Positions 1-64,000 of a stretch of DNA of 64,000 bases are shown piece after piece. The stretch comes from a virus (lineage: Duplodnaviria; Caudoviricetes). The notes below the pieces were generated by a model, which saw nothing but the letters and a program-made list of their open reading frames with translations, did not search any database and was not told the DNA's origin. Within the stretch, counting starts at the first letter, position 1, and each line of letters starts with the position of its first letter. The DNA lies in the IMG/VR virus record IMGVR_UViG_3300022723_000184, positions 96,001 to 160,000 of that record; one strand, given 5' to 3'. A program made the position numbers and the translations under genes.

Positions 1-1
1 G

Positions 2-1036
2 GACCGGCTCCAGGTGGTCGAGGCCCAGCAGGCGGTCGGGATCTTCGCGGGCAACGAGGTGACCAGGGCCCTGCGCCTCAGTGATCTGGATCCACGTCGC
101 CGCGCCGGCATGGGGTCACGGATCATACAGGCGCTGTCCGAGATGGACGAGCAGGATCGCACGGACCAGACCAAGCGGAACCAGGTGATCCAGCAGACGA
201 TCCACGCCGAGATGGATCGGTTGGGTGTCGACAAGAACGATCCCCGCCGTTCCCGTGTGATCGGGGCCGTCGCCGAGAGCGTGTTCGGCGAGCTGACCCG
301 GGGCGTCAGGTCCTCGCAGATCCTGGGCATCGACAACATCGAGGCCCTGCTCCAGATGTCGGACCCGCAGATACGTGAGGCCATGCGACGCGTGCAGTTA
401 GAGTCGATCGCCGGCTCCCGGGTCCGTGGCGCCCTGGAAGGTCTGGGACGCGGCAGCTTTGCTCAGCGATTCATCGGGGCGATCCAGGAGTCGCCCACCG
501 CTCAGCTCGACGACATCCTGTTCGGGACGCTGGGCGTGCCGAAGGACAAGGTCAGCAAGGCCCTTCGCTCATCGCTCAGCGACCTGCAGGGGCAAGCAGC
601 CGAACTCAAAGACCTGGAGAAGCAGGTGCTGGAGGAGAACGACCCAGCCCGCCGAGACACGATCCGCGAGGATATCCGCGTCAAGCGGGCGGTCATCAGC
701 TCGACGATCAACAAGGTCCGGGAGATCGTCGATTCCGAGGGCGGGTTCAAGAAACTGGACGAGGCCGCGGTCAAGGCCAGGGAGGCCAATGAGGCCGAGC
801 AACAGAAGCTCAAGGAACAGACCGATAAAGTGAGCAAAGGGACGCAGACCGGTGTCCGCGATACCACGGCGGACTTGGACAAGGCCGAGAAGGCCAAGAA
901 GGAGACGGGCTCGGCCGCCGCCGCGGCGATCGAGTGGCCGGACCGGTTGGCGGTCGAAGGGACCATCGAGATCCCAAATCTCGGCAAGGGCAAGATGCAA
1001 GGGTTCCTGCTGGGCAAGAACCAGGTGCCGGCCTAG
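2..1036 (+). CDS. 5'-truncated large helical protein, possibly the C-terminus of a tape measure protein
   Basis: Frame open from the window edge; helical/coiled-coil, Ala/Glu/Lys-rich; directly precedes the baseplate genes. Confidence 0.35.
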   Translation, partial: DRLQVVEAQQAVGIFAGNEVTRALRLSDLDPRRRAGMGSRIIQALSEMDEQDRTDQTKRNQVIQQTIHAEMDRLGVDKNDPRRSRVIGAVAESVFGELTRGVRSSQILGIDNIEALLQMSDPQIREAMRRVQLESIAGSRVRGALEGLGRGSFAQRFIGAIQESPTAQLDDILFGTLGVPKDKVSKALRSSLSDLQGQAAELKDLEKQVLEENDPARRDTIREDIRVKRAVISSTINKVREIVDSEGGFKKLDEAAVKAREANEAEQQKLKEQTDKVSKGTQTGVRDTTADLDKAEKAKKETGSAAAAAIEWPDRLAVEGTIEIPNLGKGKMQGFLLGKNQVPA

Positions 1037-1045
1037 GAGACGTAG

Positions 1046-1660
1046 ATGCCTGTCATTTTCCAAGGACAACCTGGCCGGGTGCTTGCGATCAAGGATCCCG
1101 CGGTCCCCTCGGAGATCCGACCGCTCGTACAGCCGGATCCCTCGATCGACATCCAAAGCGAGAAGTCAATCATCACCAACGTGGCGATCAACCAGCAGAC
1201 CAACCACCAGTTCTTGCACACGCTGGGCAACGACATCTACGTCTACGTGTTCGGCGACCGCATTGGCCAGATCAACATCATGGGCTTCTCGTTCATGGAG
1301 ACCTGCGGCGGCAGTGGCGGCGGTAACGGCCAGCACGGCCTGGAGCTGATGCTCAACTGGTACAAGCGGAACAAGCTCTCGTCCCGAAAGGAGCCGGTGA
1401 AGGTGGCGATCGGCGCCGTGACCTTCACCGCGTTCGTCACTGGCATCCAGACGCAGGTCCAGGACCCCAAGCTGTTCCTCACCTCGTTTAACGTGTCCAT
1501 GGCCTTGATCCCGGAGAAGAACGACGAGGGTGGAGGTGATCCGTCAGGTGGCGCCGGCACCATACCGGTTGGCGCCGCGCTGTCCGGCGGTCTGGGTACG
1601 GCAGGCACCCAGTTGTTTGAGACCGGGGGCATCTCCGGGGCAGGTACGGCAGTCGTATGA
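1046..1660 (+). CDS. Putative tail tube initiator/hub-associated protein
   Basis: RBS GGAG; beta-rich 204 aa with Gly-rich tail; position after the putative tape measure gene. Confidence 0.35.
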   Translation: MPVIFQGQPGRVLAIKDPAVPSEIRPLVQPDPSIDIQSEKSIITNVAINQQTNHQFLHTLGNDIYVYVFGDRIGQINIMGFSFMETCGGSGGGNGQHGLELMLNWYKRNKLSSRKEPVKVAIGAVTFTAFVTGIQTQVQDPKLFLTSFNVSMALIPEKNDEGGGDPSGGAGTIPVGAALSGGLGTAGTQLFETGGISGAGTAVV

Positions 1661-2460
1661 TCAACCACGTACGAACACTCCTGTTGAACGTCGACGGGTC
1701 GAACAACCCGGGCCCCACCTTCTTCGGCGAGGAGTACGTCCCGCCGGAGTTCAAGGCCGTGGACTACCCGTCGTTCATCGTCGACATCCGAGAGAAGCTG
1801 TTCGGGGCAGAACCCGACCGGGCGATGCTCAACTACCGCCTGTGGCAGTTCATGCAGGTACTGCACTCGACCGATGACCTGTCCCAACACGTCGAGGACT
1901 TCGACCCCCGCGTGACTTACGTCGACAGCAAGCGGATTGACCTCTACAACCCGGTGTCGTTCGAGCCGGTGGTCGACCAGATCTCCGGCGTGACCGCGGA
2001 GCTGTTCCCGCAGCAGGGGCCGGCAGTGCCCGATCAGAACGGCCGCGTGCGTCACCAGTACGAAGTTGACATTCTCAGCAGCTCCACGGTCCGCGTGAAG
2101 CAAGAGACGCAGCCCATTCGGCAGGAGATCGTCAGCTACACGTTCGCCGACGGTCTGAGCAGCCGCATCAACCTGCTCGACAGCGGGTGGGGCGTGTTGC
2201 TGGGTACGGACAGCGCGGGCACCTCGTGGAAGGTCGAGGTCCGCAACCGACCGCAGTACGACCTGGGCCAGCTCGTTGCGAGCGTGGCGGCCGTCGGTGA
2301 GCCGGTGTTCTTGGAACTATTCGGCCTGGCTCCCGAGGAGCCGATGCTGACCTTCAAGAACCTGTGGGAAACGAACAAGGAAACCCCGTACCGCCTGGGT
2401 GGCTTGCTGCTTGCACTGGCCCGGCGGTCCGATGAAGCACGGAGACAGGTGGTTGGCTAA
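1657..2460 (+). CDS. Phage structural protein (tail module), unknown function
   Basis: ATGA overlap with previous gene; high-GC3 codon usage. Confidence 0.5.
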   Translation: MINHVRTLLLNVDGSNNPGPTFFGEEYVPPEFKAVDYPSFIVDIREKLFGAEPDRAMLNYRLWQFMQVLHSTDDLSQHVEDFDPRVTYVDSKRIDLYNPVSFEPVVDQISGVTAELFPQQGPAVPDQNGRVRHQYEVDILSSSTVRVKQETQPIRQEIVSYTFADGLSSRINLLDSGWGVLLGTDSAGTSWKVEVRNRPQYDLGQLVASVAAVGEPVFLELFGLAPEEPMLTFKNLWETNKETPYRLGGLLLALARRSDEARRQVVG

Positions 2461-4156
2461 GGCCAAGAATTACATCTACACCGACCTGTCCGAGGACGAC
2501 GTCCTCGAAGTGGAGATTGACGGCCAGACGTACAAGGCCGTCAATTTCACGATGTCGTTTGCGCTCAACTCGATCCCCCAGGCCGCGGCCACCCTGGCCA
2601 TCGGCCGGGAAGCTCTGTCTGGCGAGCCGGCGAAGATCGCGGAGACGGCGGCCGAACTGACTTCGATGAAGCCAGTGAAGGTCACGTTCAACGCCGGCGG
2701 CGAGTGGGACTCCGAAGGCACCAAGTGGCCCGGCAAGCAAACGATCTTCGAGGGCTACTTCACCGGGTTTTCGTACAAGAAGCTCTATGGCAAGGTCCAG
2801 GTCGTGGCCAACTTCATCCATTGGCTCGTGGACCTGGGCTTCAGCTCCTGCCTCAACTCTCAGATGCACGTGGGCAACCCGGGCGTCATGCTGGGGCCGG
2901 CCGTCATGTCAGTGCAAATTAACTCGGCGGGCGGCGCAGGTGCCAGTGACAAGAACAGCGCCCTGGTCGCCAACCACATCGGTTACGACCTGATCGCCAA
3001 CAACGTCGAGTCCGATTGGTGGAAGACGATCAAAAGCTATCTGTGTGCACTGGCCGGGGTCTCCGGGTTGGCGACCAGCGCCACTGCTACGTGCGAGGGG
3101 ACCGGCGACATCACGGCGAACGACCGGGCGCTCAGAGCCCTGTCCCGGATTGAGGGAGAGGACCTGGCCGGCGAGTGCTCTCGCGACTACGAGTTCGGCA
3201 AGGCCCTGCCCCTCGAAAGCCGAGGCCAGCGGCAGGTGCCCGATGCCGTGGCGAAGTCTGTGGCCAACTCGTACATGCAGTCCTACTTCAACCAGACGTT
3301 CTGGGACCTGCTGGTTAAGGACCTGCTGCCGAGCTTTGGTGCTGCGGTCATGCCCCTGGTCGACCGGGCGGTGGTCATCGCCGACCTCCCGACCTGGCAG
3401 GGCGTCAGCAACCAGCCCTGGAAAGAGATTGGCCCCGACGAATACGTGGCGATGGAGCAGGACTCGAAGATCCCACAGCCGTTGCGGGGAATCGGCATCT
3501 ACGCTCCGGTCGCCGGTGAGACGAACGTCCAGTCAGTGTCCGGCCCTTACAAGCCGCAACTCGGCGGCTGCTACGTGTCGGACGCCGAGGAGGACTCGGA
3601 CGGCACACTCAAGTACGTGACCGCGCCCCGTTGGTTGTTGGGGGTCCCGTCCGAAGGCCTGTACGCCGGCGCCATGACCGGGAACAAAGAAGAGAAGTCG
3701 ATCAAGTCGGCGACCCACGGCCAAGAGGACAAGATCGACACCCCCGAAGACCCTAGCCCGGTGGATACGTTCGAGACGGTCAACGAGCTGATGGTGCGGT
3801 ACGCCCACTGGCTTTTCACGATGGAATCACTTCGTGGCCGGAGCGCCATCTTCTCTGGTAGACTGAGGTTCGACATCGCCCCGGGGTCCCACCTGAAGAT
3901 CGTGGGCTCACCGGAGCAGTTCCTGGAGACCGACGCCCTGGCCTCCGACGTCTACGGCATGGTCCGTGCGGTCACGATCGGGATCGACATCGAGGCGAGG
4001 GCGGCGGTTACCTCATACGTGCTGTCACACAATCGAAACGAGGCAGAGAACGAGGCCGAGCGGACGAGTATCGAGGAACATCCACTGTTCGGGTCAGCGA
4101 TCGTCAACGGGGCGCCGCTGGTCAAGGCCTTGGACCTGGGGAGCGAAGATGCCTGA
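2432..4156 (+). CDS. Baseplate hub protein (late control D/gp27-like); start may be TTG 2453
   Basis: ~575 aa; C-terminal GRLRFDIAPGSHLKI...GMVRAVTIGID pattern typical of hub proteins; context. Confidence 0.5.
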   Translation: MKHGDRWLAKAKNYIYTDLSEDDVLEVEIDGQTYKAVNFTMSFALNSIPQAAATLAIGREALSGEPAKIAETAAELTSMKPVKVTFNAGGEWDSEGTKWPGKQTIFEGYFTGFSYKKLYGKVQVVANFIHWLVDLGFSSCLNSQMHVGNPGVMLGPAVMSVQINSAGGAGASDKNSALVANHIGYDLIANNVESDWWKTIKSYLCALAGVSGLATSATATCEGTGDITANDRALRALSRIEGEDLAGECSRDYEFGKALPLESRGQRQVPDAVAKSVANSYMQSYFNQTFWDLLVKDLLPSFGAAVMPLVDRAVVIADLPTWQGVSNQPWKEIGPDEYVAMEQDSKIPQPLRGIGIYAPVAGETNVQSVSGPYKPQLGGCYVSDAEEDSDGTLKYVTAPRWLLGVPSEGLYAGAMTGNKEEKSIKSATHGQEDKIDTPEDPSPVDTFETVNELMVRYAHWLFTMESLRGRSAIFSGRLRFDIAPGSHLKIVGSPEQFLETDALASDVYGMVRAVTIGIDIEARAAVTSYVLSHNRNEAENEAERTSIEEHPLFGSAIVNGAPLVKALDLGSEDA

Positions 4157-4874
4157 GACACCCGATATCGATTTCGACCAGGCGTATACGTCGTGGGCCT
4201 CGGACAGGTCTCCGCAGGCCAACGCCACGATCCTGAAGGTTCTCGACCCGGTGATCAGCCAGGCGGTGCAGACACACGTCGGTACGAGCAACCCGCTGCT
4301 CAAGGCCCGGGCCCGGAAGATGACGCTCGGCGCCCTGGGCTCGTTTGACCCGAAGCGGGGCCGGCTCAAGAGCCACTTGTATTCGCAGCTCCAAGGCCTC
4401 AAGCGGCAGCATGCCAAGCAGCAGAGCATCTTCCGGGTGCCCGAGCGGCTGATGTTGGACCGCCGAGGTCTGAAGGCGGCGCAGCAGGAACTGGAAGACG
4501 AACTGGGGCGGGAGCCGACGGACCAGGAGCTGGCGACGCGCACCGGGTTCTCGGTCGACCGGATCTCTCGCATCCGGCAGTTCAGCCCCGCGATGAGCGA
4601 GGGCTTCTTCTCGACGGTGGGCGAGGGCGGCATGGTCCCACAGTCCACGAGCCCGATCAGCCAGCAATCGTCGTGGGTCCAGGTGGTGTACGACGACCTG
4701 GGCCCGCTCGACAAGAAGATCATGGAGTGGACGCTGGGCCTCAATGGCCAACCCCGACTCTCGAACCAGGAGATTGCTTTGAGGCTCAAGAGGTCCCCGG
4801 GCGCCATCAGCCAGCGAAAGGCGCTGATCCAGCAGATGCTTGACGAGGAGCAGGACCTTTCCCCTTTTCTATGA
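4149..4874 (+). CDS. RNA polymerase sigma-70 family factor (FliA/SigF-like)
   Basis: Region 3 motif ELGREPTDQELATRTGFSVDRI; region 4 HTH LSNQEIALRLKRSPGAISQRK; region 2-like helix. Confidence 0.85.
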   Translation: MPETPDIDFDQAYTSWASDRSPQANATILKVLDPVISQAVQTHVGTSNPLLKARARKMTLGALGSFDPKRGRLKSHLYSQLQGLKRQHAKQQSIFRVPERLMLDRRGLKAAQQELEDELGREPTDQELATRTGFSVDRISRIRQFSPAMSEGFFSTVGEGGMVPQSTSPISQQSSWVQVVYDDLGPLDKKIMEWTLGLNGQPRLSNQEIALRLKRSPGAISQRKALIQQMLDEEQDLSPFL

Positions 4875-4882
4875 AACTATGC

Positions 4883-4917
4883 CAGCTCGTCGGCTTAAAA
4901 GCGAGACAAGGCGAGAC
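4883..4917 (+). repeat. Degenerate solitary CRISPR repeat A (sense, upstream of RBS)
   Basis: CAGCTCGTCGGCTTAAAAGCGAGACAAGGCGAGAC resembles repeat CTGCTCATCGGTTTAGAAGATGAGAC; stem CTCGTC/GGCGAG + AC; 31/35 identical to the copy at 33550 (-). Confidence 0.75.
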
Positions 4918-4931
4918 CTCTGAGGTAGACC

Positions 4932-5408
4932 ATGGGTACCGAACCGAAACCACAGTCCAAGGCCGAGATCGACTCGAACTTCGAGGGTCAGATCAAGAAG
5001 CTGCGTGAGCGGGCCAAGGACGAGGCCGACGCGAAGCTGGGCGGCGACAACGCCCAGTGGAACATCCCGGAGCTGGGCGATTGGGACGGCGACCTGTTCG
5101 CGGTCGAGGAGATCAGCGACGCGTTCAAGCGGGAAGAGGCCAACGAGAAGTTCGAGGAGGCGACCAAGGACTCCAGCTCGCCGGGTGTCGCCGGCGACCT
5201 CGGCGTTACCACACTGCAGGTTGACTACTTGGCCTGCATGGACCGGGCCTTCCGGGCCAGGCACACGATGCGACGGCCCCGGACCATGGCCCACATGACC
5301 GGCCGCCGCAAAGGCCACGGCAACGAGCGAGGTACGCTGACCCAGACGGCGTTGGAGTTCGCCCGCAACCTGCTTAAACAGGCCCAGGCGTCGGGAGGTG
5401 GTAGCTGA
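4932..5408 (+). CDS. Hypothetical protein in baseplate module
   Basis: RBS GAGG; coding-like composition; overlaps next start. Confidence 0.6.
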   Translation: MGTEPKPQSKAEIDSNFEGQIKKLRERAKDEADAKLGGDNAQWNIPELGDWDGDLFAVEEISDAFKREEANEKFEEATKDSSSPGVAGDLGVTTLQVDYLACMDRAFRARHTMRRPRTMAHMTGRRKGHGNERGTLTQTALEFARNLLKQAQASGGGS

Positions 5409-5893
5409 TGACCGTGACCGGATCCGTTGCTGCCTACGCCGATCGTCAGATCGACATGCTGGCTTTCCAGAACCCAGGTATCGGGAGCCTGGAACTGGTC
5501 GACTTGATCCTCGTCCCCGACGGCGGCAGCGGGTTCAGCATCGCCGGCATCGCCAAGCTCGCCCAGCGGTTCTTGATCGAGCTGCTGACTGAGCAGGGAT
5601 CGATCCCGTACGACACGGTCCGCGGCTCGACGTTCCTCACCGAGCTTCGGCAGGGTAGGGTGCGTACGACGCCGGCCGCCGAGACCGCGTTCTACCTGGC
5701 GCTGGACCAGGTGAAGCTCCAGCTGCAGCTGGAGGAGTCCGACGACATGCCCGACGACGAACGGTACGGGCGAACGACCCTCGACTCGATCGTGCTGTCG
5801 CCGGCCGATACGGTAAAACTACGACTGACGTTGTTCAGCTTGGCGGGGACCGGCGTGACGCTGTTGCTCCCGATTGAGACTACGCTTGGATAG
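5408..5893 (+). CDS. Baseplate wedge subunit, gp25/GPW-like
   Basis: LAQRFLIELLTEQGSIPYDTVRGSTF motif; size; precedes baseplate J. Confidence 0.65.
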   Translation: MTVTGSVAAYADRQIDMLAFQNPGIGSLELVDLILVPDGGSGFSIAGIAKLAQRFLIELLTEQGSIPYDTVRGSTFLTELRQGRVRTTPAAETAFYLALDQVKLQLQLEESDDMPDDERYGRTTLDSIVLSPADTVKLRLTLFSLAGTGVTLLLPIETTLG

Positions 5894-5922
5894 TGCCAGC
5901 TCGCTGGCGAATAGAGCGAGAC
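5887..5922 (+). repeat. Degenerate solitary CRISPR repeat B (sense, upstream of baseplate J RBS)
   Basis: TAGTGCCAG-CTCGCT-GGCGAATAG-AGCGAG-AC: same 6-bp stem, 9-nt loop and AC tail as the repeat; three compensatory pairs. Confidence 0.75.
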
Positions 5923-5939
5923 GATAAGGCAGGGAAGCC

Positions 5940-7643
5940 ATGACGATTCAGATCACCAACCTGGACGACGTGAACCAAGAGCTTGTCGCGGACAACCTCG
6001 ACGAGATCATCACGCGCCTGCAAGAAGACAACCCATCACTCGACCTCCGGCGAGGCGTCCTCAAGGACCTGCTTGCCGGCTACCACGCGTCGCTGAGCGC
6101 TGCCGAGCAGCAGACGTTGGCCCGGTACCTCAGCGCCCGGTCGCTGCAGCAGATCGAGGCCGATCCGACGCTGGCCGACGAGGGGGTGACCGACGACGTC
6201 CTCTCCAACTACCGGGTCACCCGGCAGCAGGGGGCTACGGCCCAGGGTGAGATCACGATCGTCGTCAGTCAGAACACCACGGTGGTCATCTCCGAGGGAG
6301 CCATCTTCGAGGCCGACGGGCAGCAGTTCGCTAGCGATTCGGTGTTCACGGCCAAGACCGAGGCCGCCCAGATCAACACGTCGACCGACCGCCTGCTTCA
6401 ACAGCGATCGGACGGCAACTGGTTCTTCACCATCACGGTGACCGCGGCCGAAGTCGGGACCGAGGGGAACATCGCCAAAGACACTTTCATGGTGCCGGCC
6501 GTGCCCCCGCCCAACTACGTCACGTCGTTCGCGACCAACGACTTCGTGAGCGGGACCAACACCGAGACCAACACCCAGCTGCTCCAACGATTGCAGGAGG
6601 GGCTCGCGGCCAGGGCCCCGTCCAACCGCACGAACATGAAGGGGATGCTCCGAGAGATCTCCGACGAGGCGTACGCCGGCAACCTGCATAGCTCGATCGT
6701 CGGGTTCGGCGACGAGGAGATGCTCCGTGACCAGCACACGATCTGGCCCGGCAGCCTGGGCGGGCGCTCCGACTGGTACATTCGCACGGTCGAGCAGCTG
6801 TTCCGGCTGACGCTGCAGCGGGAAGCCACGCTCGTCCAGATCGGGACCCGTGGCGAGCTATCGAATAACTGCTCGCCCGGAGGCCCCAACGCCTCGGACA
6901 TCGTAACGGTCTGGCAGTTCGCCCTGGCCCGCGACGACGCCCCCGGTTTCTACGAGATCCGGACGGTACGCCCCCTGGGATTCGATGAGGCCAGCGGCAG
7001 CTTCGAGATCCTGGCCGACATCCGGGGCCTGGACCTGACGGGCGACGGCTTCGTCCCGGACATCGACACCGTGGAGGAAGGGGCGTACAGCCGCTACCAG
7101 ACCACGGTCATCAAGTTCATTGACGACCAGGTTGACCCGACCACGGTCGCGGTCGGGGACACTAGCGCCTACGACGTGTCAGTGGCCATGATGCCCCAGA
7201 TCGGCGACATCCAGGACGACCTGAACACCCGCGACATCCGCAGCTACGGGTCCGACGTCCTGATCAAGGCCCCGGTACCCTGCTTCGTGTCGCTCTCGTT
7301 CACGATCAACAAACAGAACAACGTGCCGGACCCGGACCTCGATGCGATCAAGACGGCGTTGGCCAAAGAGGTCAACACGATTGCGTTCCTAGGCCGGCTG
7401 TACGCTTCGCAGCTGCACGACGTGATCCAAGGCCTGCTCGGAACCACGACCAGCGCCGGCAAGATCGACATGTTCGGTCGCCTGCGTTACCCGGACGGCA
7501 CGACCAAGTACGTCCGTGACTTTGAGGTGCTGGCGATCGACGGGCCGGCCGGGCAAATGGTCAGCCCGAAGACCGTGCAGTTTTATCTGGACGTCGAGGA
7601 CATCTCGATCTCGATCGCGACCAGCGTCCCCGTGCCCTCTTAA
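5940..7643 (+). CDS. Baseplate J-like protein
   Basis: ATAQGEITIV..VVISEGAIFEADGQQF and ITVTAAEVGTEGNI / GTNTETNTQLLQRL motifs of the baseplate J family. Confidence 0.8.
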   Translation: MTIQITNLDDVNQELVADNLDEIITRLQEDNPSLDLRRGVLKDLLAGYHASLSAAEQQTLARYLSARSLQQIEADPTLADEGVTDDVLSNYRVTRQQGATAQGEITIVVSQNTTVVISEGAIFEADGQQFASDSVFTAKTEAAQINTSTDRLLQQRSDGNWFFTITVTAAEVGTEGNIAKDTFMVPAVPPPNYVTSFATNDFVSGTNTETNTQLLQRLQEGLAARAPSNRTNMKGMLREISDEAYAGNLHSSIVGFGDEEMLRDQHTIWPGSLGGRSDWYIRTVEQLFRLTLQREATLVQIGTRGELSNNCSPGGPNASDIVTVWQFALARDDAPGFYEIRTVRPLGFDEASGSFEILADIRGLDLTGDGFVPDIDTVEEGAYSRYQTTVIKFIDDQVDPTTVAVGDTSAYDVSVAMMPQIGDIQDDLNTRDIRSYGSDVLIKAPVPCFVSLSFTINKQNNVPDPDLDAIKTALAKEVNTIAFLGRLYASQLHDVIQGLLGTTTSAGKIDMFGRLRYPDGTTKYVRDFEVLAIDGPAGQMVSPKTVQFYLDVEDISISIATSVPVPS

Positions 7644-7656
7644 AAAGTACTTTTTA
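7641..7656. promoter_or_regulatory. Palindromic operator-like motif TAAAAAGTACTTTTTA
   Basis: Perfect 16-bp AT-rich palindrome between a stop and a start; core recurs at 29933, 48099, 58170, 62496. Confidence 0.6.
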
Positions 7657-7660
7657 GATC

Positions 7661-9211
7661 ATGGCCGACTTCCTCTATCCGACCAACGACTTCGACCGCC
7701 GCAACCGGCTGCTGGCTGAGGTGGCGTCGTTCTGGAACAACGTGTTCGGGCAGCGGGAGTTTGTCCGCGACATCCTGTTCGCCAAGGGTCAGCTGGAGCA
7801 GCAGACGGTTCAGCAGCTGACCGAGCTGTTCGATTCGGTCAGTCGCTTCAAGCTGCCGCCGTTTCATTTAGAGCGATGGTATCTGATCACGCTGCTGGAG
7901 TCTGACCTCAACCAGGGCAAGGCCGCCCAGCTGCTGTACGACGGTGAGGTCGACTACGACCCGACCGGCCCTTTCAAGTACGGGGTCCCCCGACAGCTCA
8001 ATCAGTTCACGTGGGATGCGCCGGCCGAGCTGGTCGACACCGGTGTCCTGGTCAACCGGATCCACGACGCCAGCCTGACGATGACCCGGGGCGTCGACTT
8101 CCTGTTGGAGGACGGGAGCCTGTTCTTCAGGGAGAACCCGTTCGACAACCCGCTGGTCCCGGTCCGCGACATCGTCGTCGGCCAGGAGGTCGTCGACCGG
8201 CAGATCGGTCTGTGGGTCTTCCAGGCCAAGTTTGACTGGGACTACATCTTCGAGCAGTTCGGGTACGTCATCCAGCTGTCGCTGGAGAGCGGCGACGAAT
8301 ACAAGGGCATGATCAACGCGGTGTTCGACGCCCTGGTCGAGGGCACGACCCAGCGGTCGGTCGAGAACGCCTTCGAGGCGATGACCGGCTCCACCCTGGT
8401 CCAGAACCCGACGGAGACCGTCAAGGCGATCGTCGACGAGCCGGGCAGGCAGCTGGTGATCACCGACCAGGTCGTCTACGAGTACAGCGACCTGGTCAGC
8501 GTCATCGTTTCTGTGGGCGACAAGGTCATCGAGGGCCAGGCTCTGGTCGACACGCTCCAGTTCTTCGAGTTCAACCGGGGCCAGTGTCCGACGCAGGAGC
8601 AGTGCCAGGCGGTCGCCTTGGGTCGTGGTTTCCTGGGTCGCGGGTTCTTCGGTGACCTGGTGTTCGAGAACAAGAGCACGCCACTCGTGGTCGAGACCGA
8701 CGACGAGGGGTACACCAAGGTCAGTTGGGAGATCGGCGGGTTCCCGACCGACGTCGTGAAGTTCTTCGACGACCTGCACGCTAACGGGCTTGCCGCCGGC
8801 CAGACGCTGGCCAACCTGCTCGACACCCGGACCAATAAGGTCGGCGAGCCGCAGGCGAGCAACCTACCGACCACAATCAACCCGTTCGAGTTTCTGTGTC
8901 AGAACGTGCTGAGGAACCACGCCTACCTGGCCAAGATCCGGACGGCCGGCTTCGGGCCGGGCGCCGTGGGCATGAACGCCGGAAAGATCCTGAGAAAGGT
9001 ACATCCACCGCAGACTGCTCTAATTATCGCCGCGGAATTGGCTCACACGGACGATCCGATTATCATGGAAGATCCGGGTACGGAGACCGCGCCGGGCTAC
9101 GAGGAGACCGTCTCGACCTACACCGGAATGGTGCAAGCCGAGACGATTTCACCGGATACGGCGATGGACGAGTGCGTGCGGGTCAAGCTGATCTCGGGCC
9201 GCTGCACCTAA
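7661..9211 (+). CDS. Baseplate wedge protein (tail protein I/gp7-like)
   Basis: Follows baseplate J; 516 aa structural-type composition. Confidence 0.45.
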   Translation: MADFLYPTNDFDRRNRLLAEVASFWNNVFGQREFVRDILFAKGQLEQQTVQQLTELFDSVSRFKLPPFHLERWYLITLLESDLNQGKAAQLLYDGEVDYDPTGPFKYGVPRQLNQFTWDAPAELVDTGVLVNRIHDASLTMTRGVDFLLEDGSLFFRENPFDNPLVPVRDIVVGQEVVDRQIGLWVFQAKFDWDYIFEQFGYVIQLSLESGDEYKGMINAVFDALVEGTTQRSVENAFEAMTGSTLVQNPTETVKAIVDEPGRQLVITDQVVYEYSDLVSVIVSVGDKVIEGQALVDTLQFFEFNRGQCPTQEQCQAVALGRGFLGRGFFGDLVFENKSTPLVVETDDEGYTKVSWEIGGFPTDVVKFFDDLHANGLAAGQTLANLLDTRTNKVGEPQASNLPTTINPFEFLCQNVLRNHAYLAKIRTAGFGPGAVGMNAGKILRKVHPPQTALIIAAELAHTDDPIIMEDPGTETAPGYEETVSTYTGMVQAETISPDTAMDECVRVKLISGRCT

Positions 9212-9224
9212 AGGCAGGGAAGCC

Positions 9225-9815
9225 ATGCAAGAAATCATCCTCCCAAACAAGAGCGTCTCTGGTCGGGTCCGCGCCCACGAGGTTCGTGGCGACGTCTGGG
9301 ACCTTCTGACCGCGTGGGACCACAACCAGGTCCTCTACGGCTGGGGGACCGTGGTCGGCACGCTGCTGACCAAGGGCCTGTCCAACTACCGCATCGGTGG
9401 GATGTACCTGGAATACGAGAACGTCGCGGACCCCGACGACCCGGTGTCGGCCCCGACCTTCGACCGGAGCGGCGGCAAGAGCTACTACGACGGCCTGGGC
9501 CTCAGCGCGACCCGCGACTACCTCCGCGTCCCGCTGACCGCCTCGCTCTTGAGCAGCAGCGATGAGACGCTGTTCCCGGACGGCAACGTGATGACGTTCT
9601 TCGCCCAGTCCCAGGGCGTGACGGGGGCCAACGGCAAGGCGTTCAGCGACACGGTCAACTCCAAGATCTACGGAGGGGCCCTGGTCGCTTTCCTGGATGA
9701 GGCGGACGCGGATCAGGATATCGTCTTCAGCCGCTTCTACTTCTCGGTGGCGAACCAGCAGGTGAAGTTGCCCACCTCCCAGATCGGGTTGGAGTGGGAG
9801 ATCACGCTGCAGTAG
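9225..9815 (+). CDS. Tail/baseplate-associated protein
   Basis: Context; 17-nt RBS/start region identical to that of baseplate J. Confidence 0.45.
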   Translation: MQEIILPNKSVSGRVRAHEVRGDVWDLLTAWDHNQVLYGWGTVVGTLLTKGLSNYRIGGMYLEYENVADPDDPVSAPTFDRSGGKSYYDGLGLSATRDYLRVPLTASLLSSSDETLFPDGNVMTFFAQSQGVTGANGKAFSDTVNSKIYGGALVAFLDEADADQDIVFSRFYFSVANQQVKLPTSQIGLEWEITLQ

Positions 9816-9888
9816 CGGCTAGAGTCACACCTTGTAAGCCGGTGCGCTGGCATGGTGACGCTAGTATAGCTAGATAAGGGGCTCAAGG

Positions 9889-11679
9889 ATGAGCGGCTGG
9901 AAAGATCTGATCCAGTTCATCAAGACCGGCGAACCCGTCTTGCCCGGCACCCCCAACCGGGTGACCCGGGACCTCGACGGCAACATCCGGTTCTTGCGTG
10001 ACCTGCTGGAAGCGGCGGAGATCGGCGAGGCCGTCTTCGCCCGTGACGTGACCGTCGAGGCCGGTGCCTCGGTCGGCATGCCCGTCTACTGGGACGTCCC
10101 CTCGAACTCGTTCAAGCGGGGCCTGGCCCAGGTCGACGTCGATCAGGCGTCCGGCGCCATCGAGACCGCGACCACCGCCCAGATCTGGGGCGTGGTCTAC
10201 GAGAAGACCAACACCACCCTCGGCTGCATCCAGCTCTTCGGGTTCACCGACCTCGACCTGAGCCTTGCGGTGGACGGCGACGTTGAGGCCGGCGTCTACT
10301 ACCTGTCTGCCGTGACCCCTGGCAAGCTGGTCAAGCAGAAGCCCGCGGTCAGCGTGGCCGTGCTGGTCGCCGACGGTCAGGGCGGGGTGTTCGTCAACAC
10401 GACGATCGCCAACTTCGTCAACGACCACGTCCATTTCAAGTACAACCTCGTGGCGGCGCCGGCCGGCGACACCAGCCCGCCGACCGTGGGCGACCCGCAC
10501 ACAATCACGTCTCCGGACAGCACACTCGAAGGCTGGCTGCCGGCCGACGACGCGATTTTCGGGGGCAAGGCCCCGGCCGGGGCCGTGTTCGGCTACAACC
10601 TCTCGGCCAACAGCCAGCTGGTCAACCAGTGGCCTCCGGTTCCTTACAACAGCGCGGTCCTCGAATGGGACCGGGGCGAGACCAAGGAGCTGGGCTACAT
10701 CGGGGTGGCCGACAACCTGGTTGTGCTCGACCAGAACGGCATCTGGTGGATGAGCGACTGTTACGGTGACGTGCCGTGGCCCACGGACCTCGACACCAAC
10801 AGCTCGTTGTCGGTTAGCGCGTCCGACGACTGCCCCCGAGAGTTGGAGTTCAAGCTCCGCCTATGGTTTACCAAGCTCTCGTTCCTGACCGATGGCTCGG
10901 TCGTGACCAGCCTGGCGACGGACGACGATCGCATCCAGATCCTGTGCGAGAACGACCCGAGCCAGACGGCCCGGACCGGGCCCCTGCTGCTCCGCCTGGC
11001 TCTGGAGTTCATGATCGATCAGACGGACGTCCGCGGAGGCCTGGCGTTCAAGGAGTTCGACGAGACCACCAACAAGTTCAACCTGGGCCCGATCTGCGAG
11101 GGCATCTTCGCCCTGAGCAGCAACCTGACGCTGACCGGAGAATCGAGTCAGGTGTTGAACGTGGGCGGCACCGACCGGACCGTGCACCAGGGCCTCGTGG
11201 GGATCGCTGTCGACACCCAGGGCGACCAGGAGCAGCCGGTGCAGCTGATCCGGTTGGACGGGGCGACCGAGGAGTTCTACGAGGACGTCCCGTACATCGG
11301 GTTCCCGGACGACGAGCTGACCCGGATCCGTTCACAGATCAACATCCCGGCCACCCTCGCCCTGGTGAGCCCCAAGCTCAAGGTCCGCCTCCGGATCCTG
11401 GGTCGGGCTGCAGGCAGCTTGCCGGCCCTGACCCTGACTGGCCGCCGCCTGCCTCGCGACGCAAGCAGCGCCACGCCGCTGCCCACCGTCGACAGTCCGA
11501 TCACCATCGACACGACCGGGGCCGTGGCGGCCGACGAGTACATCGAAGCCGAGTCCGACCCGATCGACGTGGCGGCCGGCGACGTCTTCCTGTTCACCGT
11601 TGAGCGGAGCGACGCGGATGGCTACACCGGCGAGCTGGGCATTATCCAGCAGACCGGGGTCATCACTACAGGTACCTGA
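9889..11679 (+). CDS. Large tail structural protein, unknown function
   Basis: 596 aa; N-terminal GEPV..GTPNR motif seen in tail-fibre-type proteins; context. Confidence 0.45.
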   Translation: MSGWKDLIQFIKTGEPVLPGTPNRVTRDLDGNIRFLRDLLEAAEIGEAVFARDVTVEAGASVGMPVYWDVPSNSFKRGLAQVDVDQASGAIETATTAQIWGVVYEKTNTTLGCIQLFGFTDLDLSLAVDGDVEAGVYYLSAVTPGKLVKQKPAVSVAVLVADGQGGVFVNTTIANFVNDHVHFKYNLVAAPAGDTSPPTVGDPHTITSPDSTLEGWLPADDAIFGGKAPAGAVFGYNLSANSQLVNQWPPVPYNSAVLEWDRGETKELGYIGVADNLVVLDQNGIWWMSDCYGDVPWPTDLDTNSSLSVSASDDCPRELEFKLRLWFTKLSFLTDGSVVTSLATDDDRIQILCENDPSQTARTGPLLLRLALEFMIDQTDVRGGLAFKEFDETTNKFNLGPICEGIFALSSNLTLTGESSQVLNVGGTDRTVHQGLVGIAVDTQGDQEQPVQLIRLDGATEEFYEDVPYIGFPDDELTRIRSQINIPATLALVSPKLKVRLRILGRAAGSLPALTLTGRRLPRDASSATPLPTVDSPITIDTTGAVAADEYIEAESDPIDVAAGDVFLFTVERSDADGYTGELGIIQQTGVITTGT

Positions 11680-12632
11680 TGCCAACACCCACGTGGAACA
11701 TCGAGTGGCTGAACCACAACTCGCAACGGCGATACCCGCTGTTCGACGACAGCAGCGCCGTTGACGACACCGGCTCGTTCGAGATCCCCAACGACTTCCT
11801 CGTGGAGCTGGACTTGCCCGTCCACGCGGGGCTCGACGTGGACCCGGCCCGCTTCTTCATCAAACACATCGGCGCCTACGCCACAGGGTTCAGCGTTGTG
11901 GTCGGCTACCAGCCGGAGGTGGGTGACGCGGTCGACGTGGCCACGGCCCTGATCAACAGCGACACCCACGCCAAGAACACGCCTTATCAGCTGGGCGGTG
12001 TCGGGGATTTCTCGGATACCAATGGCAAGCTGGTCATCGGACGCCTGGAAGAGATCCTGAAGCAGCCGGCCGGGTTCTTCACGTTCACGCTGGACAACGG
12101 CCGGCTCACTCCGGACACGACCCGGCCCATGATCCGCGGCATCAGCTCGATCCAGATCCGGTCGGGCGACGACGTGAGCGAGCGGATGTACGGTGACATC
12201 GAGCTGCAGCCGTTTGACAACATGCAGATCGTACCGATCATCGTGGCCGGCCAAGACCCGATCATCCGGTTCAGCGCCGTCGACGGCGAGGGCTTGGCCG
12301 AGGTCTGCGACTGCGAGGGCAACGTGCTGACCGCTCCGATCCGCCGGATCAACGGCGTGCCGCCGACGGCGGCCGGCGACTTCACGATGCTGGGCAACGA
12401 TTGTTTGGTGCCGACGCCGATCGAGAACGGCCTTAAACTTGACGACATTTGCTCCGAGCCCTGTTGTGGGTGCGAGGAGTTGGAAGCGATCACCCGCGAC
12501 CTCGAAGCGTTCGGGGCCAAAGCAACGACCCTGGAGAACTTCCTGGTTCGTCTGGAATCCTCGGTGACCCAGATGGACAGCGTGGTTCTCTCAGCGCAGC
12601 TCAGGGACAAGGGCTGCATCGACTGCGACTAA
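11679..12632 (+). CDS. Cys-rich tail protein (paralog family member 1)
   Basis: WLNHNSQRRYP N-terminus; RRING..P..AGDF; CSEPCCGC motif shared with downstream paralogs. Confidence 0.55.
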   Translation: MPTPTWNIEWLNHNSQRRYPLFDDSSAVDDTGSFEIPNDFLVELDLPVHAGLDVDPARFFIKHIGAYATGFSVVVGYQPEVGDAVDVATALINSDTHAKNTPYQLGGVGDFSDTNGKLVIGRLEEILKQPAGFFTFTLDNGRLTPDTTRPMIRGISSIQIRSGDDVSERMYGDIELQPFDNMQIVPIIVAGQDPIIRFSAVDGEGLAEVCDCEGNVLTAPIRRINGVPPTAAGDFTMLGNDCLVPTPIENGLKLDDICSEPCCGCEELEAITRDLEAFGAKATTLENFLVRLESSVTQMDSVVLSAQLRDKGCIDCD

Positions 12633-12643
12633 GGAGAAAAGTT

Positions 12644-13273
12644 ATGCCCTATTCGACTGCCGGCAAAAACCTGATGCTTGACGCGCTGAACGCCGTCAAC
12701 CCGACGACGCCGATCACGCATGCGTCACTGCACGACGACATCCCCGACGACACGGGATCCAACGAGATCTCTGGCGGCACCCCGGCCTACGCCCGCCAGG
12801 CGATCGACTTCGACGCGGCGGCCGGCGGTTCGATGGCCAAGAACGCGACCGACCCGGTGTTCGACGTTCCGGCCTCGACCGACGTCTTCTACGTCGGCTT
12901 TTGGTCGGCGGTGTCCGGCGGCACCTTCCTGGGCTATGCTCCGATCAACGGCGGTGCCATCGACGGGGTGGGTGACGGCCTGGACACCGGCGACATCATC
13001 AACGCGTCGAACCACGGGCTGAACGACGACGACCGCGTCGTCTTGTACGCTCCGGTCGGCCAGTCGCTGCCCGGCGGCCTCAACAGTACGACGCTCTACC
13101 ATGTGGTCAACCGTGTGGCGAACGTCAGTTTCCAGGTCTCGCTGACCCAGGGCGGTGGTGCGGTAACCATCACCAGCGACGGCACCGTCTACTTCCAGAA
13201 GGCCACGCCCGAAAGCTTTGCCTCGCAGGGCCAGCTGACGCTGGACACGGCGACGCTCAAGCTCGAAGAGTAG
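12644..13273 (+). CDS. Phage tail-fibre-associated protein
   Basis: RBS AAGGAG; SLH..P...G.NE.SG..YARQ.I.F...A / VGFWSAVSGG.FL pattern common in tail accessory proteins. Confidence 0.6.
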   Translation: MPYSTAGKNLMLDALNAVNPTTPITHASLHDDIPDDTGSNEISGGTPAYARQAIDFDAAAGGSMAKNATDPVFDVPASTDVFYVGFWSAVSGGTFLGYAPINGGAIDGVGDGLDTGDIINASNHGLNDDDRVVLYAPVGQSLPGGLNSTTLYHVVNRVANVSFQVSLTQGGGAVTITSDGTVYFQKATPESFASQGQLTLDTATLKLEE

Positions 13274-13306
13274 TCGGGCATCGGCACCTGTTGAAAGGAG
13301 GTCAGG

Positions 13307-13792
13307 ATGGCTGCAGGGCCCCTGGCACCATATTCCCGTTACCCTGTGACCGAGTCACGGGTGTTCCCCAATATCCATGAGGGCGCGGGGGCGAACTCGA
13401 AGCACGAAGAGGGTATGGGCGTCGAGGCGTCGGTGGGTGCCGATTCAATTTGGCGACTCAGGTTCCAACTGCCGCCGCTTCTTCCGACAGGTACACCCAA
13501 ATTACTGTTGAAGGCGTTGGCTGCGGCGACCAGCGGCAATGCTCAGGTCAATCCTAAATGGGCCTCGGTTGCAGCCGAAGAGGACGCCTCGTCGGCGACG
13601 CTGAATGCAGAAGGTACGACGCAGGTTACTTGGGCGTCTGGTGACTCGGACGTTTACAAAGAGACGAAGATCGATCTGGACGCCGACACATTGGTGGCCG
13701 GTGAAGTCGTCGTCATGGACCTGACCTTCGAGACCACCAGCTGGACGCTTGCAGTGGTGAGCACATGGAACGCTTTCATTATTTGGGAGTGA
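13307..13792 (+). CDS. Hypothetical virion-associated protein
   Basis: RBS AAAGGAGG; beta-rich 161 aa. Confidence 0.55.
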   Translation: MAAGPLAPYSRYPVTESRVFPNIHEGAGANSKHEEGMGVEASVGADSIWRLRFQLPPLLPTGTPKLLLKALAAATSGNAQVNPKWASVAAEEDASSATLNAEGTTQVTWASGDSDVYKETKIDLDADTLVAGEVVVMDLTFETTSWTLAVVSTWNAFIIWE

Positions 13793-13795
13793 TCC

Positions 13796-15634
13796 ATGGC
13801 CCGCAATCTACCGGCAGGCGGCACTACCCGGATCAACTTCGGTAACCCCACGTCGCTTGACATTACTGGTGACCAGCTCACCATGATGTTCTGGGTGAAG
13901 CGTGCGTCGAGCAGTACGAACCGGTTCATGGCGTTGGCCAAACGCAACAATTCCGGTGACAACGCTTACGACTTCAAATGGCAGCCGACACCTAACGGAA
14001 ACACTCTGCGGTTTTGCCTGGATACAGGTAGCGGTATCGTCTGTCATAACAGCAGCGCAGCTCATACTGAGACCGGCAGCTGGCACCACGTGGCCGCTAC
14101 GTACGACGGCAGCAACAAACGCATGTACTTCGACGGGGTCGAAGATGCGAACACCCCAGCTGAGTCGGGCAATATTATTTCGGTCGCTGAGCCCCTTCTG
14201 CTCGGGGCCAACGACGACACATCACCGGGCGACGAATCCGACGGCGATTACGCCGAAGTCGCCGTGTGGGCAGCACGGTTGACTGCAGCCGAGATTGCAG
14301 CGATCGCCTCTGGTGCCGTTGCTCCGTGGCAAGTCCGCTACAGCGATCTTCGCGGCTACTGGCCGTTATGGGGCACACACGCAACCGAGATTGATCTGTC
14401 GCCGCACCAAAACGGCGGTACGCTCGTCGGAAGCCCCGCCCGTGCCACCCACGCCCCTGTAGCCCCGTTCCAGTCGTTGCGGCACATGTTCAACCTGGAG
14501 GTTGAAAGCCTATTCACCGTCGAACAGAGCAAGGCGACATCGACCGGGACGAATGACGCAGCAATCACCGCCACGCTGGACAGCAGTCCGACTGTCGGCA
14601 ACGTACTGGTCGCAATTTGGGCAAATCGCGGCAACAACGCTGCGGGCTATCCGACGATGCCTGCAGGTTGGGAACGGATGGCTTTGGTTCGCGGCGAGCC
14701 GAACATTGCGATGTTCGTCAAGGAAGTCGAAGCCGGCGAGGCGACCGGCGTCACTGTGACGCACGAGAGCGGTACCGACCGCCAGTGCCTGCAGGTGCTG
14801 GAGATCTCGGGGGCCGATATTCAGAGTATTCGGGCCGCCGCTGCCGACAGTGCTCCGCCGTCCGCGTCGGTAACCTCGAAGACCGCGGGCACGGCGACGG
14901 ATGCACGTATCGCGGCCAAGGTATTTGCCGTAGCAGGTATGGCCATTCGCGATACACCAGGGACCTCCGGCGGTTGGACCAACGGATTCTCCGAGGTGGC
15001 TCAGGTCGGCGACGGTAGTTCGCAGGTGCATCTGGCCGTATCGACGTCGGAGGTACCGTCAGGGACCATCGAGACCACCCGGTCGTGGGCGACGGCTCGG
15101 AACGCCGTGGGGGCACTGCTCCTCATTCGCGAGGCCCAGACACGTAGCGGCGTCCAGAGTCGCCTGCTACCACGACAGTTCCTCGACTTCGGGTCGTCGC
15201 TCAACGCCATGGCCAACGGGGCGGCAGCGGGTTGTGCAGCAATCGATAACACGTCTGATGCGGCACAGCAGGCGTACATCGGCGGCAAGCTGCAAGTCGG
15301 TACGTCGCCGACCGACAATGCACAGATCCGGCTGTATGCCGTTGGCTCCAACGATAACGCGTTTTGGGATGACAACTACAGCGGGGCGTCGGGCAGCCAC
15401 ACACTTACAGCGAACGCAAGACAACTGAAAACACTTCTTGTCGACAGCACTACTGATAAGATCTACGAGTTCGGGGGTATCGATCTGGCCAAGGCCTTCG
15501 GTGGTCGTGTGCCGCGATACTGGGCGATCATCGTCGAGAACCGGACGGGGCAGGCGTTTGAATCGCTGGCCGCGGCAGACGTCAGGGACGGCTTCGAGCT
15601 GCATTACCAGCCGGTCGTTCGACAGCGGAACTAA
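13796..15634 (+). CDS. LamG/concanavalin A-like lectin domain protein, putative receptor-binding protein
   Basis: WHHVAATYDGSNKRMYFDG and GDYAEVAVWAARLTAAEI LamG motifs; C-terminal domain duplicated in the next gene. Confidence 0.75.
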   Translation: MARNLPAGGTTRINFGNPTSLDITGDQLTMMFWVKRASSSTNRFMALAKRNNSGDNAYDFKWQPTPNGNTLRFCLDTGSGIVCHNSSAAHTETGSWHHVAATYDGSNKRMYFDGVEDANTPAESGNIISVAEPLLLGANDDTSPGDESDGDYAEVAVWAARLTAAEIAAIASGAVAPWQVRYSDLRGYWPLWGTHATEIDLSPHQNGGTLVGSPARATHAPVAPFQSLRHMFNLEVESLFTVEQSKATSTGTNDAAITATLDSSPTVGNVLVAIWANRGNNAAGYPTMPAGWERMALVRGEPNIAMFVKEVEAGEATGVTVTHESGTDRQCLQVLEISGADIQSIRAAAADSAPPSASVTSKTAGTATDARIAAKVFAVAGMAIRDTPGTSGGWTNGFSEVAQVGDGSSQVHLAVSTSEVPSGTIETTRSWATARNAVGALLLIREAQTRSGVQSRLLPRQFLDFGSSLNAMANGAAAGCAAIDNTSDAAQQAYIGGKLQVGTSPTDNAQIRLYAVGSNDNAFWDDNYSGASGSHTLTANARQLKTLLVDSTTDKIYEFGGIDLAKAFGGRVPRYWAIIVENRTGQAFESLAAADVRDGFELHYQPVVRQRN

Positions 15635-15651
15635 GCACGGAGGCTACCCAC

Positions 15652-16125
15652 ATGACCACTATCAACTTGGATTACGGGACGGAGGTCGAACACGCGATCA
15701 CGCTGGCCAGCCTGGCGAACAACGGCGCTCGCGGCGGCGATTCGATCGACAACAGCAGCGACCAGAACATCGACGCACAGCTGGGCGGCGTGATCCGGAC
15801 CGGTGCCGTGGCGCCGACGGCCGACAGCCCGATCAACATCTACGTGGTCGGGTCAAACGACGACGTGCTGTGGGACGACAACTACAGCGGCAGCGATGCG
15901 GACCACACGCTCGGAGGTAATGCGAAGCTCGTCCACACAATCCGGGTCGATACGACCACGGGCAAGGACTACGAGTTTGGCGGGATCAGCGTGGCCCAGG
16001 CCTTCGGCGGCGTGCTGCCTCGATACTGGGCGGTGATCGTCGAGAACCTGACCGGACAGACCTTGGACACGACCGGCTCGAACTTCGAGATCAATCACGT
16101 CCCGGTGAACTTTCAGCAGAACTAA
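15652..16125 (+). CDS. Paralog of the C-terminal domain of the preceding lectin protein
   Basis: Shares GSND..WDDNYSG, YEFGGI..A.AFGG..PRYWA.IVEN.TGQ. Confidence 0.7.
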   Translation: MTTINLDYGTEVEHAITLASLANNGARGGDSIDNSSDQNIDAQLGGVIRTGAVAPTADSPINIYVVGSNDDVLWDDNYSGSDADHTLGGNAKLVHTIRVDTTTGKDYEFGGISVAQAFGGVLPRYWAVIVENLTGQTLDTTGSNFEINHVPVNFQQN

Positions 16126-16128
16126 CCA

Positions 16129-19100
16129 GTGGCTACGTACGACCGTCATTACGGCCGTGTGAAGCCACCGCTTCACGCGAAGATCGACTGGGCTCATCCG
16201 CTTGCGGACAAGCTCACGAACATGTGGTCGTTCCGCGAAGGCGCCGGCAGCATCATCCACAACGACGTGCCCAACGGCCTTGAGGGCATGGTCAACACCC
16301 TGACCACGGGCTTCTGGAAGGAAGCGGCTCCTGGCGAGGAGGCCTACCAACACGGCGTGGGTAGGGCGGTGTTCATTGACGCCATTGCCCAACGGATAGA
16401 GCTTGACGATACGGCCATCGTCATCAACGAGGACGATCCGTTTACGGTCTCCGCTCTCTGCCGACCGGACACTGAGCACCCAACGTTTGCTGGCCTGTTG
16501 GCGTTGCGGACTGACACCAGCAACATGTTGGAGATTTTTGCGTCGAGGTCTAGTAGTTACACCCACTTCTCTTTTGGTATCTCGGGCGTCATCGTTCGCC
16601 GGGATGGGCTGCCCGCTGCCAGCGAAGACAACAAATGGAAGCGAATTACGATCACTTACACGGGCGGCGGTTTTGGCGACTCCAACCACTGGCGGATGTA
16701 CCTCGATTCCGAGGAGATTGCCCACGTCAGCAGCAGCGGGTACTCGAACCGTTCCGAGCAGAACCGCATTGGTAGCGTGGGCAGTGATTCGCGTCAATGG
16801 GACGGCGACATCGCGGAAGTTCGGACCTATGCCCGAGAGCTGACGCCCGCCGACGTGCGGGAGATGACGATCAACCCATACGGCATCTACCTGATGTCGC
16901 CGATCGTCTTGGGCTTCTCGCCGCTGGAGGCCGGCGAGGCCGCGGAAGGCACGGGCCGAGGGCACCTCGAAGCCTCGTCGACCAAGACCGCGATCAGCGA
17001 CCCGGCTGAGGGTACGGGCCGGGGTACGGCAGAAGCCGTTTCGACAAAGAACGTTGAGGTTAATGCTGAGACCACAGGCCAAGGTACGACCCAGGCCTTC
17101 GGCCCCAAAATCCGCCTGGCTTCTGCCGAGGTCACGTCGCAGGGCACGGCCCAGGCGTCCGGGTTCCGTGCGGCGTTCCCCGAGGGTACTGGCCGCGGCC
17201 ACATCGAGACGGTGAGCGTCAAGCAGGTCGAGGGCAACGCTGCGGCGTCGGCCCAGGCCACGGGCGAGGCGATCTCGGTCAAGAACGTGGTGGCCGACGG
17301 CCAGGCGACGGCTCAGGCCACGGCCGAGAGCAGCTCAGTCAAACAGGTTACGGCTCAGGTCGAGGTCGCGGCTCAGGGTGCGGCCGACGCCCAAAGCATC
17401 TTCAGCGTCTCGGCCTCGGTCGAGGTCACGGCCCAGGGCCACGGCGAAGCCGTGATGTTCGTCGTGGCCAACGCCCGCCTCGCTGGCGCCCAAGGCCACA
17501 TTGAGGCGGTAAGCACCAAGACCGCGGTCTCGGTTGGGGTCGAGGTCACGGCCCAGGGCCACGGCGAAGCGTCCGGCGAGGCCATCTCGGTCTCGACCGT
17601 CAAGGTCTCGGCCCAGGCCCACATCTCGGCTACGTCCTCGTCGTACCAGCTCAGCCCGACCGGACGTAAACCGATCGGTCCCGACCAACCACCGCACGGT
17701 GCCAACTCGAACTACCCGTTCGTCAAGCTGTCGACCGACATCCAGAAGATGTTGGGTGATTTCTACCTGAGCTACGACGACCCGGACTGCGAGTACGCCC
17801 TGCCCTTCCGCATCGCGTGGATGGCCGGCTTTGGCAGCCTCGACGTCCCGGAGCCCCCCGGCTTCCCGACCAAGGTCCATAAGAAAGACTTGCTGGTGGT
17901 GGATGCCAACGACAAGGTGGTCTTCGACAGCACCAAGGCCATCGACTACGTCGAGATCCCGTGGGCCGGCCGCCTCGAATCGATCGAGTGGACGACCAAC
18001 AACAAGATCTGCCGGGTCACCCGCCACACGGCGTTCAAGCCCGGCGACACGCCGATCTTCTACGACACGTTCATCACTCCCGAGAACGGGCAGCTCGACG
18101 AGCGGACGTACCGCGCCAACCCGCGGCGGGTCACCTCGTTCAAGGTCGGCCTGGTGACGGTGAAGGCCGAGAACGTGATCTGGGACGAGGGTTTCAACCT
18201 GAGCATGACGCCGCAGGACCCGGTTTCCGCCGAGGGCGGGCGCCGCGTGCAGCCGATCGTGTTCACGGCCCGGCCCGGTGACGGCATCGGGCGTGTCCCG
18301 GCCTGCGAGGACGTCGACCCGCTGGTCCGCCGGATCAACAACATTCAGCCGGACGGGGCCGGCAACTTCGTGCTCGACACCTCTGGCTGCTACCGCATTC
18401 AGCGACCGACGCAGCTGGTCAACGACCGGCCGCGGACCGTGGAGCTTGGGCACCCGGACCTGACGGCCGAGCAGGCGGCTGCCGCCATCCAGGTGTTCAA
18501 CGATTGCGGCCCGTGCTGCGAGTGCGACGACTTCGTCAACACGTACGAGGGTGTGCGTCGCCTGGAGAACCGGTACTTCGGCCTGGGCCAGCGTGCCGAG
18601 GCGGCCCGGGACCAGTACGCTCTGAACTTGGCACGGTGGAACGCCGGCCGCGACTGTCGGATCAACAACCCGTTTCGCCTGGTCGTGCAGCAGGAGTACG
18701 GGTGCACGGTGGCCCTGGGCCTCAACCACTGCAACCTGACCGAGGGCTGCATCCGGCCGCTGTACATCCGCCTGACGCTGCAGGTGTACAAGGACGGGGT
18801 GATCGACCCGAGCGTTACGGCCACGACCTTCGTCTGCCCGGAGACCGTCCGCAACGGTACGGACACCGGGTACGAGGACGACGTCTACGAGATGGCCGGG
18901 ACCTACCCGGTGTTCGACACCAAGTTCGGCCTCGCCGACCCGCAGCAGCCGGCCAAGCTCCGGACTCGACTCAAGTTTTCGGGCTGCGACAATGGGCACG
19001 CCCTGAAAATCACGATGAGCGCCCACTACGAGGACGTGCTCAAGGACGATGGGACGCCGGCCAACACCCCGCCCGTCCTCACGCCGGGCGGCGACATTGC

Positions 19101-19194
19101 GACGCTGTGGGACGGGGCGGATGACGAGCTGCCGCCGGCCCGGGCGATCGTTCAGGACACCGTGGCCCTGACACTGGAGGATCCGTGTAGGTAA
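16129..19194 (+). CDS. Tail fibre protein: N-terminal LamG domain, Ala/Thr/Ser repeat stalk, Cys-rich paralog domain
   Basis: WDGDIAEVRTYARELT LamG motif; GTGRG/EVTAQGHGEA repeats; NSNYPF, RRINNIQPDGAGNF, CGPCCEC motifs. Confidence 0.65.
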   Translation: MATYDRHYGRVKPPLHAKIDWAHPLADKLTNMWSFREGAGSIIHNDVPNGLEGMVNTLTTGFWKEAAPGEEAYQHGVGRAVFIDAIAQRIELDDTAIVINEDDPFTVSALCRPDTEHPTFAGLLALRTDTSNMLEIFASRSSSYTHFSFGISGVIVRRDGLPAASEDNKWKRITITYTGGGFGDSNHWRMYLDSEEIAHVSSSGYSNRSEQNRIGSVGSDSRQWDGDIAEVRTYARELTPADVREMTINPYGIYLMSPIVLGFSPLEAGEAAEGTGRGHLEASSTKTAISDPAEGTGRGTAEAVSTKNVEVNAETTGQGTTQAFGPKIRLASAEVTSQGTAQASGFRAAFPEGTGRGHIETVSVKQVEGNAAASAQATGEAISVKNVVADGQATAQATAESSSVKQVTAQVEVAAQGAADAQSIFSVSASVEVTAQGHGEAVMFVVANARLAGAQGHIEAVSTKTAVSVGVEVTAQGHGEASGEAISVSTVKVSAQAHISATSSSYQLSPTGRKPIGPDQPPHGANSNYPFVKLSTDIQKMLGDFYLSYDDPDCEYALPFRIAWMAGFGSLDVPEPPGFPTKVHKKDLLVVDANDKVVFDSTKAIDYVEIPWAGRLESIEWTTNNKICRVTRHTAFKPGDTPIFYDTFITPENGQLDERTYRANPRRVTSFKVGLVTVKAENVIWDEGFNLSMTPQDPVSAEGGRRVQPIVFTARPGDGIGRVPACEDVDPLVRRINNIQPDGAGNFVLDTSGCYRIQRPTQLVNDRPRTVELGHPDLTAEQAAAAIQVFNDCGPCCECDDFVNTYEGVRRLENRYFGLGQRAEAARDQYALNLARWNAGRDCRINNPFRLVVQQEYGCTVALGLNHCNLTEGCIRPLYIRLTLQVYKDGVIDPSVTATTFVCPETVRNGTDTGYEDDVYEMAGTYPVFDTKFGLADPQQPAKLRTRLKFSGCDNGHALKITMSAHYEDVLKDDGTPANTPPVLTPGGDIATLWDGADDELPPARAIVQDTVALTLEDPCR
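16940..17640 (+). repeat. Degenerate ~20-aa coding repeats (GTGRG.A / EVTAQGHGEA)
   Basis: GTCGAGGTCACGGCCCAGGGCCACGGCGAAGC occurs at 17419 and 17539. Confidence 0.7.
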
Positions 19195-19199
19195 GTCGT

Positions 19200-20819
19200 A
19201 TGGCGGTAAGAAATAACCACTGGTACAACGCCAACGAGACTCGCAGCTACCCGCTGGACGAGTCGTCCACGTTGCGCTCCGACCAGGGCGACCTGCTGCC
19301 GAGCGACATCATCACGGACATTAACCTCCGCTACCCCGGCATTTACGGGGACTACCCGTTCCTGGCCAGCGTCGGGATCACCGAGAACCTGGTCAGCCTG
19401 ACGATCCAGGCGGCCACCGCGCCGACCGGAGGACCCGGGCTCAACCCGCTGGCCGTGTTCAGCTTGGCCAAGGACGACCTCGTCGAGGGTCGCCCCTACG
19501 CCCTGGAAGGGCAGGTGGACGGCGCCGGCGGCTGGATCGTCTTCGGGTCGGGCATCCAGGAGCCGTTCACCGGACGCTTCTCCGGGCCCGCACAGGCCCT
19601 CCTGGCCCCGAGGGCGGCCAGGGCCTACAGCACCCTCCCCCTGACCTCCCTGGCCAAGCTGGGCAACCAGCAGGCCCTGACCGGCGTCGTGCAGCTGCTG
19701 GCCGAGGACCCCCTCCAGATCGTCCGTGAGAGCCGGGAGATCGACGGGGTGGAGCGGGACGTGATTGTCCTTCGCCTCTACCAGGCGGGCAACGTGACCG
19801 TGGACGGCCGCGAGGTCAACGTGTTCCAGGCCCTCGGTGGGCCGTGCGTCGGCCGCCCTGAGAGCCAGACGTGCGGCGACCCCACGCCCATCGAGTTCAT
19901 CAACACGGTGGGCCCGGACTGCGACGGAAACCTGACCCTGGTCTTCCAGGGCTGCGCCGAGATCGCCAAGATCATCGACGAGTGCGGGATCGTGATCGAC
20001 TGCGACCAGGGCCTGACCGAGGCCTGCGTGCCCAAACGGCTGCCGGGCGCCGACGGCACCCTGCCCAATGAGTACCCGGACCTCTGCTTCTTCTCCGAGA
20101 GCCCGGAGCCCGAGGAGTCAGAGAGCCCGGAGCCCGAGGAATCGATCAGCGACATTTCTGAGTCACCGGTCGTGGTCGGCGAGCTGCCGTTCATCGAGTG
20201 CTTCGTCCCCGGCGACCTGAGCGCCGGCTGGGATACGAAGGAGGGGCTGTTCGCGTTCATCGACGACAACAGCCCGGACATCTCGATCAGCTGCGAGGCG
20301 GACACCGGTCAGAGCTACGCGTCGCTCGACACGGCGAAAGAGAACATCGCGATCTGGGAGGGCTTCGACGACTCCACGGTCAACCGAGTGGTGACCACGG
20401 ACTTCAAGATGACGATTGGCCCCACCGGCTCGAAGCAGAACGCCGGCGTCATCTTGAACTACCGTCCCGACCTGGCGCTGCAAGGGGCCAACGAATACTT
20501 CTTGGTCCGGGCCGACTACGACACGCAGCGGTTCGAGATCGTTCGGTTCGACGGCTCGTCACTCGTCTTGACCAGCGCCTTCGTCTTCCTCCCAGGCCTC
20601 AAGCTCGACGCTTGGTACCGGATTGTGGCCACGGTCACGATGTCCGGGTCCAAGGTCCTGATCTCGGCCACGATCGAGTCGTTGGACGACAGCAGCCTGT
20701 TCGCTTCGATCGGGCCGATCACTTCCACCCTCTACCTGCCGGACACCGGGTACATGGGGATCTATGCTGACCACGCGCTCAGCCGGTTCTCGTGGTTCGA
20801 GATCAAGGAGGCTCCCTGA
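19200..20819 (+). CDS. Cys-rich tail protein (paralog family)
   Basis: WYNANETRSYPL N-terminus; IEFINTVGPDCDGNL motif; C-terminal beta-sandwich. Confidence 0.55.
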   Translation: MAVRNNHWYNANETRSYPLDESSTLRSDQGDLLPSDIITDINLRYPGIYGDYPFLASVGITENLVSLTIQAATAPTGGPGLNPLAVFSLAKDDLVEGRPYALEGQVDGAGGWIVFGSGIQEPFTGRFSGPAQALLAPRAARAYSTLPLTSLAKLGNQQALTGVVQLLAEDPLQIVRESREIDGVERDVIVLRLYQAGNVTVDGREVNVFQALGGPCVGRPESQTCGDPTPIEFINTVGPDCDGNLTLVFQGCAEIAKIIDECGIVIDCDQGLTEACVPKRLPGADGTLPNEYPDLCFFSESPEPEESESPEPEESISDISESPVVVGELPFIECFVPGDLSAGWDTKEGLFAFIDDNSPDISISCEADTGQSYASLDTAKENIAIWEGFDDSTVNRVVTTDFKMTIGPTGSKQNAGVILNYRPDLALQGANEYFLVRADYDTQRFEIVRFDGSSLVLTSAFVFLPGLKLDAWYRIVATVTMSGSKVLISATIESLDDSSLFASIGPITSTLYLPDTGYMGIYADHALSRFSWFEIKEAP

Positions 20820-21646
20820 TGGCTAAGCGGATCCTCCACCCCGAGTGGCGGGACGAATACGAGACGACCAAGTATCCGTTCGGCGCCGGCGCGACGCTGA
20901 CCAACGGGGTCGACGTGTTCATCGAGGGTCTGTTCCTGGACGCCGTCGTCTACCCGATCGGCGGCCAGGCCCGCATGTACATCTCGAAGGTCAACGTCAC
21001 CCACAACCGCGTGACGCTGACCATCGGCGACCCGTTCAACGCGAACCTGGCTACCGGGTCGTTCGACCTCATCAACCCGCCCGACCGCTTCAAACTGGAA
21101 GACCAGTACGGCAGGCCGGCGGGCATCTTCATCTCTGAGACCCTACGGCTATCGACGTTCCAGAGCTGGGCGGTCGGCGATCACCTGTTCAGCGTGGACC
21201 AGTCGGAGCTGGCGGCCACGGTCTGCGTGCCGACGCCGGAGGTCGGTGTGCGGGGCATCCAGCTGGCCGACGGCAGCCTGTTCACGGGCGACGTCTACCT
21301 GGTGGGCGACGACGGCGTGGTGCTGAGCACCGAGGAGATCGAGGAGCCGACACCGTGCGGCCAGCCCAACCGACTGGTCACCGCGATCCGCGTGGATCTG
21401 GTGGGCGACCCGTTGTTCCGCAGGCGACTGTGTCAGGGCAACAACCTGTTCGCCACGCCCAGGTTCATCAAGACGATCACGTTCGACGACGGCAAGCAGC
21501 AGGTGACCTGTTCGCCCGACCAGGTGGGCGACGTGAAGGTGACGCCGAACAATGATCTGGCCGAGGACACCGTGCTCCGGATCAAGGCGACGGAGGACGG
21601 TATCGTGGTCAGGGCCGAGGGCACGACGCTCTCCGGCGTGAGGTAA
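20819..21646 (+). CDS. Tail protein (paralog family)
   Basis: WRDEYETTKYPF N-terminus; similar layout to 11679-12632. Confidence 0.55.
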   Translation: MAKRILHPEWRDEYETTKYPFGAGATLTNGVDVFIEGLFLDAVVYPIGGQARMYISKVNVTHNRVTLTIGDPFNANLATGSFDLINPPDRFKLEDQYGRPAGIFISETLRLSTFQSWAVGDHLFSVDQSELAATVCVPTPEVGVRGIQLADGSLFTGDVYLVGDDGVVLSTEEIEEPTPCGQPNRLVTAIRVDLVGDPLFRRRLCQGNNLFATPRFIKTITFDDGKQQVTCSPDQVGDVKVTPNNDLAEDTVLRIKATEDGIVVRAEGTTLSGVR

Positions 21647-21650
21647 CTGC

Positions 21651-22196
21651 ATGAAGCACTGTACTAAATGCAACAAAAGGAAAAGCAACAAGGCTTTTTC
21701 GTCGGACGCGTCTAAAGGTGACGGGCTGTATCCTTACTGCCTTGAGTGCCAGAGAGCGTATCACCGAACCAGAAGGAAGCGAAGAAAGCACGCGGTGTCT
21801 GTGGCAGAAAAAACCTGCGCCAAATGCTCTCAAGAGAAAATAGCGTCCGAGTTCTCGACCAATCCGACCAACAAGGACGGGCTACACGCGTACTGTCACA
21901 CGTGTGCGGCAGAAACACGCCGGCGGCGTTACCTAGAACACTCGGACTACTACAAGTCTTTAGCAGCTAAACGAAGAGCCATACGTAGAGGTGCTCGGGT
22001 CGAGACCAATATAAGTCGAAAAGAAATCTGGGAACGTGACGGTGGTATTTGTCAGCTGTGCTTTAGTCCGGTGCTGTTTGAAGATATGCACCTAGATCAC
22101 AAGGTGCCTTTGTCTCGCGGCGGCTCGCACTCGAAAAAGAATACTCAGGTGGCTCATTCCAGATGTAACTTGAGAAAGCACGCTAAGGTTTTCTAG
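21651..22196 (+). CDS. HNH homing endonuclease with repeated Cys zinc-finger units
   Basis: RDGGICQLC..HLDHKVPLSRGGSHSKKNTQVAHSRCN; lower GC than flanks. Confidence 0.9.
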   Translation: MKHCTKCNKRKSNKAFSSDASKGDGLYPYCLECQRAYHRTRRKRRKHAVSVAEKTCAKCSQEKIASEFSTNPTNKDGLHAYCHTCAAETRRRRYLEHSDYYKSLAAKRRAIRRGARVETNISRKEIWERDGGICQLCFSPVLFEDMHLDHKVPLSRGGSHSKKNTQVAHSRCNLRKHAKVF

Positions 22197-23212
22197 TGGG
22201 AAAAGTAGACTTCTACAACGACAACGCCAACCGGGCCTACCCGTTCGTTACGGGTACGGTGCACAGCCGTCCGCCCGGCGTGCCGCTCACGGTCAAGGAC
22301 CTGCCCAACGGGCTGATCGTTGACGCCGGCTTCCTCATGGGCCTGCAGTCAGGTTACGACGCGGAGCTGCACGAGGTGTACCTGCACGAGATCCGTCGGC
22401 AGGGCACCACCTTCTTCATTGAGTTCCGATCGACGGCACCCGGCCTCTTCGAGAGGCCGCTGATCTTCACCCGGGAGATCGGCGACAACACGTACGCCGT
22501 GGAATACGTCGACAACTTCCAGGAGCCGGTGTCCAGCGAGTCGGCGTCGTCCTCGTTCTCCGCCTCGGGCAGCGAGGGACCGTGCCCGCCCGAGCCCTTG
22601 TGGTCCGGGTTCCTGGTGACCGGCAAGCTCTCGGCCTTCGAGACGGCGTTGCCCGCGGACGACGAGATCACCCGGACCGACGATGACGACGGCCTGCTGG
22701 AGCCGGCCCTGATCCAGAGCATGGTGGTCGGGTACATCGATTCGCTGAACGTGGCGAACAACGACCGGACCCGGGTCACGGCGCCTGAAGACTGCCCGCC
22801 CGTGGTCTGGGACTACCCAACGGACATCGTGTACGTCCGAGATACTTGCATCCGAGGCGACGTCCGGCTGCGGCCCGGATTCAACACGATCATCGTTCAG
22901 AATCAGTTCGAGAACTCACTGACCATCACGCCGTCGGTCGGGGCCGGTGCCGGCCAGCCCTGCGAGTCGGTGCCCTTGTTCAACGGCGAGATGCCGCCCG
23001 ACGACAGCATCCTGCTTGAAGGCGGGCCGACGTGCGGCGACGTGCTACGATCGATCAACGGCAAGAGCGGCCGGGTCATTGAGTTCTTGGCCGAGCAGGG
23101 CGTGACGATCTCGCCCGACCCAGAAAACCACAGGCTTACGATCAACGTCGACATGACGGGCCTGGCCCTGTGCTACGAGTCCGACGTGTCCCAGGTGTCT
23201 GAGCAACTGTAA
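22196..23212 (+). CDS. Tail protein (paralog family)
   Basis: FYNDNANRAYPF N-terminus; VLRSING motif. Confidence 0.55.
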   Translation: MGKVDFYNDNANRAYPFVTGTVHSRPPGVPLTVKDLPNGLIVDAGFLMGLQSGYDAELHEVYLHEIRRQGTTFFIEFRSTAPGLFERPLIFTREIGDNTYAVEYVDNFQEPVSSESASSSFSASGSEGPCPPEPLWSGFLVTGKLSAFETALPADDEITRTDDDDGLLEPALIQSMVVGYIDSLNVANNDRTRVTAPEDCPPVVWDYPTDIVYVRDTCIRGDVRLRPGFNTIIVQNQFENSLTITPSVGAGAGQPCESVPLFNGEMPPDDSILLEGGPTCGDVLRSINGKSGRVIEFLAEQGVTISPDPENHRLTINVDMTGLALCYESDVSQVSEQL

Positions 23213-24087
23213 TGGCGAACGGCTCCCAAGATCCTGTTTTCGATCCAGACAAATGCCCTGTGCCATTTGTCCAGCGTATCCCTCAGCGGGACATCATCGA
23301 AGACTGCGACATTCCAGGGCCGCCGGACCCGATCTTTGATTGCCCTGACGCCTCCATCAACATCCCGCCCCCAGTCATCAACCCGATCGTCCCGTGTCCC
23401 CAGGTCGAGACCGAGGTCACGGTCTCTGGCGCCACGTTCACGGTGGAAGTGGAGAAAGAGGATCCGTGTCTCCTGACGTTCAAATACGATCTGACTGTTA
23501 CCGGTGGCGGAGGCGACTGCCCTGAGATAACCGCTGAGGCCTCGATCGATTGCGATACAGAAGAATGCGGGGTGAGCGTAGAAGTAACTAAAGACGCGCA
23601 GCAATGTGCGTATGAGTTTGATTTTGCATTTTCCGTACCAAAAGGTGCCGACGGCGCCCAAGGCTCGCAGGGTCCACAAGGCCCGCAGGGCTCGAAGTTC
23701 GCGATCATCGAGGTGACCGACGACCAGGGCGACGAGCAGTTCCTCGGCCTGTTTTGCACCGAGATGCCTGAGTCGTACTTCATGGACATCATGGATCTGA
23801 AGGTGCAGGCCTATCAGACCGCGGTGCCCATGGACCGAAACTTCCTGAAGGCGTGCGAAGGGAACAGCTTCCGGGTCGTGAGCGTGGTGCCCACGGACCC
23901 GATCCAGTACGGTGCGTTCATCGACGACGACAAGGTGGTGCTCCGCACCCAGGAGCACGCCAAGTGCGACAGGGCGACGGTCATGGTCGCCGGCATCCGC
24001 AGGCACTTCGCGGGCCAGAGATTCCCGGTCTTCTCCCGCGAGCAGAAGGCACAGAACGACCGGTTCTGGGGCTCGGCGTTCGAGTAG
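23212..24087 (+). CDS. Tail fibre-like protein with short collagen triplet repeat
   Basis: GADGAQGSQGPQGPQG; Cys/Pro-rich N-terminus. Confidence 0.55.
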   Translation: MANGSQDPVFDPDKCPVPFVQRIPQRDIIEDCDIPGPPDPIFDCPDASINIPPPVINPIVPCPQVETEVTVSGATFTVEVEKEDPCLLTFKYDLTVTGGGGDCPEITAEASIDCDTEECGVSVEVTKDAQQCAYEFDFAFSVPKGADGAQGSQGPQGPQGSKFAIIEVTDDQGDEQFLGLFCTEMPESYFMDIMDLKVQAYQTAVPMDRNFLKACEGNSFRVVSVVPTDPIQYGAFIDDDKVVLRTQEHAKCDRATVMVAGIRRHFAGQRFPVFSREQKAQNDRFWGSAFE

Positions 24088-24094
24088 GGTCCGC

Positions 24095-26077
24095 ATGGCT
24101 AGGCAACCCATACTGCTGCAGCACCGCTGGGCGCTGGGCGACGCAGTCCTGTTCACGGGCCTGTGCCGAGACATCCAGCTCAACCACCCCGGCAAGTACC
24201 AGGTCTACGTCGACACGCATTTCCGAGACGTGTTTACCAACAACCCCAACGCCACGCTCAAGGAGCGGATGCCGGCCCGTGAGGCTCGACGCATGCGTCC
24301 CGTCAAGATCTCGTACAAGGACGGGATCCGGATGGCCGGACGCGGCAACAAGATCCACATGCTCAGCGAGTACCACCGGGACTTCGAGAAGAAGACCGGG
24401 ATCAGGTGCCCGGTCCGTCGGCCCAAGGGAGACATCCACCTGGTCGGCGAAGAGAACGAGCCGATCGTCAAGGGCCGCTACTGGGTGATCCAGGCCGGCG
24501 GCAAGCTGGACATGACCAACAAGTTCTGGTGGTACAGCCGCTATCAGCAGGTCGTCGACCGCCTGGCCAAGCAGGGCGTCAGCTGCGTGCAGAGCGGGGT
24601 GCGGCACAACAACCACCGGCATCCCGATCTCCGCAACTGTCTGAATCTGGTCAACAAGTTTCAGTCTGCCCGGGAGTTCTTCAACCTGATCAAGTATGCC
24701 GACGGCTTCATCGGTCCGATTACCGGGGGCATGCACGTCGCGGCCTGCTTCGACAAGCCGTGCGTCGTCCTGGCTGGAGGTCGTGAGGAGCCTTGGTGGG
24801 AGGCGTATACGAACGCGTACAATGCGTTCGGCCCCCAGTGCGACCCGGTCAAAGTGGAACACCGGTTCCTGCACACCGTGGGCCTGCTGAGCTGTTGCGA
24901 GGCGAAGGGCTGTTGGAAGAAGCGGGTGGTGCCCTTGGACCCGGCCGACACACTTAAGAACGCGGACAAACTGTGCAAGATGCCTGTACAGCACAATGAC
25001 CAGGCGGTCGGCCAGTGCATGGACATGATTTCGGTAGATCACGTGGTGGAGGCGATAATGAGCTATTACGAGGATGGAGCGATACCGCCGGTTGGCGACA
25101 CGAGCGGGAAGTACCGGGACGAGGATGACGACGAACAGTTCGAGACCCCGAAGCTCGTCGACCCCGGCAACCTCCCGCCGGTGATCAGCACGCCGCCCAT
25201 CGTCCGGAATCGGCCGCAGCTGATAAAGAAGCCGGCGGCCCGCCCTGAGCCCGAGAAGCCCAAGATCCCGTCACCGGCACAGGCCCCGCCCCCACCCTCG
25301 TTCAAGGTCGCGGCGAGCCCTATTATCGGCGGCAAGTTCACGGTCTTCGTCCTGTGCTACGGGCCGTTCCCCGAGCTGGCCAAGCGGTGCCTGGGTTCGA
25401 TCCTCGACACGACGCCGCCCGAGATGCTCGACATCCGCGTGGCCTGCAACGAGTGCTCGCCCGACACGATCAAGTACCTGAGCACGCTGCCCATCACCAA
25501 GACCTACGTCAACCAAAAGAACCGCAAGAAGTACCCGGTGATGCGGGAGATGTTCTGGGACCAAACCTGCCCGATCACCACCAACTACGTGTTGTGGTTC
25601 GACGACGACACGCAGATCGTCGATCCCAACTGGCTGGTCCGGCTCAGCGAAACGATCGTGGCCAACCACCCACACGGCAACCGGATGTTCGGCACCCGGC
25701 TGATCCACGACATGCGGGTGTTCGCCAAGAACGGCAACCGGCCCGACACGTGGTTCCGACAGGCCGATTGGTTTCAGGGCCGCAACTTCCGGGTGCGTGG
25801 CAGGAACATAGAGGCGCCCAACGGCTCGATCATCGAGTTCGCCGTCGGCTACTTCTGGGCTCTGGCCACCGAGACGATCCGGAAGGCGAACATCCCGGAC
25901 CCCCGACTCAACCACAACGGCGGCGACATCACGATCGGCGAGCAGGTGCACCAGGCCGGGGCCAAGATCAAGATGTTCAACAAGGACAAAGTGTTCGTCT
26001 GGTGCCCGAAGAGGGAGGCAGGTGGAAGACGAGGTTACGCGGAAAATTTTCCTTGGTCGGCGGGGCGTGGCGTATAA
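24095..26077 (+). CDS. Two-domain glycosyltransferase: GT9 (heptosyltransferase-like) + Pro-rich linker + GT-A/GT2-like
   Basis: ALGDAVL..; FIGPITGGMHVAACFDKPCVVLAGG (GT9); FTVFVLCYG..CLGSI..VACN..LWFDDD (GT-A DxD). Confidence 0.8.
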   Translation: MARQPILLQHRWALGDAVLFTGLCRDIQLNHPGKYQVYVDTHFRDVFTNNPNATLKERMPAREARRMRPVKISYKDGIRMAGRGNKIHMLSEYHRDFEKKTGIRCPVRRPKGDIHLVGEENEPIVKGRYWVIQAGGKLDMTNKFWWYSRYQQVVDRLAKQGVSCVQSGVRHNNHRHPDLRNCLNLVNKFQSAREFFNLIKYADGFIGPITGGMHVAACFDKPCVVLAGGREEPWWEAYTNAYNAFGPQCDPVKVEHRFLHTVGLLSCCEAKGCWKKRVVPLDPADTLKNADKLCKMPVQHNDQAVGQCMDMISVDHVVEAIMSYYEDGAIPPVGDTSGKYRDEDDDEQFETPKLVDPGNLPPVISTPPIVRNRPQLIKKPAARPEPEKPKIPSPAQAPPPPSFKVAASPIIGGKFTVFVLCYGPFPELAKRCLGSILDTTPPEMLDIRVACNECSPDTIKYLSTLPITKTYVNQKNRKKYPVMREMFWDQTCPITTNYVLWFDDDTQIVDPNWLVRLSETIVANHPHGNRMFGTRLIHDMRVFAKNGNRPDTWFRQADWFQGRNFRVRGRNIEAPNGSIIEFAVGYFWALATETIRKANIPDPRLNHNGGDITIGEQVHQAGAKIKMFNKDKVFVWCPKREAGGRRGYAENFPWSAGRGV

Positions 26078-26078
26078 T
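26073..26078 (+). promoter_or_regulatory. -10 box TATAAT upstream of a rod-like RNA candidate
   Basis: TATAATAC, same as the promoter boxes of the array leader and solitary repeats. Confidence 0.5.
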
Positions 26079-26086
26079 ACTTCCAT

Positions 26087-26197
26087 GGGTAACGGTAACG
26101 CAAAAGACATGGCCGGTTAACGGTTTGGTCGCCTCCTGGTCCTTCAACGAGAAGCGGTTGACGGAGCCAAGAACGCCATGTGGTTGGTCCGTTACCC
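26087..26197 (+). ncRNA. Candidate structured (rod-like) small RNA
   Basis: Nested pairings GGGTAACGG/CCGTTACCC, CATGGC/GCCATG, TTGG/CCAA, CTCC/GGAG, TCAAC/GTTGA in intergenic DNA. Confidence 0.5.
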
Positions 26198-26228
26198 GAG
26201 CCCTGACCACCCCCGTCGGGGGTCGCGA

Positions 26229-26588
26229 ATGAAAACTGGTCCGCAGCTAGTCATCAACCACATGATCTTCTTCGACATGATCGGAGACCCCGCCTTCTAC
26301 TCGAAGGTGCCGGCCTTCTTCTTCATGCGGGACCAGGGTCTGGCCATCCACAAGAAGATCACCGACGCGGTCCTGGAGAAGGCAGGGTGCCGGGGCTGCA
26401 CGAACATGCGCCAGCAGGTCTGGCCGATCTTCCAGGTCTTCGCTCAGCAGGCCTTCCTGCTTGGCCAGGAGAATCCGGAAGCTCTAAAGCCTTTGGGGGA
26501 TTACATTGCAGGGAAGAAGGGCTACCGACCTACAGAAATACTGCTGTATTTCAGATATCAAGGAATAACGCATAAACTTGTAATATGA
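26229..26588 (+). CDS. Hypothetical CxxC protein (paralog of 27723-28037)
   Basis: GCRGC motif; LVI N-terminus; C-terminal beta hairpin like 27723-28037. Confidence 0.55.
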   Translation: MKTGPQLVINHMIFFDMIGDPAFYSKVPAFFFMRDQGLAIHKKITDAVLEKAGCRGCTNMRQQVWPIFQVFAQQAFLLGQENPEALKPLGDYIAGKKGYRPTEILLYFRYQGITHKLVI

Positions 26589-27244
26589 AAACTACAACGA
26601 AACCAAAACACGGAAGATTTAACGACCTAGAAGGTCGCAAATTTTCTAGATGGGCCGTAGTAGGTTATGCAGGCAGGAAACTTACCGGGAAACAGATGAA
26701 GACTTTCTGGTGGTGCCGTTGCTCTTGCGGTACCACTCGGCAGGTGGAGGCGCAATCTCTGAGTTCCGACGGATCTAAGTCTTGCGGATGTTACGAACGC
26801 GAGGTTGCGGGCGAGCACAGGCGAGTACACGGCGGCACAGGAACAGTAGAGTACACAACCTGGAAAAGGCTTCGCAGCAGATGCAACAATCCAAAATCGC
26901 CTGACTGGAACAATTACGGGGGAAGAGGAATAAGGGTATGTGCCGAGTGGGACGCTATTGAAACCGGATTCTCCAAGTTCTTGCTCGATATGGGTCCCAG
27001 GCCAGGCGACTATTATTCCGTAGAGCGCAAGGACAACGACGGACCGTATAGCGCGGAAAACTGCGTATGGGCGACAAACTACGAACAGAGCCGAAACAGG
27101 CGAACTAACCACATGTTTACCTGGGAAGGTGAAACTCTGTGTCTGAAAGACTGGGCAAATCGTTTCAACATTAAATACGACAAGTTGCGTCGCAGGTTGT
27201 TAAAATACGGATGGCCTTTTTACCGGGCAATCACGACAGCGTAG
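26585..27244 (+). CDS. HNH homing endonuclease
   Basis: DLEGRKFSRWAV..WWCRCSCG..KSCGC; YGGRGIRVC.EW; SVERKDNDGPYSAENCVWA; low GC. Confidence 0.9.
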   Translation: MKTTTKPKHGRFNDLEGRKFSRWAVVGYAGRKLTGKQMKTFWWCRCSCGTTRQVEAQSLSSDGSKSCGCYEREVAGEHRRVHGGTGTVEYTTWKRLRSRCNNPKSPDWNNYGGRGIRVCAEWDAIETGFSKFLLDMGPRPGDYYSVERKDNDGPYSAENCVWATNYEQSRNRRTNHMFTWEGETLCLKDWANRFNIKYDKLRRRLLKYGWPFYRAITTA

Positions 27245-27261
27245 ACGCAAGGAGGCCAGGG

Positions 27262-27714
27262 ATGGCCAGAGGCATCAGGCTCACACGACACTCGGTCAAG
27301 AACGCCAACCACTGGCACCTCCGCGCCTTCCGGCTGCGGATCGAGGTGGCCGAGACCAGCCCCGACATGAGCCGATACGTCTTCGTCTACCGGCGGCACC
27401 CTCCGGACCCGTACACCGGCGAGGTCTTCGACGAGTTCTGCACCGTCGCGAGCCCCGTTGACATGAGCGAGTACCCGGTGGGCGCCCCCGACCCCAACCT
27501 GCCGTTCCCGTTCTTCCGAAAGGATTTCATTGAGGTCGACGTCCGGTCGCTCAAGGACTTCGACGAGACGTGGGACCTTGTCGTGAAGCAGGTCTGCGTC
27601 CTGACCCAGGCCCTCGACGACATGGAGAACCTGGTGCAGGACGAGGAGGCGGTATGCGGTACGCTGCCCAGCGGTTCCGAGTCAGTCTCCGAGTCCGAAT
27701 CGGTCTCGTCGTAG
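27262..27714 (+). CDS. Hypothetical protein
   Basis: RBS AAGGAGG; coding-like composition. Confidence 0.65.
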   Translation: MARGIRLTRHSVKNANHWHLRAFRLRIEVAETSPDMSRYVFVYRRHPPDPYTGEVFDEFCTVASPVDMSEYPVGAPDPNLPFPFFRKDFIEVDVRSLKDFDETWDLVVKQVCVLTQALDDMENLVQDEEAVCGTLPSGSESVSESESVSS

Positions 27715-27722
27715 GAGCGGCC

Positions 27723-28037
27723 ATGGCCACAGCAGCACACAAGCTGGTCGTGATCCAGGACAACACCCTGAAGAACATGGCCAAGCAAACGCGGTTCACC
27801 AAGGAGTTCCCGTTCCTTCAGTCGCTCAACCGACTGAACCAGGGCGCCCCGAAGCGAGGTTGCGGCGGGTGCCGATCGAGCAACAACCGGGTGTCCGAGG
27901 TATTCGCTGCGGCAAAGCGTGCGCTGGCCTCGCTGCCGGCCTCGAAGAAGCGGGTGCTCAAGGAGCTGCTTGGGGCTAAGAAGGTGCGGGTTACCTACCG
28001 TCAAGCAGGCGGGAAGACGGTCGAACTGACCTTTTAA
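27723..28037 (+). CDS. Hypothetical CxxC protein (paralog of 26229-26588)
   Basis: RBS AGGAG; GCGGC motif. Confidence 0.6.
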   Translation: MATAAHKLVVIQDNTLKNMAKQTRFTKEFPFLQSLNRLNQGAPKRGCGGCRSSNNRVSEVFAAAKRALASLPASKKRVLKELLGAKKVRVTYRQAGGKTVELTF

Positions 28038-28138
28038 AGTCACGCCTTTTGAACCGGTATGCCGGCATGTTGACACCAGTACGGCTACCTAAATAAACGT
28101 GTTTTTTGCGTCAAAATACATGCAGGCAAATTAGCCCG

Positions 28139-28174
28139 GTCTCATCTTCTAAACCGATGAGCAGGTATTAAGAT
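28139..28174 (-). CRISPR. Solitary CRISPR repeat C with leader end and -10 box
   Basis: 35/36 identical to the array repeat; preceded on - strand by TATAAT-ACCGAGG, like the array leader TATAAT-GCCGCGG. Confidence 0.92.
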
Positions 28175-28196
28175 CCTCGGTATTATAGCCGAACCG

Positions 28197-28227
28197 CACC
28201 CGGCACATCGCCGGGTGTTTTTCTTTT
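28197..28227 (+). terminator. Rho-independent terminator ending the structural operon
   Basis: CACCCGGC-ACATC-GCCGGGTG followed by TTTTTCTTTT. Confidence 0.8.
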
Positions 28228-28328
28228 CACCCCACCCCTCGTCCCGGTAGGCGTCCTGCTTGCCGGGGCTTTCGTCGCGGGCCTGTTGTCCGCGACTACT
28301 ACCACCTCCTCCAGAAGGGAAAATTGTC

Positions 28329-28613
28329 ATGATCGATCACAACCCCGTCCCCGCCATCCTCGTCCAGGACATCATCGACAACCAGGATCTGGGCCGTGCG
28401 ACCAACTTGGTCGCCTACGTCCGCAAGAATCTGCTGACCTCAGCCCGCGAAACAGGCCTCAGCAATATTGCGGTTGAGCGTTTAATCTCCAGCACGTTGG
28501 AACGGCTGACCCGTGGGGTGCGTGAGAATGCACCAAAAGACCGTCGATTTTTGTTCTGGGTCAACGACCGTCTCCTGCGGCGTGAGATCCTCGAAGGCCG
28601 GATCGCCGCGTAA
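28329..28613 (+). CDS. Hypothetical protein
   Basis: RBS GAAGGGA; 94 aa. Confidence 0.55.
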   Translation: MIDHNPVPAILVQDIIDNQDLGRATNLVAYVRKNLLTSARETGLSNIAVERLISSTLERLTRGVRENAPKDRRFLFWVNDRLLRREILEGRIAA

Positions 28614-28648
28614 GCGATCGGCATCGATCCTTCAGAGAAAGGGACAAC

Positions 28649-29113
28649 ATGTTCAAATTCGCACCGTTCCTGCTACTCGTCGTCTGTTCGGCGACACTGG
28701 CCGACCAGTCTGCCGACGAGTCACAGATCAACTGGAATCTGGTCTTCAAGTGCCTTCACATGAAGGAGGCCAGCGGTAAACTGAGCCCCGATCGTGGGGA
28801 CGACGGTAAGGCCCTTGGACCCTACCAGATCCACGAGGTTTACTGGAAGGACGCGCTCAAGGGTGATCCGTCGATCGGCGGGAAGTACGAGGACTGCAGC
28901 GACAAGGCCTACTCCGAGAAGGTGATCAAGGCTTACATGCGACGGTGGCTCGTGGTGAGCCGGGTCGGCAAGGTGATGACCTACGAACTCATTTGCCGGT
29001 CCCACAACGGGGGAGGCCCTAGGGCCTGGCCCAAGCACCCCGGCCACATGCGGTGGCTTCAGGCCTCCCAGGCGTACTGGGAGTCTGCGGTCTTCGATCC
29101 CCTGCGGAAATAG
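28649..29113 (+). CDS. Lysozyme-like (invertebrate-type/destabilase-like) muramidase with signal peptide
   Basis: EASG..GDDGKALGPYQIHEVYWKDA..HNGG motifs; hydrophobic N-terminus ending ATLA. Confidence 0.65.
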   Translation: MFKFAPFLLLVVCSATLADQSADESQINWNLVFKCLHMKEASGKLSPDRGDDGKALGPYQIHEVYWKDALKGDPSIGGKYEDCSDKAYSEKVIKAYMRRWLVVSRVGKVMTYELICRSHNGGGPRAWPKHPGHMRWLQASQAYWESAVFDPLRK

Positions 29114-29149
29114 ACCGAAAATCACAGGTCCCGATTGACCTTGATTGAC

Positions 29150-29185
29150 GACGCAATACCGGCTCATCAGCCGGGAAAACTAGGA
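29150..29185 (+). repeat. Possible decayed solitary repeat D
   Basis: GACGCAATACCGGCTCATCAG.. 22/36 identical to the repeat; 5' half kept, 3' stem arm lost. Confidence 0.4.
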
Positions 29186-29194
29186 GAAGCTATC

Positions 29195-29929
29195 ATGAAG
29201 ACTCTGATCATCGCTATCGCTGCCGTGCTGCTCGTGTGTCCGGCGTTCGGGCAGGAGCAGGAGACGAAACTTCAATCACTCGGCGCTCGTCGGGCCATGG
29301 TCCGCTACAAGGCCAAGGTCGCGAACGCAGAGCGCCTGTACAAGGCCGCACTGTTGCGAGCGGCGAAAGACCTGAAAGAAGAACTTCAAGCCGACCTCAT
29401 CAAGGTTACGAAGACCGGCAACCTGGAGTCCGCCAACCAGGTGAAGGCCGAGCTGGATCGCATTCAGGCGGAAATCGAAAAGATGACCAACCCTGACGCT
29501 AAGCCGAGCAATACGCCCAGCGACTCCGTTGAAATCACTGAGGGCGATCCGAATGTCAAAGTCGGGAAACTCAAGCCCACTCGCGACTGGTGGACGCTCG
29601 CCCAACTCAAAGCAGGTGACAAAGTTTACTTCCGGGCGGCTGGAACATGGGAGATCTTTGGCGTCGGCACCTGCGGGCCTGACGGCGGCCGTGGAAGCAA
29701 GGGCGACAAGAACGACCCGCTCCCCGGCGCTCCAGTGGGCGCAATTCTCGGCAGGCTTCCTGGCTCCACCGACGAGAAGCGGGCTACTGGCTTTGTGATT
29801 GGGCGCAGCGCCGTATTCACTGCCAAGGAGGATGGCGCGTTCCAGCTTCGCGTCAACAAGACGAGCGGCTACATCTACAAGTGCGATGGCGAACTGGCCT
29901 ACAAAGTCAAGGTCGTTCCAGCCAACTGA
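29195..29929 (+). CDS. Secreted protein: signal peptide, coiled coil, C-terminal PA-IL/LecA-like lectin fold
   Basis: KAGDKVYFRAAGTW..CGPDG..PLPGAPVGAILG..FVIG..GAFQLRVN pattern. Confidence 0.6.
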   Translation: MKTLIIAIAAVLLVCPAFGQEQETKLQSLGARRAMVRYKAKVANAERLYKAALLRAAKDLKEELQADLIKVTKTGNLESANQVKAELDRIQAEIEKMTNPDAKPSNTPSDSVEITEGDPNVKVGKLKPTRDWWTLAQLKAGDKVYFRAAGTWEIFGVGTCGPDGGRGSKGDKNDPLPGAPVGAILGRLPGSTDEKRATGFVIGRSAVFTAKEDGAFQLRVNKTSGYIYKCDGELAYKVKVVPAN

Positions 29930-29932
29930 TCC

Positions 29933-29946
29933 AAAAAGTACTTTTT
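29933..29946. promoter_or_regulatory. Palindromic motif AAAAAGTACTTTTT
   Basis: Second copy; abuts solitary repeat E. Confidence 0.6.
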
Positions 29947-29979
29947 AAAATACCCGCATATCGGCTTAAAAGATATGAC
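29944..29979 (+). repeat. Degenerate solitary CRISPR repeat E (sense, upstream of RBS)
   Basis: AAATACCCG-CATATC-GGCTTAAAA-GATATG-AC; 25/36 identical; two compensatory pairs. Confidence 0.85.
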
Positions 29980-29995
29980 GAAAGGGAGGCACACG

Positions 29996-30190
29996 ATGCT
30001 GTGCGCTACCGAAGGCAAGGCGTGCGTCCTCGTCGGATTCATCGCCACACTCGCAGGGATCATCGTGGCAGCGTACACCACGCCGCTAACCGGGATCGCC
30101 TGGGGCATGGTTGCTCTGCTGGGCCTGTTGGCCTGGGTGAACACCAAGCTCGAACCCGCGGACCGCGATGGTCCCGGGAAACGAAACTAA
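29996..30190 (+). CDS. Small two-TM membrane protein
   Basis: RBS GGGAGG; two hydrophobic segments; 64 aa. Confidence 0.6.
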   Translation: MLCATEGKACVLVGFIATLAGIIVAAYTTPLTGIAWGMVALLGLLAWVNTKLEPADRDGPGKRN

Positions 30191-30193
30191 ACC

Positions 30194-30297
30194 CAGGACC
30201 CTGGGTAGCCTCGTCATGTAGGACGAGCGAGAGAGCGACATGGCGTCGCGCATTACTCCCGCTACGTCCCTACCGACAAGGCTACCCCAGGGTCCTG
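30194..30297 (+). ncRNA. Candidate long rod-like RNA hairpin
   Basis: 18-bp closing stem CAGGACCCTGGGTAGCCT/AGGCTACCCCAGGGTCCTG plus inner stems GTAGGACG/CGTCCCTAC, AGCG/CGCT, GCGAC/GTCGC. Confidence 0.55.
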
Positions 30298-30310
30298 ACA
30301 ACCGCTCCTT

Positions 30311-30334
30311 AGCCCCAGAAGGGGGCTTTTCTTT
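30311..30334 (+). terminator. Rho-independent terminator
   Basis: AGCCCC-AGAAG-GGGGCT followed by TTTCTTT. Confidence 0.75.
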
Positions 30335-30395
30335 ACCTATTGCAGGGGCGGAGGTAGGATGAGAAGCTCAACCCTTTTCTGAAGGAGACCGCGTC

Positions 30396-30761
30396 GTGAA
30401 CACCCCCAACGCCGCACATCAGCAGAGCCTCCACGTGGTGGAGAAGGCCTGCAAGTTCGCCCCCGACATGTCGACGGGCACCATCGTGATCGAGTCGTCC
30501 AACGACGAGCAGTTCAACCTTGCGATCGAGGAGCTGCAGAGCGCCGCGGCCCGCAACCTGGCCGCAGGCTACGCCTCGTCGAAGGGCATGGGCGACGCTC
30601 GGATCAACGGGAACGTCGTCGGCCCCTACCCGATCAACGCCAAGGGCGTGCCCCTGGACCAGGTCAAGGACGAGGCCGGCAACACGCTGCCCCCGCAGCA
30701 CCCGGAGATGCAGCCGGCCGCCTACCGGGCGGACATCCCGGTCTGCCGCAAGCTCGTATGA
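30396..30761 (+). CDS. Hypothetical protein
   Basis: RBS GAAGGAG; GTG start. Confidence 0.65.
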   Translation: MNTPNAAHQQSLHVVEKACKFAPDMSTGTIVIESSNDEQFNLAIEELQSAAARNLAAGYASSKGMGDARINGNVVGPYPINAKGVPLDQVKDEAGNTLPPQHPEMQPAAYRADIPVCRKLV

Positions 30762-31252
30762 TCGAGCAGATCACGGCCAAAGAACTCAGGATACAAATGG
30801 AAGCGTTGCCCGAGCAACGCTTCTGTTTTTTGGTGAAGCACGTGCTGCAGGTCGACGACGGCATGGACTGCGAGTCGATGCAGTTGACCGACGTCCTCAA
30901 GCTGGGCCTGGCTGACTGGATGACCAAGCTCAGCGTGATGGACGGAGACAATCAGCAGAAGATCTTCGCCGAGTTCTCCGGCGCCTTTCAGAAGTACGTG
31001 CTGCAGAAGGCCGACACCGGCCGCTGGCCCGTGGCGCAGCTGGGAATCCTGGATTTCCGGTGGGTGGTCCTGAACCCCGTGTTCACCGACGGAAAGGGGT
31101 TCTACGACCTGCAGAAGGATCGCTGGACCAGGAGGCTACCGTACCACGCCCTCACGCTGCTATACTGTGACCTGTCGGCCCTGCTCAGCCGCCTGAGCGA
31201 TCGAATCGAACGGACTCGAAAAAAGGTCGAAGAGCTGACGGATGGACCCTAG
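30758..31252 (+). CDS. Hypothetical protein
   Basis: ATGA overlap; coding-like composition. Confidence 0.6.
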   Translation: MIEQITAKELRIQMEALPEQRFCFLVKHVLQVDDGMDCESMQLTDVLKLGLADWMTKLSVMDGDNQQKIFAEFSGAFQKYVLQKADTGRWPVAQLGILDFRWVVLNPVFTDGKGFYDLQKDRWTRRLPYHALTLLYCDLSALLSRLSDRIERTRKKVEELTDGP

Positions 31253-31970
31253 CGGCAACAACCTGCTGTACGACCAGTCGTTCCGGCGATCGTACCCCAA
31301 ACCCAAAAGCCCGAGATCCAGGCTGCAGCAACTGCTGCACAGCGAGGATACGTACGCGACGACACTGCTCGTCCTATTCGCTGACCGGTACGGGATGGAG
31401 GGCTTGGACTGGCACCCGGAGACCATCCGGCTCCAGCTCCAGAGCGACTTCGGGGTGCAGATCCCGAAGCACACGTTGGACAAGCTGATGGCCGCGATCG
31501 CAATCGTGACCACCGATGCGTTCTACAAGGACCTCACCAGGTTCATCGAGCTGTCGAACATCTTGGCCGGGGACGACTTTGACCCGACCGTGTTCGAGCC
31601 CGCGGACTCCGCCGAGATGGCATGGGCCGTGGCCGAGGCCACGCTGCTTTTTCCGCCGGAGGACGAGACGTTTTCAGACGAGATCAAGGGGTACGTCGGG
31701 TCCGTACTCCGCGACGAGGGCTACGTACGCCCGCCGAAAATCCTGAGCTTTGCGACCGACGCCGACTTCGCGTCCAAGGTCGAGCATGACTTCCAGGATG
31801 ACCCAGAGATGTTCCAGGCGGTATACGCCAACCAGTCGGCGAAGGCCGACGAGATCGACACCCTGGTCATGGACAACCTCCGTGAACTCTTCGGCCAGGT
31901 GACCTCCCTTCCCCTGAAAAACGGGGACACCAGCCAGATTGCCGAACGGATCAAGAAGACCATCGGCTGA
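31242..31970 (+). CDS. Hypothetical protein
   Basis: Overlaps previous gene; high GC3. Confidence 0.65.
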   Translation: MDPSGNNLLYDQSFRRSYPKPKSPRSRLQQLLHSEDTYATTLLVLFADRYGMEGLDWHPETIRLQLQSDFGVQIPKHTLDKLMAAIAIVTTDAFYKDLTRFIELSNILAGDDFDPTVFEPADSAEMAWAVAEATLLFPPEDETFSDEIKGYVGSVLRDEGYVRPPKILSFATDADFASKVEHDFQDDPEMFQAVYANQSAKADEIDTLVMDNLRELFGQVTSLPLKNGDTSQIAERIKKTIG

Positions 31971-32006
31971 CGGCTAAGAGAACAACCGAGCAACAAGGGG
32001 AACGCT

Positions 32007-32297
32007 ATGTGTGCGCCCACGCACGACAAGGCTCCCGGCGACGACGGCCTCTTCAAATTCGTTCGGGTGAACGGCGAGTACCGGTTCACCCTCGCGATGT
32101 TCGGAGGCCGCACCCACAAGTCCCTGGTCGGGGAAGGCGAGACCGCCGAATCGGCCGGGACCATGGACGTCCGGGAAGACTGTTGGAAGATGGCGGACTG
32201 GCGGTCAATGACGCTGGGCATCGGCGTAGACGGCCAGACGGACATAGACAACCTCACCGAGTTGCTCGGTAAACCGTACCGGGACAGGTGGAGTTGA
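32007..32297 (+). CDS. Hypothetical protein
   Basis: RBS AAGGGG. Confidence 0.6.
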   Translation: MCAPTHDKAPGDDGLFKFVRVNGEYRFTLAMFGGRTHKSLVGEGETAESAGTMDVREDCWKMADWRSMTLGIGVDGQTDIDNLTELLGKPYRDRWS

Positions 32298-32302
32298 CCT
32301 AG

Positions 32303-32572
32303 ATGAGCGCAGCCACGATACCCAACTACGGATGCTTCTCCGACGAAGCGAACCAGGACATCGACGAGATGATCGACGTTCTCATCGACAAGATCGAGGA
32401 CGGCGAGCTGACGACCCCTGAGAGACTCGTGGCCGAGATGGCCATGCGAATGAGTGAGATCGGCGACGGTGCGTGCGATACCGTTGTCAAAGAAACTGTG
32501 GCATACCACCTGCGAGATGCAATGGAAGAGCACAACATCCCTGAGTTCGGGATGCTCCTATACGGGTGGTGA
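32303..32572 (+). CDS. Hypothetical acidic protein
   Basis: Compact ORF in operon. Confidence 0.55.
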   Translation: MSAATIPNYGCFSDEANQDIDEMIDVLIDKIEDGELTTPERLVAEMAMRMSEIGDGACDTVVKETVAYHLRDAMEEHNIPEFGMLLYGW

Positions 32573-32635
32573 CCAGAGTCCAGGGCAGGACGCCCGCGAG
32601 GCCGTCCCAATGGACGGGAACAGGAAAGGGATGTA

Positions 32636-32875
32636 GTGCTAGTAGAAGGGCACATTCCACAGCAGAGCGTCGAGGAAGACGTCGAAGCAGCTACCCGCAG
32701 GGAAGCGGTCATCGAGTTCATGAAGCGCCACCCAGGTGTGTGCATAGAGAGCATCGATGGTGAAATGATCAGGGGTCTGTGCGAGAGCTGCAGCAAACCG
32801 ATCATGGAGAGCGACACCGAGTTCAACTACGACTCCGAAGGTGTCTATTGGTGTAAGGATGACTGCGAAACATGA
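32636..32875 (+). CDS. Hypothetical zinc-finger protein
   Basis: CESC..WCKDDC motifs. Confidence 0.55.
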   Translation: MLVEGHIPQQSVEEDVEAATRREAVIEFMKRHPGVCIESIDGEMIRGLCESCSKPIMESDTEFNYDSEGVYWCKDDCET

Positions 32876-33351
32876 GTCACGTTGTTGAGACCGAACCTGA
32901 CGGCCCTGACCAGGGCATCAGAGACCTATACGTGTTGAAGAAGGCCGCAGAACGCTGCGGCCTTGTCTTTAACGAGGGACAGACGCATTTCAGAACTTGG
33001 GCCGACGACCACAACGGTCGTCTGGTCGGGGACTGGCCGCTGCCTGAGGGCCGGACGCTGGACGACGTGGGTAAGTGCGCCCACGCCCTTAGCCTGCCGA
33101 ACGCCGCCAAGTCAGGCGTCGACAGCTACGAGATCGGCGTGGTGGAGTCTAAGAAACATCCGGGCACCTATTCGTTGATGTACGACTTCTGGCGTGGTGC
33201 CCTGGAGAAGAAGGCCGGCAACTGGTGCGAGGACCTGCTGATGTACTACCAGATGGAGGCCGCGAAGCTCGCGGCCGAGGAGCAGGACCATACGTACGTC
33301 GAAGAACAGCTGGCGGACGGGACCTTCGTGGCCCGGGTAGAGGTGAACTGA
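32872..33351 (+). CDS. DUF1257-like protein
   Basis: HALSL..YEIGV..YSLMYDFW pattern; synteny with DUF2997-like and Ycf46-like genes. Confidence 0.6.
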   Translation: MSHVVETEPDGPDQGIRDLYVLKKAAERCGLVFNEGQTHFRTWADDHNGRLVGDWPLPEGRTLDDVGKCAHALSLPNAAKSGVDSYEIGVVESKKHPGTYSLMYDFWRGALEKKAGNWCEDLLMYYQMEAAKLAAEEQDHTYVEEQLADGTFVARVEVN

Positions 33352-33545
33352 TGCCAGAGATCAAGTTCCACTTCCAGAAGGGCGGCAAGGTCAACATGGA
33401 GGTCAACGGGGTGAAGGGAGAAGGCTGCCGCACCCTGACCGCCGCGTACCGCGAGAAGATGCTCGGCATGGTGACGTCGGACGAGCCGACTGACGAGATG
33501 TACGAGGCCGAGACGGAAAACGAACAGGAGCACGAGCACGGATGA
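33351..33545 (+). CDS. DUF2997-like small protein
   Basis: GKVNMEVNGVKGEGCRTLT..LG motif. Confidence 0.65.
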   Translation: MPEIKFHFQKGGKVNMEVNGVKGEGCRTLTAAYREKMLGMVTSDEPTDEMYEAETENEQEHEHG

Positions 33546-33549
33546 AGCT

Positions 33550-33588
33550 GTCTCGCCTTGTCTTGCCTTTAAGTCGGCGAGCTGCATT
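33550..33588 (-). repeat. Degenerate solitary repeat F with own -10 box (TAGAAT, 33595-33600)
   Basis: - strand AATGCAG-CTCGCC-GACTTAAAGGCAAGACAA-GGCGAG-AC; 31/35 identical to copy A. Confidence 0.75.
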
Positions 33589-33615
33589 GTCCGTATTCTA
33601 CTCAGGTGAGTCTAG

Positions 33616-35139
33616 ATGAAACTTAAAAAAGCGATTGAGGAAGCGGTCTCTGCCGGCTATGGCGGGATCTGGGTCCGCTCCCCTGAACACGAAGACGCCA
33701 TCCGCCTGATCAGTGACGTGTGCAAAGAGTTCGGCTGGAACATGGCCATGTTCGACCTGGACCGTGGCTTCCGCATCGTTGGTGCGGAGGAGTCCCATGT
33801 CACCGAACCGAGCTTGGGCGCAGCGCTCAAGGCGTCGATCAAGTGGGTCGAGACGGCGGACGACGTGGAGACCGAGGACTCGCAGTACCTGCTGGTCGTT
33901 CGCAACCTTCACTTCAGTCTGAATAACAGCAAGACGATCCAGATCCTGCAGCACGTGATCGAGGAGGGCGCCGCCCTCGGCCTTCACGTGATCGGCCTGA
34001 CGCCTGAGGGCATCAAGCTGCCGCGGGAGCTGGACAATTACTTCTACCCCACGCACCACACGCTTCCGGACATGGGGGAGCTGTACGACCTGGTGCTTGA
34101 GGTGGACGACGAGATCAAGATGCCCGAGAAGGGATCCAAGGACGCTGAGCAGCTTTTGTCGAACGTGACGGGCATGACCCGTATGGCGGCAATGGGCGCC
34201 TACGGCATCTCCCTGGCCCGCCACAACAAGATGGACCCGGAGACGCTCAGCCAGGTCAAGTCCGAGACCATGGAGGCCGGCGGCCTGTTGTCGATCCACG
34301 AGTCCAAGCAGGGCTTCGAGGCGGTGGCCGGCTGCGACCACATCAAGGACTTCCTCAAAACCGGCATCCTCTCGCCGAATAAGACCGACGTCGTTCGGTT
34401 GCGTGCGGTGATGCTGCTGGGCTGGCCGGGCACCGGCAAGTCGTTCCTCACCCAGTGCCTGGGTAAGGAGACCACCCGGCCGACCGTGGAGGTCGACGTG
34501 GGGGCTCTCAAAGGGAGCCTGGTGGGCCAGACCGAGGAGAACACCCGCAGGGCCCTGGCGACACTGGACGCCATGGCCCCGTGCATCGCCTACTTCGACG
34601 AGATCGAGAAAGCGGTCACGACCAACGCCATGGACAGCGGGGCCAGCAGCGGACAGCTGGGGGCCCTTCTGACGTGGCTGAACGACCACACGTCAGACGT
34701 GGTCTGCGTGTTCACCTCGAACGACATCTCGCACCTGCCTCCTGAGTTCCTGCGGGCGGAGCGGATGGACGGGATCTTCTACTTCGGCCGGCCGACGCGT
34801 GAGGCGAAGGACCGGGCGTGGGAAATCTACGAGGCCAAGTTCGGTGTCTCGGGCGAGCGCCCGGACGACACGGACTGGACGCCGGCCGAGATCAAGACCT
34901 GTTGCCGGCTGGCCGCCCTGTTCGACCGGAGCCTGGTCGACTCGGCGAACCAGGTGGTGCCGGTCTATCGGACCAATGGCGAGAAGATCAACGCCCTCGA
35001 AGAGTGGGCCGAGGACCGATGCCTGAGCGCCGACTACCACGGCGTGTTCACGCGGAAGTCCCGTCCCAAGATGATCGAGCGGCCGGGCGGTGGCGAGAAG
35101 CCTCGCCGGAGGGTCCGCCGCAAGGCTGGGACCAAATAA
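33616..35139 (+). CDS. AAA+ ATPase, Ycf46-like
   Basis: Walker A GWPGTGKS; Walker B IAYFDEIEK; SRH TSNDISHLPPEFLRAERMD. Confidence 0.88.
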   Translation: MKLKKAIEEAVSAGYGGIWVRSPEHEDAIRLISDVCKEFGWNMAMFDLDRGFRIVGAEESHVTEPSLGAALKASIKWVETADDVETEDSQYLLVVRNLHFSLNNSKTIQILQHVIEEGAALGLHVIGLTPEGIKLPRELDNYFYPTHHTLPDMGELYDLVLEVDDEIKMPEKGSKDAEQLLSNVTGMTRMAAMGAYGISLARHNKMDPETLSQVKSETMEAGGLLSIHESKQGFEAVAGCDHIKDFLKTGILSPNKTDVVRLRAVMLLGWPGTGKSFLTQCLGKETTRPTVEVDVGALKGSLVGQTEENTRRALATLDAMAPCIAYFDEIEKAVTTNAMDSGASSGQLGALLTWLNDHTSDVVCVFTSNDISHLPPEFLRAERMDGIFYFGRPTREAKDRAWEIYEAKFGVSGERPDDTDWTPAEIKTCCRLAALFDRSLVDSANQVVPVYRTNGEKINALEEWAEDRCLSADYHGVFTRKSRPKMIERPGGGEKPRRRVRRKAGTK

Positions 35140-35148
35140 GGAGGTCAC

Positions 35149-36360
35149 ATGACCACCATGACCCAAGACACCAACCTGTTCGACAAACCCCAGGTCTCCG
35201 AGAAATCGGTGGACGCGTCACCGAGCGAAAAGCTGCAGCAGGAGTGCTGCGGTTGCCGGCTGAGCTTCAGCTGGCTTGCCTCTAACAAGGGCCTGTCGGA
35301 CGCCGACAAGCAGGGCATGGCCCTGGCCCTGGGCGTGACGGACCGCAAGGCCCTGAGCGCCAGCAAGCGGCTCTTCGACTCGAAGCAGCCGTGGATCAAG
35401 ATGGCCAACGAGCTGCGGAATCGTATCAGCAACTACTGGTACGGCATGACCATCCCGCTGGCCCAGGCCCACACCGACGACGTCCGCCTGGAGGGCGGCG
35501 TCCGGCTGGTCCGCCGTGACCAGATCGAAGAGTTCCACAACCGGATGCTCGCTTACAAGAGCGAGGCCGAGACCGTCGAGCAGAAGCTCGTGGAGCATCG
35601 CGACGAGATCCTCGCGGCGTCCCGGAAGATGCTCGGCAACAAGTTCGAGGCGAGCGACTACCCGGCCCGGTTCCAGCTGTCCTTCCGCTGGGGCTTTCCC
35701 AGCGTGGAAATCCCCAGCTACCTGGAGGAGCTGTCGCCGGAGGTCTACCAGGCCGAGCTGCGGGCCGTGAAGCAGCGGTTCGAGGACACCTACGAACTGG
35801 CCACGAGCGTCATGCTCAGCGAGTTCCAGGCGGTGATCGCGAGCTGGGTCGCCCGGCTGGGTCCGGTGCTGAAGATCTACCCGCCCCGAGGTCACGAGCA
35901 CAACGCTCTGGCCGGGGCCAAGATCGACGAGCGTACCGACAACCCTGACGGCTCGATCACGCTCAAGTTGCGGCACAGGCCGCCGCACGAGAAGAAGAGT
36001 ACGGTCCACGAGATCACGGTCGCCGACGACAACGAGTACGCCTCGTTACGTGCGGCCAAGGACCCGACCGAGAAGCAGACCTTCAAGAACTCGACGGTCC
36101 AGAACCTGCTCGACCTGATCGGCAAGTTCCGGAACCTGGGCGGGACCATCTCGTCGAGTGTCGAGTTCGAGGGCCTGGTGGACCAGGTCTCCCAGCAGAT
36201 CCGTGGCTTCAACGACGCCGAGGACCTGGGCAAGGAGCTGCGGGACAGCAAGCGTTTCCGTGAGGACACGCACAAGCTGATGAGCGAGCTGTCGTCGAAC
36301 CTGGAGGGCCAGGTCGTCGAGTTCACCAAGAAGCGGCGGAAGATCCGCCGCATGAACTGA
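35149..36360 (+). CDS. DUF3150-like protein
   Basis: CRLSFSW..ASKRLFD..GVRLVRRDQIEEF..LGNKFEASDYP; usual partner of this AAA cluster. Confidence 0.55.
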   Translation: MTTMTQDTNLFDKPQVSEKSVDASPSEKLQQECCGCRLSFSWLASNKGLSDADKQGMALALGVTDRKALSASKRLFDSKQPWIKMANELRNRISNYWYGMTIPLAQAHTDDVRLEGGVRLVRRDQIEEFHNRMLAYKSEAETVEQKLVEHRDEILAASRKMLGNKFEASDYPARFQLSFRWGFPSVEIPSYLEELSPEVYQAELRAVKQRFEDTYELATSVMLSEFQAVIASWVARLGPVLKIYPPRGHEHNALAGAKIDERTDNPDGSITLKLRHRPPHEKKSTVHEITVADDNEYASLRAAKDPTEKQTFKNSTVQNLLDLIGKFRNLGGTISSSVEFEGLVDQVSQQIRGFNDAEDLGKELRDSKRFREDTHKLMSELSSNLEGQVVEFTKKRRKIRRMN

Positions 36361-36629
36361 TGAGCGGGACCGTCATTCGGTTCACGAAGGGTGGGGGCGT
36401 TCGTGCGATTTATCATGACTCCTACAAGTTCGGCGCGGTGCCACGGAGGGCATCTCGCGTCGAGCCGATCCAGTCGGGCTCGCAGGCCGGCCGGTGGTTC
36501 GTGGACATGAGCCCGCTGGGCGCCAGGTTTCAGTACTGCCTGCTGCAAACCCACGAGGCGAGGCAGGAGGCGCTCGCCGCAGAGGTCAAACACATCGAGG
36601 AGGTCTGGATCTATGCTGATCGGACTTGA
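36360..36629 (+). CDS. Hypothetical protein of the AAA cluster
   Basis: VRAIY..RRASRVEP..WFVDMSPLG motif. Confidence 0.6.
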   Translation: MSGTVIRFTKGGGVRAIYHDSYKFGAVPRRASRVEPIQSGSQAGRWFVDMSPLGARFQYCLLQTHEARQEALAAEVKHIEEVWIYADRT

Positions 36630-37197
36630 CCGACGACAACTGAACCACGTGATCTTCGCCCTCCGCTTCTTGCAGTCGCAGGTCGAGGTGGACGCGGAGG
36701 TCGAGGACATCCTGGCGGAGTCCGAGCTGATCAAGGGCGAGGACGTCGACCCCATGTCGATGGAGGAGATCGACGAGCTGTGTGAGCACGTCAACACCAG
36801 CAACTTCGGTCGCCTGTACAAGGGCGGCTCGATGTTCCTCCGCAACGCGATCGGCGACGCCAAGGGTAGCGACGGCGAGCACGACTACGAGCTGTCGACC
36901 GTGACGTTTGGCGACAACCCGCTGATCGGTAGCAAGTACTCGGGCTGCTACTGGGGCCCGTCCTGGGAGGACCTGGTCCTGATGGCCAGGGCGGCGGGCG
37001 TCGACGACAACAACTGGGCGCCAGGCGACAAGGTTCGATGGACGGACCCCGACGAGGGCAAGGCCTCGGACGACGGGGTCATCGAGAGCGTGCAGCACCA
37101 GGAGATGGACGCGGTGATCACGGTTAAGCTCAAGAGCGGCTCCGTGGTCGAAGCCCTTCCCCGGGAGCTGCGGTTTTACTGCAAGAAAGAAAAGTGA
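36613..37197 (+). CDS. Hypothetical protein
   Basis: RBS GGAGG; high GC3. Confidence 0.6.
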   Translation: MLIGLDRRQLNHVIFALRFLQSQVEVDAEVEDILAESELIKGEDVDPMSMEEIDELCEHVNTSNFGRLYKGGSMFLRNAIGDAKGSDGEHDYELSTVTFGDNPLIGSKYSGCYWGPSWEDLVLMARAAGVDDNNWAPGDKVRWTDPDEGKASDDGVIESVQHQEMDAVITVKLKSGSVVEALPRELRFYCKKEK

Positions 37198-37238
37198 CAC
37201 CGTACGAGCATGTTGGCCCGAAACAGCACGGAAGGAAA

Positions 37239-37499
37239 ATGAAAATGACCGAAATCACTGAGATCAAGCCTGGCGACATCCTCTGGCAGGGCCACGGCCT
37301 ACTCGGCGGCCGTGATCACGACGACACGGCCACCGGCTACTACGCCACCGAGGCCGAGGCGCTGGCCGCCGTGGAATCGGAGTGGCTGGCGTGGCTGACG
37401 CCCAGCGAGCGAGAGCGCGCTGATACCTACGCTCGGCGATACCGCATCGAGGCCGTCGAGCCCGACGGCACGGTCGGCTCCGCGATCACGATCGACTGA
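37239..37499 (+). CDS. Hypothetical protein
   Basis: RBS GAAGGA. Confidence 0.55.
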   Translation: MKMTEITEIKPGDILWQGHGLLGGRDHDDTATGYYATEAEALAAVESEWLAWLTPSERERADTYARRYRIEAVEPDGTVGSAITID

Positions 37500-37568
37500 C
37501 CCCACCCCCGTCACTCTGCGGAGTGACGTGATGGACGGGTTCAAACACCAAACTGAAAGGAAAACGCT

Positions 37569-37829
37569 ATGAAGAAAATCATCGAAACAGACGAATCGGA
37601 AGGGCTTGAATCTCTACTCGGCGAGCAAGTCACGCTGTGGTGCGAGTGCTACATCTACGCCGGCAAGTTGATCGGCGTGAACACGCACGATGTGAAGCTC
37701 GCCGACGCAAAGATCGTCTACGAAACCGGTTCGCTCAACGAAGCCGGATTCAAGAATGCTCAGTCGCTCCCTGGCGAATCGTGGTATGTGCGCATCCCTA
37801 AAATCGAATCCTATGGGGTCATGAAATGA
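37569..37829 (+). CDS. Small Sm/LSm-like beta-barrel phage protein
   Basis: GEQVTLWCECYIYAGKLIGVN..VKLADAKIVYETG. Confidence 0.55.
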   Translation: MKKIIETDESEGLESLLGEQVTLWCECYIYAGKLIGVNTHDVKLADAKIVYETGSLNEAGFKNAQSLPGESWYVRIPKIESYGVMK

Positions 37830-38020
37830 GCCTTGGCGCTGGCGGCAGAATGTCGTGGTCGCGGTCGCGGTCGTGGTCGCGGTCGTGGTCGTGGTCGTGG
37901 TCGCGGTCGTGGTCGGGGTCGCGGTCGTGGTCGCGGTCGTGCTCGGGGTCGCGGTCGTGGTCGCGGTCGTGGTCGCGGTCGTGGTCGTGGTCGCGGTCGG
38001 GGAGCGACAACAACCGATAG
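37826..38020 (+). CDS. Ser-Arg/Ser-Trp dipeptide-repeat peptide
   Basis: ATGA overlap with previous gene; stop overlaps next RBS. Confidence 0.55.
   Translation: MSLGAGGRMSWSRSRSWSRSWSWSWSRSWSGSRSWSRSCSGSRSWSRSWSRSWSWSRSGSDNNR
37853..38002 (+). repeat. Hexanucleotide tandem repeat TCG(C/T/G)GG, ~25 units
   Basis: Directly visible 6-nt periodicity. Confidence 0.95.
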
Positions 38021-38034
38021 GAGTGTTTAGACCC

Positions 38035-38454
38035 GTGAAGCACGAAAACCAGTGCAGCTATTCCCGCTGCCGATACGAGTATGAATTGCGGCTGATTTAT
38101 GCCAACGTGCAGCTGTGCAACAAGCACTGGTCCCAGCTCTGCGACATCGAGCTGGACCTGGAAGGCCGCACGGCTGCCAAGGTCCTGCAAGCGGAGCGGG
38201 CCTGCCTCAAGTTCTTCGCCAAGTGCGGATCCCGCAAAGCCAAGCGCCTGCTGGACAAGCTGAACGCAGACCCGGACGCCTACACCCTGCAGCACGTAGG
38301 AACCAGGGGCCTGACCGTCGCGGAATACATCGCGTCGCTCGCCCGCCCCGTGGAAGAGCCTACCCCCGTCGAGGAGGACGAGGCCGATGACTCAGACGAG
38401 TTCGGCGGTATCTCCGGTTACATCGAAGATCCCGCGAGTGGTCCTGTTCTTTGA
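38035..38454 (+). CDS. Hypothetical Cys-containing protein
   Basis: RBS AGGAG; GTG start; acidic tail. Confidence 0.5.
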   Translation: MKHENQCSYSRCRYEYELRLIYANVQLCNKHWSQLCDIELDLEGRTAAKVLQAERACLKFFAKCGSRKAKRLLDKLNADPDAYTLQHVGTRGLTVAEYIASLARPVEEPTPVEEDEADDSDEFGGISGYIEDPASGPVL

Positions 38455-38887
38455 CGGGGCCTGCGAGCCAAAGAACCCGGGCGGCGTGCCGACCTGGGGT
38501 TACGTGATCTACCGGGCCGACGGCTCCCTGTGGTTTGAAGACTGTGGGGTGTCCAGGCTCAACAAGTTCCCCAAGACCAACAACGTCGCGGAGTACCACG
38601 CCCTAGGTCACGGCCTGCGTCGGCTACTCGACGAAGGTCACCAGGGCGACGTGATGGTCTACGGTGATTCGCAGCTGGTGATCAACCAGGTGTTCGGCGA
38701 GTGGAAGTGCAGGCCGGTACATCTGACCCAGCTCCGCCGCAGGATCCTCCAACTGGTCTCGGAGCTTAGGGGCCAGGTGATCGGGTCCTGGGTGCCCCGG
38801 GACCGCAACGAGTACGCCGACGCCCTGTCGAAAAAGGCTTACGTGCAGACGACGGGCAGGCAACCACCAGAACGAAGGAGACAGTAA
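38387..38887 (+). CDS. rnhA: Ribonuclease HI
   Basis: LFFDGAC..TNNVAEY..YGDSQLV..RNEYADALS (D-E-D-D). Confidence 0.9.
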   Translation: MTQTSSAVSPVTSKIPRVVLFFDGACEPKNPGGVPTWGYVIYRADGSLWFEDCGVSRLNKFPKTNNVAEYHALGHGLRRLLDEGHQGDVMVYGDSQLVINQVFGEWKCRPVHLTQLRRRILQLVSELRGQVIGSWVPRDRNEYADALSKKAYVQTTGRQPPERRRQ

Positions 38888-38890
38888 CGC

Positions 38891-39148
38891 ATGGCGAGCC
38901 GTGCTGAAGTGCAGATACAGTGGGCGGAGAAGGCGGCTGACATCTTGCTCGACCGAAGGATCGTGGAGATCCGCTACATGTCCGACTTCCACATGGCCCA
39001 GGAGATGTGGAGCGGACCCGCCCCGATCATCCTCGTCCTCGACGACGGGACCAAGATCTACCCGGCACGGGACCCTGAGGGCAACGGCCCGGGGGCGTTG
39101 TTCGGCGTGAAGAGGGACGGCGAGGACTTCTGCGTCCCGCCGGTCTGA
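38891..39148 (+). CDS. Hypothetical protein
   Basis: RBS AAGGAG; RDPEGNGPGALF motif. Confidence 0.6.
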   Translation: MASRAEVQIQWAEKAADILLDRRIVEIRYMSDFHMAQEMWSGPAPIILVLDDGTKIYPARDPEGNGPGALFGVKRDGEDFCVPPV

Positions 39149-39160
39149 TAGGAGAGACAC

Positions 39161-40048
39161 TTGGCCAAACGCAAGTTCACGATGCACGAGCAGATGATCT
39201 TCGACGTAATCCGCAAACAGGCGGGCACGCTGTCGAAGGCGGCGTTGGAAGGCGTGATGAACGCCGTCGACGCCAACGCCTCCGAGATCAAGATCACGCT
39301 CGACGAGGGCAGGATGACCCTGTCCGACGACGGTAAGGGGTTCCGGTCCAAGAAGGAGATCGAAGACTACTTCGAGACCTTCGGCCGACCTCACACAGAG
39401 CAAGAGCAGAAGGTCTTCGGCAAGTTCCGTATGGGTCGCGGGCAGATGTTCGCGTTCGGCAGGAACCTGTGGGAGACCGGACGATTCCGGATGGACGTCG
39501 ACGTCAAGGACAAGGGCCTGGATTACGACCTGAAGGAGCTGTCCGAGAAGGAGCGGGCGCCCGGTTGCTCGATCACGATCGAGCTGTACGACCAGTTGCT
39601 GCCGAGTGACGTCGACAAGACGGTCAGGGACCTGGAGCTGTGGTGCAAGTGGGCGCCGCTCCGTGTGGTGCTCAATGACCGGGAGATCAGTTCGGATCCC
39701 GCTGCCCAGGAGTGGCAGTACGAGACGGACGAGGCCTACGTCAGTCTGACGGGTGTCGGCGGTCTGACGATCTACAACCAGGGCGTGTTCGTCATGGACA
39801 TTCCGGCCTACCGGTACGGGACGGGCGGCGAGGTCGTGACCAAGATGGGTCAGGATCTTGACGTCAACTTCGCCCGCAACGACATCCTGGCTTCGTGCCC
39901 GATCTGGAAGAAGGTCTCGCCCTTCATCGACCAGCGGGCCACGGAGAAGAACACCAAGAAGCGGGCCCTGGACGACGGCGCCCGCCAGAGGCTGGCCCAC
40001 CAGTTGAAGGCCGGCGAAGAGATCGAGTCTCATCTTCTAAACCGATGA
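39161..40048 (+). pseudogene. GHKL (HSP90/MORC/rIIA-like) ATPase, truncated by a CRISPR repeat
   Basis: EGVMNAVDA, DDGKG, GKFRMGRG motifs; last 7 codons come from the inverted repeat; likely C-terminal remnant at 40077-40130. Confidence 0.7.
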
Positions 40049-40062
40049 GCAGGTATTAAGAT
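40027..40062 (-). CRISPR. Solitary CRISPR repeat G with leader end and -10 box (TACAAT, 40070-40075)
   Basis: 35/36 identical to the array repeat; 46 nt identical to copy C. Confidence 0.92.
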
Positions 40063-40139
40063 CCTCGGTATTGTAGTCTAGCAAGAAGGACTTCGTGTTC
40101 GACTGGATCAAGAACATCATGCTCATTTAGGAGGTTGTT

Positions 40140-40406
40140 TTGAAAACCATTTGGAAATTCCCGCTCGAAATCGTCGACCAGCAAGAGGTCGAGATGCCTG
40201 CCGAAGCAGGCGGCATTCACGTGGAGATGCAGAACAACCAGCTGTGTTTGTGGTCGATGGTAGATCCCGAGGCGCCCAAGGTGTCCGTCAAGATCCGTGT
40301 CGTTGGTACTGGGCACCCTATCCCGGACGCCGACAAGCTGACGCACTTGGGCTCGTGCCTGATGGCCGGCGGTGCCCTCGTGTGGCATGTGTTCAAGAAG
40401 GACTAG
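40140..40406 (+). CDS. Hypothetical phage protein
   Basis: RBS AGGAGG; KTIWKFPL..LCLWSMVDP..VGTGHPIP..LVWHVF. Confidence 0.7.
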   Translation: MKTIWKFPLEIVDQQEVEMPAEAGGIHVEMQNNQLCLWSMVDPEAPKVSVKIRVVGTGHPIPDADKLTHLGSCLMAGGALVWHVFKKD

Positions 40407-41074
40407 AAGGGGTCGGATACGCGGCCTAACCAGTTTACCACCGTCGGGCCGAGGTGGTAGGCGGCGGTCTGCTCCATGTAGACCACGCGATCGCGTTCGG
40501 CCCACTGCTTCGCAAATTGGATGTCGCAGGTCTCGGCGGTCTGAAACCGTTCGGGGTACGGCTTCCGTTGCGAGGTGTGGTAGAGCTGGAAGTAGCCTCG
40601 GACCAGGCCGTGCTCGAAGGCGGCTGAGTCCGGGGGGATGTACGCCAGGCGGGTGTGATACGGGATGAACGGGTCGGCCTGCTTGATCGCATAGCGAGAG
40701 GGTACGACGAACCTTGGCGCCCCGTACAGCTTAGTAGGGTCAGGGACGACCCGGTGCAGTTGGTCGATCGTCTTCTCGGGGATCACGATGTCCGCGTCCA
40801 GGTGTAGTATCCAACCAGGGGACGCATCGAAGATGCCAGCGCACCGGCTTAGCAGGTGCGACAGTGCCTTGCCCTTGTTGAACGGTGCACCGCCCTCGTA
40901 GAAGGCGTCGGTGCGGACAAGAGAAAAGCCCAGGTCCTTGCAGACCTGGGCCGTGTGTTCGTCTTGGTTGTCGGTCACGACGACGACCCTGGGGGTCAGC
41001 CGCTTCCAGGACAGGCCGGCGATCTCCAGGGTGTCGGCGTAGTTGACGCTGACACTGACGATCGTCGGCTGCAT
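40403..41074 (-). CDS. Glycosyltransferase, GT-A fold
   Basis: VSVSVNYADTL..VVTDNQD..FNKGKAL..ILHLDADI. Confidence 0.8.
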   Translation of the reverse strand: MQPTIVSVSVNYADTLEIAGLSWKRLTPRVVVVTDNQDEHTAQVCKDLGFSLVRTDAFYEGGAPFNKGKALSHLLSRCAGIFDASPGWILHLDADIVIPEKTIDQLHRVVPDPTKLYGAPRFVVPSRYAIKQADPFIPYHTRLAYIPPDSAAFEHGLVRGYFQLYHTSQRKPYPERFQTAETCDIQFAKQWAERDRVVYMEQTAAYHLGPTVVNWLGRVSDPF

Positions 41075-42243
41075 CAGTAGGTGACACCCGCGGCGTGGAG
41101 CAGTTCGTCGGAGACCCGGTCCGGCTCGCTGGCCGCTTTGGTCATGATCGGGGCGATGCCCGCCTCGGTCGCGAGCTTGTCGAACAGCTCGGCGTCGTCC
41201 CGAGGCATGGTCTCGGCGATCTCCGCGAGCTTCTCGGCGTCGACGTTGTCCAGGCCCCCGGAGACCTCGTTGGCGACGTCGGAACCGAACAGGTTCTGGA
41301 TGTCGGCCAGCTTGATCTTGCCGAAGTCGTTCTTCGAGTAGATGTTGCCCGTAAGCATGGCGCAGGAGCCCTCGACCGCGGCCCTGGCCTCTTTGTAGGT
41401 GGCCTTGAAGATCACGTCCTCGGGCCGGGGCAGGGTGTCGGTGTACCGGCCGGCCAGGTTCATGGCCCGGTCCATGATGTCGACGGTCTCCGCCAGCTTG
41501 ACCAGGGCCTCGGGGACCAGGGCGTGACGGGGCTTGGAGGCCACGGTCTCCGCCAGCTTCATGATCGCCTCGCGGTGCTCGGCCGTCTTGGCCAGGCGGG
41601 CCCGGTTCGTCAGCATGGCGACCACGTCGTGGGGGTTGCACACCCCGTGGCCGGCCTGCTTCTCGATGAAGTTCTCGTGCTGGCCGAGGCCGGCGCCGTA
41701 CCGGGCGGCCTTCTCCAGGATCTTCTTGGCGATGACGTTGCGGTCGGAGAACGGCAGCTGGTCCCGGTACTGGGCCAGCCAGTCGGCGGCGGCCCGGACC
41801 TCCTGAGCGTTCTTGATCCGGAGGTTGCGGACCTTGGAGCCGTCGTCGCCCGTCCAGACGTAGGCGAAGTCCTCGTCCGGCAGCTGGTCGTCGGCGTTCT
41901 TGGTCAGCTCGACCTCGCGGGTGGCCAGCTCGTCGCAGGCCCCCTTGATGCCCCAGTACTTGGCGAAGTGATCAAGGCGTTGCTTGATGTGCGCCTGCTT
42001 CGTAGGATTGTACCCTGCCTTCTTATCGTGGAAGTACAGGTGGCTGAGCCAGGTCGACGCGGAATTGTGGCAAGGGTACCGCCTGTTCAGCTCGTCGCCG
42101 TAGACCGTCGGCGGGAGGTCCTGGGGCCGCATGGTCTGATCCATGTTGGCCTGTTTCACGAACCCGGGGATCGGGTAGAGTTTGGAGAGACGGTGAAGTT
42201 CTGCCCCGTTCGCGTCAGAGACGTGGTCGAAGGTCGTGCTCAT
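41074..42243 (-). CDS. Hypothetical protein (possibly head-associated)
   Basis: RBS GAGGT; 389 aa; high GC3 on - strand; TGATG coupling to the GT gene. Confidence 0.65.
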   Translation of the reverse strand: MSTTFDHVSDANGAELHRLSKLYPIPGFVKQANMDQTMRPQDLPPTVYGDELNRRYPCHNSASTWLSHLYFHDKKAGYNPTKQAHIKQRLDHFAKYWGIKGACDELATREVELTKNADDQLPDEDFAYVWTGDDGSKVRNLRIKNAQEVRAAADWLAQYRDQLPFSDRNVIAKKILEKAARYGAGLGQHENFIEKQAGHGVCNPHDVVAMLTNRARLAKTAEHREAIMKLAETVASKPRHALVPEALVKLAETVDIMDRAMNLAGRYTDTLPRPEDVIFKATYKEARAAVEGSCAMLTGNIYSKNDFGKIKLADIQNLFGSDVANEVSGGLDNVDAEKLAEIAETMPRDDAELFDKLATEAGIAPIMTKAASEPDRVSDELLHAAGVTY

Positions 42244-43906
42244 GGCTAAGGCACCTCGTAGTCTGAACATCCATGTTCCCTGGGCCGAGGTCGCCGAGGC
42301 TCTGGAGTTGCCCCTGAAGAGCCAGACACTCCCCGCTACGACCAGATGCCCATTGTGCGGCGGACGCCGCTTACGTATCTATCAGGATAGCACAAGCGGG
42401 GGGTCATGGCACTACTGCGGTGATTGTAAATCCCGCGGTGACATGATAACACTGGCCGGTTCCGTGTGGAAAACGGACGTCTACGAGACGCTCGACAGGC
42501 TGAGAGATGCTGGCATCGATCTGCCCGATACGCAGTTAGGGTCGCCCCAGGTCGTCAGTTACGCCGATCGACAGAAGCGACAGGCCACGATCAGCGAACT
42601 TTGGAAGCTGGCGCAGCGTCAATTGTGTGCCGGCCGGATGGGGGGAGTCGCTGACCTGCAGCGGAAGTACTATCTTCGGTTCAAAGGCGACCGTGAGCGG
42701 GTGGAGGACGGGCCGGCCAAGCTATACGGGGCCCTGACCGTCAAGCAGGCGGAGCGGGCGTTGTACAGCCCGGGGTCGTTGAACAAGTACGGGCGGACGA
42801 AGAACGCGCACCTCGCCTTCAAGGGCCGCAACTGGGGCGATGTCCTGGTCATGCCGTTCTACGACATGCCCCAGCGGATCTGTGCCCTCAGCTTTATGGG
42901 GCGCCGCGGCAATCCGAAGACCGACCAGGTGTTTTACACGACGCACACCAGCGCGATCGAGGCGGGCCTCGGCGGGCTGCCCTCGATCGAACTGGCTCAT
43001 GACCCGGACACGGTGATTGCCGTAGACGACTGGCTGTTCTACTTGCGGGCCCAGATCCGCCACTTCCGCAGCTCGTACATCCCGATGCCCATGGTCGTAT
43101 GGCGGGACGAGGGCAAGATCAGGACCCAGCGGGCGTGGAACGCGGTCAGTGACAAGAACATCGTGTTCTGGGGGTTTAACTTGGACGCCCGGATGATCCG
43201 GCACGCGATGGAGACCGACGGCATGATCTCGCTGCTCGGGCCCAAGGAGTTTGTCGACGACCAATCGGTCGGCCACTTCCTGCGGGACCACCGGGGCACC
43301 GACCTGCCCCGCGACGTCATCCGGGCCGCGAGGCCGTGGCGCAAGGCTCTGGCCCACTGGCTCTCGTGCAATAGGCCGGAGCACGGCCACAATCTGTTCA
43401 AGGCCCTCGAAGAGCTGGGCGAGGACGTCAGCCACATCCTGAACCAGATCGGCAAGGGCCCGACGACGATCGCCCGACCGGTCATGCGGAGGTCGGCCGA
43501 GGTCGGCCCCTACACGATCTCCGAGCGAGGCGGGTGCTGGTACCACGACAGGTACAGGACCCGGCCCGAGCTGATCATGGATGCGGTTCTCAGGGTGACC
43601 CATGCGATCAACGACCTGCGGTCGGGTGACCTATGGTACCGCGGGTTCATCGAGTACCGCGGGCAGCGGATCTATTTTCTGGAGCCGGCCAAGACCATGG
43701 AGGGCCGGACCCTGTTCTGGATCCGGGACAAGGTCAGCGCCGCGGGTCTCGGGCTGCTGCGGTACAGCTCGATCTGGTCACGGGGTGGGAGGCACAATCT
43801 GTACCAGGTGGCCGTGACCTTCGACGAACCGCGGTTTGTGAATGAAGACCTGGCCTTGCACGTGCAGGAGATGCGTGAAGCCGGGCACCTGATCGATCCG
43901 ATCTAG
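42242..43906 (+). CDS. DNA primase-like protein (N-terminal zinc-binding domain)
   Basis: RCPLC..WHYCGDCKSRGDMI CHC2-like motif; central Toprim-like region weakly conserved. Confidence 0.55.
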   Translation: MAKAPRSLNIHVPWAEVAEALELPLKSQTLPATTRCPLCGGRRLRIYQDSTSGGSWHYCGDCKSRGDMITLAGSVWKTDVYETLDRLRDAGIDLPDTQLGSPQVVSYADRQKRQATISELWKLAQRQLCAGRMGGVADLQRKYYLRFKGDRERVEDGPAKLYGALTVKQAERALYSPGSLNKYGRTKNAHLAFKGRNWGDVLVMPFYDMPQRICALSFMGRRGNPKTDQVFYTTHTSAIEAGLGGLPSIELAHDPDTVIAVDDWLFYLRAQIRHFRSSYIPMPMVVWRDEGKIRTQRAWNAVSDKNIVFWGFNLDARMIRHAMETDGMISLLGPKEFVDDQSVGHFLRDHRGTDLPRDVIRAARPWRKALAHWLSCNRPEHGHNLFKALEELGEDVSHILNQIGKGPTTIARPVMRRSAEVGPYTISERGGCWYHDRYRTRPELIMDAVLRVTHAINDLRSGDLWYRGFIEYRGQRIYFLEPAKTMEGRTLFWIRDKVSAAGLGLLRYSSIWSRGGRHNLYQVAVTFDEPRFVNEDLALHVQEMREAGHLIDPI

Positions 43907-46860
43907 TCGAGATCCCAGTTCGGGTTCTCGGGATTCAACGCATCCATGATCGCACGGTCGATGCCGATGTTTTCGATCTCGGCAAGGTTCGGCCAGTTGC
44001 CAGTCGCCTGGTACAGTGTGATCAGGCCGAGGTTGGTGGCCTGGGCGAAGTCGTCGGACAGCGCAGGATCCCGGATGATCGTGTAGATGTCCTTACCCAG
44101 GCGGCTGTCGACCTTCTCCTCGACCAGGGCCAGGAACTCCCGGATGAGGCCGGGGTTCTCGGCGTCCTTGTAATCGTCTTGAAAGAACCGGAGCCAGCCG
44201 GTCTTGATCTGTTGGCAGGTGAGCTGCAGGGACCGGGGCTTGTCGACCAGGTAGTAGTCGCGGGGGTGGCGGTCCGTCCGGGGCTTGGGAACGATGATGC
44301 CGCCGACGGCCGCACGCTGCAGCTGGCAGGCGATGATCCGGTTGTAGGGGAAGCCGGCCTGATTGATGAACGTCTCCCGCAAGGAGCCGGCACCCGTGTA
44401 GTCGTGAGCCATCAGGTGACACTTGAACCGGGTGAGAAGGGCAATGGCCAGCCGGGCTTCCCGGGCATGGTCGTGGGGCGTCAGCGAACGCAGGGCGTAC
44501 AGGCAGTCCACCCGACCATCGGGCATCATGCCGAGGACCGAGTAGGTCGTGAAACTGATGCCCTGTTCGCCGCCGCCGCCCCAGTCCACGCCCAAACAGC
44601 GGAGGGTGTACTCGCCGATCTGTTTCTGGGCCTCTTCGACCTCGTTCTTCCACGGAAGGCACGCGGCCTTCATCAGGTCGGTGAGCGTCACGAGCTTCGA
44701 GCCGGTGTCGTAGCTCTCGCCGCAGACCTCGTTGTAGAACACATGGATCGGGGTGTTGCCCCGGCCCTCACGCTTGCCGAGAAGGACGTCCCACTTCTCG
44801 GCGTTGCCGTAGTGCATCGGCATGATGATCTGCGGCACGTGGTACCCGGCGAACGTCCAACGCTTTTCCGGGTGGGCATGAACCCAACGGCCGTGCAGCT
44901 TCGGGTGGATGGGCCTCCGGCACTTGGCGCAGATTACGGCCGGATTGTTGAAGGAGATGTCGTCACGCAACGGGCCGATCATCTTGTCGAGATCGTGGGT
45001 CATCGCCGGTACGTTATGGTAATTGCAGCGGTGACATTTGATGACCCATTCGGCCATCGAACTGTCTCGCCAAAGAGTTTCGATCGTGTTTTCGAGGGTC
45101 TTTGGAGTGCCCGCAAACGACTCGATGCCTCCGTACTTCGATCCGGACATCGTTTCCCGGATGATCGGGATGAAGTCTTTGTCGAGGTCCTGCACTTCGT
45201 CATAACAATTATGTGTCAGCACACCTTCAGCGAAGAAGCAGTGTTCTCGTTGCGTGTTGATGTCCCAAACCGGTTTGAGGTCAAGACGTTTTACGTGGAC
45301 TACGTGTACAAACGATGTCTCACTTTTCGACACTCTGGCCCGCAGACGGGATTCGATGCCGCAATCTGATGCTGCTTCGCTTCTATCGTTTTCCCGCACA
45401 TCGAACAGGCAATTTCGGGGCGAGGTTTCGCGAGCTTGTAAGACATCATCTTCGGGACGAACGCGGATACGTTTTCGGACAGTTTCCTGGAGTCCGCGGC
45501 CGGCAGGTAAACTAAGTGATAGAGCTTTCCTGTACGAGAGTTTATGGACGGGTGACGTTTGGCCGACAACAATTCTCGTCGCTGTAGGTCGGACGCGATG
45601 AGGTCCACTTCCCTTTCGGTGAACCCTTGCGTGTTGAAGTGGATAGTACTTCTTTGTCGTGCCCCGTCGTCCATGAGCTAGTAAGCGATTCCTCGCCAGT
45701 CGAGTCGTTCTAGCCAATCCTGACTGACGCGTTTCTTTCCTTCCGGACAGGTCAGCGCATACAGCGGAGCCAGCTCCACGGCGCTTACGGTGTTGAACAC
45801 GCAAGATACTTTGCCCCAGCCTTTGTTTTCTTTCACTCTTGGTGGTGTGGACACGTACTCGCCTAAGACTGCTGCCTTGTGTCGGCAGTACGCTTCTCGA
45901 GACCCGCCGTGGCGGAAGCATACCCGCGGGTTTGCTGTGTTGCTCGATTTTGACAGGCAAGCATCCCCGAGCAAACAGCCGAGTAGAAGTTGTTCTTGCT
46001 CGCAGGTCAACGGAGGCACCTTCTTCGGTTTTCTCCCCGGGCGAGAAAAGGGTCGACAAGCGGATCCATTCGCCCTCGGCGGTTTTGAACCGAGAGTCTT
46101 TTGTACACCTAAGGACCGAGCCATTGGAAAACCGGACTTCGTAGATCTGCTGGACGCCTTGGAAGATTTTTTCGGTAACGACATCGTCGACAACCTTTCC
46201 GTCGTTGTTGACGGCCGGCACGATGTCCCCAGTTCTGGCTTCGTCGATCCGGATACCGCCGCGGTTCCTGGTTTCGATTATTGTATCGCCTACGAAGCAG
46301 TTCTGGTCAGCGGAAATACCACGAGTACGTTCGGCGTCGAGGAACGCGAACGAGAAGATCATCTGGCTGTTGTTGCGGAAGGTACGTTGCAGCACAGAGC
46401 CAATCGTGTTCGTGCCGGTGAACACGTTGACCACGGGCGACTGCTCGATGAACGGTCGGATGTAGTTCTGGCTGAATCGCCGGATCATTTCAAACAAGGG
46501 CGTGACGTACAGCGTCGAGAAGTACGGCAGGCAGTTCGACTGCACGACGCCGCGACTTGCCAGGCTCGTCGACTTGGAGACTTGACGGCCTGTTTTGAGC
46601 AGCGACTTGCGGGCCATGCGAGTCCGGAAGAACGGCTCGAACGGGAAGTAGTTGTCGAGGCTGTACGGTTCGCCCTTGAGGTTGAGTAGCAGCGGGAGCA
46701 GGGGTTTCAAGGACGCCACCCTGCTTTTGCGCATGAGGTGGGCGGCCACCGTAAGTCGGCGGGTGTTGGCGTCCTCGAACCCCGATAGTTTTAGGCCGTC
46801 AAGGATCTTGGGCGAGACGTCGAGGCCCATTTCCTTGATGACGTCGGAGACAACTGACAT
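43903..46860 (-). CDS. terL: Terminase large subunit (GpA-like) containing an intein
   Basis: KTGRQVSKSTS P-loop; YDEVQD Walker B; LGVDWG nuclease; CxxC; C-terminal DDFAQA. Confidence 0.85.
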   Translation of the reverse strand: MSVVSDVIKEMGLDVSPKILDGLKLSGFEDANTRRLTVAAHLMRKSRVASLKPLLPLLLNLKGEPYSLDNYFPFEPFFRTRMARKSLLKTGRQVSKSTSLASRGVVQSNCLPYFSTLYVTPLFEMIRRFSQNYIRPFIEQSPVVNVFTGTNTIGSVLQRTFRNNSQMIFSFAFLDAERTRGISADQNCFVGDTIIETRNRGGIRIDEARTGDIVPAVNNDGKVVDDVVTEKIFQGVQQIYEVRFSNGSVLRCTKDSRFKTAEGEWIRLSTLFSPGEKTEEGASVDLRARTTSTRLFARGCLPVKIEQHSKPAGMLPPRRVSRSVLPTQGSSLRRVRVHTTKSERKQRLGQSILRVQHRKRRGAGSAVCADLSGRKETRQSGLARTTRLARNRLLAHGRRGTTKKYYPLQHARVHRKGSGPHRVRPTATRIVVGQTSPVHKLSYRKALSLSLPAGRGLQETVRKRIRVRPEDDVLQARETSPRNCLFDVRENDRSEAASDCGIESRLRARVSKSETSFVHVVHVKRLDLKPVWDINTQREHCFFAEGVLTHNCYDEVQDLDKDFIPIIRETMSGSKYGGIESFAGTPKTLENTIETLWRDSSMAEWVIKCHRCNYHNVPAMTHDLDKMIGPLRDDISFNNPAVICAKCRRPIHPKLHGRWVHAHPEKRWTFAGYHVPQIIMPMHYGNAEKWDVLLGKREGRGNTPIHVFYNEVCGESYDTGSKLVTLTDLMKAACLPWKNEVEEAQKQIGEYTLRCLGVDWGGGGEQGISFTTYSVLGMMPDGRVDCLYALRSLTPHDHAREARLAIALLTRFKCHLMAHDYTGAGSLRETFINQAGFPYNRIIACQLQRAAVGGIIVPKPRTDRHPRDYYLVDKPRSLQLTCQQIKTGWLRFFQDDYKDAENPGLIREFLALVEEKVDSRLGKDIYTIIRDPALSDDFAQATNLGLITLYQATGNWPNLAEIENIGIDRAIMDALNPENPNWDLD
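45208..46299 (-). mobile_element. Intein (364 aa) with frame-shifted, inactivated LAGLIDADG endonuclease
   Basis: Starts CFVGDT, ends FFAEGVLTHN before Cys; LLGCLLGDACL and IAY*LMDDG motifs lie in another frame. Confidence 0.9.
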
Positions 46861-47029
46861 GAAAGATCAGTCCTATCATCAAGCAGACCGGGACGAGGGC
46901 GTGGATTGGCTCGCCAACCTGCTCGAAGTCCTGTTCTCCAGCCTCTGGGCAGTCGTGGTCGTCGTTGCCACGGGCCTCTGGGGCCTGTTATGCTGGGCAC
47001 GTAAGATGTTGTCCAGCAAGAGCAAGTAG
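46859..47029 (+). CDS. Small membrane protein
   Basis: RBS GGAG; one hydrophobic segment; start shares CATG with terL. Confidence 0.45.
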   Translation: MKDQSYHQADRDEGVDWLANLLEVLFSSLWAVVVVVATGLWGLLCWARKMLSSKSK

Positions 47030-47056
47030 GTTTCACTATAAGGTGCGGAGGCTAGG

Positions 47057-47305
47057 ATGGCTACACACTCTCGCAGTGCCCGTAACTTCCTGGAGCGGAA
47101 CGGGGTTTACTCAACCCGCCGTTCACCGGTCACGCCGCGGCTCGACACCACGAAAGCCGGGCTCCGGGTGAACACCATCCCGTTACAGCAACCGTCGTTG
47201 AACCCAGATCTTTTGCTGGATAACAACGGTGCCCCTCCGACAGATAGGGGGATCACGGACCCCTGGCCTCCGCCGCAGGAGGTGTCTGATGAGTCAGAGG
47301 AATAA
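47057..47305 (+). CDS. Hypothetical protein
   Basis: RBS GGAGG. Confidence 0.45.
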   Translation: MATHSRSARNFLERNGVYSTRRSPVTPRLDTTKAGLRVNTIPLQQPSLNPDLLLDNNGAPPTDRGITDPWPPPQEVSDESEE

Positions 47306-47477
47306 CGGAGCTGACGTCGTATTTCAGTTCTTCCTCTGGATTGTCGTGGGCGGCATGGTTTTTACCTACGTCTGCGACATCTGGTTGCACTGGGTGCCGA
47401 TCGGTCTAGCACTGCTTGTGTCCATGTGGACGGGGCAGTCGATGCAAAAGCAACGATCGGATACCCGAGACCCATAA
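47289..47477 (+). CDS. Small membrane protein
   Basis: RBS GGAGG; two hydrophobic segments. Confidence 0.5.
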   Translation: MSQRNNGADVVFQFFLWIVVGGMVFTYVCDIWLHWVPIGLALLVSMWTGQSMQKQRSDTRDP

Positions 47478-47496
47478 CCGCACCAACCGAAACCTG

Positions 47497-47889
47497 ATGA
47501 CCGCAACCACCGCAACCTTGATAGCCGCTCTGGCCGTGTGGGAGATAGTCGAGATCTGGCACCACTCCCAGCTGTTCGCTGGGCGGCGTGCTTGGCTCGA
47601 AGCGCAGGACAACTGGCTGGCGGACCTATTGCTGTGTCCGTTTTGCCTGTCCGTATGGGTATCGCTCATCGTGCTCCTCACCGTGGGGACGAGCGTTCAC
47701 CTGGAGCAACACTGGCCCCGGTGGCTTTGCGACCTGGTACTTCTCCCGGTACTTGTCTTTGCAGTCGCACGCCTGGCCAACCTCTTCAACGACCTGACTC
47801 GAAAATACTGCAGGACCCCCAAGGACTGGACCCTGGGGGACGACAACGAGCATCAGGCGGAAGAAACCGAGCAAGGTGAAGAGCAGTAA
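47497..47889 (+). CDS. DUF1360-like membrane protein
   Basis: WLADLLLCPFCLSVWV motif. Confidence 0.65.
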   Translation: MTATTATLIAALAVWEIVEIWHHSQLFAGRRAWLEAQDNWLADLLLCPFCLSVWVSLIVLLTVGTSVHLEQHWPRWLCDLVLLPVLVFAVARLANLFNDLTRKYCRTPKDWTLGDDNEHQAEETEQGEEQ

Positions 47890-48098
47890 TCTGACGACGC
47901 CCTCGTGGCGTAGAGCAACGCGGTAAGGGGCCAGGGTTTCCGGGCCCCCTCTCTGCAGGCGGGAAAAAGCGTAAGCGGGGCGAGGCTGGCCCACAGCCGT
48001 TTGAGTCCTGGAGTGGCCACACCACTGGTCCTGGCAAGCCTGCCGTCGGATTTTTCTTTTGGTCGCCTTCATGGGCCTCCGTGCCCGTGGGCCGATCT

Positions 48099-48112
48099 AA
48101 AAAGTACTTTTT
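48099..48112. promoter_or_regulatory. Palindromic motif AAAAAGTACTTTTT
   Basis: Third copy, 12 nt before an ATG. Confidence 0.6.
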
Positions 48113-48124
48113 GAGAGGAGCGTC

Positions 48125-48520
48125 ATGGCCGAAGACCAGATGCCCGAGGAACAAGAGAAACGGCTGCCGTTCGACGAGGAGATCGCGGCCAGGTTCAAGG
48201 ACACGATCCACCGCTGTCTGACCGACTTCCCGGAGCTGCGGTCGGTGATCGTGGCCTTCGACTGGGCGGGCAACCTGAACGATGCCCCGATCAAGGCGGG
48301 CGTCTGGCAGGGCGAGCGGGGAGGCGTCGACAGCGCGGCCGGCATCGTCGGCAGCATCCAGCAGACCATCAAGGTCATGGAGCAGCAGTTCCTGCGACTC
48401 CACAAGCTGGAGCAGGCGATGCGAGAAGAGCTGACCGTCATCGGTCAGGAGCTGGTCAGGAAGAAGGAAGAGCTGGCCAGGCTCAGCGAAGGAAGCAAGA
48501 ACCCCGATGCCGAAGCCTGA
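48125..48520 (+). CDS. Hypothetical coiled-coil protein
   Basis: RBS GAGGAG. Confidence 0.65.
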   Translation: MAEDQMPEEQEKRLPFDEEIAARFKDTIHRCLTDFPELRSVIVAFDWAGNLNDAPIKAGVWQGERGGVDSAAGIVGSIQQTIKVMEQQFLRLHKLEQAMREELTVIGQELVRKKEELARLSEGSKNPDAEA

Positions 48521-49070
48521 GTTTTTTCAAGACGTCCTCGACCGGTTCAAGATCGATGAGTGGGACATGGTTCTGGTCGGGGACGGCAGCGGCTCCAAGT
48601 GGGGCTACCCCGTCGGCTGGGGCGTGACCGCCGTACTCAAGAAGCAGATGGATCGCCGGGTGTTTTACGGGGCTATGAACGATGGCACCGTGAACATCGC
48701 GGAGGTCATGGCCTACCTGCAACCACTGATGTGGTACATGGCGGAGGTCCGCAAACAGCGAAAACAGAAGGGCACCACTGCCCGCAAACACGTTGTCCAC
48801 ATCATCACGGACAGCGAGTACGCCCGGAAGGTGGGCGAAAAAGGTCACCTCGACTTCAACACCAACCAGCCCCTGTGGGCGGTGTTCGAGTTCGTCAAGC
48901 GTCAGGCCATCGAGCTGCACTGGCACTGGGCCGAACGCGAGGAGATCGCCCTCAACATCTACGCCGATGCCTTGAGCAAACGGGCACGGAAGCAGGTGAA
49001 AGAGAACGACCAGGTCCAGAGCCTGGCCGGAGACGGCTATTCGGCCGAGGAGTTCAATCCATGGGAGTAG
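48507..49070 (+). CDS. Second RNase H-like protein
   Basis: LVGDGSG..VNIAE..ITDSEY..NIYADALS (D-E-D-D). Confidence 0.75.
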   Translation: MPKPEFFQDVLDRFKIDEWDMVLVGDGSGSKWGYPVGWGVTAVLKKQMDRRVFYGAMNDGTVNIAEVMAYLQPLMWYMAEVRKQRKQKGTTARKHVVHIITDSEYARKVGEKGHLDFNTNQPLWAVFEFVKRQAIELHWHWAEREEIALNIYADALSKRARKQVKENDQVQSLAGDGYSAEEFNPWE

Positions 49071-49453
49071 AGGAGGCCACCGTCCTCTCCAACCACGAGA
49101 ACCGGCTGAGGCTGATCCTCGACAACTACAAGAACTGGTTCAAGGCAGAGCACGACACCGACGCGATGGTCGTGTTGATGTCCGACGTGTTCATGCGCCT
49201 TGACGCCCTGGATATCGGTGAGCAGGACATCATCGACCAGGCCGACGCCGAGTCGCTGGCCCTGTACGAAGCCCTCAACGCCTTCTACGGAAAGAAAGGT
49301 CAGTTCGCGGCCGCGATCGACAACGACCACGTCCAGCTCGACCTCAAGCAGTCGCAGGTCGGAGATGCGTGCTCTCAAAGAGAAGATGCCGGCCAAGCCG
49401 GTAAAGCCGATGCTTCCAAAGAAGCGTCGCAAGAAGAGGAAAAGGAGTTCTAA
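49061..49453 (+). CDS. Hypothetical acidic protein
   Basis: Overlapping ORF; high GC3. Confidence 0.55.
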   Translation: MGVEEATVLSNHENRLRLILDNYKNWFKAEHDTDAMVVLMSDVFMRLDALDIGEQDIIDQADAESLALYEALNAFYGKKGQFAAAIDNDHVQLDLKQSQVGDACSQREDAGQAGKADASKEASQEEEKEF

Positions 49454-49455
49454 GC

Positions 49456-49674
49456 ATGGCAAACCCTAACCAAGGACATCTCGTTCTCAGTCGCCAGCGC
49501 GACGAGAAAATCATGATCGGAGATGACATCATCGTGCAGGTCGTGGACATCCGGGGCGACAAGGTTCGCATCGGGATCTCGGCGCCGCCCAACGTCTCGA
49601 TCGACCGCGAGGAGGTCTTCCTCGCGAAGAAGCGTGAGCAGGAGGCAAGGGCCGATGTCCGCAGCAACCACTGA
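49456..49674 (+). CDS. csrA: Carbon storage regulator CsrA/RsmA
   Basis: LVLSRQRDEKIMIGDDIIVQVVDIRGDKVRIGISAPPNVSIDREEV. Confidence 0.95.
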   Translation: MANPNQGHLVLSRQRDEKIMIGDDIIVQVVDIRGDKVRIGISAPPNVSIDREEVFLAKKREQEARADVRSNH

Positions 49675-50491
49675 GGTCAAGGACGGCGACCCCCGGGTCC
49701 GGGTCATCCGCGACTCGGGCCCGGAATCGCCACGAGATTGGGACAACCTTGGGACCATGGTCTGCTGGCACCGCAACTACAGTCTGGGCGACTTCGAGAA
49801 GACCGATAAGGGTCGTAGGGCGAAACCGAAGTATGAGACTTCGGCCTACATGTTCCTCGACATCCTGCGGGATGCCGAGGCGAGCCTGGAGGTGTTGCGT
49901 CCGGTCATCTTGCAGCTGATCAAGGACCCGGACAACCGCTGGCGATACAAGCAGTACTGGCTGGATGATGCTCGGGAGGACAAGCAGCAGGCTTGGCTCG
50001 ACTTCATCGACGACCGGATCACGTACGGCTACAACAGCAAAGAGCACCGAGCACTGGCCCAGGCCGCCTCGGAGGTGGCCTACATCCTGCCGCTGTACCT
50101 GTACGACCACAGCGGCATCACGATGAACACCAGCGGTTTTAACGACCGCTGGGACAGCGGGATGGTCGGGTACATCTTCCTCACACACAAGCGGTTCGAC
50201 GAGGAGACCAGCTGGAAGGACGAGACCCTTGAGGCCAAGAAGCAACACGCCGAACGGGTTCTCAAGGGCGAGGTCGAGACCTACGACCAGTATCTCCGCG
50301 GCGACATCTACGGGTTCGTCGCGGAGAAGGCATCGGTCTGCGAGTGTTGCAGTACCGTTGAATGGGAGGAGACCGATTCGTGCTGGGGCTTTTACGGCAC
50401 GGACGAAGACAACGGGATGAAGGACCACCTGAGCCCCGAGTATCATGAGGCTCTGAAGGCGGCTCTGGAGAACCCGGAGTACGGAAGGTAG
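49655..50491 (+). CDS. Hypothetical phage protein
   Basis: RBS GGAGG; PLYLYDHSGIT..WDSGMVGYI..SCWGFYG motif. Confidence 0.7.
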   Translation: MSAATTEVKDGDPRVRVIRDSGPESPRDWDNLGTMVCWHRNYSLGDFEKTDKGRRAKPKYETSAYMFLDILRDAEASLEVLRPVILQLIKDPDNRWRYKQYWLDDAREDKQQAWLDFIDDRITYGYNSKEHRALAQAASEVAYILPLYLYDHSGITMNTSGFNDRWDSGMVGYIFLTHKRFDEETSWKDETLEAKKQHAERVLKGEVETYDQYLRGDIYGFVAEKASVCECCSTVEWEETDSCWGFYGTDEDNGMKDHLSPEYHEALKAALENPEYGR

Positions 50492-50494
50492 CGG

Positions 50495-50845
50495 ATGCTT
50501 TACAGCGTCGACAAAAAGCTGATGACAAAGGTCCCGCACGCGCAGGACTACGAGACGATCCGCGGTCGGATCTCCGACCCGGAGCTGGCTGCCTTGGAAT
50601 CGGCCATCAACATGGCCCTGAACACGGCCGACGTGTTCCGGGCCCGACAACTGACACCCAATCCGATTCAGGGCTCGGTGTACGAGCCGGTCTACAACGC
50701 GGTCGGGCAGCTCGTTGAGCCGTCGTCCAAGTGGATCGGTCTGTTGATCTGGCACGTCCTGATGGAGCGGGACGACAGCTGGATGTTCCAAAACGCGGAC
50801 CCCGACGACCCGGAAGCGGGCAAGGTCTACTGGAGGATGTTCTGA
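50495..50845 (+). CDS. Hypothetical protein
   Basis: RBS GAAGG. Confidence 0.6.
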   Translation: MLYSVDKKLMTKVPHAQDYETIRGRISDPELAALESAINMALNTADVFRARQLTPNPIQGSVYEPVYNAVGQLVEPSSKWIGLLIWHVLMERDDSWMFQNADPDDPEAGKVYWRMF

Positions 50846-51393
50846 TGGGGATCGTGCTCAGCAACAAGTACGGGGGGAACCCTTCGATGAACCTGTGCTA
50901 CTACTGCCAGAAGGAGGTCAGCGACATTCTTCTGATGGGCCGGATGCGGGACGACGCCGAAGCGCCTCGACAGATGACTTACCACATGGACCCCTGCAAC
51001 AAGTGCAGGGAGTTCATGCAGCAGGGGGTCATACTGATCGAGGTCACGAGCGAAGAGGAGATGGTGAAGGTCGAGCAGGAGCAGCGGGAGTGGCAGAACC
51101 AGTATGGTTACCTCCCCGACCGCAAGAAACCGTTCCCCGGCTACTTCATACCGAACCCGACGAGAGCGGGCGGCTGGTGGGTGGTCAAGGACGACCTCAT
51201 CCGCCGCACCATCGGGCGGGAGATGGCCGACTACATCATCAAGCACCGCTGGTGCTTCTTGCCGACGGAAGCGGCCAAGGCCCTAGGCCTGCGAGACGAG
51301 GAAGGAGTCATTACGACGTGTTCAAACGACTCTGGCGAAAATTCACAGGAGCCGTCATCGGAGCCCGGCGAGTCTTCCTCGTCGACCGACTGA
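50845..51393 (+). CDS. Hypothetical zinc-binding protein
   Basis: CYYC and CNKC motifs. Confidence 0.65.
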   Translation: MGIVLSNKYGGNPSMNLCYYCQKEVSDILLMGRMRDDAEAPRQMTYHMDPCNKCREFMQQGVILIEVTSEEEMVKVEQEQREWQNQYGYLPDRKKPFPGYFIPNPTRAGGWWVVKDDLIRRTIGREMADYIIKHRWCFLPTEAAKALGLRDEEGVITTCSNDSGENSQEPSSEPGESSSSTD

Positions 51394-51444
51394 TCGTCGT
51401 TAAAAACAACAAGGTTGTCTACGACGGGCCGTTAGGAGTGCAGG

Positions 51445-52140
51445 ATGCTTTCAGGTATTGAGATCCAGGAGGCGGTGGTCCGCCAGAACGAGTTCGAGAT
51501 CGGAAAGGCCAGGCTCGACAAGGGCATTTGCCCGTTCACCGGCAAGAAGGTCGGTGAGTTCGTGCGCAGCGGTAGGGACCAAAGGCTGGACTTCCAAAAC
51601 CAGGTGAAGAACCGGCCGAGGATCAAGATCGATCCGTTCAACGCCGGCCAGCTGAACCCCAACAGCTACAACGTGCGGCTGGCACCGGAACTCCTGGTGT
51701 ACGACATTCCCCACCACAACCAGACGCTCGGCGGGTTTGAGGCCTACGTCTACCCGCTCGACATGAAGCGGGCCAACCCGACCCGGGAACTGACCATCCC
51801 GCGGAGCGGGCTGATCCTGGAGCCCGGCGTGCTGTACCTGGGCAGCACGATCGAATACACCGAGGCCCACAACGTGGTCCCCCAGCTCAACGGCCGGTCA
51901 AGCACCGGCCGCCTGGGTCTGGATGTCCATGCCACCGCGGGCTTCGGCGACGTGGGGTTCTGTGGGACTTGGACGCTGGAGATGAGCGTGATCCACCCGC
52001 TGCGTATCTACGCCGGCGTGGAGATCGCTCAGCTGGCCTACTTCGAGATCAGTCTCAGACACGAGACGTACAGGTCGAACAAGTACCAGGGCCAGCGAGA
52101 GACCCGCGCCAGCGGGATGCACAAGGACTTTGGTGGCTAA
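51445..52140 (+). CDS. dcd: dCTP deaminase
   Basis: NPNSYNVRL; GRSSTGRLG; AGFGDVGFCGTWTLE; IAQLAYF. Confidence 0.93.
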   Translation: MLSGIEIQEAVVRQNEFEIGKARLDKGICPFTGKKVGEFVRSGRDQRLDFQNQVKNRPRIKIDPFNAGQLNPNSYNVRLAPELLVYDIPHHNQTLGGFEAYVYPLDMKRANPTRELTIPRSGLILEPGVLYLGSTIEYTEAHNVVPQLNGRSSTGRLGLDVHATAGFGDVGFCGTWTLEMSVIHPLRIYAGVEIAQLAYFEISLRHETYRSNKYQGQRETRASGMHKDFGG

Positions 52141-52475
52141 TGGCTCACTTCTATGGCACCGTCGATGGGCGGAGCCGGACGGAAGGGACCAGATGCGGGA
52201 CCCGGTCATCGGGTCTCCGGACGGTGGCCGCCAGCTGGGCGGGCGCCGTACAGGTCAACCTTTACATCGACGAGAACGGGGCCGATTGCTGCGAGATCCG
52301 CTTCATCCGCTGGGAAGGTTGCGGAACCGACAAGCTGGTCTACGACGGTCCGATCGACCCTGGTGATCAGATCTCCGACCTCCTCGACCAGATCAAGGAG
52401 GAGCGGACGCTGCATCACGAAGACATCAACAAGCCGGGTCCCCGGCGTAAGGTACGGAGAGGAGCGATCACATGA
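52140..52475 (+). CDS. Hypothetical protein
   Basis: TAATG coupling. Confidence 0.6.
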   Translation: MAHFYGTVDGRSRTEGTRCGTRSSGLRTVAASWAGAVQVNLYIDENGADCCEIRFIRWEGCGTDKLVYDGPIDPGDQISDLLDQIKEERTLHHEDINKPGPRRKVRRGAIT

Positions 52476-52915
52476 GCGAGGACCACAACTGGAAAGTGTT
52501 GGAAGACGCGATCGACATTGCGGCGACCGGCCACCAGAAACAGATAAGGGCCGACGGTCGACCCTACATCGTCCATCCCGTAAGGATGGCGATGCGCCTG
52601 CTGCAGAAACACGGGCCGCTGCTGGCCGCGGTGGCCATGCTCCACGACGTCGTGGAGGACACCGACTACACGCTCGACGACCTGGCCGGGCTGTTCCCGC
52701 AGCACGTGGTTAAGGCGGTCGACAACCTGACGCGGCGTGACGGCGAGACATACGATGACTTCGTCGAGCGGTGCGGGGCCAACCCCTGGTCCCGCCTAGT
52801 GAAAATGCACGACCTGCGAGACAACATGCGGGACGTGGACGAGTTCAAGCCGTCGCTCCGCAAGCGATACGACAAGGCCCTCGGCCGCCTGGAGGAGATC
52901 GATGCCCAAACATAA
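52472..52915 (+). CDS. HD-domain (p)ppGpp hydrolase-like protein (Mesh1/SpoT HD)
   Basis: AATGHQKQIRADGRPYIVHP; MLHDVVEDT; VKMHDLRDN. Confidence 0.88.
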   Translation: MSEDHNWKVLEDAIDIAATGHQKQIRADGRPYIVHPVRMAMRLLQKHGPLLAAVAMLHDVVEDTDYTLDDLAGLFPQHVVKAVDNLTRRDGETYDDFVERCGANPWSRLVKMHDLRDNMRDVDEFKPSLRKRYDKALGRLEEIDAQT

Positions 52916-53315
52916 GCCCGGGATCAACCCGGCCACCCTGCGGCCCTCCAAGACGGCGGCCGGCAACTTGCTGTGCCTGACGATCTCCAGGATGGTCATC
53001 GGGAACAAGGACCAGTTCGTGCGGCGAGTGCAGTTGTCGCTGTTCGACGAGAAGACCGAGTTGTCCGTAGGCTTCGCCATGTTCCCGGAGGACCAGTTCA
53101 TCGACGCCCTGGGACACCTGTTCCCTCGGGGCGAGTTGGACGGCGCCAACCTGGAAGACGGGCCGGAGGACGTCGAACAGCTCAACAAAGAGCTGGACGG
53201 CCTCAACGACCTGATCGATGGCAACGCCTTCAACAAGGACTCTGAGAGATACCGGGCCATGGCCCGGCAGGCCGAAATCCGCGAGATCCTGGCCGAACTA
53301 AGAGAAAACACATGA
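52902..53315 (+). CDS. Hypothetical protein
   Basis: RBS GGAGG. Confidence 0.6.
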   Translation: MPKHKPGINPATLRPSKTAAGNLLCLTISRMVIGNKDQFVRRVQLSLFDEKTELSVGFAMFPEDQFIDALGHLFPRGELDGANLEDGPEDVEQLNKELDGLNDLIDGNAFNKDSERYRAMARQAEIREILAELRENT

Positions 53316-53339
53316 GCCATTTTGTGGCTTTGGTGTTCA

Positions 53340-53550
53340 CAGACCGTGAGCCCGACCAGCACAGGTTGCAGGAAAGCCGGTCGAGTTGGAGTTCGACGGC
53401 CACGGCGGCCCCGGGTCGGCCCTCGGGGGCTGGCGGATCCTGACCGAGGTCCTCTGATGACCCTGTTCTCGGAGCGGGCCACCCGAAGGGCCTACTGGGC
53501 CCTGGGTGGTCCGGAGAACAACCGCTGCTGGCGGCCGAGTCGCCAACAGG
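53340..53550 (+). ncRNA. Candidate structured leader RNA upstream of cas12m
   Basis: GC-rich non-coding stretch with nested stems TGTTCTC/GAGAACA, GGCCACCC/GGGTGGTC, AGGGCC/GGCCCT. Confidence 0.4.
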
Positions 53551-53575
53551 CTGCTCATCGACAAGAGGATGAGAC
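53551..53575 (+). repeat. Degenerate solitary repeat H in the cas12m 5' UTR
   Basis: CTGCTCATCG-ACAAGAG-GATGAGAC: first 10 and last 8 nt identical to the repeat 3' part; exactly 20 nt before the ATG. Confidence 0.88.
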
Positions 53576-53595
53576 AAAAAAAAAAGGAATAGCGC

Positions 53596-55365
53596 ATGGG
53601 ATTCAATAAGGACCCAGAGGCCCGCTGTGTGGTTTACCAGTACGGCGGCAAACATCCGACGGAAAACGAAGACGAAGCGATCAACCAGCTCGCCAAGGCG
53701 AACCGTTTTCGGAACCGGCTCGTTGAGTTGGAGCTACAACGACGTGAAGAATACCACGCTGCGTTCTCGGGTTACGGAGACCTGGCGGAGCCGTCAAATC
53801 AGCTTGAGACGCTCAACGAGCAGCTGACCGCTGCGGTGGCAGAACTTAAGGCGTGGAGACAATTGAACGGCACTCGAAGTCAACACCCGACGCTAACCCC
53901 GCAGATCGTTTCGCTACGGGCTCAGGCTCGCCAGCTACGGACACAGATCAAGTCGATCAAGGAAGCGGCCAAAGGCGATCCTACGGTGCAGGCGGCAATC
54001 GAAAAAGCAAACCAGCAGCACCGAGATCAGACCAAAGCTGCGTACGGCGCTGTAAGAGAATCGAACCCGGAGGCCGAGGACGCCAGAGACCGGCATGGGT
54101 TGTTCTGGGGAACGGCCCTCCTAGTTCAAAGGGCAGCGACACAGTTCCAGAAGGGCCCTCCCCCGAGGTACAAACGTTTCGACGGGACGGGAACTATCGG
54201 CGTGCAGCTGCAGAACGGGATGTCTGTGGAGGATCTGTTCACTCCGGGCGGCAGCGTCTGGATTGACCCCGTTCCTCCGGAGGCCTGGGACCCGCAGACG
54301 CCGAGAGGTCAAAGGCGAAAACTCGCAAGAACGATGCTACACATGCGGATCGGCGGGAAGCCGCAGGCCTGGGTGATTCTAAAGCTACCTGTCACCGTGC
54401 ACAGACCGCTGCCTGCAGGAAAACTTATCAAGTGGGTCACGGTCACTCGGCGTAAGTACGGTTCACAGGCGCGGTGGTATGTAAACGTCACGACGGATAT
54501 CAGGTCTGGTGGCACGCTTCACGATGATGTTGCGGCTGCCGGATTTGTGGGTGTCGACCTGGGTTTCAGGTTGTTCAAGCCCGCAGAAAGCAGCTCAGGC
54601 AAGCGATCGCTCCGAGTGGCTGTATGGGCCGGAGATGACGGGGAGACAGGCGAACTTCGCCTCGACGCGAGGTTTATGTCCTACATCTCAAAGGCCGACG
54701 GTTTGAGGTCGATCCGGGACAAGCGGCTTGATCAGATCAGAGCGGCGCTGCTTCCGTTGTGTGACGAGGCGGGTACGCCGGAGTGGTGGAAAGACGACAC
54801 TCAACACATGGCCAAATGGAGGTCTCCTCGAAAGCTGTATCACTTGCTCCACAAGTGGAAAGACAACAGGTGGGATGGCGACAAAACGCTGTTCGATCTG
54901 TTGGTTAAGTGGGTAGTTCAGGACCGTCACCTCCACGTGTGGGAAGCCAACAATCGCCGAAAAGTAGCGGCTCGTCGCCTGGACATGTACCGGAACCTGG
55001 CGGCCTCTTTGAGGCGCAAGTACGCGGTTATCGGGATCGAAGACATCGATTGGCGGATCTGGAGCAAGTTGGCCCTGCCCGAAGAAGAGGAGACCAAGTC
55101 AAAGAAGTTCCGTGTTCAAAAGAAACATGCGGCGGTCGGTCTGCTTGCAGAGACGCTGTCGAATTGCGGGGCACAGGTTGTACGTTTGGATCCCGCTTAC
55201 ACGACGAAGCGGTGCAACGCCTGCGGCAAGATCACCGAATTTGACGCTGACCGGCACCTGCGACATACGTGCGAACATTGCCATGCGGAGTGGGACCAAG
55301 ACTACAATGCGGCAAAGAACCTGCAAGACATGGCGAGCGGCAACGCCGTAACGCAAACCGCGTAG
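53596..55365 (+). CDS. cas12m: Type V-M CRISPR effector Cas12m-like (589 aa)
   Basis: LFWGT, RYKRFDGTGTIGVQLQ, VHRPLP, KWRSPRKL, EANNRRK motifs as in Cas12m; RuvC D321/E482/D569; CNAC..CEHC zinc finger; adjacent array. Confidence 0.88.
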   Translation: MGFNKDPEARCVVYQYGGKHPTENEDEAINQLAKANRFRNRLVELELQRREEYHAAFSGYGDLAEPSNQLETLNEQLTAAVAELKAWRQLNGTRSQHPTLTPQIVSLRAQARQLRTQIKSIKEAAKGDPTVQAAIEKANQQHRDQTKAAYGAVRESNPEAEDARDRHGLFWGTALLVQRAATQFQKGPPPRYKRFDGTGTIGVQLQNGMSVEDLFTPGGSVWIDPVPPEAWDPQTPRGQRRKLARTMLHMRIGGKPQAWVILKLPVTVHRPLPAGKLIKWVTVTRRKYGSQARWYVNVTTDIRSGGTLHDDVAAAGFVGVDLGFRLFKPAESSSGKRSLRVAVWAGDDGETGELRLDARFMSYISKADGLRSIRDKRLDQIRAALLPLCDEAGTPEWWKDDTQHMAKWRSPRKLYHLLHKWKDNRWDGDKTLFDLLVKWVVQDRHLHVWEANNRRKVAARRLDMYRNLAASLRRKYAVIGIEDIDWRIWSKLALPEEEETKSKKFRVQKKHAAVGLLAETLSNCGAQVVRLDPAYTTKRCNACGKITEFDADRHLRHTCEHCHAEWDQDYNAAKNLQDMASGNAVTQTA

Positions 55366-55439
55366 CCGATCGATCTGTAGTGTGTACAAGTAGTTGTGGC
55401 GGCTACGGAGGGCCGCTGCACTTCTGTCAAGGGTGCCGA

Positions 55440-55502
55440 CGATCGAACCGCTCGAAAACGGCCTGATAACCATGTACGCACGTGTAGGTTATAATGCCGC
55501 GG
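55440..55502 (+). promoter_or_regulatory. CRISPR leader with -10 box TATAAT (55490-55495)
   Basis: TATAAT 7 nt before repeat 1; same end motif at solitary repeats C and G. Confidence 0.7.
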
Positions 55503-56247
55503 ATCGTAATACCTGCTCATCGGTTTAGAAGATGAGACGCGGCATTGATTGCCTTCTTGAGTTGCTGCTCCAACATCGTAATACCTGCTCATCGGTTTAG
55601 AAGATGAGACATCGCCGCATCGCTGGAAGCGGGCGTGGCGTCGGCGGATCGTAATACCTGCTCATCGGTTTAGAAGATGAGACCTTTCTCTGTGTCCGAG
55701 ATAACGGGGTCACTAATGTCATCGTAATACCTGCTCATCGGTTTGGAAGATGAGACAAGCATCCGAGCAGCCGCTACAAGGACAAGATCGGCATCGTAAT
55801 ACCTGCTCATCGGTTTAGAAGATGAGACTAGTCGGGCAATTGCTCGAACGGCACAGAGATATCGTCATCGTAATACCTGCTCATCGGTTTAGAAGATGAG
55901 ACGCTTACCGGTGGCCGAGGCCAAGGCGCGATGGAGAACATCGTAATACCTGCTCATCGGTTTAGAAGATGAGACACGGTGGATCCGGTCGAGCGGCTGA
56001 TCCTTCACATCATCGTAATACCTGCTCATCGGTTTAGAAGATGAGACCCGGTGATCGACGCGGTCCTCGAGAACGCCGAGGACATCGTAATACCTGCTCA
56101 TCGGTTTAGAAGATGAGACAAGTGGATCAGGTTCTTCTCATCGTAATACCTGCTCATTGGTTTAGAAGATGAGACGCGGACTGCCCCGAGATGCGGCGCC
56201 GGCTGTGGGTAATCGTAATACCTGCTCATCGGTTTGGAAGATGAGAC
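55503..56247 (+). CRISPR. CRISPR array: 11 x 36-nt repeats ATCGTAATACCTGCTCATCGGTTTAGAAGATGAGAC, 10 spacers
   Basis: Repeats start at 55503, 55575, 55648, 55721, 55793, 55867, 55940, 56012, 56084, 56140, 56212; spacers 36-38 nt except spacer 9 (20 nt); 3' hairpin CTCATC/GATGAG + AC. Confidence 0.99.
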
Positions 56248-56302
56248 GAAGATGAAACAGAAGGCGAGACAACGACTTGATCGCTAAGGATGGAGAAAAT
56301 AG

Positions 56303-56878
56303 ATGACGACAACCAAAAAGACCCCGCGAGACATGTTGCGGGAAAGTCTGGCCAACCACAGGCTGGTTGAGCTAGTCCGGACGACGGAGGCCGTGGTCTT
56401 CTCGCTCCAACGCGAAGGGACCAGAAACATGTCGACGATGATCACGTTCACCCGCGAGGGGATCGTGCTCCAAGGAGACCTGACGCCTCAGACCTACGGG
56501 TCGGTTAGCGCCAAAGGCTACGGCGAGCGGTGGTTCGCTAGCAAGCTCAGCGTCAGCTATCTCTGCGAGAAGTTCTTGCAGCGGAAGTTCCGCCTGGAGC
56601 TGTTCAAGCATGCTCTTGGAGATTCTGGGTGGCGGTGCGCCGCGGGGATCTCCGAGGAGAACGCCAACCAAATCGCCAGCGAGACCGAGCTGGAATGCGG
56701 GTGCGACGCCTACGGGAAGCTAATGGACCTCGGCCTCGACCCTGATACCGTTCCAGGCGTCGGCTACGATCCTCGGGAGGCCGACGTCCTGTGCGAGATA
56801 CAACGGCGGTTCGCCGAGCTGCACCGAGAGATATACGGAGACCAGGTGCCCGAGATCCGGGTACCTGAACGATCATGA
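56303..56878 (+). CDS. Hypothetical protein
   Basis: RBS GGAG. Confidence 0.6.
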   Translation: MTTTKKTPRDMLRESLANHRLVELVRTTEAVVFSLQREGTRNMSTMITFTREGIVLQGDLTPQTYGSVSAKGYGERWFASKLSVSYLCEKFLQRKFRLELFKHALGDSGWRCAAGISEENANQIASETELECGCDAYGKLMDLGLDPDTVPGVGYDPREADVLCEIQRRFAELHREIYGDQVPEIRVPERS

Positions 56879-57141
56879 ACCAAGAAAACCTGGCCCCATT
56901 CAGGGCCGTTATCGTGGCCGAGATCCGGACCACGCTTTCCGTTAAAGGTCTGAACGACCCACCAGAGGCCCTCGTCGACGAGCTGTTATCGCTTCCCAGG
57001 GTTGTCGAGACCAGTAACTACACGTCGCTCGACGTCGTGTTGAGCTATGTGGGAATCGGGGAGCTGGAGCTGCGCCTGACCTCGGACAAGGTCGATATCA
57101 TGAGGGTGATCCAGAAGCACGAATCTCGGGCCTCATCCTGA
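56875..57141 (+). CDS. Hypothetical protein
   Basis: ATGA overlap. Confidence 0.5.
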   Translation: MNQENLAPFRAVIVAEIRTTLSVKGLNDPPEALVDELLSLPRVVETSNYTSLDVVLSYVGIGELELRLTSDKVDIMRVIQKHESRASS

Positions 57142-57185
57142 CGGGTGCTCGGGGAGAAGAGATTCCACTACAGGTGCTCGGGGAA

Positions 57186-57330
57186 CATGAAGGCGGTGTA
57201 GCGACGCCAGGGAGTGGTCGCGAAGCGACCACCGGCTTCATGTTTATTTAGGACCTTAATACCAGCGCCCTGACGGGCTGGTGTTAGTATACTCTCTATC
57301 TAAGATAGAGAGTAGGTTTAATTAAACCTA
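57186..57330. promoter_or_regulatory. Cluster of inverted repeats (possible origin/operator region)
   Basis: CATGAAG/CTTCATG, GTGGTCGC/GCGACCAC, TACTCTCTATC/GATAGAGAGTA, palindrome TAGGTTTAATTAAACCTA. Confidence 0.5.
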
Positions 57331-57340
57331 TAGGGAGATC

Positions 57341-58165
57341 ATGGTCGACACACCTTTCACCTATAAACCTATGCCATACGTCGGTCTGGAGGCTGCCAGG
57401 GAGGCGGTTCTCAAGCCGATCTTGAAGGGCATACGCAAGGAGAAGGCCCTCAAACGCCCGCTCGACGAGCAGCACGCGATGCTTCAAAAGCTGTGGCGCC
57501 TTCGGGCCTTGGTCCTTGGAGAACACAACTGGTCCCGGGCCGAGCACGGCCGGGGCCTCCAGTACCTCCGCAACTGCCCGCCGTTCGGTGTCCACTACGG
57601 CGAGCGGAGCCGTGCCCGGCACTGTGGTGCGGTCAAGGTCTGCCCCAACTGCTTCGCGAGGCGCAATGTGATGGCCGCCTTCCGGTCAACCGAGTGGTTG
57701 TTCTATCTCAAGAACAACAAGCCGGTCATCGCCTACGACCTGGTGTGCATCCGCCGGACATGGGTTCGGGACGTGGAACTGAGCCAGGCCCTGGAGATGG
57801 GTCGGGCCAACCGGAACATGTACCTAGGCAAGTTCACGAAGCCGGCAGGGGGCATCACACTGACCACGCTGGAGCCGGCCAAGACCGGTTGGCAGCTGGC
57901 CCTGGCCACGATCGTCGCGGCCCGCGAAGAGGACCTGCCCGACCTGGGCCAGGCCGACGTCCAGCGTCTGGGTGTCGATCACATGACCAAACGCCGCATG
58001 GCCCGGATGATCGGATGGGCCATGCGCTACCCGCTGGGCATGATGTACGGCTCTGAGGGCCGGGCAGCCCAAATGCTGACCGTGGCCGGCGAGGCCCGAA
58101 CCCGTCAGCTGGTGTCTTCGGGCGCCATGCGGAACGAAGGAGTCCGGAAGATGTCTTTCCGGTGA
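57341..58165 (+). CDS. Hypothetical protein with C-x5-CPxC zinc motif
   Basis: RHCGAVKVCPNC; RBS GGGAG. Confidence 0.6.
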   Translation: MVDTPFTYKPMPYVGLEAAREAVLKPILKGIRKEKALKRPLDEQHAMLQKLWRLRALVLGEHNWSRAEHGRGLQYLRNCPPFGVHYGERSRARHCGAVKVCPNCFARRNVMAAFRSTEWLFYLKNNKPVIAYDLVCIRRTWVRDVELSQALEMGRANRNMYLGKFTKPAGGITLTTLEPAKTGWQLALATIVAAREEDLPDLGQADVQRLGVDHMTKRRMARMIGWAMRYPLGMMYGSEGRAAQMLTVAGEARTRQLVSSGAMRNEGVRKMSFR

Positions 58166-58169
58166 ATCC

Positions 58170-58183
58170 AAAAAGGACTTTTT
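58170..58183. promoter_or_regulatory. Variant palindrome AAAAAGGACTTTTT
   Basis: One mismatch to the motif; intergenic. Confidence 0.5.
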
Positions 58184-58216
58184 AGATGTCGAATCAATAC
58201 AGTTGCCGGCCCGTCG

Positions 58217-58648
58217 ATGAAAGCGAGGCCCGAGATGGGTAAGCGGTCAAAATTGAAAAGACGAGTCGACGCTTGTCAAGGTGGCCAGACCTTGTTGATC
58301 TGGACCGAATCGTACAACCCGTTCCAGTTGGGTGGCTACGTTCATGGTCCGGTCGGGATCCATGTCAAGGTCGGCCAGCGACTGCCGTTGGGTAAGGGCT
58401 ACTACGGTTACCTCGTGGTCAACCCGTTGAACGGTGAGACCCACGTGGCTGAGGAGCTGACCGGGGCCCTTATAGGTCCTAGCCTGGCGTCGGTCCGTAA
58501 AGACGTGGCCGCGGGTGACGGTAGGACCATGAAGAACCAGATCGATGCGGCACTAGCTCGCAAGGCGGGGGTAGTAGTGGTCCAGGACGAAGAGGATTTT
58601 TGGCAGCGGCTGCAGCCGACTGTCGTCGACGAAAGTGAGGAGGAATAG
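58217..58648 (+). CDS. Hypothetical protein
   Basis: ORF coupled to next gene. Confidence 0.55.
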   Translation: MKARPEMGKRSKLKRRVDACQGGQTLLIWTESYNPFQLGGYVHGPVGIHVKVGQRLPLGKGYYGYLVVNPLNGETHVAEELTGALIGPSLASVRKDVAAGDGRTMKNQIDAALARKAGVVVVQDEEDFWQRLQPTVVDESEEE

Positions 58649-59211
58649 TGGCCAACAACTATTGGGTCTTCAGCACCATGCTCCCGCTCGACAACAACGA
58701 GCAGAAGAATTGGTGGTTGGACCAAATGGAAGAAGTGTATTACACCGAGACCCGGGATGAGCAAGGGAAGCTCACGGAACTCGAACTGGTGGAGTGCGAG
58801 CAAGACGAGGTGCCTGAGCACGATACTGAGGTGCCCCGGATCGTTGGTGAAAGCGCACAGCGCGTTTTGACCGGCAACGGCGACGTCCACGACATCGACC
58901 TGATGGAGGCCCTGGAGTTCGGCCTCGACTTTCAGTGGAAAATGGAACAGGACGGCGACAAGCCGGCGGTCTGGATCTATTCGGACGACGGTGGTAATGC
59001 CTACCACGCGGCCCTGGTGGTCCGTAAGATGTTCCAGCACTTTGAGCTGCCCCGCAGTTGGTGGATGACCTGGGCCACGTACTGCTCTAAGCCCCGTGTG
59101 GACGAGCAGAGCGGTGGCGCCGTCGTCGTGACCCGCGAGGGTATCCATTGCATGGACGCCCAGACCTGGGCCAGGAACAAGGTCAAGGCCAGAGGAGAGT
59201 TCGATGGGTAG
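58648..59211 (+). CDS. Hypothetical protein
   Basis: RBS GAGGAGG; WAxYCSKPRVDEQSGGAVVV motif. Confidence 0.65.
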   Translation: MANNYWVFSTMLPLDNNEQKNWWLDQMEEVYYTETRDEQGKLTELELVECEQDEVPEHDTEVPRIVGESAQRVLTGNGDVHDIDLMEALEFGLDFQWKMEQDGDKPAVWIYSDDGGNAYHAALVVRKMFQHFELPRSWWMTWATYCSKPRVDEQSGGAVVVTREGIHCMDAQTWARNKVKARGEFDG

Positions 59212-59494
59212 ACTCAAGCCCCGTGGCCTCCCGCCGGAACCGGACGACGACTGGAATGAGCCGGAGCTGAGCTGGGAGGACGCCGCCGAACAGTGCCAAA
59301 CGATCTATGACAAGATCGAGGATGCCAGCCCAGGTCTGTGGGACCGGGCCTACGACTTTTTCGAGAGCATCCAGGAGAAGGTCAAGGACATGAAGGAGTC
59401 GATCGAAAGCCGGCGACGCGCTACGCCCAAGCAGAAGGCTGCGTTGGACAAGATGGAGGCGGGCGTCGATCGGTGGTTGGAAAACGATGAGTGA
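59204..59494 (+). CDS. Hypothetical protein
   Basis: RBS GGAG. Confidence 0.6.
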   Translation: MGRLKPRGLPPEPDDDWNEPELSWEDAAEQCQTIYDKIEDASPGLWDRAYDFFESIQEKVKDMKESIESRRRATPKQKAALDKMEAGVDRWLENDE

Positions 59495-60008
59495 AAGCAT
59501 CAACAGCCCCCCGTACCCCAGGATGACCGCTACCTCGGCGAGTCTCTATCGGAGGCTTAGCGAGTTGCGGGAGTGGGTGCTGGAGGAAATCGAGATCCTT
59601 CGGGAGGAGATCCCGGATCAGGTGGAGCGGTTGGAGGTCCCAGAGAAAATCCCTCCGACGACCGTGTGGGGTAACGTGAGCGTCGCCGACAAGTTCTCGG
59701 TGCTCACCCATGCACGGCACATCAGGGAGAGCTGGGACCACATCATCCGCGAGCACGAAGACGCGTGGAATTCGGCGTTGGCCCTCAAGAAAAGGGTGAT
59801 GTTGGTGAACAGCGCGATCACAGGTCTGAGCGAGGCGTTCGTCGACCCCGAGACGCGAGAGGCCAAGGAGCAGGAGTACTTCGACAAGACGCGGAAGCGG
59901 ATGAAGATCATCCGCCAGCAGATCGGTCGTGCACTGACACCTGAGGGGCTCTTCGAGGAAGATGACGAGGACAAAGACGATTTTACCGATCTTGGACCCG
60001 TCGGCTAA
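59487..60008 (+). CDS. Hypothetical coiled-coil protein
   Basis: Overlapping ORF; high GC3. Confidence 0.55.
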   Translation: MSESINSPPYPRMTATSASLYRRLSELREWVLEEIEILREEIPDQVERLEVPEKIPPTTVWGNVSVADKFSVLTHARHIRESWDHIIREHEDAWNSALALKKRVMLVNSAITGLSEAFVDPETREAKEQEYFDKTRKRMKIIRQQIGRALTPEGLFEEDDEDKDDFTDLGPVG

Positions 60009-60858
60009 GCAACAGCTGACGCTCCAGGATGCTGTGAAGCTCGGGCTACCGATCGTGCAGTCCCACGGCATCGGTGTGGACAGCACCGCGGTGACCGTGG
60101 GCATGGTGCAGCGAGGCATCCGTCCTGATCACATCCTGTTCGCCGACGTGGGCAACGAACTGCCCGAGACCTACGACTACATTCCGGTGCTCAACGAGTA
60201 TCTGGAAGAGAACGGCTTCCCGCAGGTGCAGGTAGTGAAGTACGTACCTAAGAAGTTCAAGGGCGAGCCGTACGACACGCTGGAGACCGACTGCCTGACC
60301 AAGTCGATGCTCCCGAGCCTGGCCTACGGGTTCAAGGGCTGCAGCAACAAATGGAAGATCGGCCCGCTCGACAAGCAGGTGAAGCAGGTTTACAAGGACC
60401 ACCTCAAGGGCGGCGGCCAGGTGGCCCGGCTGATCGGTTACGACGCGGGCCCCAAGGATTGTGCCCGAGGCACGCACGCCAAGGACTCGAAGCAGTGGCG
60501 GTTCGTCTACCCGCTCCGCGACTGGGGCTGGGACCGCGACGAGTGCCTGCGGCAAATCGAGAAGGCCGGGCTCCCAGAGCCTACGAAGTCGGCCTGTTTC
60601 TTCTGCCCCTCGACCAAGAAAGAGGAGCTGCGGTGGTTGGCGATCACCCATCCTGAGCTTGCCAAGCGGGCCGTTCAGATGGAGGACCGGGCGCAATCCA
60701 CGCTCAAATCGATCGAGGGTCTGTGGCGTAACGGCACCAAAGGCACCAGAAAACCAGAGGCCAAGAAGCCGGGCCGGTGGCGTAAGTACCTGGAACAGGA
60801 AGGCCTGCTGGAGCAGGTTATGATGTGTGGCGAGGAGTTCGACCCCGAGGACTTCTGA
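59962..60858 (+). CDS. PAPS reductase family protein (PP-loop, Fe-S Cys)
   Basis: SHGIGVDSTA; FADVGNELPETY; CSNKWKI; KSACFFCP. Confidence 0.82.
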   Translation: MTRTKTILPILDPSAKQQLTLQDAVKLGLPIVQSHGIGVDSTAVTVGMVQRGIRPDHILFADVGNELPETYDYIPVLNEYLEENGFPQVQVVKYVPKKFKGEPYDTLETDCLTKSMLPSLAYGFKGCSNKWKIGPLDKQVKQVYKDHLKGGGQVARLIGYDAGPKDCARGTHAKDSKQWRFVYPLRDWGWDRDECLRQIEKAGLPEPTKSACFFCPSTKKEELRWLAITHPELAKRAVQMEDRAQSTLKSIEGLWRNGTKGTRKPEAKKPGRWRKYLEQEGLLEQVMMCGEEFDPEDF

Positions 60859-61021
60859 TCCCCGTAGGCTGGCCAGGGAGGGCCCTGACAGGAGCCAGCT
60901 TTGTGTCGACAACCTAAAGGCCTAACAACACCGATCGTGTGGTCGGTGTTGTCGCGTCCATAGACAGGAGGACCGTGGCCATCAAAACAGCACCCATGTT
61001 AGGAGGCTTGCCTATTGAAGA

Positions 61022-61288
61022 ATGGGCGGGCCGACGGGTGATCTGGCACGGAGCCAAAAAGAGGCGGGAACCCGACTACTGAACTCCCAGTTCGTGGAGG
61101 TGAGCGGAAACCCGAAGCGGGCCGTTATGGCCAACCAGGCCAAATCCGCGTACAACACGGACGGCGGTGAGGAGGCTCGCAGGGAGGTGGGCAAGAACCC
61201 CGAGTGTTTCCCCAGCGTGTTCGCGTTCTACGAGCACCACACGGGCGACAAATACGTGCCCGGAGCGATCCGGGCGATAGGAGGCTAA
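61022..61288 (+). CDS. Hypothetical protein
   Basis: Short ORF; start uncertain. Confidence 0.35.
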   Translation: MGGPTGDLARSQKEAGTRLLNSQFVEVSGNPKRAVMANQAKSAYNTDGGEEARREVGKNPECFPSVFAFYEHHTGDKYVPGAIRAIGG

Positions 61289-61289
61289 G

Positions 61290-61859
61290 TTGAGTACGGA
61301 GCTGCAGGACAACCTGTTGAACCTCCTGATCGACATCGAACGCCAAGACAAGCTCGCCGGCCTCGGCATCCGAGACGGTATGGGCCTGGGCGATGCGATC
61401 GACAGGATGAAGGAGATCGTGTCCGGGCCGCTACCGGTCTGGATCTACGCCGATCTCAGCACCTGCCACATAACCAAAGACGACTCGTACAAGTTCAGCT
61501 CGTGCGCCCAAGACACCAAAGGGCAGACGCCTTGCGTCGTGTACGAGTACGAAGAGGGTTTCTGGGTCTACGTTCCGAGCAAGCAGGAAGATCTGGACGA
61601 TTACATCAAAAACATGCTGGCCTTCGGGTTCAGTACGGCGGCCACGTCGCTCGTGCGGCTGGCCAACAGGCAGAGGCTGGCTTTCATCCGTCTTGACAGT
61701 GACGGCACCATTGTGTCTGACCTGGAGCATTACGAAACAGAGAACTGTGGTTCTGATCCACGCCCCTGCGGGACGTGCCCGGAGTGCAGTGCGACTTGCT
61801 ACAAGACGCCGTCCGGGATCGTTTGCGAGAACGGTCACGGCGGCGTCCTGCCAACTTAG
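61290..61859 (+). CDS. Hypothetical protein with C-terminal zinc ribbon
   Basis: DLSTCHIT..RLDSDG; CPEC..CENGH. Confidence 0.6.
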   Translation: MSTELQDNLLNLLIDIERQDKLAGLGIRDGMGLGDAIDRMKEIVSGPLPVWIYADLSTCHITKDDSYKFSSCAQDTKGQTPCVVYEYEEGFWVYVPSKQEDLDDYIKNMLAFGFSTAATSLVRLANRQRLAFIRLDSDGTIVSDLEHYETENCGSDPRPCGTCPECSATCYKTPSGIVCENGHGGVLPT

Positions 61860-61868
61860 AGGAAACAC

Positions 61869-62993
61869 ATGGCTAGAAAACCTGTGGCGGTGATGTATGC
61901 CGACGGCCACCTGGCTGACAGGGCATGGTCCTGGCGCCCTATCGAGGGCGACTCGTACCACTCCCTGCACCAGATCATCACCGCAGCCCGCAAACGGGAG
62001 GTGCCGGTCATCGGGGCCGGCGACCTCATCGATAAGCATCGGAACACCGCTCGGCCGATTCACATGCTCCACCGGGAGCTGGATCGGCTGGCGGACAAAG
62101 GCCTGGAGTTCTTTTTTGTCCAAGGTCAACATGAGTTTGATGACGTGCCATGGTTCTCTGCGAACTCGCAGGCCTGCCACATCCACAAGAAAACGATCGA
62201 CGTCGGTCCTTTTAAGGTCTACGGCCTCGACTACCAGCCGGCCGGCCGGCTCCAACAGGAGCTTGACCAGATCCCGGCCGACACTGACATCTTGGTGGCT
62301 CACCAGGTGTGGGATCTGTTCATGGGAGACATTGCCGCCCCGCAGGGAGGCATCCACGACGTGCCCGTGGTCAGCACTGTGTTCACCGGGGACTTTCACG
62401 AGTTCAAAGAGGTCGACACCCGGGGCAAGGACGGCCAGGAGGTTCACGTGGTGAGCCCGGGGTCCGTGTGCATGCAGTCCATCGACGAACCACCCAAAAA
62501 GTACTTTTTGATTTTGCACGACGACGGGACCTTCGAGCGGCGCCGCCTAAATACTCGGCCTATGCTCGATGCTTCGATGTTGCTGACGCAGGACAACATG
62601 GACCACTTCGCCGAGACCATCCAGGGCGAGCTGGAGAAGATGACCGAGGAGGCAGCCGGGTTCAAGATGCCGGAGGAGGTCTGCAAGCCGCTGCTACGGG
62701 TGACGTACTCCTACCGGCTCAAGGACGTCAAACGGCGTGTCATGAATCTGGTGGGCGAGCGGGCCCACATCTTCTGGAAGGAGCTGCCGCCGGAGAAGCC
62801 GGAGGCGCAGGAACGTCGGAAGAAGCGGGTGGTGGGCCAGAAGCACGCCACTACCCTGGACACCAAGCTGGGCCCCTACCTGGAGGCCACGGACCAGAAG
62901 CGGCTGTTGGGGCCGTGTCAGAGGCTGCTGCAGGCCAACGATGTTGGGGCCGAGCTGCAACGTATGAGAGCGGAGGCCCTCGGTGAAGGATGA
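61869..62993 (+). CDS. Mre11/SbcD-like metallophosphoesterase nuclease
   Basis: ADGH, AGDLID, GQHE, AHQ, GDFH, SPGS motifs. Confidence 0.85.
   Translation: MARKPVAVMYADGHLADRAWSWRPIEGDSYHSLHQIITAARKREVPVIGAGDLIDKHRNTARPIHMLHRELDRLADKGLEFFFVQGQHEFDDVPWFSANSQACHIHKKTIDVGPFKVYGLDYQPAGRLQQELDQIPADTDILVAHQVWDLFMGDIAAPQGGIHDVPVVSTVFTGDFHEFKEVDTRGKDGQEVHVVSPGSVCMQSIDEPPKKYFLILHDDGTFERRRLNTRPMLDASMLLTQDNMDHFAETIQGELEKMTEEAAGFKMPEEVCKPLLRVTYSYRLKDVKRRVMNLVGERAHIFWKELPPEKPEAQERRKKRVVGQKHATTLDTKLGPYLEATDQKRLLGPCQRLLQANDVGAELQRMRAEALGEG
62496..62509. promoter_or_regulatory. Palindromic motif AAAAAGTACTTTTT inside the Mre11-like CDS
   Basis: Perfect copy encoding KKYFL. Confidence 0.4.
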
Positions 62994-63645
62994 CGGCATC
63001 GACTACAAGGTCGTGGACCTGGGCACGAAACTGGGCAGCTCGCTGGGCGTGTTCCTCGACAAGGGGAGCATGTACTACGGCAGCCACGTCAAGCAGATCC
63101 AGCCAGGCGAGTGCCTGGGCATCGATCTGAAGGACCAATACCAGCAGGATGTCGAGAAGCGAGGCTTCCAGTTCCGGGCCATGGACGTACTCAAGGACTT
63201 CCAGTATCCGGTGGCCGACTACTACCTGGCCTGGGACTTCCTGGAGCACCTGCCGAGCATCGAGGATTCGAACAATGTGCTCGGCGCGATGATCGATCAC
63301 GCCGTCAAGGGCGTGTGGCTCAAGATGCCCAGCTTCGAGCAGTGCGAGGAGGGCGAGGGCCAGCTCAGGGAGCACGGGCTCAGGTTTACCTGGACCTACT
63401 GGAAAGGGCACCCGTCGCATTACACGCTGGCTGACGCCACACGTGTCATCAGCCGCGTGGCGCCCGGGGCCCGCATCAAGCACAAGCACCAGCGGATCAT
63501 CCTTGATTCGTCGAGTAAGTTCGTCGTGCCAATCGACGCACCGATCGACACGAACGAGTACAAGCCGGAGCACGGGCCCAAGCCTTTCGTCAGGTTCGAC
63601 CCTCCGGTAATCGGCTGTCACGAGCTGATCGTTTACCTGGATTGA
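62983..63645 (+). CDS. SAM-dependent methyltransferase-like protein
   Basis: VVDLGT..GIDL..AMDV..AWDFLEHLP. Confidence 0.65.
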   Translation: MKDDGIDYKVVDLGTKLGSSLGVFLDKGSMYYGSHVKQIQPGECLGIDLKDQYQQDVEKRGFQFRAMDVLKDFQYPVADYYLAWDFLEHLPSIEDSNNVLGAMIDHAVKGVWLKMPSFEQCEEGEGQLREHGLRFTWTYWKGHPSHYTLADATRVISRVAPGARIKHKHQRIILDSSSKFVVPIDAPIDTNEYKPEHGPKPFVRFDPPVIGCHELIVYLD

Positions 63646-63774
63646 GGTGGCCAGTGCTCAAAGAGAACGGGTTCTACACGCTTCTCAAGAAGACTAACCC
63701 GGAGCTGTGCGATAGCATCGAAGAGATGCGCCAGGTCGTTCGGCAGAAAGAAGCGAGGTCGAGACAAAGGTAAT

Positions 63775-64000
63775 GTGGATCAAGAAAGCAGTCTTCAAGA
63801 ACTTTGGCCGGCACGCGGTATTGGAGCTGGACTTCACCCAGGGCCTGATCGGGATTTTCGGGCCCAACGGGTCCGGCAAGTCCACGATCACCGACGGCAT
63901 CTACGCGGCCCTGACCAACGACTGGTCGCGGTTCGCCGGGGTGAAGACGGACAACATACGTGACACGGCCGACGAGAAAGACGAGTCGAGTGTGTATATC
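63775..64000 (+). CDS. Rad50/SbcC-like ATPase, N-terminus (runs off the window)
   Basis: LELDFTQGLIGIFGPNGSGKSTITDGIYAAL. Confidence 0.85.

Follow-up and report, generated by a model that had tools for sequence, protein, structure and literature searches.

Type V-M CRISPR-Cas systems (Wu 2022; Omura 2023; Bigelyte 2024) and the phage MV-1 locus (10.64898/2026.09.14.751636) comprise a compact effector, Cas12m, and an adjacent array, and lack adaptation genes. Their crRNA carries a stem and a pseudoknot, by which Cas12m2 recognises it (PMC10442227). PmCas12m cuts after repeat nucleotides 2-3 and at guide nucleotides 17-18, which yields a 17-nt guide (bioRxiv 10.64898/2026.03.26.714355). Dispersed repeats have been reported for none of these systems; the MV-1 preprint, which styles its 610-aa protein the first phage Cas12m, does not mention them (10.64898/2026.09.14.751636). 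Single repeats outside an array, some of them self-promoted, are known from other systems as solitary repeat units (SRUs) or mini-arrays (Faure 2019; Medvedeva 2019; Shmakov et al. 2023, 10.1101/2023.03.03.530964). They occur in one or few copies, mostly in cas or anti-CRISPR loci, and between about one third and one half of V-A loci have them upstream of cas12a (10.1101/2023.03.03.530964).

The DNA analysed here is a window of 64 kb, which is part of a complete phage genome of ~202 kb. Positions refer to the window unless the genome is named. The window contains a locus of the same architecture:

53596-55365, plus strand: cas12m, 589 aa, PF07282 at E 3e-13
55490-55495, plus strand: TATAAT box of the array leader, 7 nt ahead of repeat 1
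55503-56247, plus strand: CRISPR array with 11 repeats (36 nt each) and 10 spacers, one of which has only 20 nt

The cas12m product shows homology to Cas12m along the entire protein and has a RuvC domain and a zinc-ribbon (TNB) C-terminus; residues 14-578 were aligned to the Cas12m structure 23vw (E 6e-67), and Cas12m2 (8hhl) was matched with E 1.5e-26. The array begins 137 nt past cas12m, and its 11 repeats contain the stem and pseudoknot scaffold, as in other type V-M systems. In the whole ~202-kb genome, both cas12m and the array are single; cas12m is the sole match to PF07282 and the sole TnpB/Cas12-type gene, and a search of the genome did not find Cas1.

An earlier note on this DNA had claimed that the Cas12m repeat hairpin recurs singly at eight further places in the window. 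A covariance model was built from the repeat copies, and the window was scanned with filters off. The scan of the whole genome and its relatives that the note had proposed was also carried out. At least 18 SRUs were detected genome-wide, 10 within the window and 8 outside it. These 18 scored 23.7-49.7 bits, compared to at most 17.5 bits for noise, and the exact 23-nt repeat core had zero chance matches in shuffled sequence. The solitary copies are genuinely homologous to the Cas12m repeat, as had been proposed. They lie outside the array, mostly without a second repeat at spacer distance; the only pair among the 18 is located at 28139 and 28039, 64 nt apart. Seven of the eight listed copies were borne out with 26.8-45.7 bits (E <= 1e-4; next match 13.6 bits), namely 4873-4907(+), 5887-5922(+), 28139-28174(-), 29944-29979(+), 33560-33594(-), 40027-40062(-) and 53541-53575(+). 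The model does not detect the eighth copy (29150), which consists of a 5' half-repeat only; its earlier label "decayed" is fair. Three SRUs of the window had been missed: 9824-9859(-), 28039-28074(-) and 40827-40862(+).

In 29 related phage records (3.8 Mb), neither a PF07282 gene nor a model match at E <= 0.1 was found, whereas the positive control, the phage's own genome, gave 30 model matches. Similar hairpins in relatives lacking cas12m, which according to the earlier note would have spoken against its claim, were thus looked for and are missing from all 29 records, and the claim survives. The matching gaps of G001, a relative with conserved synteny (112 of 223 genes in common), and those of four further relatives contain no SRU. 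For example, the recA-like gene of the relatives is preceded by terminator, Shine-Dalgarno sequence (SD) and ATG, whereas the cas12m phage has an SRU between terminator and SD. Dispersed copies are likewise absent from two other phage-like Cas12m contigs (Rctr197k and 21.7 kb around the closest Cas12m homologue), and they are no general trait of Cas12m systems in phages. No cas12m-bearing close relative turned up; among the genomes compared, SRUs are restricted to one cas12m-bearing lineage.

The 36-nt scaffold shared by repeats and SRUs consists of a 6-bp stem and a 3-bp pseudoknot, in which positions 9-11 pair with the three bases that open the loop. Five of the six stem pairs are changed on both sides, and ~96.5% of the cells are paired, a level reached by 0 of 500 shuffles (slid controls, 23-44%). 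The three pseudoknot pairs all covary among the copies. At three further Cas12m loci, the repeats show pseudoknot covariation as well, so that stem and pseudoknot covary across four loci. G13, C14 and G34-A35-C36 are invariant in every copy, and even the most diverged SRUs keep pseudoknot and GAC. These data confirm the earlier statement that compensatory stem changes go along with a kept tail. The covarying stem and pseudoknot and the invariant GAC further show that the whole Cas12m guide-RNA scaffold, and not merely a hairpin, is under selection in the SRUs.

The SRUs are located at gene boundaries: the midpoints of 14 of the 18 are non-coding, compared to 7.7% of the genome (P 6e-13). Part of this placement is explained by the fact that inserts into a 92%-coding genome persist mainly in gaps. 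For random placement inside their own gaps, the finding that all seven sense SRUs lie within 24 nt of an ATG has a P of ~0.0035. The 3' ends of these seven precede the start codon by 11-24 nt, and the SD therefore falls where a 17-nt guide would be; it lies inside guide nucleotides 1-17 in six of the seven leaders. The sense SRUs carry no promoter boxes and are located downstream of terminators. The window contains the following sense copies:

4873-4917, plus strand: SRU, 41.3 bits, 3' arm duplicated, ATG at 4932
5887-5922, plus strand: SRU, 37.4 bits, 17 nt to the ATG at 5940
29150-29169, plus strand: half-repeat remnant before the gene at 29195, ~15 of 17 bases of the repeat 5' half
29944-29979, plus strand: SRU, 42 bits, 16 nt to the ATG at 29996
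53541-53575, plus strand: SRU of the cas12m leader, 26.8 bits (E 1e-4), 20 nt to the ATG

The measured spacings agree with the proposal that sense copies stand immediately 5' of the SD/start region. The values of 17, 16 and 20 nt were reproduced; the 14 nt claimed for SRU 4873 apply if the distal GAGAC is taken as 3' arm, and the distance is 24 nt from the proximal arm. A placement over ribosome-binding sites, as asserted for the copies in general, holds for seven of the 18 and fails for the other 11, which are antisense and aimed into gene 3' ends, a placement that the earlier interpretation leaves unexplained. The gap of G001 that matches SRU 4873 has 4 nt only. In SRU 5887, which precedes a baseplate-wedge-like gene, the stem is fully compensated (CTCGCT/AGCGAG); in SRU 29944, located directly 3' of a AAAAAGTACTTTTT motif, two stem pairs are compensated (CATATC/GATATG). 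The stem of the cas12m-leader SRU is identical to that of the array repeat, and its pseudo-guide consists of an A10 run and the SD. The half-repeat at 29150 gives no model match at E <= 5 and has lost the scaffold.

The 11 SRUs that are antisense to local genes hug the upstream stop codon, and most of them possess a copy of the array -10 box. Those of the window are:

9824-9859, minus strand: SRU, 44.2 bits, TATACT box upstream, stem compensated (CGCACC/GGTGTG)
28039-28074, minus strand: diverged SRU, 23.7 bits (E 6.5e-4), 64 nt downstream of the 28139 unit
28139-28174, minus strand: leader-like cassette, 45.7 bits, 35/36 of the repeat, TATAAT at 28182-28187 with 7 nt spacing
33550-33594, minus strand: SRU, 28.8 bits, 3' arm duplicated, same subfamily as 4873
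40027-40062, minus strand: leader-like cassette, 45.7 bits, 35/36 of the repeat, TACAAT at 40070-40075
40827-40862, plus strand: SRU, 40.1 bits, stem compensated (CGCACC/GGTGCG)

The guides of SRU 9824, which is absent from the G001 gap, and of SRU 33550 span the stop codons of genes 9225-9815 and 33351-33545, respectively. Cassette 28139 and SRU 28039 form a two-unit mini-array aimed at the end of gene 27723-28037, the guide of the latter beginning 1 nt from the stop codon; the cassette is missing from a paralogous gap at genome 189125. A truncated GHKL-ATPase gene (39161-40048), whose G001 orthologue is ~280 aa longer, takes its stop codon from the repeat of cassette 40027, and the guide of this cassette is antisense to that gene. 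SRU 40827 lies on the plus strand within a minus-strand gene block and is therefore antisense to the local genes; it is aimed at a terminator on the minus strand (40927-40952) and at the end of gene 41074-42243.

In six minus-strand SRUs, the repeat is preceded by a -10-like box at a distance of 5-7 nt, exactly 7 nt in five cases, which is the geometry of the array leader. This is in line with the promoter-driven mini-guides suggested earlier, as two of the listed copies are leader-like, with -10 box and repeat in this arrangement. A sigma-70 -35/-10 promoter was not called at any cassette; transcription of the minus-strand SRUs is thus suggested solely by their likeness to the array leader. 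Moreover, the cassettes belong to three duplicated families, with identical or near-identical pairs at genome 5222/7620 and window 28139/40027, and their promoter boxes are therefore not independent observations.

We consider the chances to be even that the phage has turned its own Cas12m guide-RNA scaffold into a dispersed regulatory element. Each SRU-bearing transcript would then be bound by the phage Cas12m and probably also be cut, like a pre-crRNA, near the repeat 5' end and ~17-18 nt into the "guide". If trimming at 17-18 nt can be extrapolated to this enzyme, the spacings of 11-24 nt predict a cut within ~7 nt of each start codon. Given these spacings, the stretch held as guide would be the SD/start region. 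Bound Cas12m would make this region inaccessible to ribosomes, and trimming at the 3' side would detach it from the reading frame. The outcome would be a Cas12m-dependent repression of seven genes: cas12m itself (autoregulation), one RecA/UvsX-like gene, one baseplate-wedge-like gene and four small ones of unknown function. The antisense SRUs, mostly copies of the array -10 box plus first repeat, would act as one-guide crRNA genes without closing repeat, transcribed into the 3' end of the adjacent gene. Binding and cutting of SRU RNAs by Cas12m, and repression rather than activation, are what we infer from the sequence. Thermodynamically, the hairpins are unremarkable (z -2.5 to +1.2), and only four of the seven sense leaders have the repeat stem as their lowest-energy fold; both findings count against this explanation, as does the lack of dispersed copies in the two other Cas12m contigs.

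Alternatively, all SRUs could be single-guide crRNA genes that direct Cas12m to DNA in trans, its classical role, against the host or against competitors among near-identical phages; the start-codon position of the sense copies would be a by-product of where insertion is possible. Leader-like cassettes exist, terminator-like ends are seen in two free-standing units (genome 163592 and window 28139), and Cas12m silences transcription by binding to DNA (PMC11013384, PMC10442227). Mini-arrays that viruses use against their relatives are also known. However, every guide is the phage's own flanking sequence, and the guides span stop codons and gaps, which are the least conserved parts. Elsewhere in the phage genome, no guide matched with up to 3 mismatches per 20 nt apart from two exceptions, a paralogous motif with seed mismatches and a ribosome-binding-site look-alike; a partial match to a promoter beside a PAM, as is typical of CreR and crlRNAs, was not among them. 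The free-standing guide had no exact match in 185,579 genomes. The array spacers had no significant match in five relatives, none of them strain-level, or in the sequence collections tried, of which IMG/VR was searched with two spacers. The sense SRUs, finally, follow terminators and lack promoter boxes. We consider trans guides an unlikely explanation.

It is improbable that the guides bind their own encoding locus in the phage DNA and form programmable roadblocks or terminators where genes start and end. The antisense SRUs are flush with stop codons in an almost entirely one-stranded genome, Cas12m blocks RNA polymerase (PMC11013384), and self-binding by a non-cutting effector is not lethal. 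Yet the PAM position at each site is occupied by GAC, the end of the repeat, whereas the PAMs on record for Cas12m are YTN, TTN or TTV, and by equal logic the array would silence itself. In addition, the RuvC triad D-E-D looks intact and canonical in the alignment, and it is thus not assured that this Cas12m leaves DNA uncut.

We assign a small probability to Racr-like RNA decoys or sponges that titrate Cas12m, be it the phage's own or that of a host system with the same repeat. Phage solitary repeats do act as RNA anti-CRISPRs (PMC10651486), and a conserved scaffold with seemingly arbitrary guides would fit; but effector and full array are both phage-borne, and decoys do not need a fixed distance to start or stop codons. 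There is similarly little to commend non-functional relics, that is, repeat and leader fragments that were spread by recombination and are tolerated in gaps and mark rearrangement scars. The duplicated cassettes, the location of one cassette at the break of the truncated GHKL gene, the decay visible at 29150 and the judgement of Shmakov et al. that many SRUs are spurious duplications (10.1101/2023.03.03.530964) favour this view, whereas the five compensated stem pairs, the pseudoknot and GAC kept in the most diverged copies and the non-random placement contradict it. Ordinary, Cas12m-independent mRNA hairpins (stabilisers, host-RNase processing sites or terminators) would form in plus-strand transcripts from either orientation and suit cistron boundaries, but are very improbable given 6-bp stems no stabler than shuffles, strand-specific conservation of unpaired flanks, pseudoknot and GAC, and the absence of the elements from the 29 relatives without cas12m.

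With regard to the regulatory reading, we consider it possible, though tentatively, that a CRISPR effector was recruited as a sequence-specific regulator that binds and processes its carrier's mRNAs. The scaffolds would act in cis from within the mRNA leaders, with the ribosome-binding site held or cut off, in a phage-wide regulon that includes cas12m and gains members by insertion of a 36-57-nt repeat or leader-repeat cassette, without spacer acquisition. If true, a natural DNA-targeting class 2 effector would regulate mRNA via the crRNA handle inside a virus, and the known range of CRISPR protein functions would be widened. New guides would arise by a Cas1-Cas2-free route, in which the repeat moves to the sequence and not the sequence to the array, and a compact "handle in the leader" switch would suggest itself to those who wish to control translation synthetically. 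The system lends itself to direct tests, since the protein, 18 natural variants of the RNA that include compensatory mutants, and clear cut-site predictions are in hand.

We found no published description of dispersed repeats that accompany a phage's own Cas12m at gene boundaries. CreR/CreA, scaRNA, tracr-L and crlRNAs (10.1101/2024.12.27.630466) are alike in that a Cas effector regulates genes, cas autoregulation included, via repeat-derived RNAs, as is proposed here. These RNAs act in trans on promoters by partial complementarity beside a PAM, whereas the sense SRUs are embedded in the mRNA itself, with the ribosome-binding site in guide position and no trans target found in the genome. Racrs (Camara-Wilpert et al. 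2023, PMC10651486) are also phage-encoded solitary repeats that mimic crRNA scaffolds; however, they inhibit a host system, whereas this phage encodes the matching Cas12m and array and its SRUs do not qualify as Racrs. The endoribonuclease RegB and the repressor RegA of T4 (PMC3014915) cut in or cover the SD/start region of a set of phage mRNAs, with autoregulation. The effect of Cas12m at SRUs would resemble theirs, a likeness of geometry alone; the proteins are unrelated, and RegA and RegB read short sequence motifs instead of a crRNA scaffold. Among known SRUs, those upstream of cas12a resemble the copy before cas12m. Unlike the SRUs described so far, those of this phage are spread in 18 copies across a 202-kb genome together with their cognate effector, are located at start and stop codons and have diverged in a compensatory manner.

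The genome contains a single cas12m gene (matches to PDB Cas12m 23vw, E 6e-67, and to Cas12m2, E 1.5e-26), and a CRISPR array of 11 repeats lies 3' of it. No Cas1 was found in the phage genome. Spacer 9 of the array (window 56120-56139) comprises 20 nt, compared to 36-38 nt for the remaining spacers. An exact-core search detected two perfect repeat copies outside the array, where zero are expected by chance, and a whole-genome structural scan added many further copies. An alignment of 17 copies was used to build a covariance model, with which the whole genome was searched; for the window, the search was also performed with all filters off. The model recovered the 11 array repeats and 18 solitary repeat units (SRUs, single repeat copies outside the array), 10 in the window and 8 elsewhere in the genome.

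Cas12m locus and SRUs identified by the covariance model (genome: coordinates of the whole record)
window 53596-55365, cas12m gene
3' of cas12m, CRISPR array, 11 repeats
window 4873, plus strand, SRU
window 5887, plus strand, SRU
window 9824, minus strand, SRU
window 28039, minus strand, SRU
window 28139, minus strand, SRU
window 29944, plus strand, SRU
window 33560, minus strand, SRU
window 40027, minus strand, SRU
window 40827, plus strand, SRU
window 53541, plus strand, SRU
genome 5222, minus strand, SRU
genome 7620, minus strand, SRU
genome 46773, minus strand, SRU
genome 53583, minus strand, SRU
genome 67849, plus strand, SRU
genome 72751, plus strand, SRU
genome 163592, minus strand, SRU
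genome 174582, plus strand, SRU

The SRUs scored 23.7-49.7 bits; below them, one weak match reached 17.5 bits and the remainder was noise of at most 14 bits. The copy that the earlier note had placed at 29150 is indeed repeat-derived, but it is a half-repeat remnant and not a full unit. A second Cas12/TnpB gene, considered as the user of a diverged SRU subfamily, is absent from the genome.

The window spans positions 96001-160000 of an IMG/VR virus record of 201,946 bp. The record was deduced to be a complete genome, terminally redundant or circularly assembled, because its first 149 bases recur at its end (genome 1-149 and 201798-201946, one mismatch); despite this recurrence, its classification is linear with no end repeats. 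A codon-usage gene caller of our own yielded 223 genes, almost all on the plus strand, and 92% of the genome is coding. Further genes encode pieces of an intein-rich multisubunit RNA polymerase, a RecA/UvsX-like protein and a baseplate wedge. A tandem repeat with about 12 copies of a 12-nt (or 18-nt) unit (window 37852-37999) is located at the start of the ORF at 37855-38454.

The SRU alignment was analyzed for signs of selection on the RNA. In the stem, five of six pairs are altered on both sides and 96.5% of the cells are paired; this level of covariation was reached in none of 500 shuffles, and pairing fell to 19-47% in a slid-partner control. Furthermore, repeat positions 9-11 can form a 3-bp pseudoknot with the first three loop bases. 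The corresponding pairs are GCC/GGC in most SRUs and ACC/GGU in the array; in other Cas12m loci they are GCU/AGC (two loci) and AGA/UCU (Rctr197k, another Cas12m-bearing phage). All three pairs are altered on both sides in the joint alignment. No copy deviates at G13, C14 or the terminal GAC. Cas12m2 recognizes its crRNA via the stem and the pseudoknot (PMC10442227). An energy-based fold test gave no support of its own, as hairpin stability did not exceed that of shuffled sequences. Judged from the covariation and the invariant positions, the SRUs preserve the features read by the Cas12m protein, and not only a hairpin.

The placement of the SRUs is non-random: the midpoints of 14 of the 18 are non-coding, compared to 7.7% of the genome (P = 6e-13). 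The earlier note had proposed that the phage uses its own Cas12m on solitary repeats over ribosome-binding sites. Seven plus-strand SRUs are located in leaders, and their 3' ends are 16, 12, 24, 17, 16, 20 and 11 nt 5' of the ATG (P about 0.0035 under random placement within their own gaps); the distance of 24 nt becomes 14 nt if a duplicated distal arm is taken as the end. The first 17 nt past the GAC contain the Shine-Dalgarno sequence in six of these leaders. Purified PmCas12m cuts after repeat nucleotides 2-3 and at guide nucleotides 17-18, which yields a 17-nt guide (10.64898/2026.03.26.714355). If the phage enzyme behaves like PmCas12m, its 3' cleavage site would be no more than about 7 nt away from the respective start codon. 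According to PHROG and Pfam annotation, the SRU-flanking genes share no common functional class.

The remaining 11 SRUs are antisense to the surrounding genes; ten are minus-strand copies and one is a plus-strand copy inside a minus-strand block. All ten minus-strand SRUs adjoin or overlap the stop codon of the upstream plus-strand gene, and in three cases the repeat itself supplies this codon. Two genes with SRU-supplied ends were compared as candidate paralogues and are not paralogous. Six minus-strand SRUs are preceded by a -10-like box (TATAAT, TACAAT, TATACT or TACACT) 5-7 nt before the repeat, with a spacing of exactly 7 nt in five of them. They share the geometry of the array leader, two also its extended box TAYAATRCCG, and they can be grouped into three families of duplicated cassettes, 52-70 nt long. 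A sigma-70 consensus scan called no promoter at any boxed cassette, which is not surprising because the phage has its own polymerase. We infer that the boxed minus-strand SRUs are transcribed; the leader-repeat cassettes in antisense orientation resemble crRNA genes with a single guide.

Several LAGLIDADG/Hint inteins split genes with RNA polymerase domains and helicase/primase-like genes (genome 40873-44877 and 46858-53604), and the 2248-aa gene among them is flanked by two antisense SRU cassettes. Two identical 57-nt cassettes in direct orientation (box plus repeat, genome 5222-7668) bracket a block of three genes, including a sulfotransferase-like one, in a region without homologues in the syntenic, cas12m-free relative G001. 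SRUs may additionally act as sites at which accessory genes recombine. The palindrome AAAAAGTACTTTTT with the core AAAAGTRCTTTT occurs 11 times in the genome (window 7643, 29934, 48100 and 62497; genome 659, 10520, 29722, 46825, 64003, 176721 and 185327), mostly in gaps 7-51 nt 5' of plus-strand starts and often overlapping the preceding stop codon. One half of it belongs to two SRU cassettes, and G001 contains a similar motif. The palindrome probably functions as a promoter or operator specific to the clade.

The 20 nt 3' of each SRU match nothing else in the genome except in two cases: an intergenic motif that is paralogous and carries two mismatches in the seed, and a look-alike of a ribosome-binding site. 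The array spacers have no match in the phage's own genome and no significant one in five relatives, two of them have none in IMG/VR, and one spacer and one free-standing SRU guide have none among 185,579 genomes. At each SRU's own locus, the PAM position is occupied by GAC, whereas the PAMs of characterized Cas12m enzymes are YTN/TTN (10.64898/2026.03.26.714355). The antisense cassettes may provide guides against strain-level rivals, self-directed roadblocks, or antisense RNAs with a Cas12m handle.

Searches for close relatives found none among GenBank phages (DNA or RecA-like protein) and none in IMG/VR (single-protein search). Scans for the repeat pattern in IMG/VR and in metagenome contigs also yielded no relative; apart from chance matches, they gave one small array accompanied by a Cas12m fragment (contig L027) and one solitary copy (L029). 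The latter (SDBT01226636.1, 2270-2305; 45.6 bits with model R2) is located on an unrelated 2.5-kb metagenome contig without array or cas gene, 33 nt 5' of an ATG with AGGAGG. RecA-like homologues define a clade of 180-240-kb phages. In 29 related IMG/VR records (3.8 Mb in total) from an alignment-based scan, neither a PF07282 gene nor a covariance-model match at E <= 0.1 was found; the same search route gave 30 matches in the phage's own genome. G001 is collinear with the phage (112 of 223 genes matched), and its gaps corresponding to SRU-bearing ones contain no SRU. For example, the order 5' of the RecA-like gene is terminator-SRU-SD-ATG in the phage, compared to terminator-SD-ATG in G001 and four other relatives. 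The GHKL-type ATPase gene (window 39161-40048) stops exactly at an SRU cassette and lacks about 280 codons relative to its orthologue in G001, whose extra residues have no counterpart in the phage genome. The cassette at window 28139 is missing from a paralogous gap of the same genome. An intergenic motif of 29 nt occurs at window 28108-28136 and at genome 189125-189153, with 28 of 29 positions identical. At both sites it is followed by a terminator ending in TTTTTCTTTTCAC, and the cassette separates motif and terminator in the window copy only. The SRU-free gaps of the relatives and the cassette-free paralogous gap indicate that the SRUs are lineage-specific insertions that co-occur with cas12m. 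Two other phage-like contigs with Cas12m contained no dispersed repeat copies: Rctr197k, searched over its entire genome, and the contig (87 kb) of the closest Cas12m homologue (46% identity), searched over 21.7 kb around the gene.

In the best-supported reading, all of whose mechanistic steps are proposed, Cas12m would bind and process the transcripts bearing the scaffold. For the seven leader SRUs, the translation initiation region would be hidden by binding or cut off by processing, and the predicted control would include cas12m itself. A preprint of September 2026 has described another protein as the first phage Cas12m (10.64898/2026.09.14.751636). SRUs and mini-arrays, Racrs and CreR/crlRNA regulators are known; in the literature on these elements and on Cas12m, we found no description of repeat scaffolds that are distributed over a whole genome at the boundaries of genes. 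With respect to the proposed control of translation initiation regions of phage mRNAs, Cas12m would resemble RegA/RegB.

Follow-up and report, generated by a model that had tools for sequence, protein, structure and literature searches.

What is a hairpin with a doubled 3' arm doing in a gap of 57 nt, with a sigma-factor-like gene on one side and a gene encoding a 158-aa protein on the other, immediately upstream of a start codon? The window, i.e. the whole stretch of 64,000 nt analysed, corresponds to bases 96001-160000 of a single virus record of 201,946 bp (a 202-kb, jumbo phage genome; G+C content about 63%). This phage encodes its own DNA-binding Cas12m and its own CRISPR array, both located inside the window. 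We find that the segment 4873-4917 derives from the phage's Cas12m repeat: it is a solitary, diverged copy with two 3' arms (element A; Table 1). A second unit with the same doubled arm (paralog B) is found elsewhere in the window. We then ask how element A reached its present position, which of the two arms would be used, and what the element may do.

Table 1. Coordinates of element A, its surroundings and the related features (window positions unless stated otherwise)
Feature	Position	Strand	Remarks
Sigma-factor-like gene	3966-4874	+	Sigma70_r3; PHROG sigma factor
TTT	4866-4868	+	directly 5' of the upstream flanking repeat; PAM position in relatives without the insert
Upstream flanking direct repeat CTATGA	4869-4874	+	last Leu codon and TGA stop of the sigma-factor-like gene
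Inserted solitary repeat unit A	4875-4917	+	43 nt; absent from 6/6 relatives examined
GCC, variable base (A), invariant G	4881-4885	+	GCC pairs with loop GGC 4892-4894 (pseudoknot stem)
5' helix arm CTCGTC	4886-4891	+	element A
Arm copy 1 (inner), AAAGCGAGAC	4898-4907	+	5/6 pairs; canonical 8-9-nt loop; ends 24 nt before ATG
Arm copy 2 (outer), AAGGCGAGAC	4908-4917	+	GGCGAG pairs 6/6 (one G.U); 18-nt loop; ends 14 nt before ATG
Guide-position sequence, outer register	4918-4937	+	CTCTGA 4918-4923; GAGG 4922-4925; ATG 4932-4934
Conserved 158-aa gene, baseplate module	4932-5408	+	start ATG 4932-4934
Sister solitary repeat	5887-5922	+	17 nt before the baseplate-J-like gene; absent from relatives
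Paralog B	33550-33593	-	same duplicated arm; TAGAAT -10-like box upstream
cas12m	53596-55365	+	589 aa; Cas12f1-like TNB domain
CRISPR array	55503-56247	+	11 repeats of 36 nt
Solitary unit, stem CCCGCC/GGCGGG	genome 67852-67883 (outside the window)	+	16 nt before a start codon

A solitary member of the phage's own Cas12m repeat family

The 589-aa protein of the phage matches the PDB entry 23vw, "CRISPR-associated DNA-binding protein Cas12m" (E-value 6e-67), and MmCas12m2 (8HHL/8HIO; E-value 1.5e-26). Its RuvC triad is the canonical D-E-D, as in 23vw, whereas MmCas12m2 exhibits H-D-D. Cas12m orthologs, those with a D-E-D triad included, have been reported to bind DNA without cutting it, and to process their own pre-crRNA within the repeat (PMC11013384). 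The crRNA handle of MmCas12m2 is built of a 6-bp helix and of a second stem, which the 5' segment forms with the loop; its G:A pair and its terminal C are read by His269 and Arg270 (PMC10442227). The His-Arg pair reading C(-1) and the G:A pair is conserved in the phage Cas12m. The PAM of MmCas12m2 is 5'-TTN (PMC10442227). Among its four PAM-contacting residues, Tyr141 and Gln197 align to identical residues in the phage protein, Asn156 is not conserved, and the region of Trp152 aligns uncertainly. Protospacers for the array spacers were found neither in GenBank phages nor, for two spacers, in viral contigs, so that the PAM of the phage system is not readable from its targets. Spacer 9 of the array (56120-56139) has just 20 nt; the other spacers have 36-38 nt.

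Besides the array, a hairpin scan together with the covariance model R1 (see below) reveals about 17 solitary units on both strands of the genome. About half of the family, B included, is antisense and preceded by its own -10-like boxes. Sense units lie 14-20 nt before start codons at A, 5887-5922, 53541-53575 (before cas12m), genome 67857 and 174582. Across 18 distinct family sequences, 99% of the helix cells form standard pairs, and five of the six helix pairs have changed on both sides. When the 3' partners are shifted by 1-3 columns, the pairing falls to 22-47%. Stems seen in the family are CTCATC/GATGAG, CTCGCC/GGCGAG, CTCGCT/AGCGAG, CGCACC/GGTGCG, CATATC/GATATG and CCCGCC/GGCGGG. Covariation is also seen in the pseudoknot-type pairing, in which RCC of the 5' flank faces GGY, the first bases of the loop (GC 13, AU 4). 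A subfamily made up of element A, paralog B and two further units has stems that differ from the others (CTCGYY).

Eleven other repeats of the same genome, and neither A nor B, served to build the model R1. It finds A at 4873-4907 with 23.4 bits (E-value about 7e-4 for 404 kb on both strands, with rough calibration) and B with 22.7 bits (E-value about 1e-3); the score of A is among the lowest in the family. The window contains the 10-mer AAGGCGAGAC four times, where 0.19 occurrences are expected; three of the four are at the 3' ends of repeats. The helix-bracketing and pseudoknot features of the scaffold are all present in A: the GCC/GGC pairing, the G at 4885 which precedes the helix and is invariant in every member of the family, and the terminal AC, found at 4906-4907 for the inner arm or at 4916-4917 for the outer arm. 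The fold energies of A are not better than those of shuffled sequences (z from -0.6 to +0.4). Folding energy is thus uninformative here, and the support for A is its family resemblance. The first-pass annotation had described a solitary Cas12m-type repeat, aligned to the array repeat with a 1-nt gap and an A-T to G-C change in the stem, and carrying a duplicated 3' arm that ends 24 or 14 nt before the ATG. On re-reading, the coordinates, the duplication and both distances proved accurate. The alignment is identical to that given by Infernal, the stem change being compensatory, and the type of the repeat is borne out by the R1 match and by the Cas12m gene and the 11-repeat array in the same window.

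Element A shares with the known type V-M scaffolds (MmCas12m2, PMC10442227; GoCas12m and MsCas12m, PMC11013384) the 6-bp helix, the G...A bracket, the terminal C, the pseudoknot between the 5' segment and the loop, a guide position 3' of the handle and the His-Arg pair in the cognate protein. It differs from them in being a single unit outside arrays, inside an mRNA leader, and in its doubled 3' arm, which leads either to an imperfect helix or to an 18-nt loop. The nearest other unit (5887-5922) is about 1 kb away, and cas12m 48.7 kb away.

The 158-aa gene is followed by a 161-aa gene and then by the baseplate-J-like gene. Its product exhibits no Pfam family, no PHROG family and no usable Atlas match. 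Promoter-like or terminator-like sites were not found in 3800-6100, nor Rfam families in 4500-6200. The hairpin of A was also considered as a terminator or promoter, and this was rejected as no such sites were found and no T-run follows the hairpin. Elsewhere in the window, a repeat finder reports a long run of the hexamer GTCGYG at 37828-38037 (11 overlapping 72-nt copies), which is probably a coding repeat.

Insertion at tight gene junctions

Homologues of the 158-aa protein were found in 25 metagenomic relatives, six of which have a readable junction with the upstream gene. The two genes are separated by 8 nt in three of them (L001, L003, L008), by 11 nt in L007 and by 22 nt in L002, and they overlap in L004; the gap is thus 0-22 nt in the relatives against 57 nt here, and none of the six has the repeat. 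In the closest relative, L001 (77% protein identity), the junction reads ...ccgtttCTCTGAggtaattgATG. In the window it reads ...cttttCTATGA, followed by 43 nt and then by CTCTGAggtagaccATG; the segment tttCTCTGAggta...ATG of L001 reappears 3' of element A. The comparison of these two junctions defines the insert as 4875-4917, with a 6-nt direct repeat, CTATGA/CTCTGA, at its flanks. With this arrangement, the upstream stop codon was kept, and the old ribosome-binding site and start were rebuilt.

Paralog B lies in a 66-nt insert (33550-33615) flanked by an 8-nt repeat, ATGAAGCT/ATGAAACT. In two relatives, L258 (69% identity) and L257, the B insert is absent and the DUF2997 gene overlaps the start of the AAA ATPase gene. 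The insertion of B keeps the old start: from ATG 33542, a frame of 25 codons extends across the antisense repeat (33542-33619), and its TGA overlaps the present start of the AAA ATPase gene (ATGA at 33616), which would keep translational coupling. Most of the named homologues of this AAA ATPase (33616-35139) come from Planctomycetota (Rubinisphaera, Rhodopirellula, Phycisphaerales, Pirellulaceae), which may hint at the phylum of the host.

Other units exhibit a similar arrangement. The sister repeat at 5887-5922 is flanked by GATAG/GATAAG behind TTG, and the relatives have 10-12 nt at this place. The cleanest flanking repeat of the family is CACGAA/CACGAA, behind TTT, around the unit at genome 67852-67883. 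For the unit at 9824-9859, a 10-nt match to the start of the next gene was tried as a flanking repeat and set aside as probably due to chance; the relative L259 has a 46-nt spacer without TTN at this site and does not back it.

Neither TnpA (Y1; PF01797) nor Cas1 has a match in the genome, and the flanking direct repeats of the units vary from 5 to 9 nt. These observations suggest that the units may have spread by recombination and not through a transposase. Close DNA or protein relatives were not found in the phage and viral collections, nor was the duplicated-arm motif or the array-type repeat found in viral contigs. Two pattern searches were discarded: a metagenome scan for the hairpin CTCGYC...GGCGAGAC was too permissive (120 matches, all of them high-GC coding noise), and a genome scan for CTCATC...GATGAGAC returned single chance matches with no similarity in the 5' flank.

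The uninserted alleles also reveal what stood at these sites before. In the uninserted relatives of A, TTT directly precedes the sequence that now follows arm 2 in the window; an uninserted allele with CTCTGAGGTAGACC after TTT would be the expected target. The uninserted A site in L001 can be written TTT|CTCTGAGGTA, and the inserted layout is TTT, CTATGA, the insert and then CTCTGAGGTA... The first 19 bases in guide position match L001 at 15/19, with four consecutive mismatches at positions 11-14. The uninserted B site in L258 is TTC|AGCTTCAT..., with 20/23 guide bases matching. In five units (A, B, 5887-5922, genome 67857 and 5244) the upstream flanking repeat stands behind TTN. The probability of this is about 7e-8 at a TT frequency of 3.7%, and about 1e-5 if three registers are allowed for each unit. 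It should be noted that TTN is borrowed here from MmCas12m2, and that Cas12m PAMs vary among orthologs, spanning T-rich to C-rich (PMC11013384).

The duplicated arm and the register of the handle

The cores of A and B are identical at 31/35 positions. On the 3' side this identity breaks off precisely at the end of arm 2, where the inserted DNA also ends in both cases; on the 5' side the identity is lost over a few bases. Arm 2 is identical and intact in A and B. In arm 1, A and B each have a single G-to-A change, not at the same position, and in both cases a pair with the 5' arm is lost: the closing pair in A, and a central pair in B (C.A mismatch). None of the four core differences between A and B breaks the arm-2 helix, the sole change within the helix being C to U with a G.U pair kept. 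Taking arm copy 1 away would turn the unit into a perfect one, with a loop of 8 nt. A single 10-nt tandem duplication that took place before A and B separated is the simplest history suggested by these comparisons. Immediately after the last array repeat (56248-56270), the 3' arm occurs two extra times, as GAAGATGAAAC and then as AGAAGGCGAGAC, and the last of these extra arms is of the A/B type (GGCGAG), not of the array type. Stuttering of the arm at the 3' end of a repeat has thus happened at least two times in this genome.

The two arms allow two registers. In silico, the two folds of the 43-nt element A have -9.5 and -9.1 kcal/mol, i.e. they differ by 0.4 kcal/mol; the arm probabilities are 0.61 vs 0.18 for the isolated element and 0.09 vs 0.18 in a 101-nt context. 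B folds with arm 2 at a probability of 0.99. The pairing between the 5' GCC and the loop GGC has been lost in B. Most likely, the outer (second) arm closes the Cas12m handle, and the inner copy is part of an enlarged loop and in the course of decay. The outer arm is favoured by the boundary of the element, the intact pairing in both copies, the fold of B and the flank adjacent to TTN. The inner arm has in its favour the loops of all 16 other family members, which have 8-9 nt (8 nt in MmCas12m2), and the preference of R1, whose alignment of A uses the inner arm with one deleted base in the 3' arm. Against the outer arm, its 18-nt loop is an outlier in the family and may not fit Cas12m; the apparent decay of arm 1 amounts to two substitutions only. 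In our own estimate, use of the outer arm is somewhat probable, use of the inner arm unlikely, use of neither arm more unlikely, and use of both quite improbable. Should the outer arm close the handle, the ribosome-binding site and the start codon would fall in guide position: GAGG occupies guide positions 5-8 in this long register, and 15-18 in the short one.

Possible roles of element A

We favour, with our confidence evenly divided between this reading and all others, the following course of events. A repeat unit of the phage's own type V-M system entered this lineage as a 43-nt insertion with a 6-nt flanking duplication at the tight junction between the sigma-factor-like gene and the 158-aa gene, the tandem duplication of its 3' arm being acquired before the unit was copied to the second site, B. 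The 5' arm and the outer arm would form the 6-bp helix flanked by G and AC, as read by Cas12m. Having no promoter of its own, A would be transcribed within the operon mRNA; Cas12m would capture this transcript at the handle, and the next 17-20 nt (4918-4937), holding the old junction, the ribosome-binding site and the start codon, would serve as guide. Two mutually compatible consequences may follow. Such a guide matches the PAM-adjacent junction of relatives without the insert, and Cas12m may thus sit on the late operon of a co-infecting relative; in addition, Cas12m bound 14 nt from the start codon may hinder ribosome loading on the transcript itself. In the carrier's own copy the match to the guide is split from TTT, and only five of the first six bases are kept. 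Against this reading, the relatives compared match the guides incompletely, and a Cas12m repressing a baseplate-module gene of the very phage that encodes it would be a cost that is unaccounted for.

A second site for the guide of A in the 202-kb genome, searched with up to 5 mismatches in 20 nt and in both registers, gave nothing that looked non-random, and no convincing self-targets of the solitary guides were found within the phage. Two partial recurrences should be mentioned. The 30 nt after the solitary repeat 28139-28174 (28109-28138, minus strand) recur with 2 mismatches at genome 189126-189155 (minus strand), about 65 kb away and outside the window; this copy follows GAG rather than TTN, and may be a promoter-like repeat or a real target. 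In the guide position of the unit 5887-5922 (5926-5942), 17 bases, AAGGCAGGGAAGCCATG, are identical to 9211-9227, where the gene at 9225 has its ribosome-binding site and start. Nuclease-inactive RNA-guided proteins with a fixed, non-array guide beside a scaffold, as proposed here for A, are known from CreR/crlRNA (bioRxiv 10.1101/2024.12.27.630466) and from the TldR repressors, which derive from TnpB (bioRxiv 10.64898/2026.09.22.753285). The guides of both match a promoter elsewhere in the same genome, but the guide of A does not. Any homing by these repeats would not be driven by breaks, since Cas12m binds without cutting.

Cas12 proteins, Cas12m included, descend from TnpB. By analogy, the solitary repeats may work as "empty-site" elements in the style of TnpB, with a binding-only Cas12m at their centre, a proposal that we consider possible but unlikely. 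In such elements each unit would sit a few bases behind TTN and turn the adjacent phage sequence into a guide for genomes without the insert only, the carrier itself being safe as its PAM is moved away by the insert. In co-infecting relatives, Cas12m would then block the late operons or recombine into them. Element A would be aimed at the sigma/baseplate-module junction, its doubled arm being a tolerated loop expansion. The IS200/IS605 elements with TnpB share the layout of a T-rich motif, an element ending in the scaffold and a guide in the flanking DNA (bioRxiv 10.1101/2023.03.14.532601; PMC10055086). Their guide RNAs match alleles without the element ("empty site"), and the layouts of both A (TTT in L001) and B (TTC in L258) fit this. 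In contrast to the IS200/IS605 family, the phage genome has no TnpA, and its flanking repeats of 5-9 nt have no counterpart in IS200/IS605, which make none.

Element A could also be a functionless remnant of a once-mobile repeat, left to decay as neutral filler after a 10-nt stutter by replication slippage. Its 18-nt loop outside the range of the family, its low R1 score, the loss of the GCC/GGC pairing in B, and the extra arms after the array, which suggest recurrent slippage at this hairpin, are in line with such decay. However, the arm-2 helix is unbroken although A and B differ at 4/35 core positions, and a neutral insert of 49 nt would have persisted at a junction where relatives keep 0-22 nt. 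We regard a mere remnant as improbable. A similar, marginally lower degree of belief is given to an operator at the level of translation or mRNA, with no DNA target: Cas12m would bind the handle in the leader and repress or process the mRNA of the 158-aa gene and of the coupled next gene, and the pattern of TTN and flanking repeats would simply mark places where insertion is tolerated. The sense units 14-20 nt before start codons, that of cas12m itself included, and the processing of pre-crRNA within the repeat by Cas12m orthologs (PMC11013384) agree with this. But the antisense half of the family, B included, is unable to act as leader operators, and the TTN before the flanking repeats is left unexplained; moreover, at junctions of 0-22 nt any tolerated insertion falls near a start codon, so that this spacing is not diagnostic.

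The first-pass annotation had proposed a switch, in which inner-arm and outer-arm hairpins set the register of Cas12m and thereby expose or cover the ribosome-binding site. Its premise of two folds stands insofar as both are possible in silico and close in energy in A, and both arm copies are kept in two paralogs; neither fold, however, beats shuffled sequences. The switch itself is very unlikely, with several points against it. Bistability is absent from B, and thus not conserved; arm 1 is losing pairs in both A and B; arm 2 is the precise end point of both the inserted DNA and the A/B homology; and the ribosome-binding site lies at most 20 nt from the end of the handle in both registers, being clearly exposed in neither. 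The lack of a promoter, terminator or Rfam family here counts against it as well. The least credible role is that of an RNA anti-CRISPR that titrates the Cas12m of a host or a rival: such action is known from viral solitary repeat units (PMC10651486) and the CTCGYY stems of the A/B subfamily could mimic the repeat of another system, but the phage itself encodes the cognate Cas12m and array, A lacks the promoter by which Racrs are typically driven, and the scans of genomes and viruses returned the repeat nowhere, with chance matches or none.

Viral solitary repeat units and Racrs (Faure 2019, cited in PMC10651486; Camara-Wilpert 2023, PMC10651486) are lone repeat mimics in phage intergenic regions, as is A, and A is one of many units in one genome, as they are. 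Racrs mimic the repeat of the host and usually have their own promoter (PMC10651486), whereas A matches an effector and array encoded by the phage and has no promoter. Lone CRISPR repeats in phages have so far been understood as decoys against host immunity; those described here are matched to an effector encoded by the phage, and have been inserted at gene junctions with the flanking phage sequence placed as guide. If Cas12m uses these repeats, the virus would be a natural example of wiring a DNA-binding CRISPR protein into its own transcripts, for fighting relatives or for timing genes. If true, this would reconnect the function of Cas12 with the empty-site logic seen in its TnpB ancestors. 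Elements A and B together provide a natural experiment on how much expansion of the loop is tolerated by a Cas12m handle.

Follow-up and report, generated by a model that had tools for sequence, protein, structure and literature searches.

Genomic context of the candidate hairpin

The window (the whole stretch of DNA analysed, 64,000 nt) corresponds to positions 96,001 to 160,000 of a Caudoviricetes virus record (IMGVR_UViG_3300022723_000184). It carries a baseplate-J-like gene, the ORF that precedes it, a cas12m gene and a CRISPR array (Table 1). The gap between the first two ORFs opens with a solitary repeat-like hairpin, which lies 48 kb from cas12m. Its AC tail ends 17 nt from the baseplate-J ATG, directly 5' of the ribosome-binding site, bearing out the position before a virion gene given in the initial annotation.

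Table 1. Features of the baseplate-J junction, sister insertions and the Cas12m locus (window coordinates).
Feature	Position	Strand	Evidence or comment
Upstream ORF	5408-5893	+	Stop codon TAG at 5891-5893
TTG, in PAM position (5'-TTN) relative to the upstream direct repeat	5886-5888	+	Read directly
GATAG, upstream direct-repeat copy	5889-5893	+	Ancestral (L008); contains the TAG stop of ORF 5408-5893
Intergenic gap, 46 nt	5894-5939		Between ORF 5408-5893 and the baseplate-J ORF; read directly
Solitary repeat-like hairpin core, 29 nt	5894-5922	+	Putative Cas12m crRNA scaffold equivalent, by sequence
5' flank TGCCAG and tail AC	Within 5894-5922 (AC 5921-5922)	+	
Hairpin stem	CTCGCT 5900-5905 / AGCGAG 5915-5920	+	6 Watson-Crick pairs
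Hairpin loop GGCGAATAG	5906-5914	+	9 nt
GATAAG, downstream direct-repeat copy	5923-5928	+	One extra A; within the 35-nt insertion (alignment A6)
Ancestral ribosome-binding region GCAGGGAAGCC and baseplate-J ATG	5929-5942	+	Conserved in L008 and L003
Baseplate-J-like gene	ORF 5940-7643	+	Pfam Baseplate_J, E=2.6e-11
Sister insertion, 1 kb upstream	4866-4923	+	TTT, CTATGA, AACT plus long-loop scaffold (4875-4917), CTCTGA
Sister insertion	9818-9877	-	In + coordinates: GCTAGA 9818-9823, scaffold 9824-9859, TATACT promoter-like piece, GCTAGA 9869-9874, TAA (reverse complement of TTA) 9875-9877
Sister insertion	33541-33626	-	Direct repeat of 9 nt (+ strand GATGAARCT, 8/9 identical), with TTA
cas12m, 589 aa	53596-55365	+	PDB 23vw Cas12m E=5.9e-67; Cas12m2 8hhl E=1.5e-26; Pfam Cas12f1-like_TNB
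CRISPR array	55503-56247	+	11 repeats (36 nt each) and 10 spacers; nine spacers measure 36-38 nt and one 20 nt

Direct comparison with the 36-nt array repeat returned the identity reported beforehand (18/36), and the loop length and AC tail can be seen in the sequence at 5906-5922 as claimed. The 9/12 matches counted for the 5' flank were also reproduced, except that the first three letters (TAG) are a pre-existing stop codon and lie outside the element. Identity was higher to the nearest solitary copy (22/30), and two family members, including one at a distance of 1 kb, matched the candidate at 21-22 of 30 positions; divergence from every other copy was about 27-50%. The candidate is a single copy and not part of a regular repeat/spacer array, the nearest other copy (4879-4917) being about 1 kb away. 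No second repeat was found downstream of it, no promoter or terminator was predicted around it, and no Rfam family covers the window. A terminator reading of the hairpin was rejected (no T-run). Folded in isolation, the hairpin reached -8.8 kcal/mol (family range -5.2 to -10.6), and in an 81-nt context the minimum-energy fold favoured a competing hairpin (TGCCAG/CTGGCG) over the canonical one (z = -0.68).

A family of solitary repeat-like hairpins

About 18 solitary repeat-like hairpins were identified in the 202-kb phage genome, and the candidate is a real but marginal member of this family. Two covariance models built without it recovered it in a 128-kb search, R1 at 17.0 bits (E about 0.035) and R2 at 20.2 bits (E about 0.008), where the E-values are a rough calibration. 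It is the weakest member, scoring 17-20 bits where all others reach 28-55 bits. When the motif was defined strictly, as a 6-bp stem with an AC tail and a 9-nt loop that begins with GG, only 6 unrelated matches occurred in 404 kb (both strands counted). Of 16 family positions that are invariant or nearly so, the candidate agrees at 12, and two of the remaining four form a compensated pair; its loop diverges at conserved positions, for example where the near-invariant A at repeat position 28 is replaced by G.

Across 18 distinct rows, 98% of stem cells were paired, and five of the six pairs had changed on both sides. The triple compensatory stem described in the initial annotation is apparent against the array repeat, from which three pairs differ on both sides. 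It does not extend to the nearest family members, whose stems (CTCGCC/GGCGAG and CTCGTC/GGCGAG) leave only one candidate pair compensated. The 5' flank (RCC) can pair with the bases that open the loop (GGY), and this second helix covaries from A-U to G-C across the same 18 rows. The candidate retains C-G, C-G and G-C plus U-G in this helix, a possible pseudoknot in which TGCC (5894-5897) pairs with GGCG (5906-5909). In a Cas12m homologue that is 46% identical and encoded on another contig, one pseudoknot pair of the repeat has changed from C-G to U-A. Stem and pseudoknot are the elements of known Cas12m crRNA scaffolds, which span about 30 nt (PMC10442227, PMC11013384).

Taken together, the recovery by models not trained on the candidate, the kept stem and pseudoknot pairs, and the clean insertion bounds described below strongly support the reading of the hairpin as a solitary copy, diverged but genuine, of the Cas12m crRNA scaffold that the phage itself encodes, as first suggested. 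The phage Cas12m is the presumed reader of this scaffold. A phage-encoded Cas12m was not reported until a 2026 preprint.

Family members occur on both strands. Seven other sense-strand copies, including one in the cas12m leader, end 11-20 nt 5' of a start codon, and opposite-strand copies carry their own -10-like promoter, which fits guide RNA production better than leader control. A role as promoter for a phage sigma factor was rejected, given that the stem covaries and that G-U pairs occur only in the repeat sense.

Insertion relative to related phages

Relatives of the phage came from protein database matches. Region DNA and the array gave no match as queries against GenBank phages, the baseplate-J protein had only three weak matches there (Vibrio phages, about 22% identity), and single-protein scans of viral contigs with baseplate J and Cas12m returned no relatives. 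All seven nearest relatives have an intergenic gap of 4-12 nt at this junction, against which the candidate stands out as a clean insertion of 35 nt. In alignment A6, the five closest relatives all lack these 35 nt, and the gaps of two further relatives are short as well. The inserted sequence comprises the 29-nt scaffold core followed by GATAAG, and it starts exactly at the conserved core. In L008, for example, ...cttggatag is followed directly by gcagggatgcc and the ATG. The element is absent from all seven nearest and seven more distant relatives, and three complete distant relatives have neither Cas12m nor the hairpin. No solitary copy was found in the 21.7-kb neighbourhood of the closest Cas12m homologue.

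These comparisons strongly support the entry of the candidate as a 35-nt insertion, with the ORF 5408-5893 stop codon on one side and the baseplate-J ribosome-binding site on the other. The constant spacing to the ATG follows from insertion into an ancestral gap of 11 nt and is therefore not evidence for control at the ribosome-binding site. No transposase or reverse transcriptase that could explain the insertion was found, and the genome has no Y1 transposase. A DDE-type transposon was rejected, as the duplication varies in length (5-9 nt) and TTN occurs on one side only.

Position beside TTN motifs and short duplications

Six copies share a layout of TTN, a 5-9 nt direct repeat, the scaffold and the repeat again (chance about 1e-6). 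Wherever an upstream direct repeat is present (6/6 copies), TTN stands before it, and it is always on the 5' side of the scaffold. The 6-mer after GAC was found again upstream, with TT before it, in 6 of 18 copies (three exact); a random-position null put three or more exact recurrences at P about 2.5e-6, and in a swapped-pair control 0/306 were exact and 9/306 differed at one position. Four further copies have direct repeats of 5 nt, which are within chance and were left out of the count. In the candidate, the downstream repeat supplies the first letters of the would-be guide. For GoCas12m the PAM is 5'-TTN (PMC11013384), which may differ from that of the phage Cas12m; the family includes both T-rich and C-rich PAMs.

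Predicted empty sites agreed with the gap lengths of relatives at three loci. At the sister copy between a sigma-like gene and ORF 4932-5408 (4866-4923), the predicted empty gap is 8 nt (GGTAGACC), in agreement with L008 (GGTGAACT, 8 nt) and L024 (7 nt). The copy at 9818-9877 predicts a gap of 22 nt, as compared with 21-22 nt in L010, L012 and L024. At 33541-33626, the direct repeat includes the ATG of gene 33616-35139. We take it as strongly supported that the candidate, like several of its sisters, lies a few bases 3' of TTN and is flanked by a short target-site duplication. This insertion and PAM pattern of solitary repeats was not found in the literature searched.

Searches for a natural target found none. 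Two array spacers had no exact match in viral contigs, the array spacers matched neither the phage's own genome nor the genomes of five relatives, and the shared right-flank pattern found nothing in metagenome contigs. The empty-site pattern had one match (L022), which falls in an unrelated bacterial lipoprotein leader and was rejected as a chance match.

Possible functions of the solitary scaffold

We propose, at slightly under an even chance, that the candidate is a ready-made guide that would let Cas12m bind related phages lacking the insertion, a form of interviral competition. The hairpin would be transcribed within the baseplate operon, Cas12m would bind its scaffold (the stem and pseudoknot pairs being kept) and cut 5' of it, as in pre-crRNA, and the next 17-20 nt (GATAAGGCAGGGAAGCCATG) would be used as guide. 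Because of the target-site duplication, that guide would spell the uninserted version of the locus (TTG followed by GATA(A)GGCAGGGAAGCC...), and the phage's own locus would be exempt through the GAC in PAM position. A Cas12m that binds DNA without cutting it could then sit on the genomes of relatives at the start of an essential gene. The repeat would thus have been brought to the spacer, and not the spacer to the repeat, in a phage that has neither Cas1 nor Cas2.

The direct repeat of the candidate is imperfect (GATAG versus GATAAG), so the guide would have one A more than an empty site in its simplest form. The guide would fail to match the closest relative known (72% protein identity), which speaks against the proposal, as does the ability of co-infection to supply baseplate protein in trans; silencing a rival's copy may therefore not hurt the rival unless binding also blocks replication. 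The low family score, the diverged loop, the competing fold and the failure to find a natural target, a transposase or a reverse transcriptase count against it as well.

Extended to the whole family, the solitary scaffolds may be 'reverse-acquired' guides forming a kin-exclusion system, a previously undescribed route to CRISPR guides, although we consider this wider claim rather unlikely. A scaffold, alone or with a small promoter, would be inserted 5-9 nt 3' of a TTN PAM in the phage's own genome, perhaps where Cas12m is bound, with a polymerase switching template onto the crRNA as one conceivable mechanism. Each insertion would strip the PAM from the phage's locus and make a crRNA against the uninserted allele, and together about 18 sites could set non-cutting Cas12m roadblocks across the genomes of close relatives.

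An alternative is a leader element acting in cis. Here, Cas12m would bind the scaffold in the operon mRNA, cut upstream and hold the next 17-20 nt (the Shine-Dalgarno region and ATG), with baseplate J translation repressed or timed, or the processed mRNA stabilised, as the outcome. The guide position overlaps the ribosome-binding site, the start-codon spacing of the seven other sense-strand copies and the presence of one in the cas12m leader are in keeping with such a leader, and processing of pre-crRNA within the repeat is known for Cas12m enzymes (PMC11013384). We judge it unlikely nonetheless, as the ATG distance follows from insertion into ancestral gaps of 8-22 nt that needed an intact ribosome-binding site, neither the TTN and duplication pattern nor the promoter-driven copies antisense to genes are explained, and no relative needs such control at the baseplate-J junction. 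Somewhat less probable still is a functionless footprint, the scar of a past Cas12m-linked or other insertion tolerated between the stop codon and the ribosome-binding site. The lowest score in the family, the diverged loop and drift in both direct-repeat copies would suit a relic, as would the fact that neither a target nor conservation in relatives could be shown; however, Watson-Crick pairing throughout the six-pair stem and the three core pseudoknot pairs persist despite about 27-50% divergence from every other copy, which would not be expected of a freely decaying relic.

We give very little credence to a Racr-type decoy RNA, in which solitary repeats would soak up or misassemble a host-encoded Cas12m (or the phage's own). 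Viral solitary repeat units can act as RNA anti-CRISPRs (PMC10651486), and those near cas12a have been proposed as effector inhibitors (bioRxiv 10.1101/2023.03.03.530964), but the repeats here match the phage's own array and not a known host array, the candidate has no promoter or terminator of its own, and the PAM and duplication pattern plays no role in a decoy. An unrelated hairpin, such as a generic mRNA stabiliser, that resembles the repeat by chance might be suspected from the low identity to the array repeat, the rough E-values (0.008-0.035) and the 6 unrelated descriptor matches in the genome. It is equally improbable, given that the insertion boundaries coincide with the conserved core, that identity to two family members reaches 21-22/30, and that the candidate has the TTN and duplication layout of other copies and is placed where they sit.

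Solitary CRISPR repeats in viruses are already known as decoys or regulators. If lone scaffolds are indeed inserted beside PAMs, turning resident sequence into guides against the ancestral allele, then guides could be made with no adaptation module and related phages would have a new means of competition. The resemblance to TnpB empty-site targeting would also connect the function of Cas12m with its origin in transposons. The candidate is a clean testable case, with a 29-nt core and a defined guide, empty site and PAM.

Comparison with known systems

The candidate resembles the scaffolds of type V-M systems (MmCas12m2, GoCas12m; PMC10442227, PMC11013384) in its length of about 30 nt, 6-bp helix, pseudoknot and short tail before the guide. 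Unlike type V-M array repeats, it lies outside an array, has no second repeat and is 50% identical to the array repeat, and the place of the 'spacer' is taken by the phage's own ribosome-binding site and the start of a gene. Scattered single repeats, presumed to be effector-bound, are shared with Racrs (PMC10651486) and type V-A solitary units (bioRxiv 10.1101/2023.03.03.530964). Racrs are expressed small RNAs that imitate host repeats, usually with near-identical sequence, whereas the repeats here are the phage's own; many copies are diverged with compensated stems and inserted beside a PAM with a target duplication. The candidate itself has 50% identity to its only known cognate repeat, with no promoter or terminator predicted. 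Virus-borne mini-CRISPR arrays, as cited in bioRxiv 10.1101/2023.03.03.530964 (its refs 48 and 67), have likewise been proposed to supply guides against close relatives without adaptation genes. These arrays hold acquired spacers between two repeats; the candidate is a single scaffold before resident sequence, so its guide would be the ancestral allele of the same locus.

The candidate shares with CreR a degenerate repeat of conserved structure that is thought to guide an effector for regulation. In CreR and other crRNA-like regulators, a degenerate repeat and a partly matching pseudo-spacer repress a promoter. Unlike CreR, the candidate's pseudo-spacer lacks a PAM-flanked partial target elsewhere. 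Its one match away from the locus spans 17 nt (9211-9227, guide positions 4-20), with a mismatched seed and no TTN.

Cas12m descends from TnpB, and in IS200/IS605 elements the guide of the TnpB omega-RNA is the DNA flanking the element end, so that the empty site with its TAM is the target (see also PMC10705468). The phage copies differ in that no TnpA or TnpB transposon body is present, Cas12m does not cut DNA, and duplications of 5-9 nt are seen where IS605 makes none. Together with the variable TTNN context and the lack of a Y1 transposase, these duplications also set them apart from IS200/IS605-derived non-autonomous elements (PATE), which depend on TnpA and insert 3' of a fixed target motif with no duplication of the target. 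The likeness lies in the arrangement, with a scaffold followed by flanking DNA as the putative guide, the uninserted site with its PAM or TAM as the predicted target, and the occupied site immune.

An insertion in the gap before the baseplate-J gene

The viral record containing the window comprises 201,946 bases and is about 90% complete. The candidate, a hairpin resembling a diverged lone copy of the phage Cas12m array repeat, sits in a 46-nt gap between an upstream ORF and the baseplate-J ORF, and its tail is followed by 17 nt that include the ribosome-binding region. Among seven relatives' contigs with baseplate-J homologues 57-72% identical, the homologous gap lacked the element and was only 4-12 nt long (7/7). 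Alignment of the locus with relatives placed exactly 35 extra bases in the window, between ...GGATA and GGCAGGG..., and in the closest relative cttggatag directly abuts gcagggatgcc ATG. The insert consists of a 29-nt conserved core (5894-5922) plus GATAAG (5923-5928), which duplicates, with one indel, a GATAG 5' of the insert that is itself immediately preceded by TTG. No encoded transposase or reverse transcriptase was found in the phage genome to explain the insertions.

A sigma-70-like protein (Sigma70_r3, E=1.2e-8; 3966-4874), conserved in relatives, is encoded just 5' of the baseplate module. The 17-nt AAGGCAGGGAAGCCATG (ribosome-binding region and start codon) is identical at 5926-5942 and 9211-9227, preceding the baseplate-J gene and ORF 9225-9815. 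The genome has just three occurrences of GCAGGGAAGCC, and the baseplate-J gene of a distant relative is preceded by the same string as this AAGGCAGGGAAGCCATG/GCAGGGAAGCC site.

Coordinates of the candidate, other solitary copies and the Cas12m locus
Feature	Position (strand)	Details
Upstream ORF	5408-5893	Stop TAG at 5891-5893
Candidate stem	5900-5905, 5915-5920	CTCGCT pairs with AGCGAG
Candidate loop		GGCGAATAG, 9 nt
Candidate tail	5921-5922	AC
Baseplate-J-like protein ORF	5940-7643	Pfam E=2.6e-11
Solitary copy	4879-4917	Flanks TTT, CTATGA, insertion, CTCTGA
Solitary copy	9824-9859 (-)	TATACT promoter-like piece; GCTAGA both sides; TTA on scaffold's 5' side
Solitary copy	33550-33593 (-)	9-nt repeat, 8/9 identical; TTA
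Two solitary copies	outside window	Exact flanking repeats, 7 nt (TTA) and 6 nt (TTT)
Cas12m homologue ORF	53596-55365	PDB 23vw Cas12m E=5.9e-67; Cas12m2 1.5e-26
CRISPR array adjoining cas12m	55503-56247	11 repeats of 36 nt

The Cas12m array and its solitary repeats

Judging from alignment with PDB 23vw and Cas12m2, the phage Cas12m seems to have the RuvC-like D, E and D motifs; Cas12m was absent from three complete, more distant relatives. The array repeat combines the stem CTCATC/GATGAG with a 9-nt loop (GGTTTAGAA) and an AC tail, and array spacers matched neither the phage's own genome nor five relatives. One spacer (56120-56139) is just 20 nt long, the others 36-38 nt. Two tandem pieces resembling the repeat's 3' half, GAAGATGAAAC and AGAAGGCGAGAC, follow the last repeat (56248-56271), and their ...GAGAC AAGGCGAGAC tail also ends the long-loop copies 4879-4917 and 33550-33593(-). 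The cas12m start codon is preceded, at a distance of 20 nt, by a repeat-like hairpin (53551-53575; covariance-model scores 12.7-14.3 bits) that combines the array stem with an 8-nt loop; ten consecutive A follow the hairpin. On an AT-rich 87-kb metagenome contig (L021), a Cas12m 46% identical to that of the phage accompanies an array of 10 repeats (11922-12614), whose repeat, GTATCAATGCTAGCTCATCAGCTTGAAAGATGAGAC, has the same stem; no solitary copy was found within 10 kb either side of that array.

Outside the array, about 18 solitary repeat-like units are present in the phage genome, with copies on either strand. Their stems vary yet stay paired (CATATC/GATATG, CGCACC/GGTGCG, CGCACC/GGTGTG, CTCGCC/GGCGAG), with 98% of stem cells paired across 18 distinct aligned rows, both-sided changes at 5/6 pairs and G-U pairs in the repeat sense only. 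Direct comparison reproduced the counts of the initial annotation for the candidate against the array repeat (18/36 identical; flank, 9/12). The triple stem compensation it described holds against the array repeat, whereas against the nearest subfamily (CTCGYY/RGCGAG) only one pair is compensated. Identity was 22/30 to the copy at genome 163592(-) and 21/30 to copy 4879-4917, 1 kb upstream. Covariance models of the family trained on 9 and 15 sequences, the candidate left out of both, scored it at 17.0 bits (E about 0.035) and 20.2 bits (E about 0.008), these E-values being rough; among sequences outside both training sets, this is similar to long-loop copy 33550-33593. No other family member has a loop as atypical as the candidate's. 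Genome-wide, a strict structural descriptor returned six unrelated matches, all lacking the ATRCCNG flank (0/6); the candidate's flank is GTGCCAG.

Cas12m crRNA scaffolds span about 30 nt and form a stem and pseudoknot (PMC10442227; PMC11013384). In the family, GGY at the start of the loop can base-pair with the 5' flank RCC, and the middle pair covaries: array repeats have A-U there and solitary copies mostly G-C, alongside a single G-U and a single mismatch. At another flank-loop pair the L021 repeat replaces C-G with U-A, and the candidate keeps C-G, C-G and G-C, plus U-G. Folded in isolation, the canonical candidate hairpin (-8.8 kcal/mol) was about as stable as other members; in its 81-nt context, the minimum-energy fold was a competing hairpin, TGCCAG/CTGGCG (z = -0.68), from programs that cannot model a pseudoknot.

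An exact solitary repeat with a TACAAT promoter (40027-40062(-)) overlaps the last seven codons and stop of plus-strand gene 39161-40048, so the gene's C-terminus was apparently replaced by insertion. Sequence 28104-28138(-), after exact solitary repeat 28139-28174(-), matches genome 189125-189153(-) at 28/29 bases and may belong to a repeated promoter block; both run into a TTATTTAGGT-like motif, which also lies 5' of repeat-like units 28075-28090(-) and about 57240(+). About 12 tandem copies of the 12-nt unit GTCGCGGTCGTG lie within an ORF at 37852-37999.

Duplicated flanks and TTN motifs

Copy 4879-4917 is likewise missing in relatives, whose 7-9 nt gaps (including GGTGAACT in the closest relative) fit its predicted 8-nt empty gap, GGTAGACC; for copy 9824-9859(-), a predicted 22 nt fits the 21-22 nt observed. 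In a formal test, designed after the pattern was seen, the 6-mer following GAC (the last three bases of the scaffold core) was sought at most 60 nt upstream with a preceding TT. Six of 18 copies were positive, three exactly. Random positions gave 0.0015 exact matches per element (P about 2.5e-6 for at least three), and swapping flanks between elements gave 0/306 exact and 9/306 one-mismatch matches, a large margin for this post hoc test. TTN lay invariably 5' of the scaffold, the side required of a Cas12 PAM in guide sense. The PAM of GoCas12m is 5'-TTN (PMC11013384); C-rich PAMs are also found in the Cas12m family.

Possible roles of the insertions

Because the guide position 3' of each scaffold starts with the duplicated bases and continues into the flank, the guide would equal the sequence of the uninserted allele, where TTN occupies the PAM position. 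GAC directly precedes the guide-equivalent sequence in the phage's own genome. The sequence comparisons support a reading in which solitary elements, the candidate included, would supply Cas12m with guides against relatives lacking the insertions, given putative Cas12m binding and a putative TTN PAM. Opposite-strand copies look built for guide-RNA production, as they have a conserved -10-like promoter. The guide would not match the nearest known relative, and searches of viral and metagenome contigs turned up no natural target.

A cis-regulatory role for the candidate is a live alternative. The idea of ribosome-binding-site occlusion was inspired by the fixed 11-20 nt spacing of sense copies to start codons, a distance largely explained by their insertion into tiny ancestral gaps needing an intact ribosome-binding site. 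That the candidate is a functionless scar is also a live explanation. A limit on the guide-source reading is that a rival whose baseplate gene is silenced may be complemented in trans.

Earlier work describes viral solitary repeats, Racrs and crRNA-like regulators (PMC10651486; bioRxiv 10.1101/2023.03.03.530964), and phage-encoded Cas12m was described in a 2026 preprint that does not mention solitary repeats. The guide reading of the solitary elements agrees with the role in inter-virus conflicts accepted for virus-borne mini-arrays.

Follow-up and report, generated by a model that had tools for sequence, protein, structure and literature searches.

A solitary Cas12m repeat antisense in a phage promoter leader as a candidate one-guide crRNA gene

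Introduction

What could a single CRISPR repeat do when it stands behind a predicted promoter of its own, inside another promoter's leader, in a phage that also encodes the matching effector? Known solitary repeats of viruses serve as decoys for host Cas proteins, and known lone repeats of cells regulate cas and defence genes. The phage described here owns an effector of the binding type and has a repeat with a predicted promoter inside the leader of one of its own conserved, lineage-specific promoters, 5' of a lysozyme-containing operon.

Cas12m proteins bind DNA in a PAM-dependent manner without cleaving it and thereby silence transcription; they process their own crRNA to ~33 nt of repeat and ~17 nt of guide, and recognize PAMs of the YTN, YTTS or TTV type (PMC11013384, PMC10442227, bioRxiv 10.64898/2026.03.26.714355). 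According to the same papers, PmCas12m lost its activity when just one mismatch lay within 12 nt of the PAM. Phage-encoded Cas12m has been described in one report, without solitary repeats (bioRxiv 10.64898/2026.09.14.751636). Viral solitary repeat units are typically intergenic, lie right behind a promoter, act as anti-CRISPR RNAs and are not linked to cas genes (PMC10651486), and cells have crRNA-like RNAs that act as promoter repressors (bioRxiv 10.1101/2023.03.03.530964, 10.1101/2024.12.27.630466).

We analysed a 64,000-nt stretch of DNA, here called the window, which comprises bases 96001-160000 of a 201,946-bp virus record (a ~202-kb phage). Coordinates are those of the window unless the genome or a contig is named.

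Results

Anatomy of cassette C

A sequence-only reading of the window had described a solitary leader-repeat cassette on the - strand, composed of TATAAT-ACCGAGG and a repeat matching at 35/36 positions. This description held: the cassette, designated C, lies at 28187..28139, with TATAAT at 28187..28182, ACCGAGG at 28181..28175 and a 36-nt repeat at 28174..28139 (Table 1). The repeat agrees at 35/36 positions with the consensus of an 11-copy array, and at 36/36 with a second solitary copy at 40062..40027, which belongs to cassette B. At ≤3 mismatches the window contains 13 repeat matches (the 11 array copies, C and B), against 0 expected from 100 shuffles. Folding of the C repeat yields the stem CTCATC/GATGAG.

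Beyond the repeat, the - strand reads CGGGCTAATTTGCC..., descending from 28138. This segment is the candidate guide, numbered so that position 1 is 28138 and position 17 is 28122; positions 22-27 lie over the -10-like hexamer of a promoter, PC, described below. On the + strand, the small hairpin at 28123..28138 stands at the 5' end of the PC leader; on the - strand, together with the U-rich run behind it, it forms a weak terminator-like crRNA end that falls inside the guide. The repeat at C is single, and a second, bounding repeat is absent. By its anatomy, C thus reads as a complete one-guide crRNA gene with a -10 box at the spacing used by the array, a handle, a guide and a weak end. It appears to be one copy of a ~52-nt module, consisting of a bare -10 box and one Cas12m repeat, that also heads the array.

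Table 1 Features of cassette C, promoter PC and the Cas12m locus (window coordinates)
Feature	Position	Strand	Basis
Upstream gene, 104 aa, no known family	27723..28037	+	SD and ATG at 27723; translation
PC -35-like hexamer CTAAAT	28089..28094 (invariant block CTAAATA 28089-28095)	+	9/9 aligned sites
PC -10-like hexamer CAAAAT, 17 bp after the -35-like hexamer	28112..28117	+	CAnAAT in 9/9 sites
Candidate guide of C, native PC sequence in reverse	28109..28138	-	28/30 to PT, 26/30 to L011
Small hairpin, 3-5-bp stem, 6-nt loop	28123..28138	both	also at PT and L011
Solitary 36-nt Cas12m repeat of C, intact stem CTCATC/GATGAG	28139..28174	-	repeat search and folding
Putative minimal promoter of C, TATAAT and 7-nt ACCGAGG	28175..28187	-	predicted promoter activity
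Intrinsic terminator, 9-bp stem with 7 GC pairs, then TTTTTCTTTT	28196..28228 (stem-loop 28196-28218)	+	
First gene 3' of PC, 94 aa	28329..28613	+	translation
Destabilase/lysozyme-like gene, PC operon	28649-29113		Pfam E=3.7e-8
ORF, PC operon	29135-29929		
Small hydrophobic-protein ORF, PC operon	29975-30190		
Sister cassette B, TACAAT-ACCGAGG leader, repeat identical to C	40027..40075	-	repeat search
cas12m, 589 aa, directly 5' of the array	53596..55365	+	PDB matches, TNB domain, motif positions
Type V-M array, TATAAT leader and 11 repeats	55490..56247 (repeats 55503-56247)	+	repeat search

The phage encodes a Cas12m effector with a cognate array

C is cognate to a Cas12m whose gene lies in the same window. 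The 589-aa ORF matches Cas12m (23vw_A, E=5.9e-67) and Cas12m2 (8hhl_A, E=1.5e-26) in the PDB, carries the Pfam Cas12f1-like TNB domain and retains the RuvC-like residues D321, E482 and D569 by motif position. This gene and an array with the same repeat sit 25 kb from C in one phage. The array leader, TATAAT-GCCGCGG at 55490-55502, places the -10 box 7 nt from the repeat, as in C. No array spacer had a protospacer in INPHARED phages or in the relatives G001-G003, hence no PAM could be derived. One array unit (56084-56175) has a spacer of only 20 nt (56120-56139), compared with 36-37 nt elsewhere.

Three relatives had no match to cas12m and no copy of the repeat found in C, a result that ties the cassettes to the effector. 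An AT-rich 87-kb metagenomic contig (L085 10001-12614) encodes a 46% identical Cas12m next to an array of 10 repeats that share the GCTCATC...G(A/G)TGAGAC architecture, and no solitary repeat copy was found within 10 kb on either side of that locus. Single-protein searches for the locus, with the upstream gene, gene X and Cas12m, returned no close viral relatives.

C lies in the leader of a predicted lineage-specific promoter

Homologues of the 104-aa gene upstream of C are few (P0002-P0005 at 42-74% identity, also L073-L075) and mark the orthologous site in relatives. In the distant relatives G001 (235 kb) and G002 (219 kb), which an alignment of the 104-aa protein retrieved, a two-hexamer motif follows the homologue of this gene and precedes the next gene. 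We aligned nine such sites from four phages. In all nine, CTAAATA is invariant, the 17-bp gap is fixed and the second element is CAnAATA, and each site lies 45-230 nt 5' of an RBS and ATG, several of them directly after a terminator. A pattern search for CTAAAT-N17-CAnAATA gave two copies in this genome, four in G002, all on one strand, and two in G001 (window 28089-28118; genome 189106-189135, which is L009 3106-3135; L076-L081), and the reversed-pattern control gave 0 matches. On the gene strand, the full motif occurs only twice in the genome, at 28089 (PC) and at genome 189106 (PT), and of the three copies of CTAAATAA in the 202 kb, PC and PT account for the two on the + strand. In the viral collection searched, with the phage's own record left out, no record other than G002 contained the exact spaced motif.

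A consensus sigma-70 promoter at PC was rejected, as a generic sigma-70 scan calls none there. We read the motif as a lineage-specific two-hexamer promoter, which would place the start of PC near 28124. If CTAAATAA were instead a -10 box of the T4-late type, the guide would still be early transcribed leader. An ORF with a Sigma70_r4 domain (genome 21869-21997, L084) scores 25 bits, just over the cut-off; it might be a phage sigma-like factor that reads the unusual -35 element.

PC, PT and L011 share one layout, in which the promoter is followed by a small hairpin with a 3-5-bp stem, a strong intrinsic terminator and the gene, and this order suggests control by read-through or antitermination. 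At PC, the terminator is the only terminator-like site on the + strand after the stop codon at 28037, and it appears both to close the upstream operon and to serve as the PC leader terminator. Since no + strand terminator intervenes between 28037 and 28196, + strand transcripts would carry a full anti-repeat ahead of the terminator, as the sequence-only reading had proposed. Its assignment of the site to the 3' UTR of the upstream operon was correct as far as it went; the same DNA is also the predicted transcribed leader of PC. The PC operon consists of four genes: the 94-aa gene, the Destabilase/lysozyme-like gene, the ORF at 29135-29929 and the small hydrophobic-protein ORF at 29975-30190. 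Further upstream, an HNH endonuclease gene (26585-27244; PHROG 374, E=3.5e-57) has a GC3 of 0.55, far below its neighbours, and is probably a free-standing homing endonuclease.

An empty site in a relative accounts for the guide

L011, a short JGI contig whose upstream gene is 72% identical in amino acid sequence, spans the whole intergenic region. It reads CCTAAATAA, 11 nt, GCGTCAAAATACATGTAGGCAATTTAGCC, 3 nt, the terminator hairpin, and then an RBS and the start of a homologue of the downstream gene. In the alignment (A2), the phage has 61 nt, which hold the cassette, where L011 has 3 nt. Because the L011 site is empty, C looks like an insertion into the PC leader and the guide looks older than the cassette. 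The empty site retains the guide sequence, which is therefore flank-derived, and the possibility that the guide is an acquired or captured spacer was rejected, as the same promoter DNA is present in L011 without a cassette. The AT-rich guide had been called intergenic-looking and a possible match to a promoter elsewhere, and it proves to be PC sequence itself. It is native PC DNA from the -10 region to about +15 of the predicted transcript; given a start near 28124, guide positions 1-17 (28138..28122) correspond to about +1 to +15.

C sits ~15 nt 3' of the predicted start of PC, in antisense orientation and 5' of the leader terminator, and its insertion left both promoter hexamers and the terminator intact. 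GGCTA is found at both junctions of C, where the leader sequence GGCTATAAT resembles the native GGCTAA(A/T)TT. Ahead of the block shared by the cassettes stand TTC (at C) and CTA (at B); both fit YTN and might represent a retained PAM, but the array leader has GTA with the T in the same place, so this T may belong to the promoter. In the closest relative (L010 1040-1071, 74% amino acid identity in the upstream gene), the contig breaks off 3 nt beyond the ATG of the promoter, close to the place that the cassette occupies in this phage. A repeat may have interrupted the assembly there, or the agreement may be coincidental.

Near-copies of the guide lie at promoters and lack a known PAM

The 30-nt guide (28138..28109) has no second match in the window at ≤3 mismatches, as had been stated. 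The expectation that it might have a target elsewhere, in the rest of the genome or in rival phages, was borne out as regards near-copies. PT (genome 189126-189155, - strand; L009 3126-3155) matches at 28/30 positions, with mismatches at guide positions 2 and 9; it lies 65 kb from PC, is the sole other copy of this promoter in the genome and is the only near-match in the genome to any solitary guide or array spacer. L011 matches at 26/30 positions, with mismatches at positions 1, 2, 9 and 16. The search of the full genome that had been suggested thus returned a match, but the 5'-TTN PAM expected with it was absent: the flank at the PAM position is GAG at PT and GTG at L011, and at the phage's own locus it is the GAC with which the repeat ends. 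A known Cas12m PAM (YTN, YTTS, TTV) is missing from all three promoter copies with a readable flank, although these PAMs are those of other orthologues and maybe not that of this one. The idea that the PT match shows canonical targeting was rejected. Its mismatches at positions 2 and 9 fall in the seed, inside the stretch in which one mismatch sufficed to inactivate PmCas12m, and L011 also has seed mismatches.

Conservation of the promoter is highest over guide positions 17-30, past the usual 17-20-nt guide, and no relative has a perfect match to the guide. Exact and degenerate scans of the viral contig collection for the guide or promoter core and for the repeat found nothing outside G002. 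A metagenome scan gave 60 matches, all of them chance matches and none with flanking CTAAATAA or leader sequence, and a genome contig scan gave one chance match, in a Lachnospiraceae MAG. The genes 3' of PT belong to no recognisable family, and for the PT downstream gene only one homologue was found.

C belongs to a dispersed repeat family

Searches at ≤7 mismatches or with an HMM recovered eight well-preserved solitary repeats genome-wide, besides weaker mimics. Five older, diverged copies have an intact stem and a sixth has one stem change. The four of these six that lie on the - strand all retain a -10 box (TATACT or TACACT) in the same place, and stem, 3' end and fixed-distance -10 are kept in the older members despite 6-7 substitutions elsewhere. 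B and the further - strand cassettes, at genome 5222, 7620, 46773 and 53583, are located at the 3' ends of + strand reading frames, which they adjoin or overlap, and not at promoters. The guide of B covers the 3' end of a GHKL-ATPase ORF in antisense orientation, and B goes along with the truncation of a gene.

A sense-strand mimic of the repeat (29950-29998) lies directly before the RBS and ATG of the small hydrophobic-protein ORF. It has two compensatory stem changes, CATATC/GATATG, and the RBS occupies its guide position; the palindrome AAAAGTACTTTT precedes it. A related motif, AAAGT(A/G)CTTTT, precedes the -10 of the older antisense cassettes at genome 46773 and 53583. Genome-wide, many TATAAT, TATACT and TACAAT boxes without a -35 element are intergenic, just 5' of genes or structured elements. 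These -10-only boxes suggest a second promoter class, used by the array and the cassettes.

Discussion

A proposed one-guide crRNA gene for the phage Cas12m

We propose, tentatively and with a probability of roughly 0.4, that C is a one-guide crRNA gene for the phage Cas12m, aimed at uninterrupted copies of this promoter. The TATAAT of C would fire at the first bases of the repeat and give an RNA of 50-65 nt, made up of the Cas12m handle and the PC-derived guide and ending at the weak hairpin and U-tract, and Cas12m would load this RNA. Under known rules the complex would be unable to bind its own locus, because the repeat's 3' end, GAC, occupies the position of the PAM; with its own locus exempt, it would be directed at uninterrupted copies. 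Among these, the main candidates would be the orthologous promoters in co-infecting relatives without the insertion; PT is a less probable one. Cas12m bound at about +1 to +17 would prevent transcription of the downstream operon from initiating, in a CRISPRi-like manner, and the face-to-face promoters, whose starts would be ~50 nt apart, would probably also damp PC in cis.

Several features favour this proposal. The Cas12m family binds without cutting, blocks transcription and uses a single short crRNA. C has a repeat identical to that of B and intact, a -10 box at the array's 7-nt distance, a guide that coincides with a promoter and an empty site in L011. Older copies have kept their stem and -10, PT is the only near-match, three relatives showed neither a cas12m match nor the repeat, and a terminator-like end lies within the guide. 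The flanks (GAG, GTG, GAC), none of them a known Cas12m PAM, the seed mismatches at PT and L011, the position of the conserved promoter part outside the usual guide length and the lack of a perfect target among the relatives all argue against it.

An extension of the proposal, which we think distinctly improbable, is that C is a self-guarding and possibly self-spreading guide element, which turns the phage Cas12m on co-infecting relatives whose alleles of a key late promoter are uninterrupted. If it were true, the carrier would be immune, with the cassette at the edge of its own guide sequence, and the lysis operon of relatives would be silenced; were the Cas12m ortholog, with its RuvC-like D-E-D motifs, to cut, the repair provoked would copy the cassette in. 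Such logic would be that of a TnpB omega-RNA or a synthetic gene drive, made from a CRISPR repeat.

Alternative explanations

C might instead act mainly on its neighbour, as a cis-acting antisense switch whose promoter runs head-on into PC with starts ~50 nt apart. The PC -10 at 28112-28117 indeed stands opposite the cassette -10 at 28187..28182 on the other strand, and the RNA would be fully complementary to the first ~50 nt of PC transcripts and to the 3' end of the upstream operon. Conversely, with no + strand terminator before 28196, the + strand anti-repeat, complementary at 35/36 positions to the array repeats, could pair with pre-crRNA. Such a switch would time the lysozyme-containing operon or turn Cas12m guides off late, Cas12m itself only stabilising or processing the antisense RNA. 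It needs neither a PAM nor a perfect external target, and the operon contains, besides the Destabilase/lysozyme-like gene, a hydrophobic-protein gene preceded by the sense-strand repeat mimic. Promoter interference cannot, however, be the common function of the repeat family, because the other - strand cassettes stand at the 3' ends of + strand frames and not at promoters, and the need for a Cas12m handle would be left unexplained. We consider this account possible but doubtful.

It is also conceivable, though in our view unlikely, that C is a neutral scar of illegitimate or microhomology-mediated recombination, which would have placed a copy of the array leader and first repeat in intergenic DNA that tolerates it; the PT match would then reflect promoter paralogy only, and any RNA made would be idle. 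B and C are near-identical and hence recent, and because C is young, its intactness alone shows no selection. The GGCTA at both junctions, with GGCTATAAT resembling GGCTAA(A/T)TT, suggests microhomology, a gene truncation accompanies B, and a canonical target was not found. Neutrality fits poorly with the older copies, which keep the stem, the 3' end and the fixed-distance -10 despite 6-7 substitutions elsewhere, with the two compensatory stem changes (CATATC/GATATG) of the sense-strand copy, and with an insertion that spared both promoter hexamers and the terminator. Sequestration of a host-encoded Cas12m by the solitary repeat RNA, as by RNA anti-CRISPRs, would suit an anatomy that is that of a viral solitary repeat unit, intergenic and right behind a promoter (PMC10651486). 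Such a decoy role is very improbable here: the cognate effector, and a full array built from this repeat, belong to the phage itself, whereas the described units are not associated with cas genes (PMC10651486).

Implications

Three findings are new at this locus: a relative has the empty site, the guide is promoter sequence, and PT matches the guide. Two features add to the known systems: the guide is native DNA that became a guide through the insertion, and the site is a conserved promoter leader with one paralogous copy. If C functions as a crRNA gene, cassette guides can be native sequence made by insertion, and self-targeting or orphan spacers of phages would have to be read differently. 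C also makes it possible to ask with cloned parts (a single effector, a 110-bp cassette and the natural promoter alleles PC and PT) whether phages direct CRISPR interference at promoters, be they their own or those of relatives.

Comparison with known systems

Like the type V-M units of MmCas12m2, GoCas12m and PmCas12m, C has an effector in the same genome and a 36-nt stem-loop repeat, followed by the guide, that needs no tracrRNA; silencing by DNA binding in those systems makes a promoter start site a sensible target. Unlike them, it has one repeat with no downstream repeat, a private -10 promoter and a guide that is native flanking DNA, and a PAM-flanked target was not found. With the viral solitary repeat units, or Racrs, C shares a single CRISPR repeat that is intergenic and directly behind a predicted promoter. 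Racrs, however, mimic host repeats and act as decoys with no link to cas, while this phage owns an effector and an array and has at least 8 repeat copies dispersed over its genome.

The crRNA-like RNAs of cells (CreA/CreR, crlRNAs and standalone repeats near cas genes) likewise combine a lone repeat with a guide complementary to a promoter, and their expected outcome, as would be that of C, is repression without cleavage. Those RNAs are cellular, have their genes in or near a CRISPR-cas locus and show partial pairing with a promoter at another site that has a PAM beside it; the perfect match of C, in contrast, is its own insertion site, and the trans copy PT has no known PAM. In TnpB omega-RNAs of IS200/IS605 elements, from which Cas12 descends, the guide is the DNA flanking the element and recognises the empty site but not the occupied one. 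The guide of C is also derived from flanking DNA, but C has no demonstrable TAM or PAM on the other flank, its scaffold is a CRISPR repeat, and no transposase or defined element ends are known for it. In phage P22, the sar antisense RNA is made from a promoter convergent with Pant; the promoters of C and PC similarly face each other tens of nt apart, with a short antisense RNA predicted over the sense start, although sar is not known to have a protein-binding CRISPR handle. C combines features of phage-encoded Cas12m, viral solitary repeats and cellular crRNA-like RNAs.
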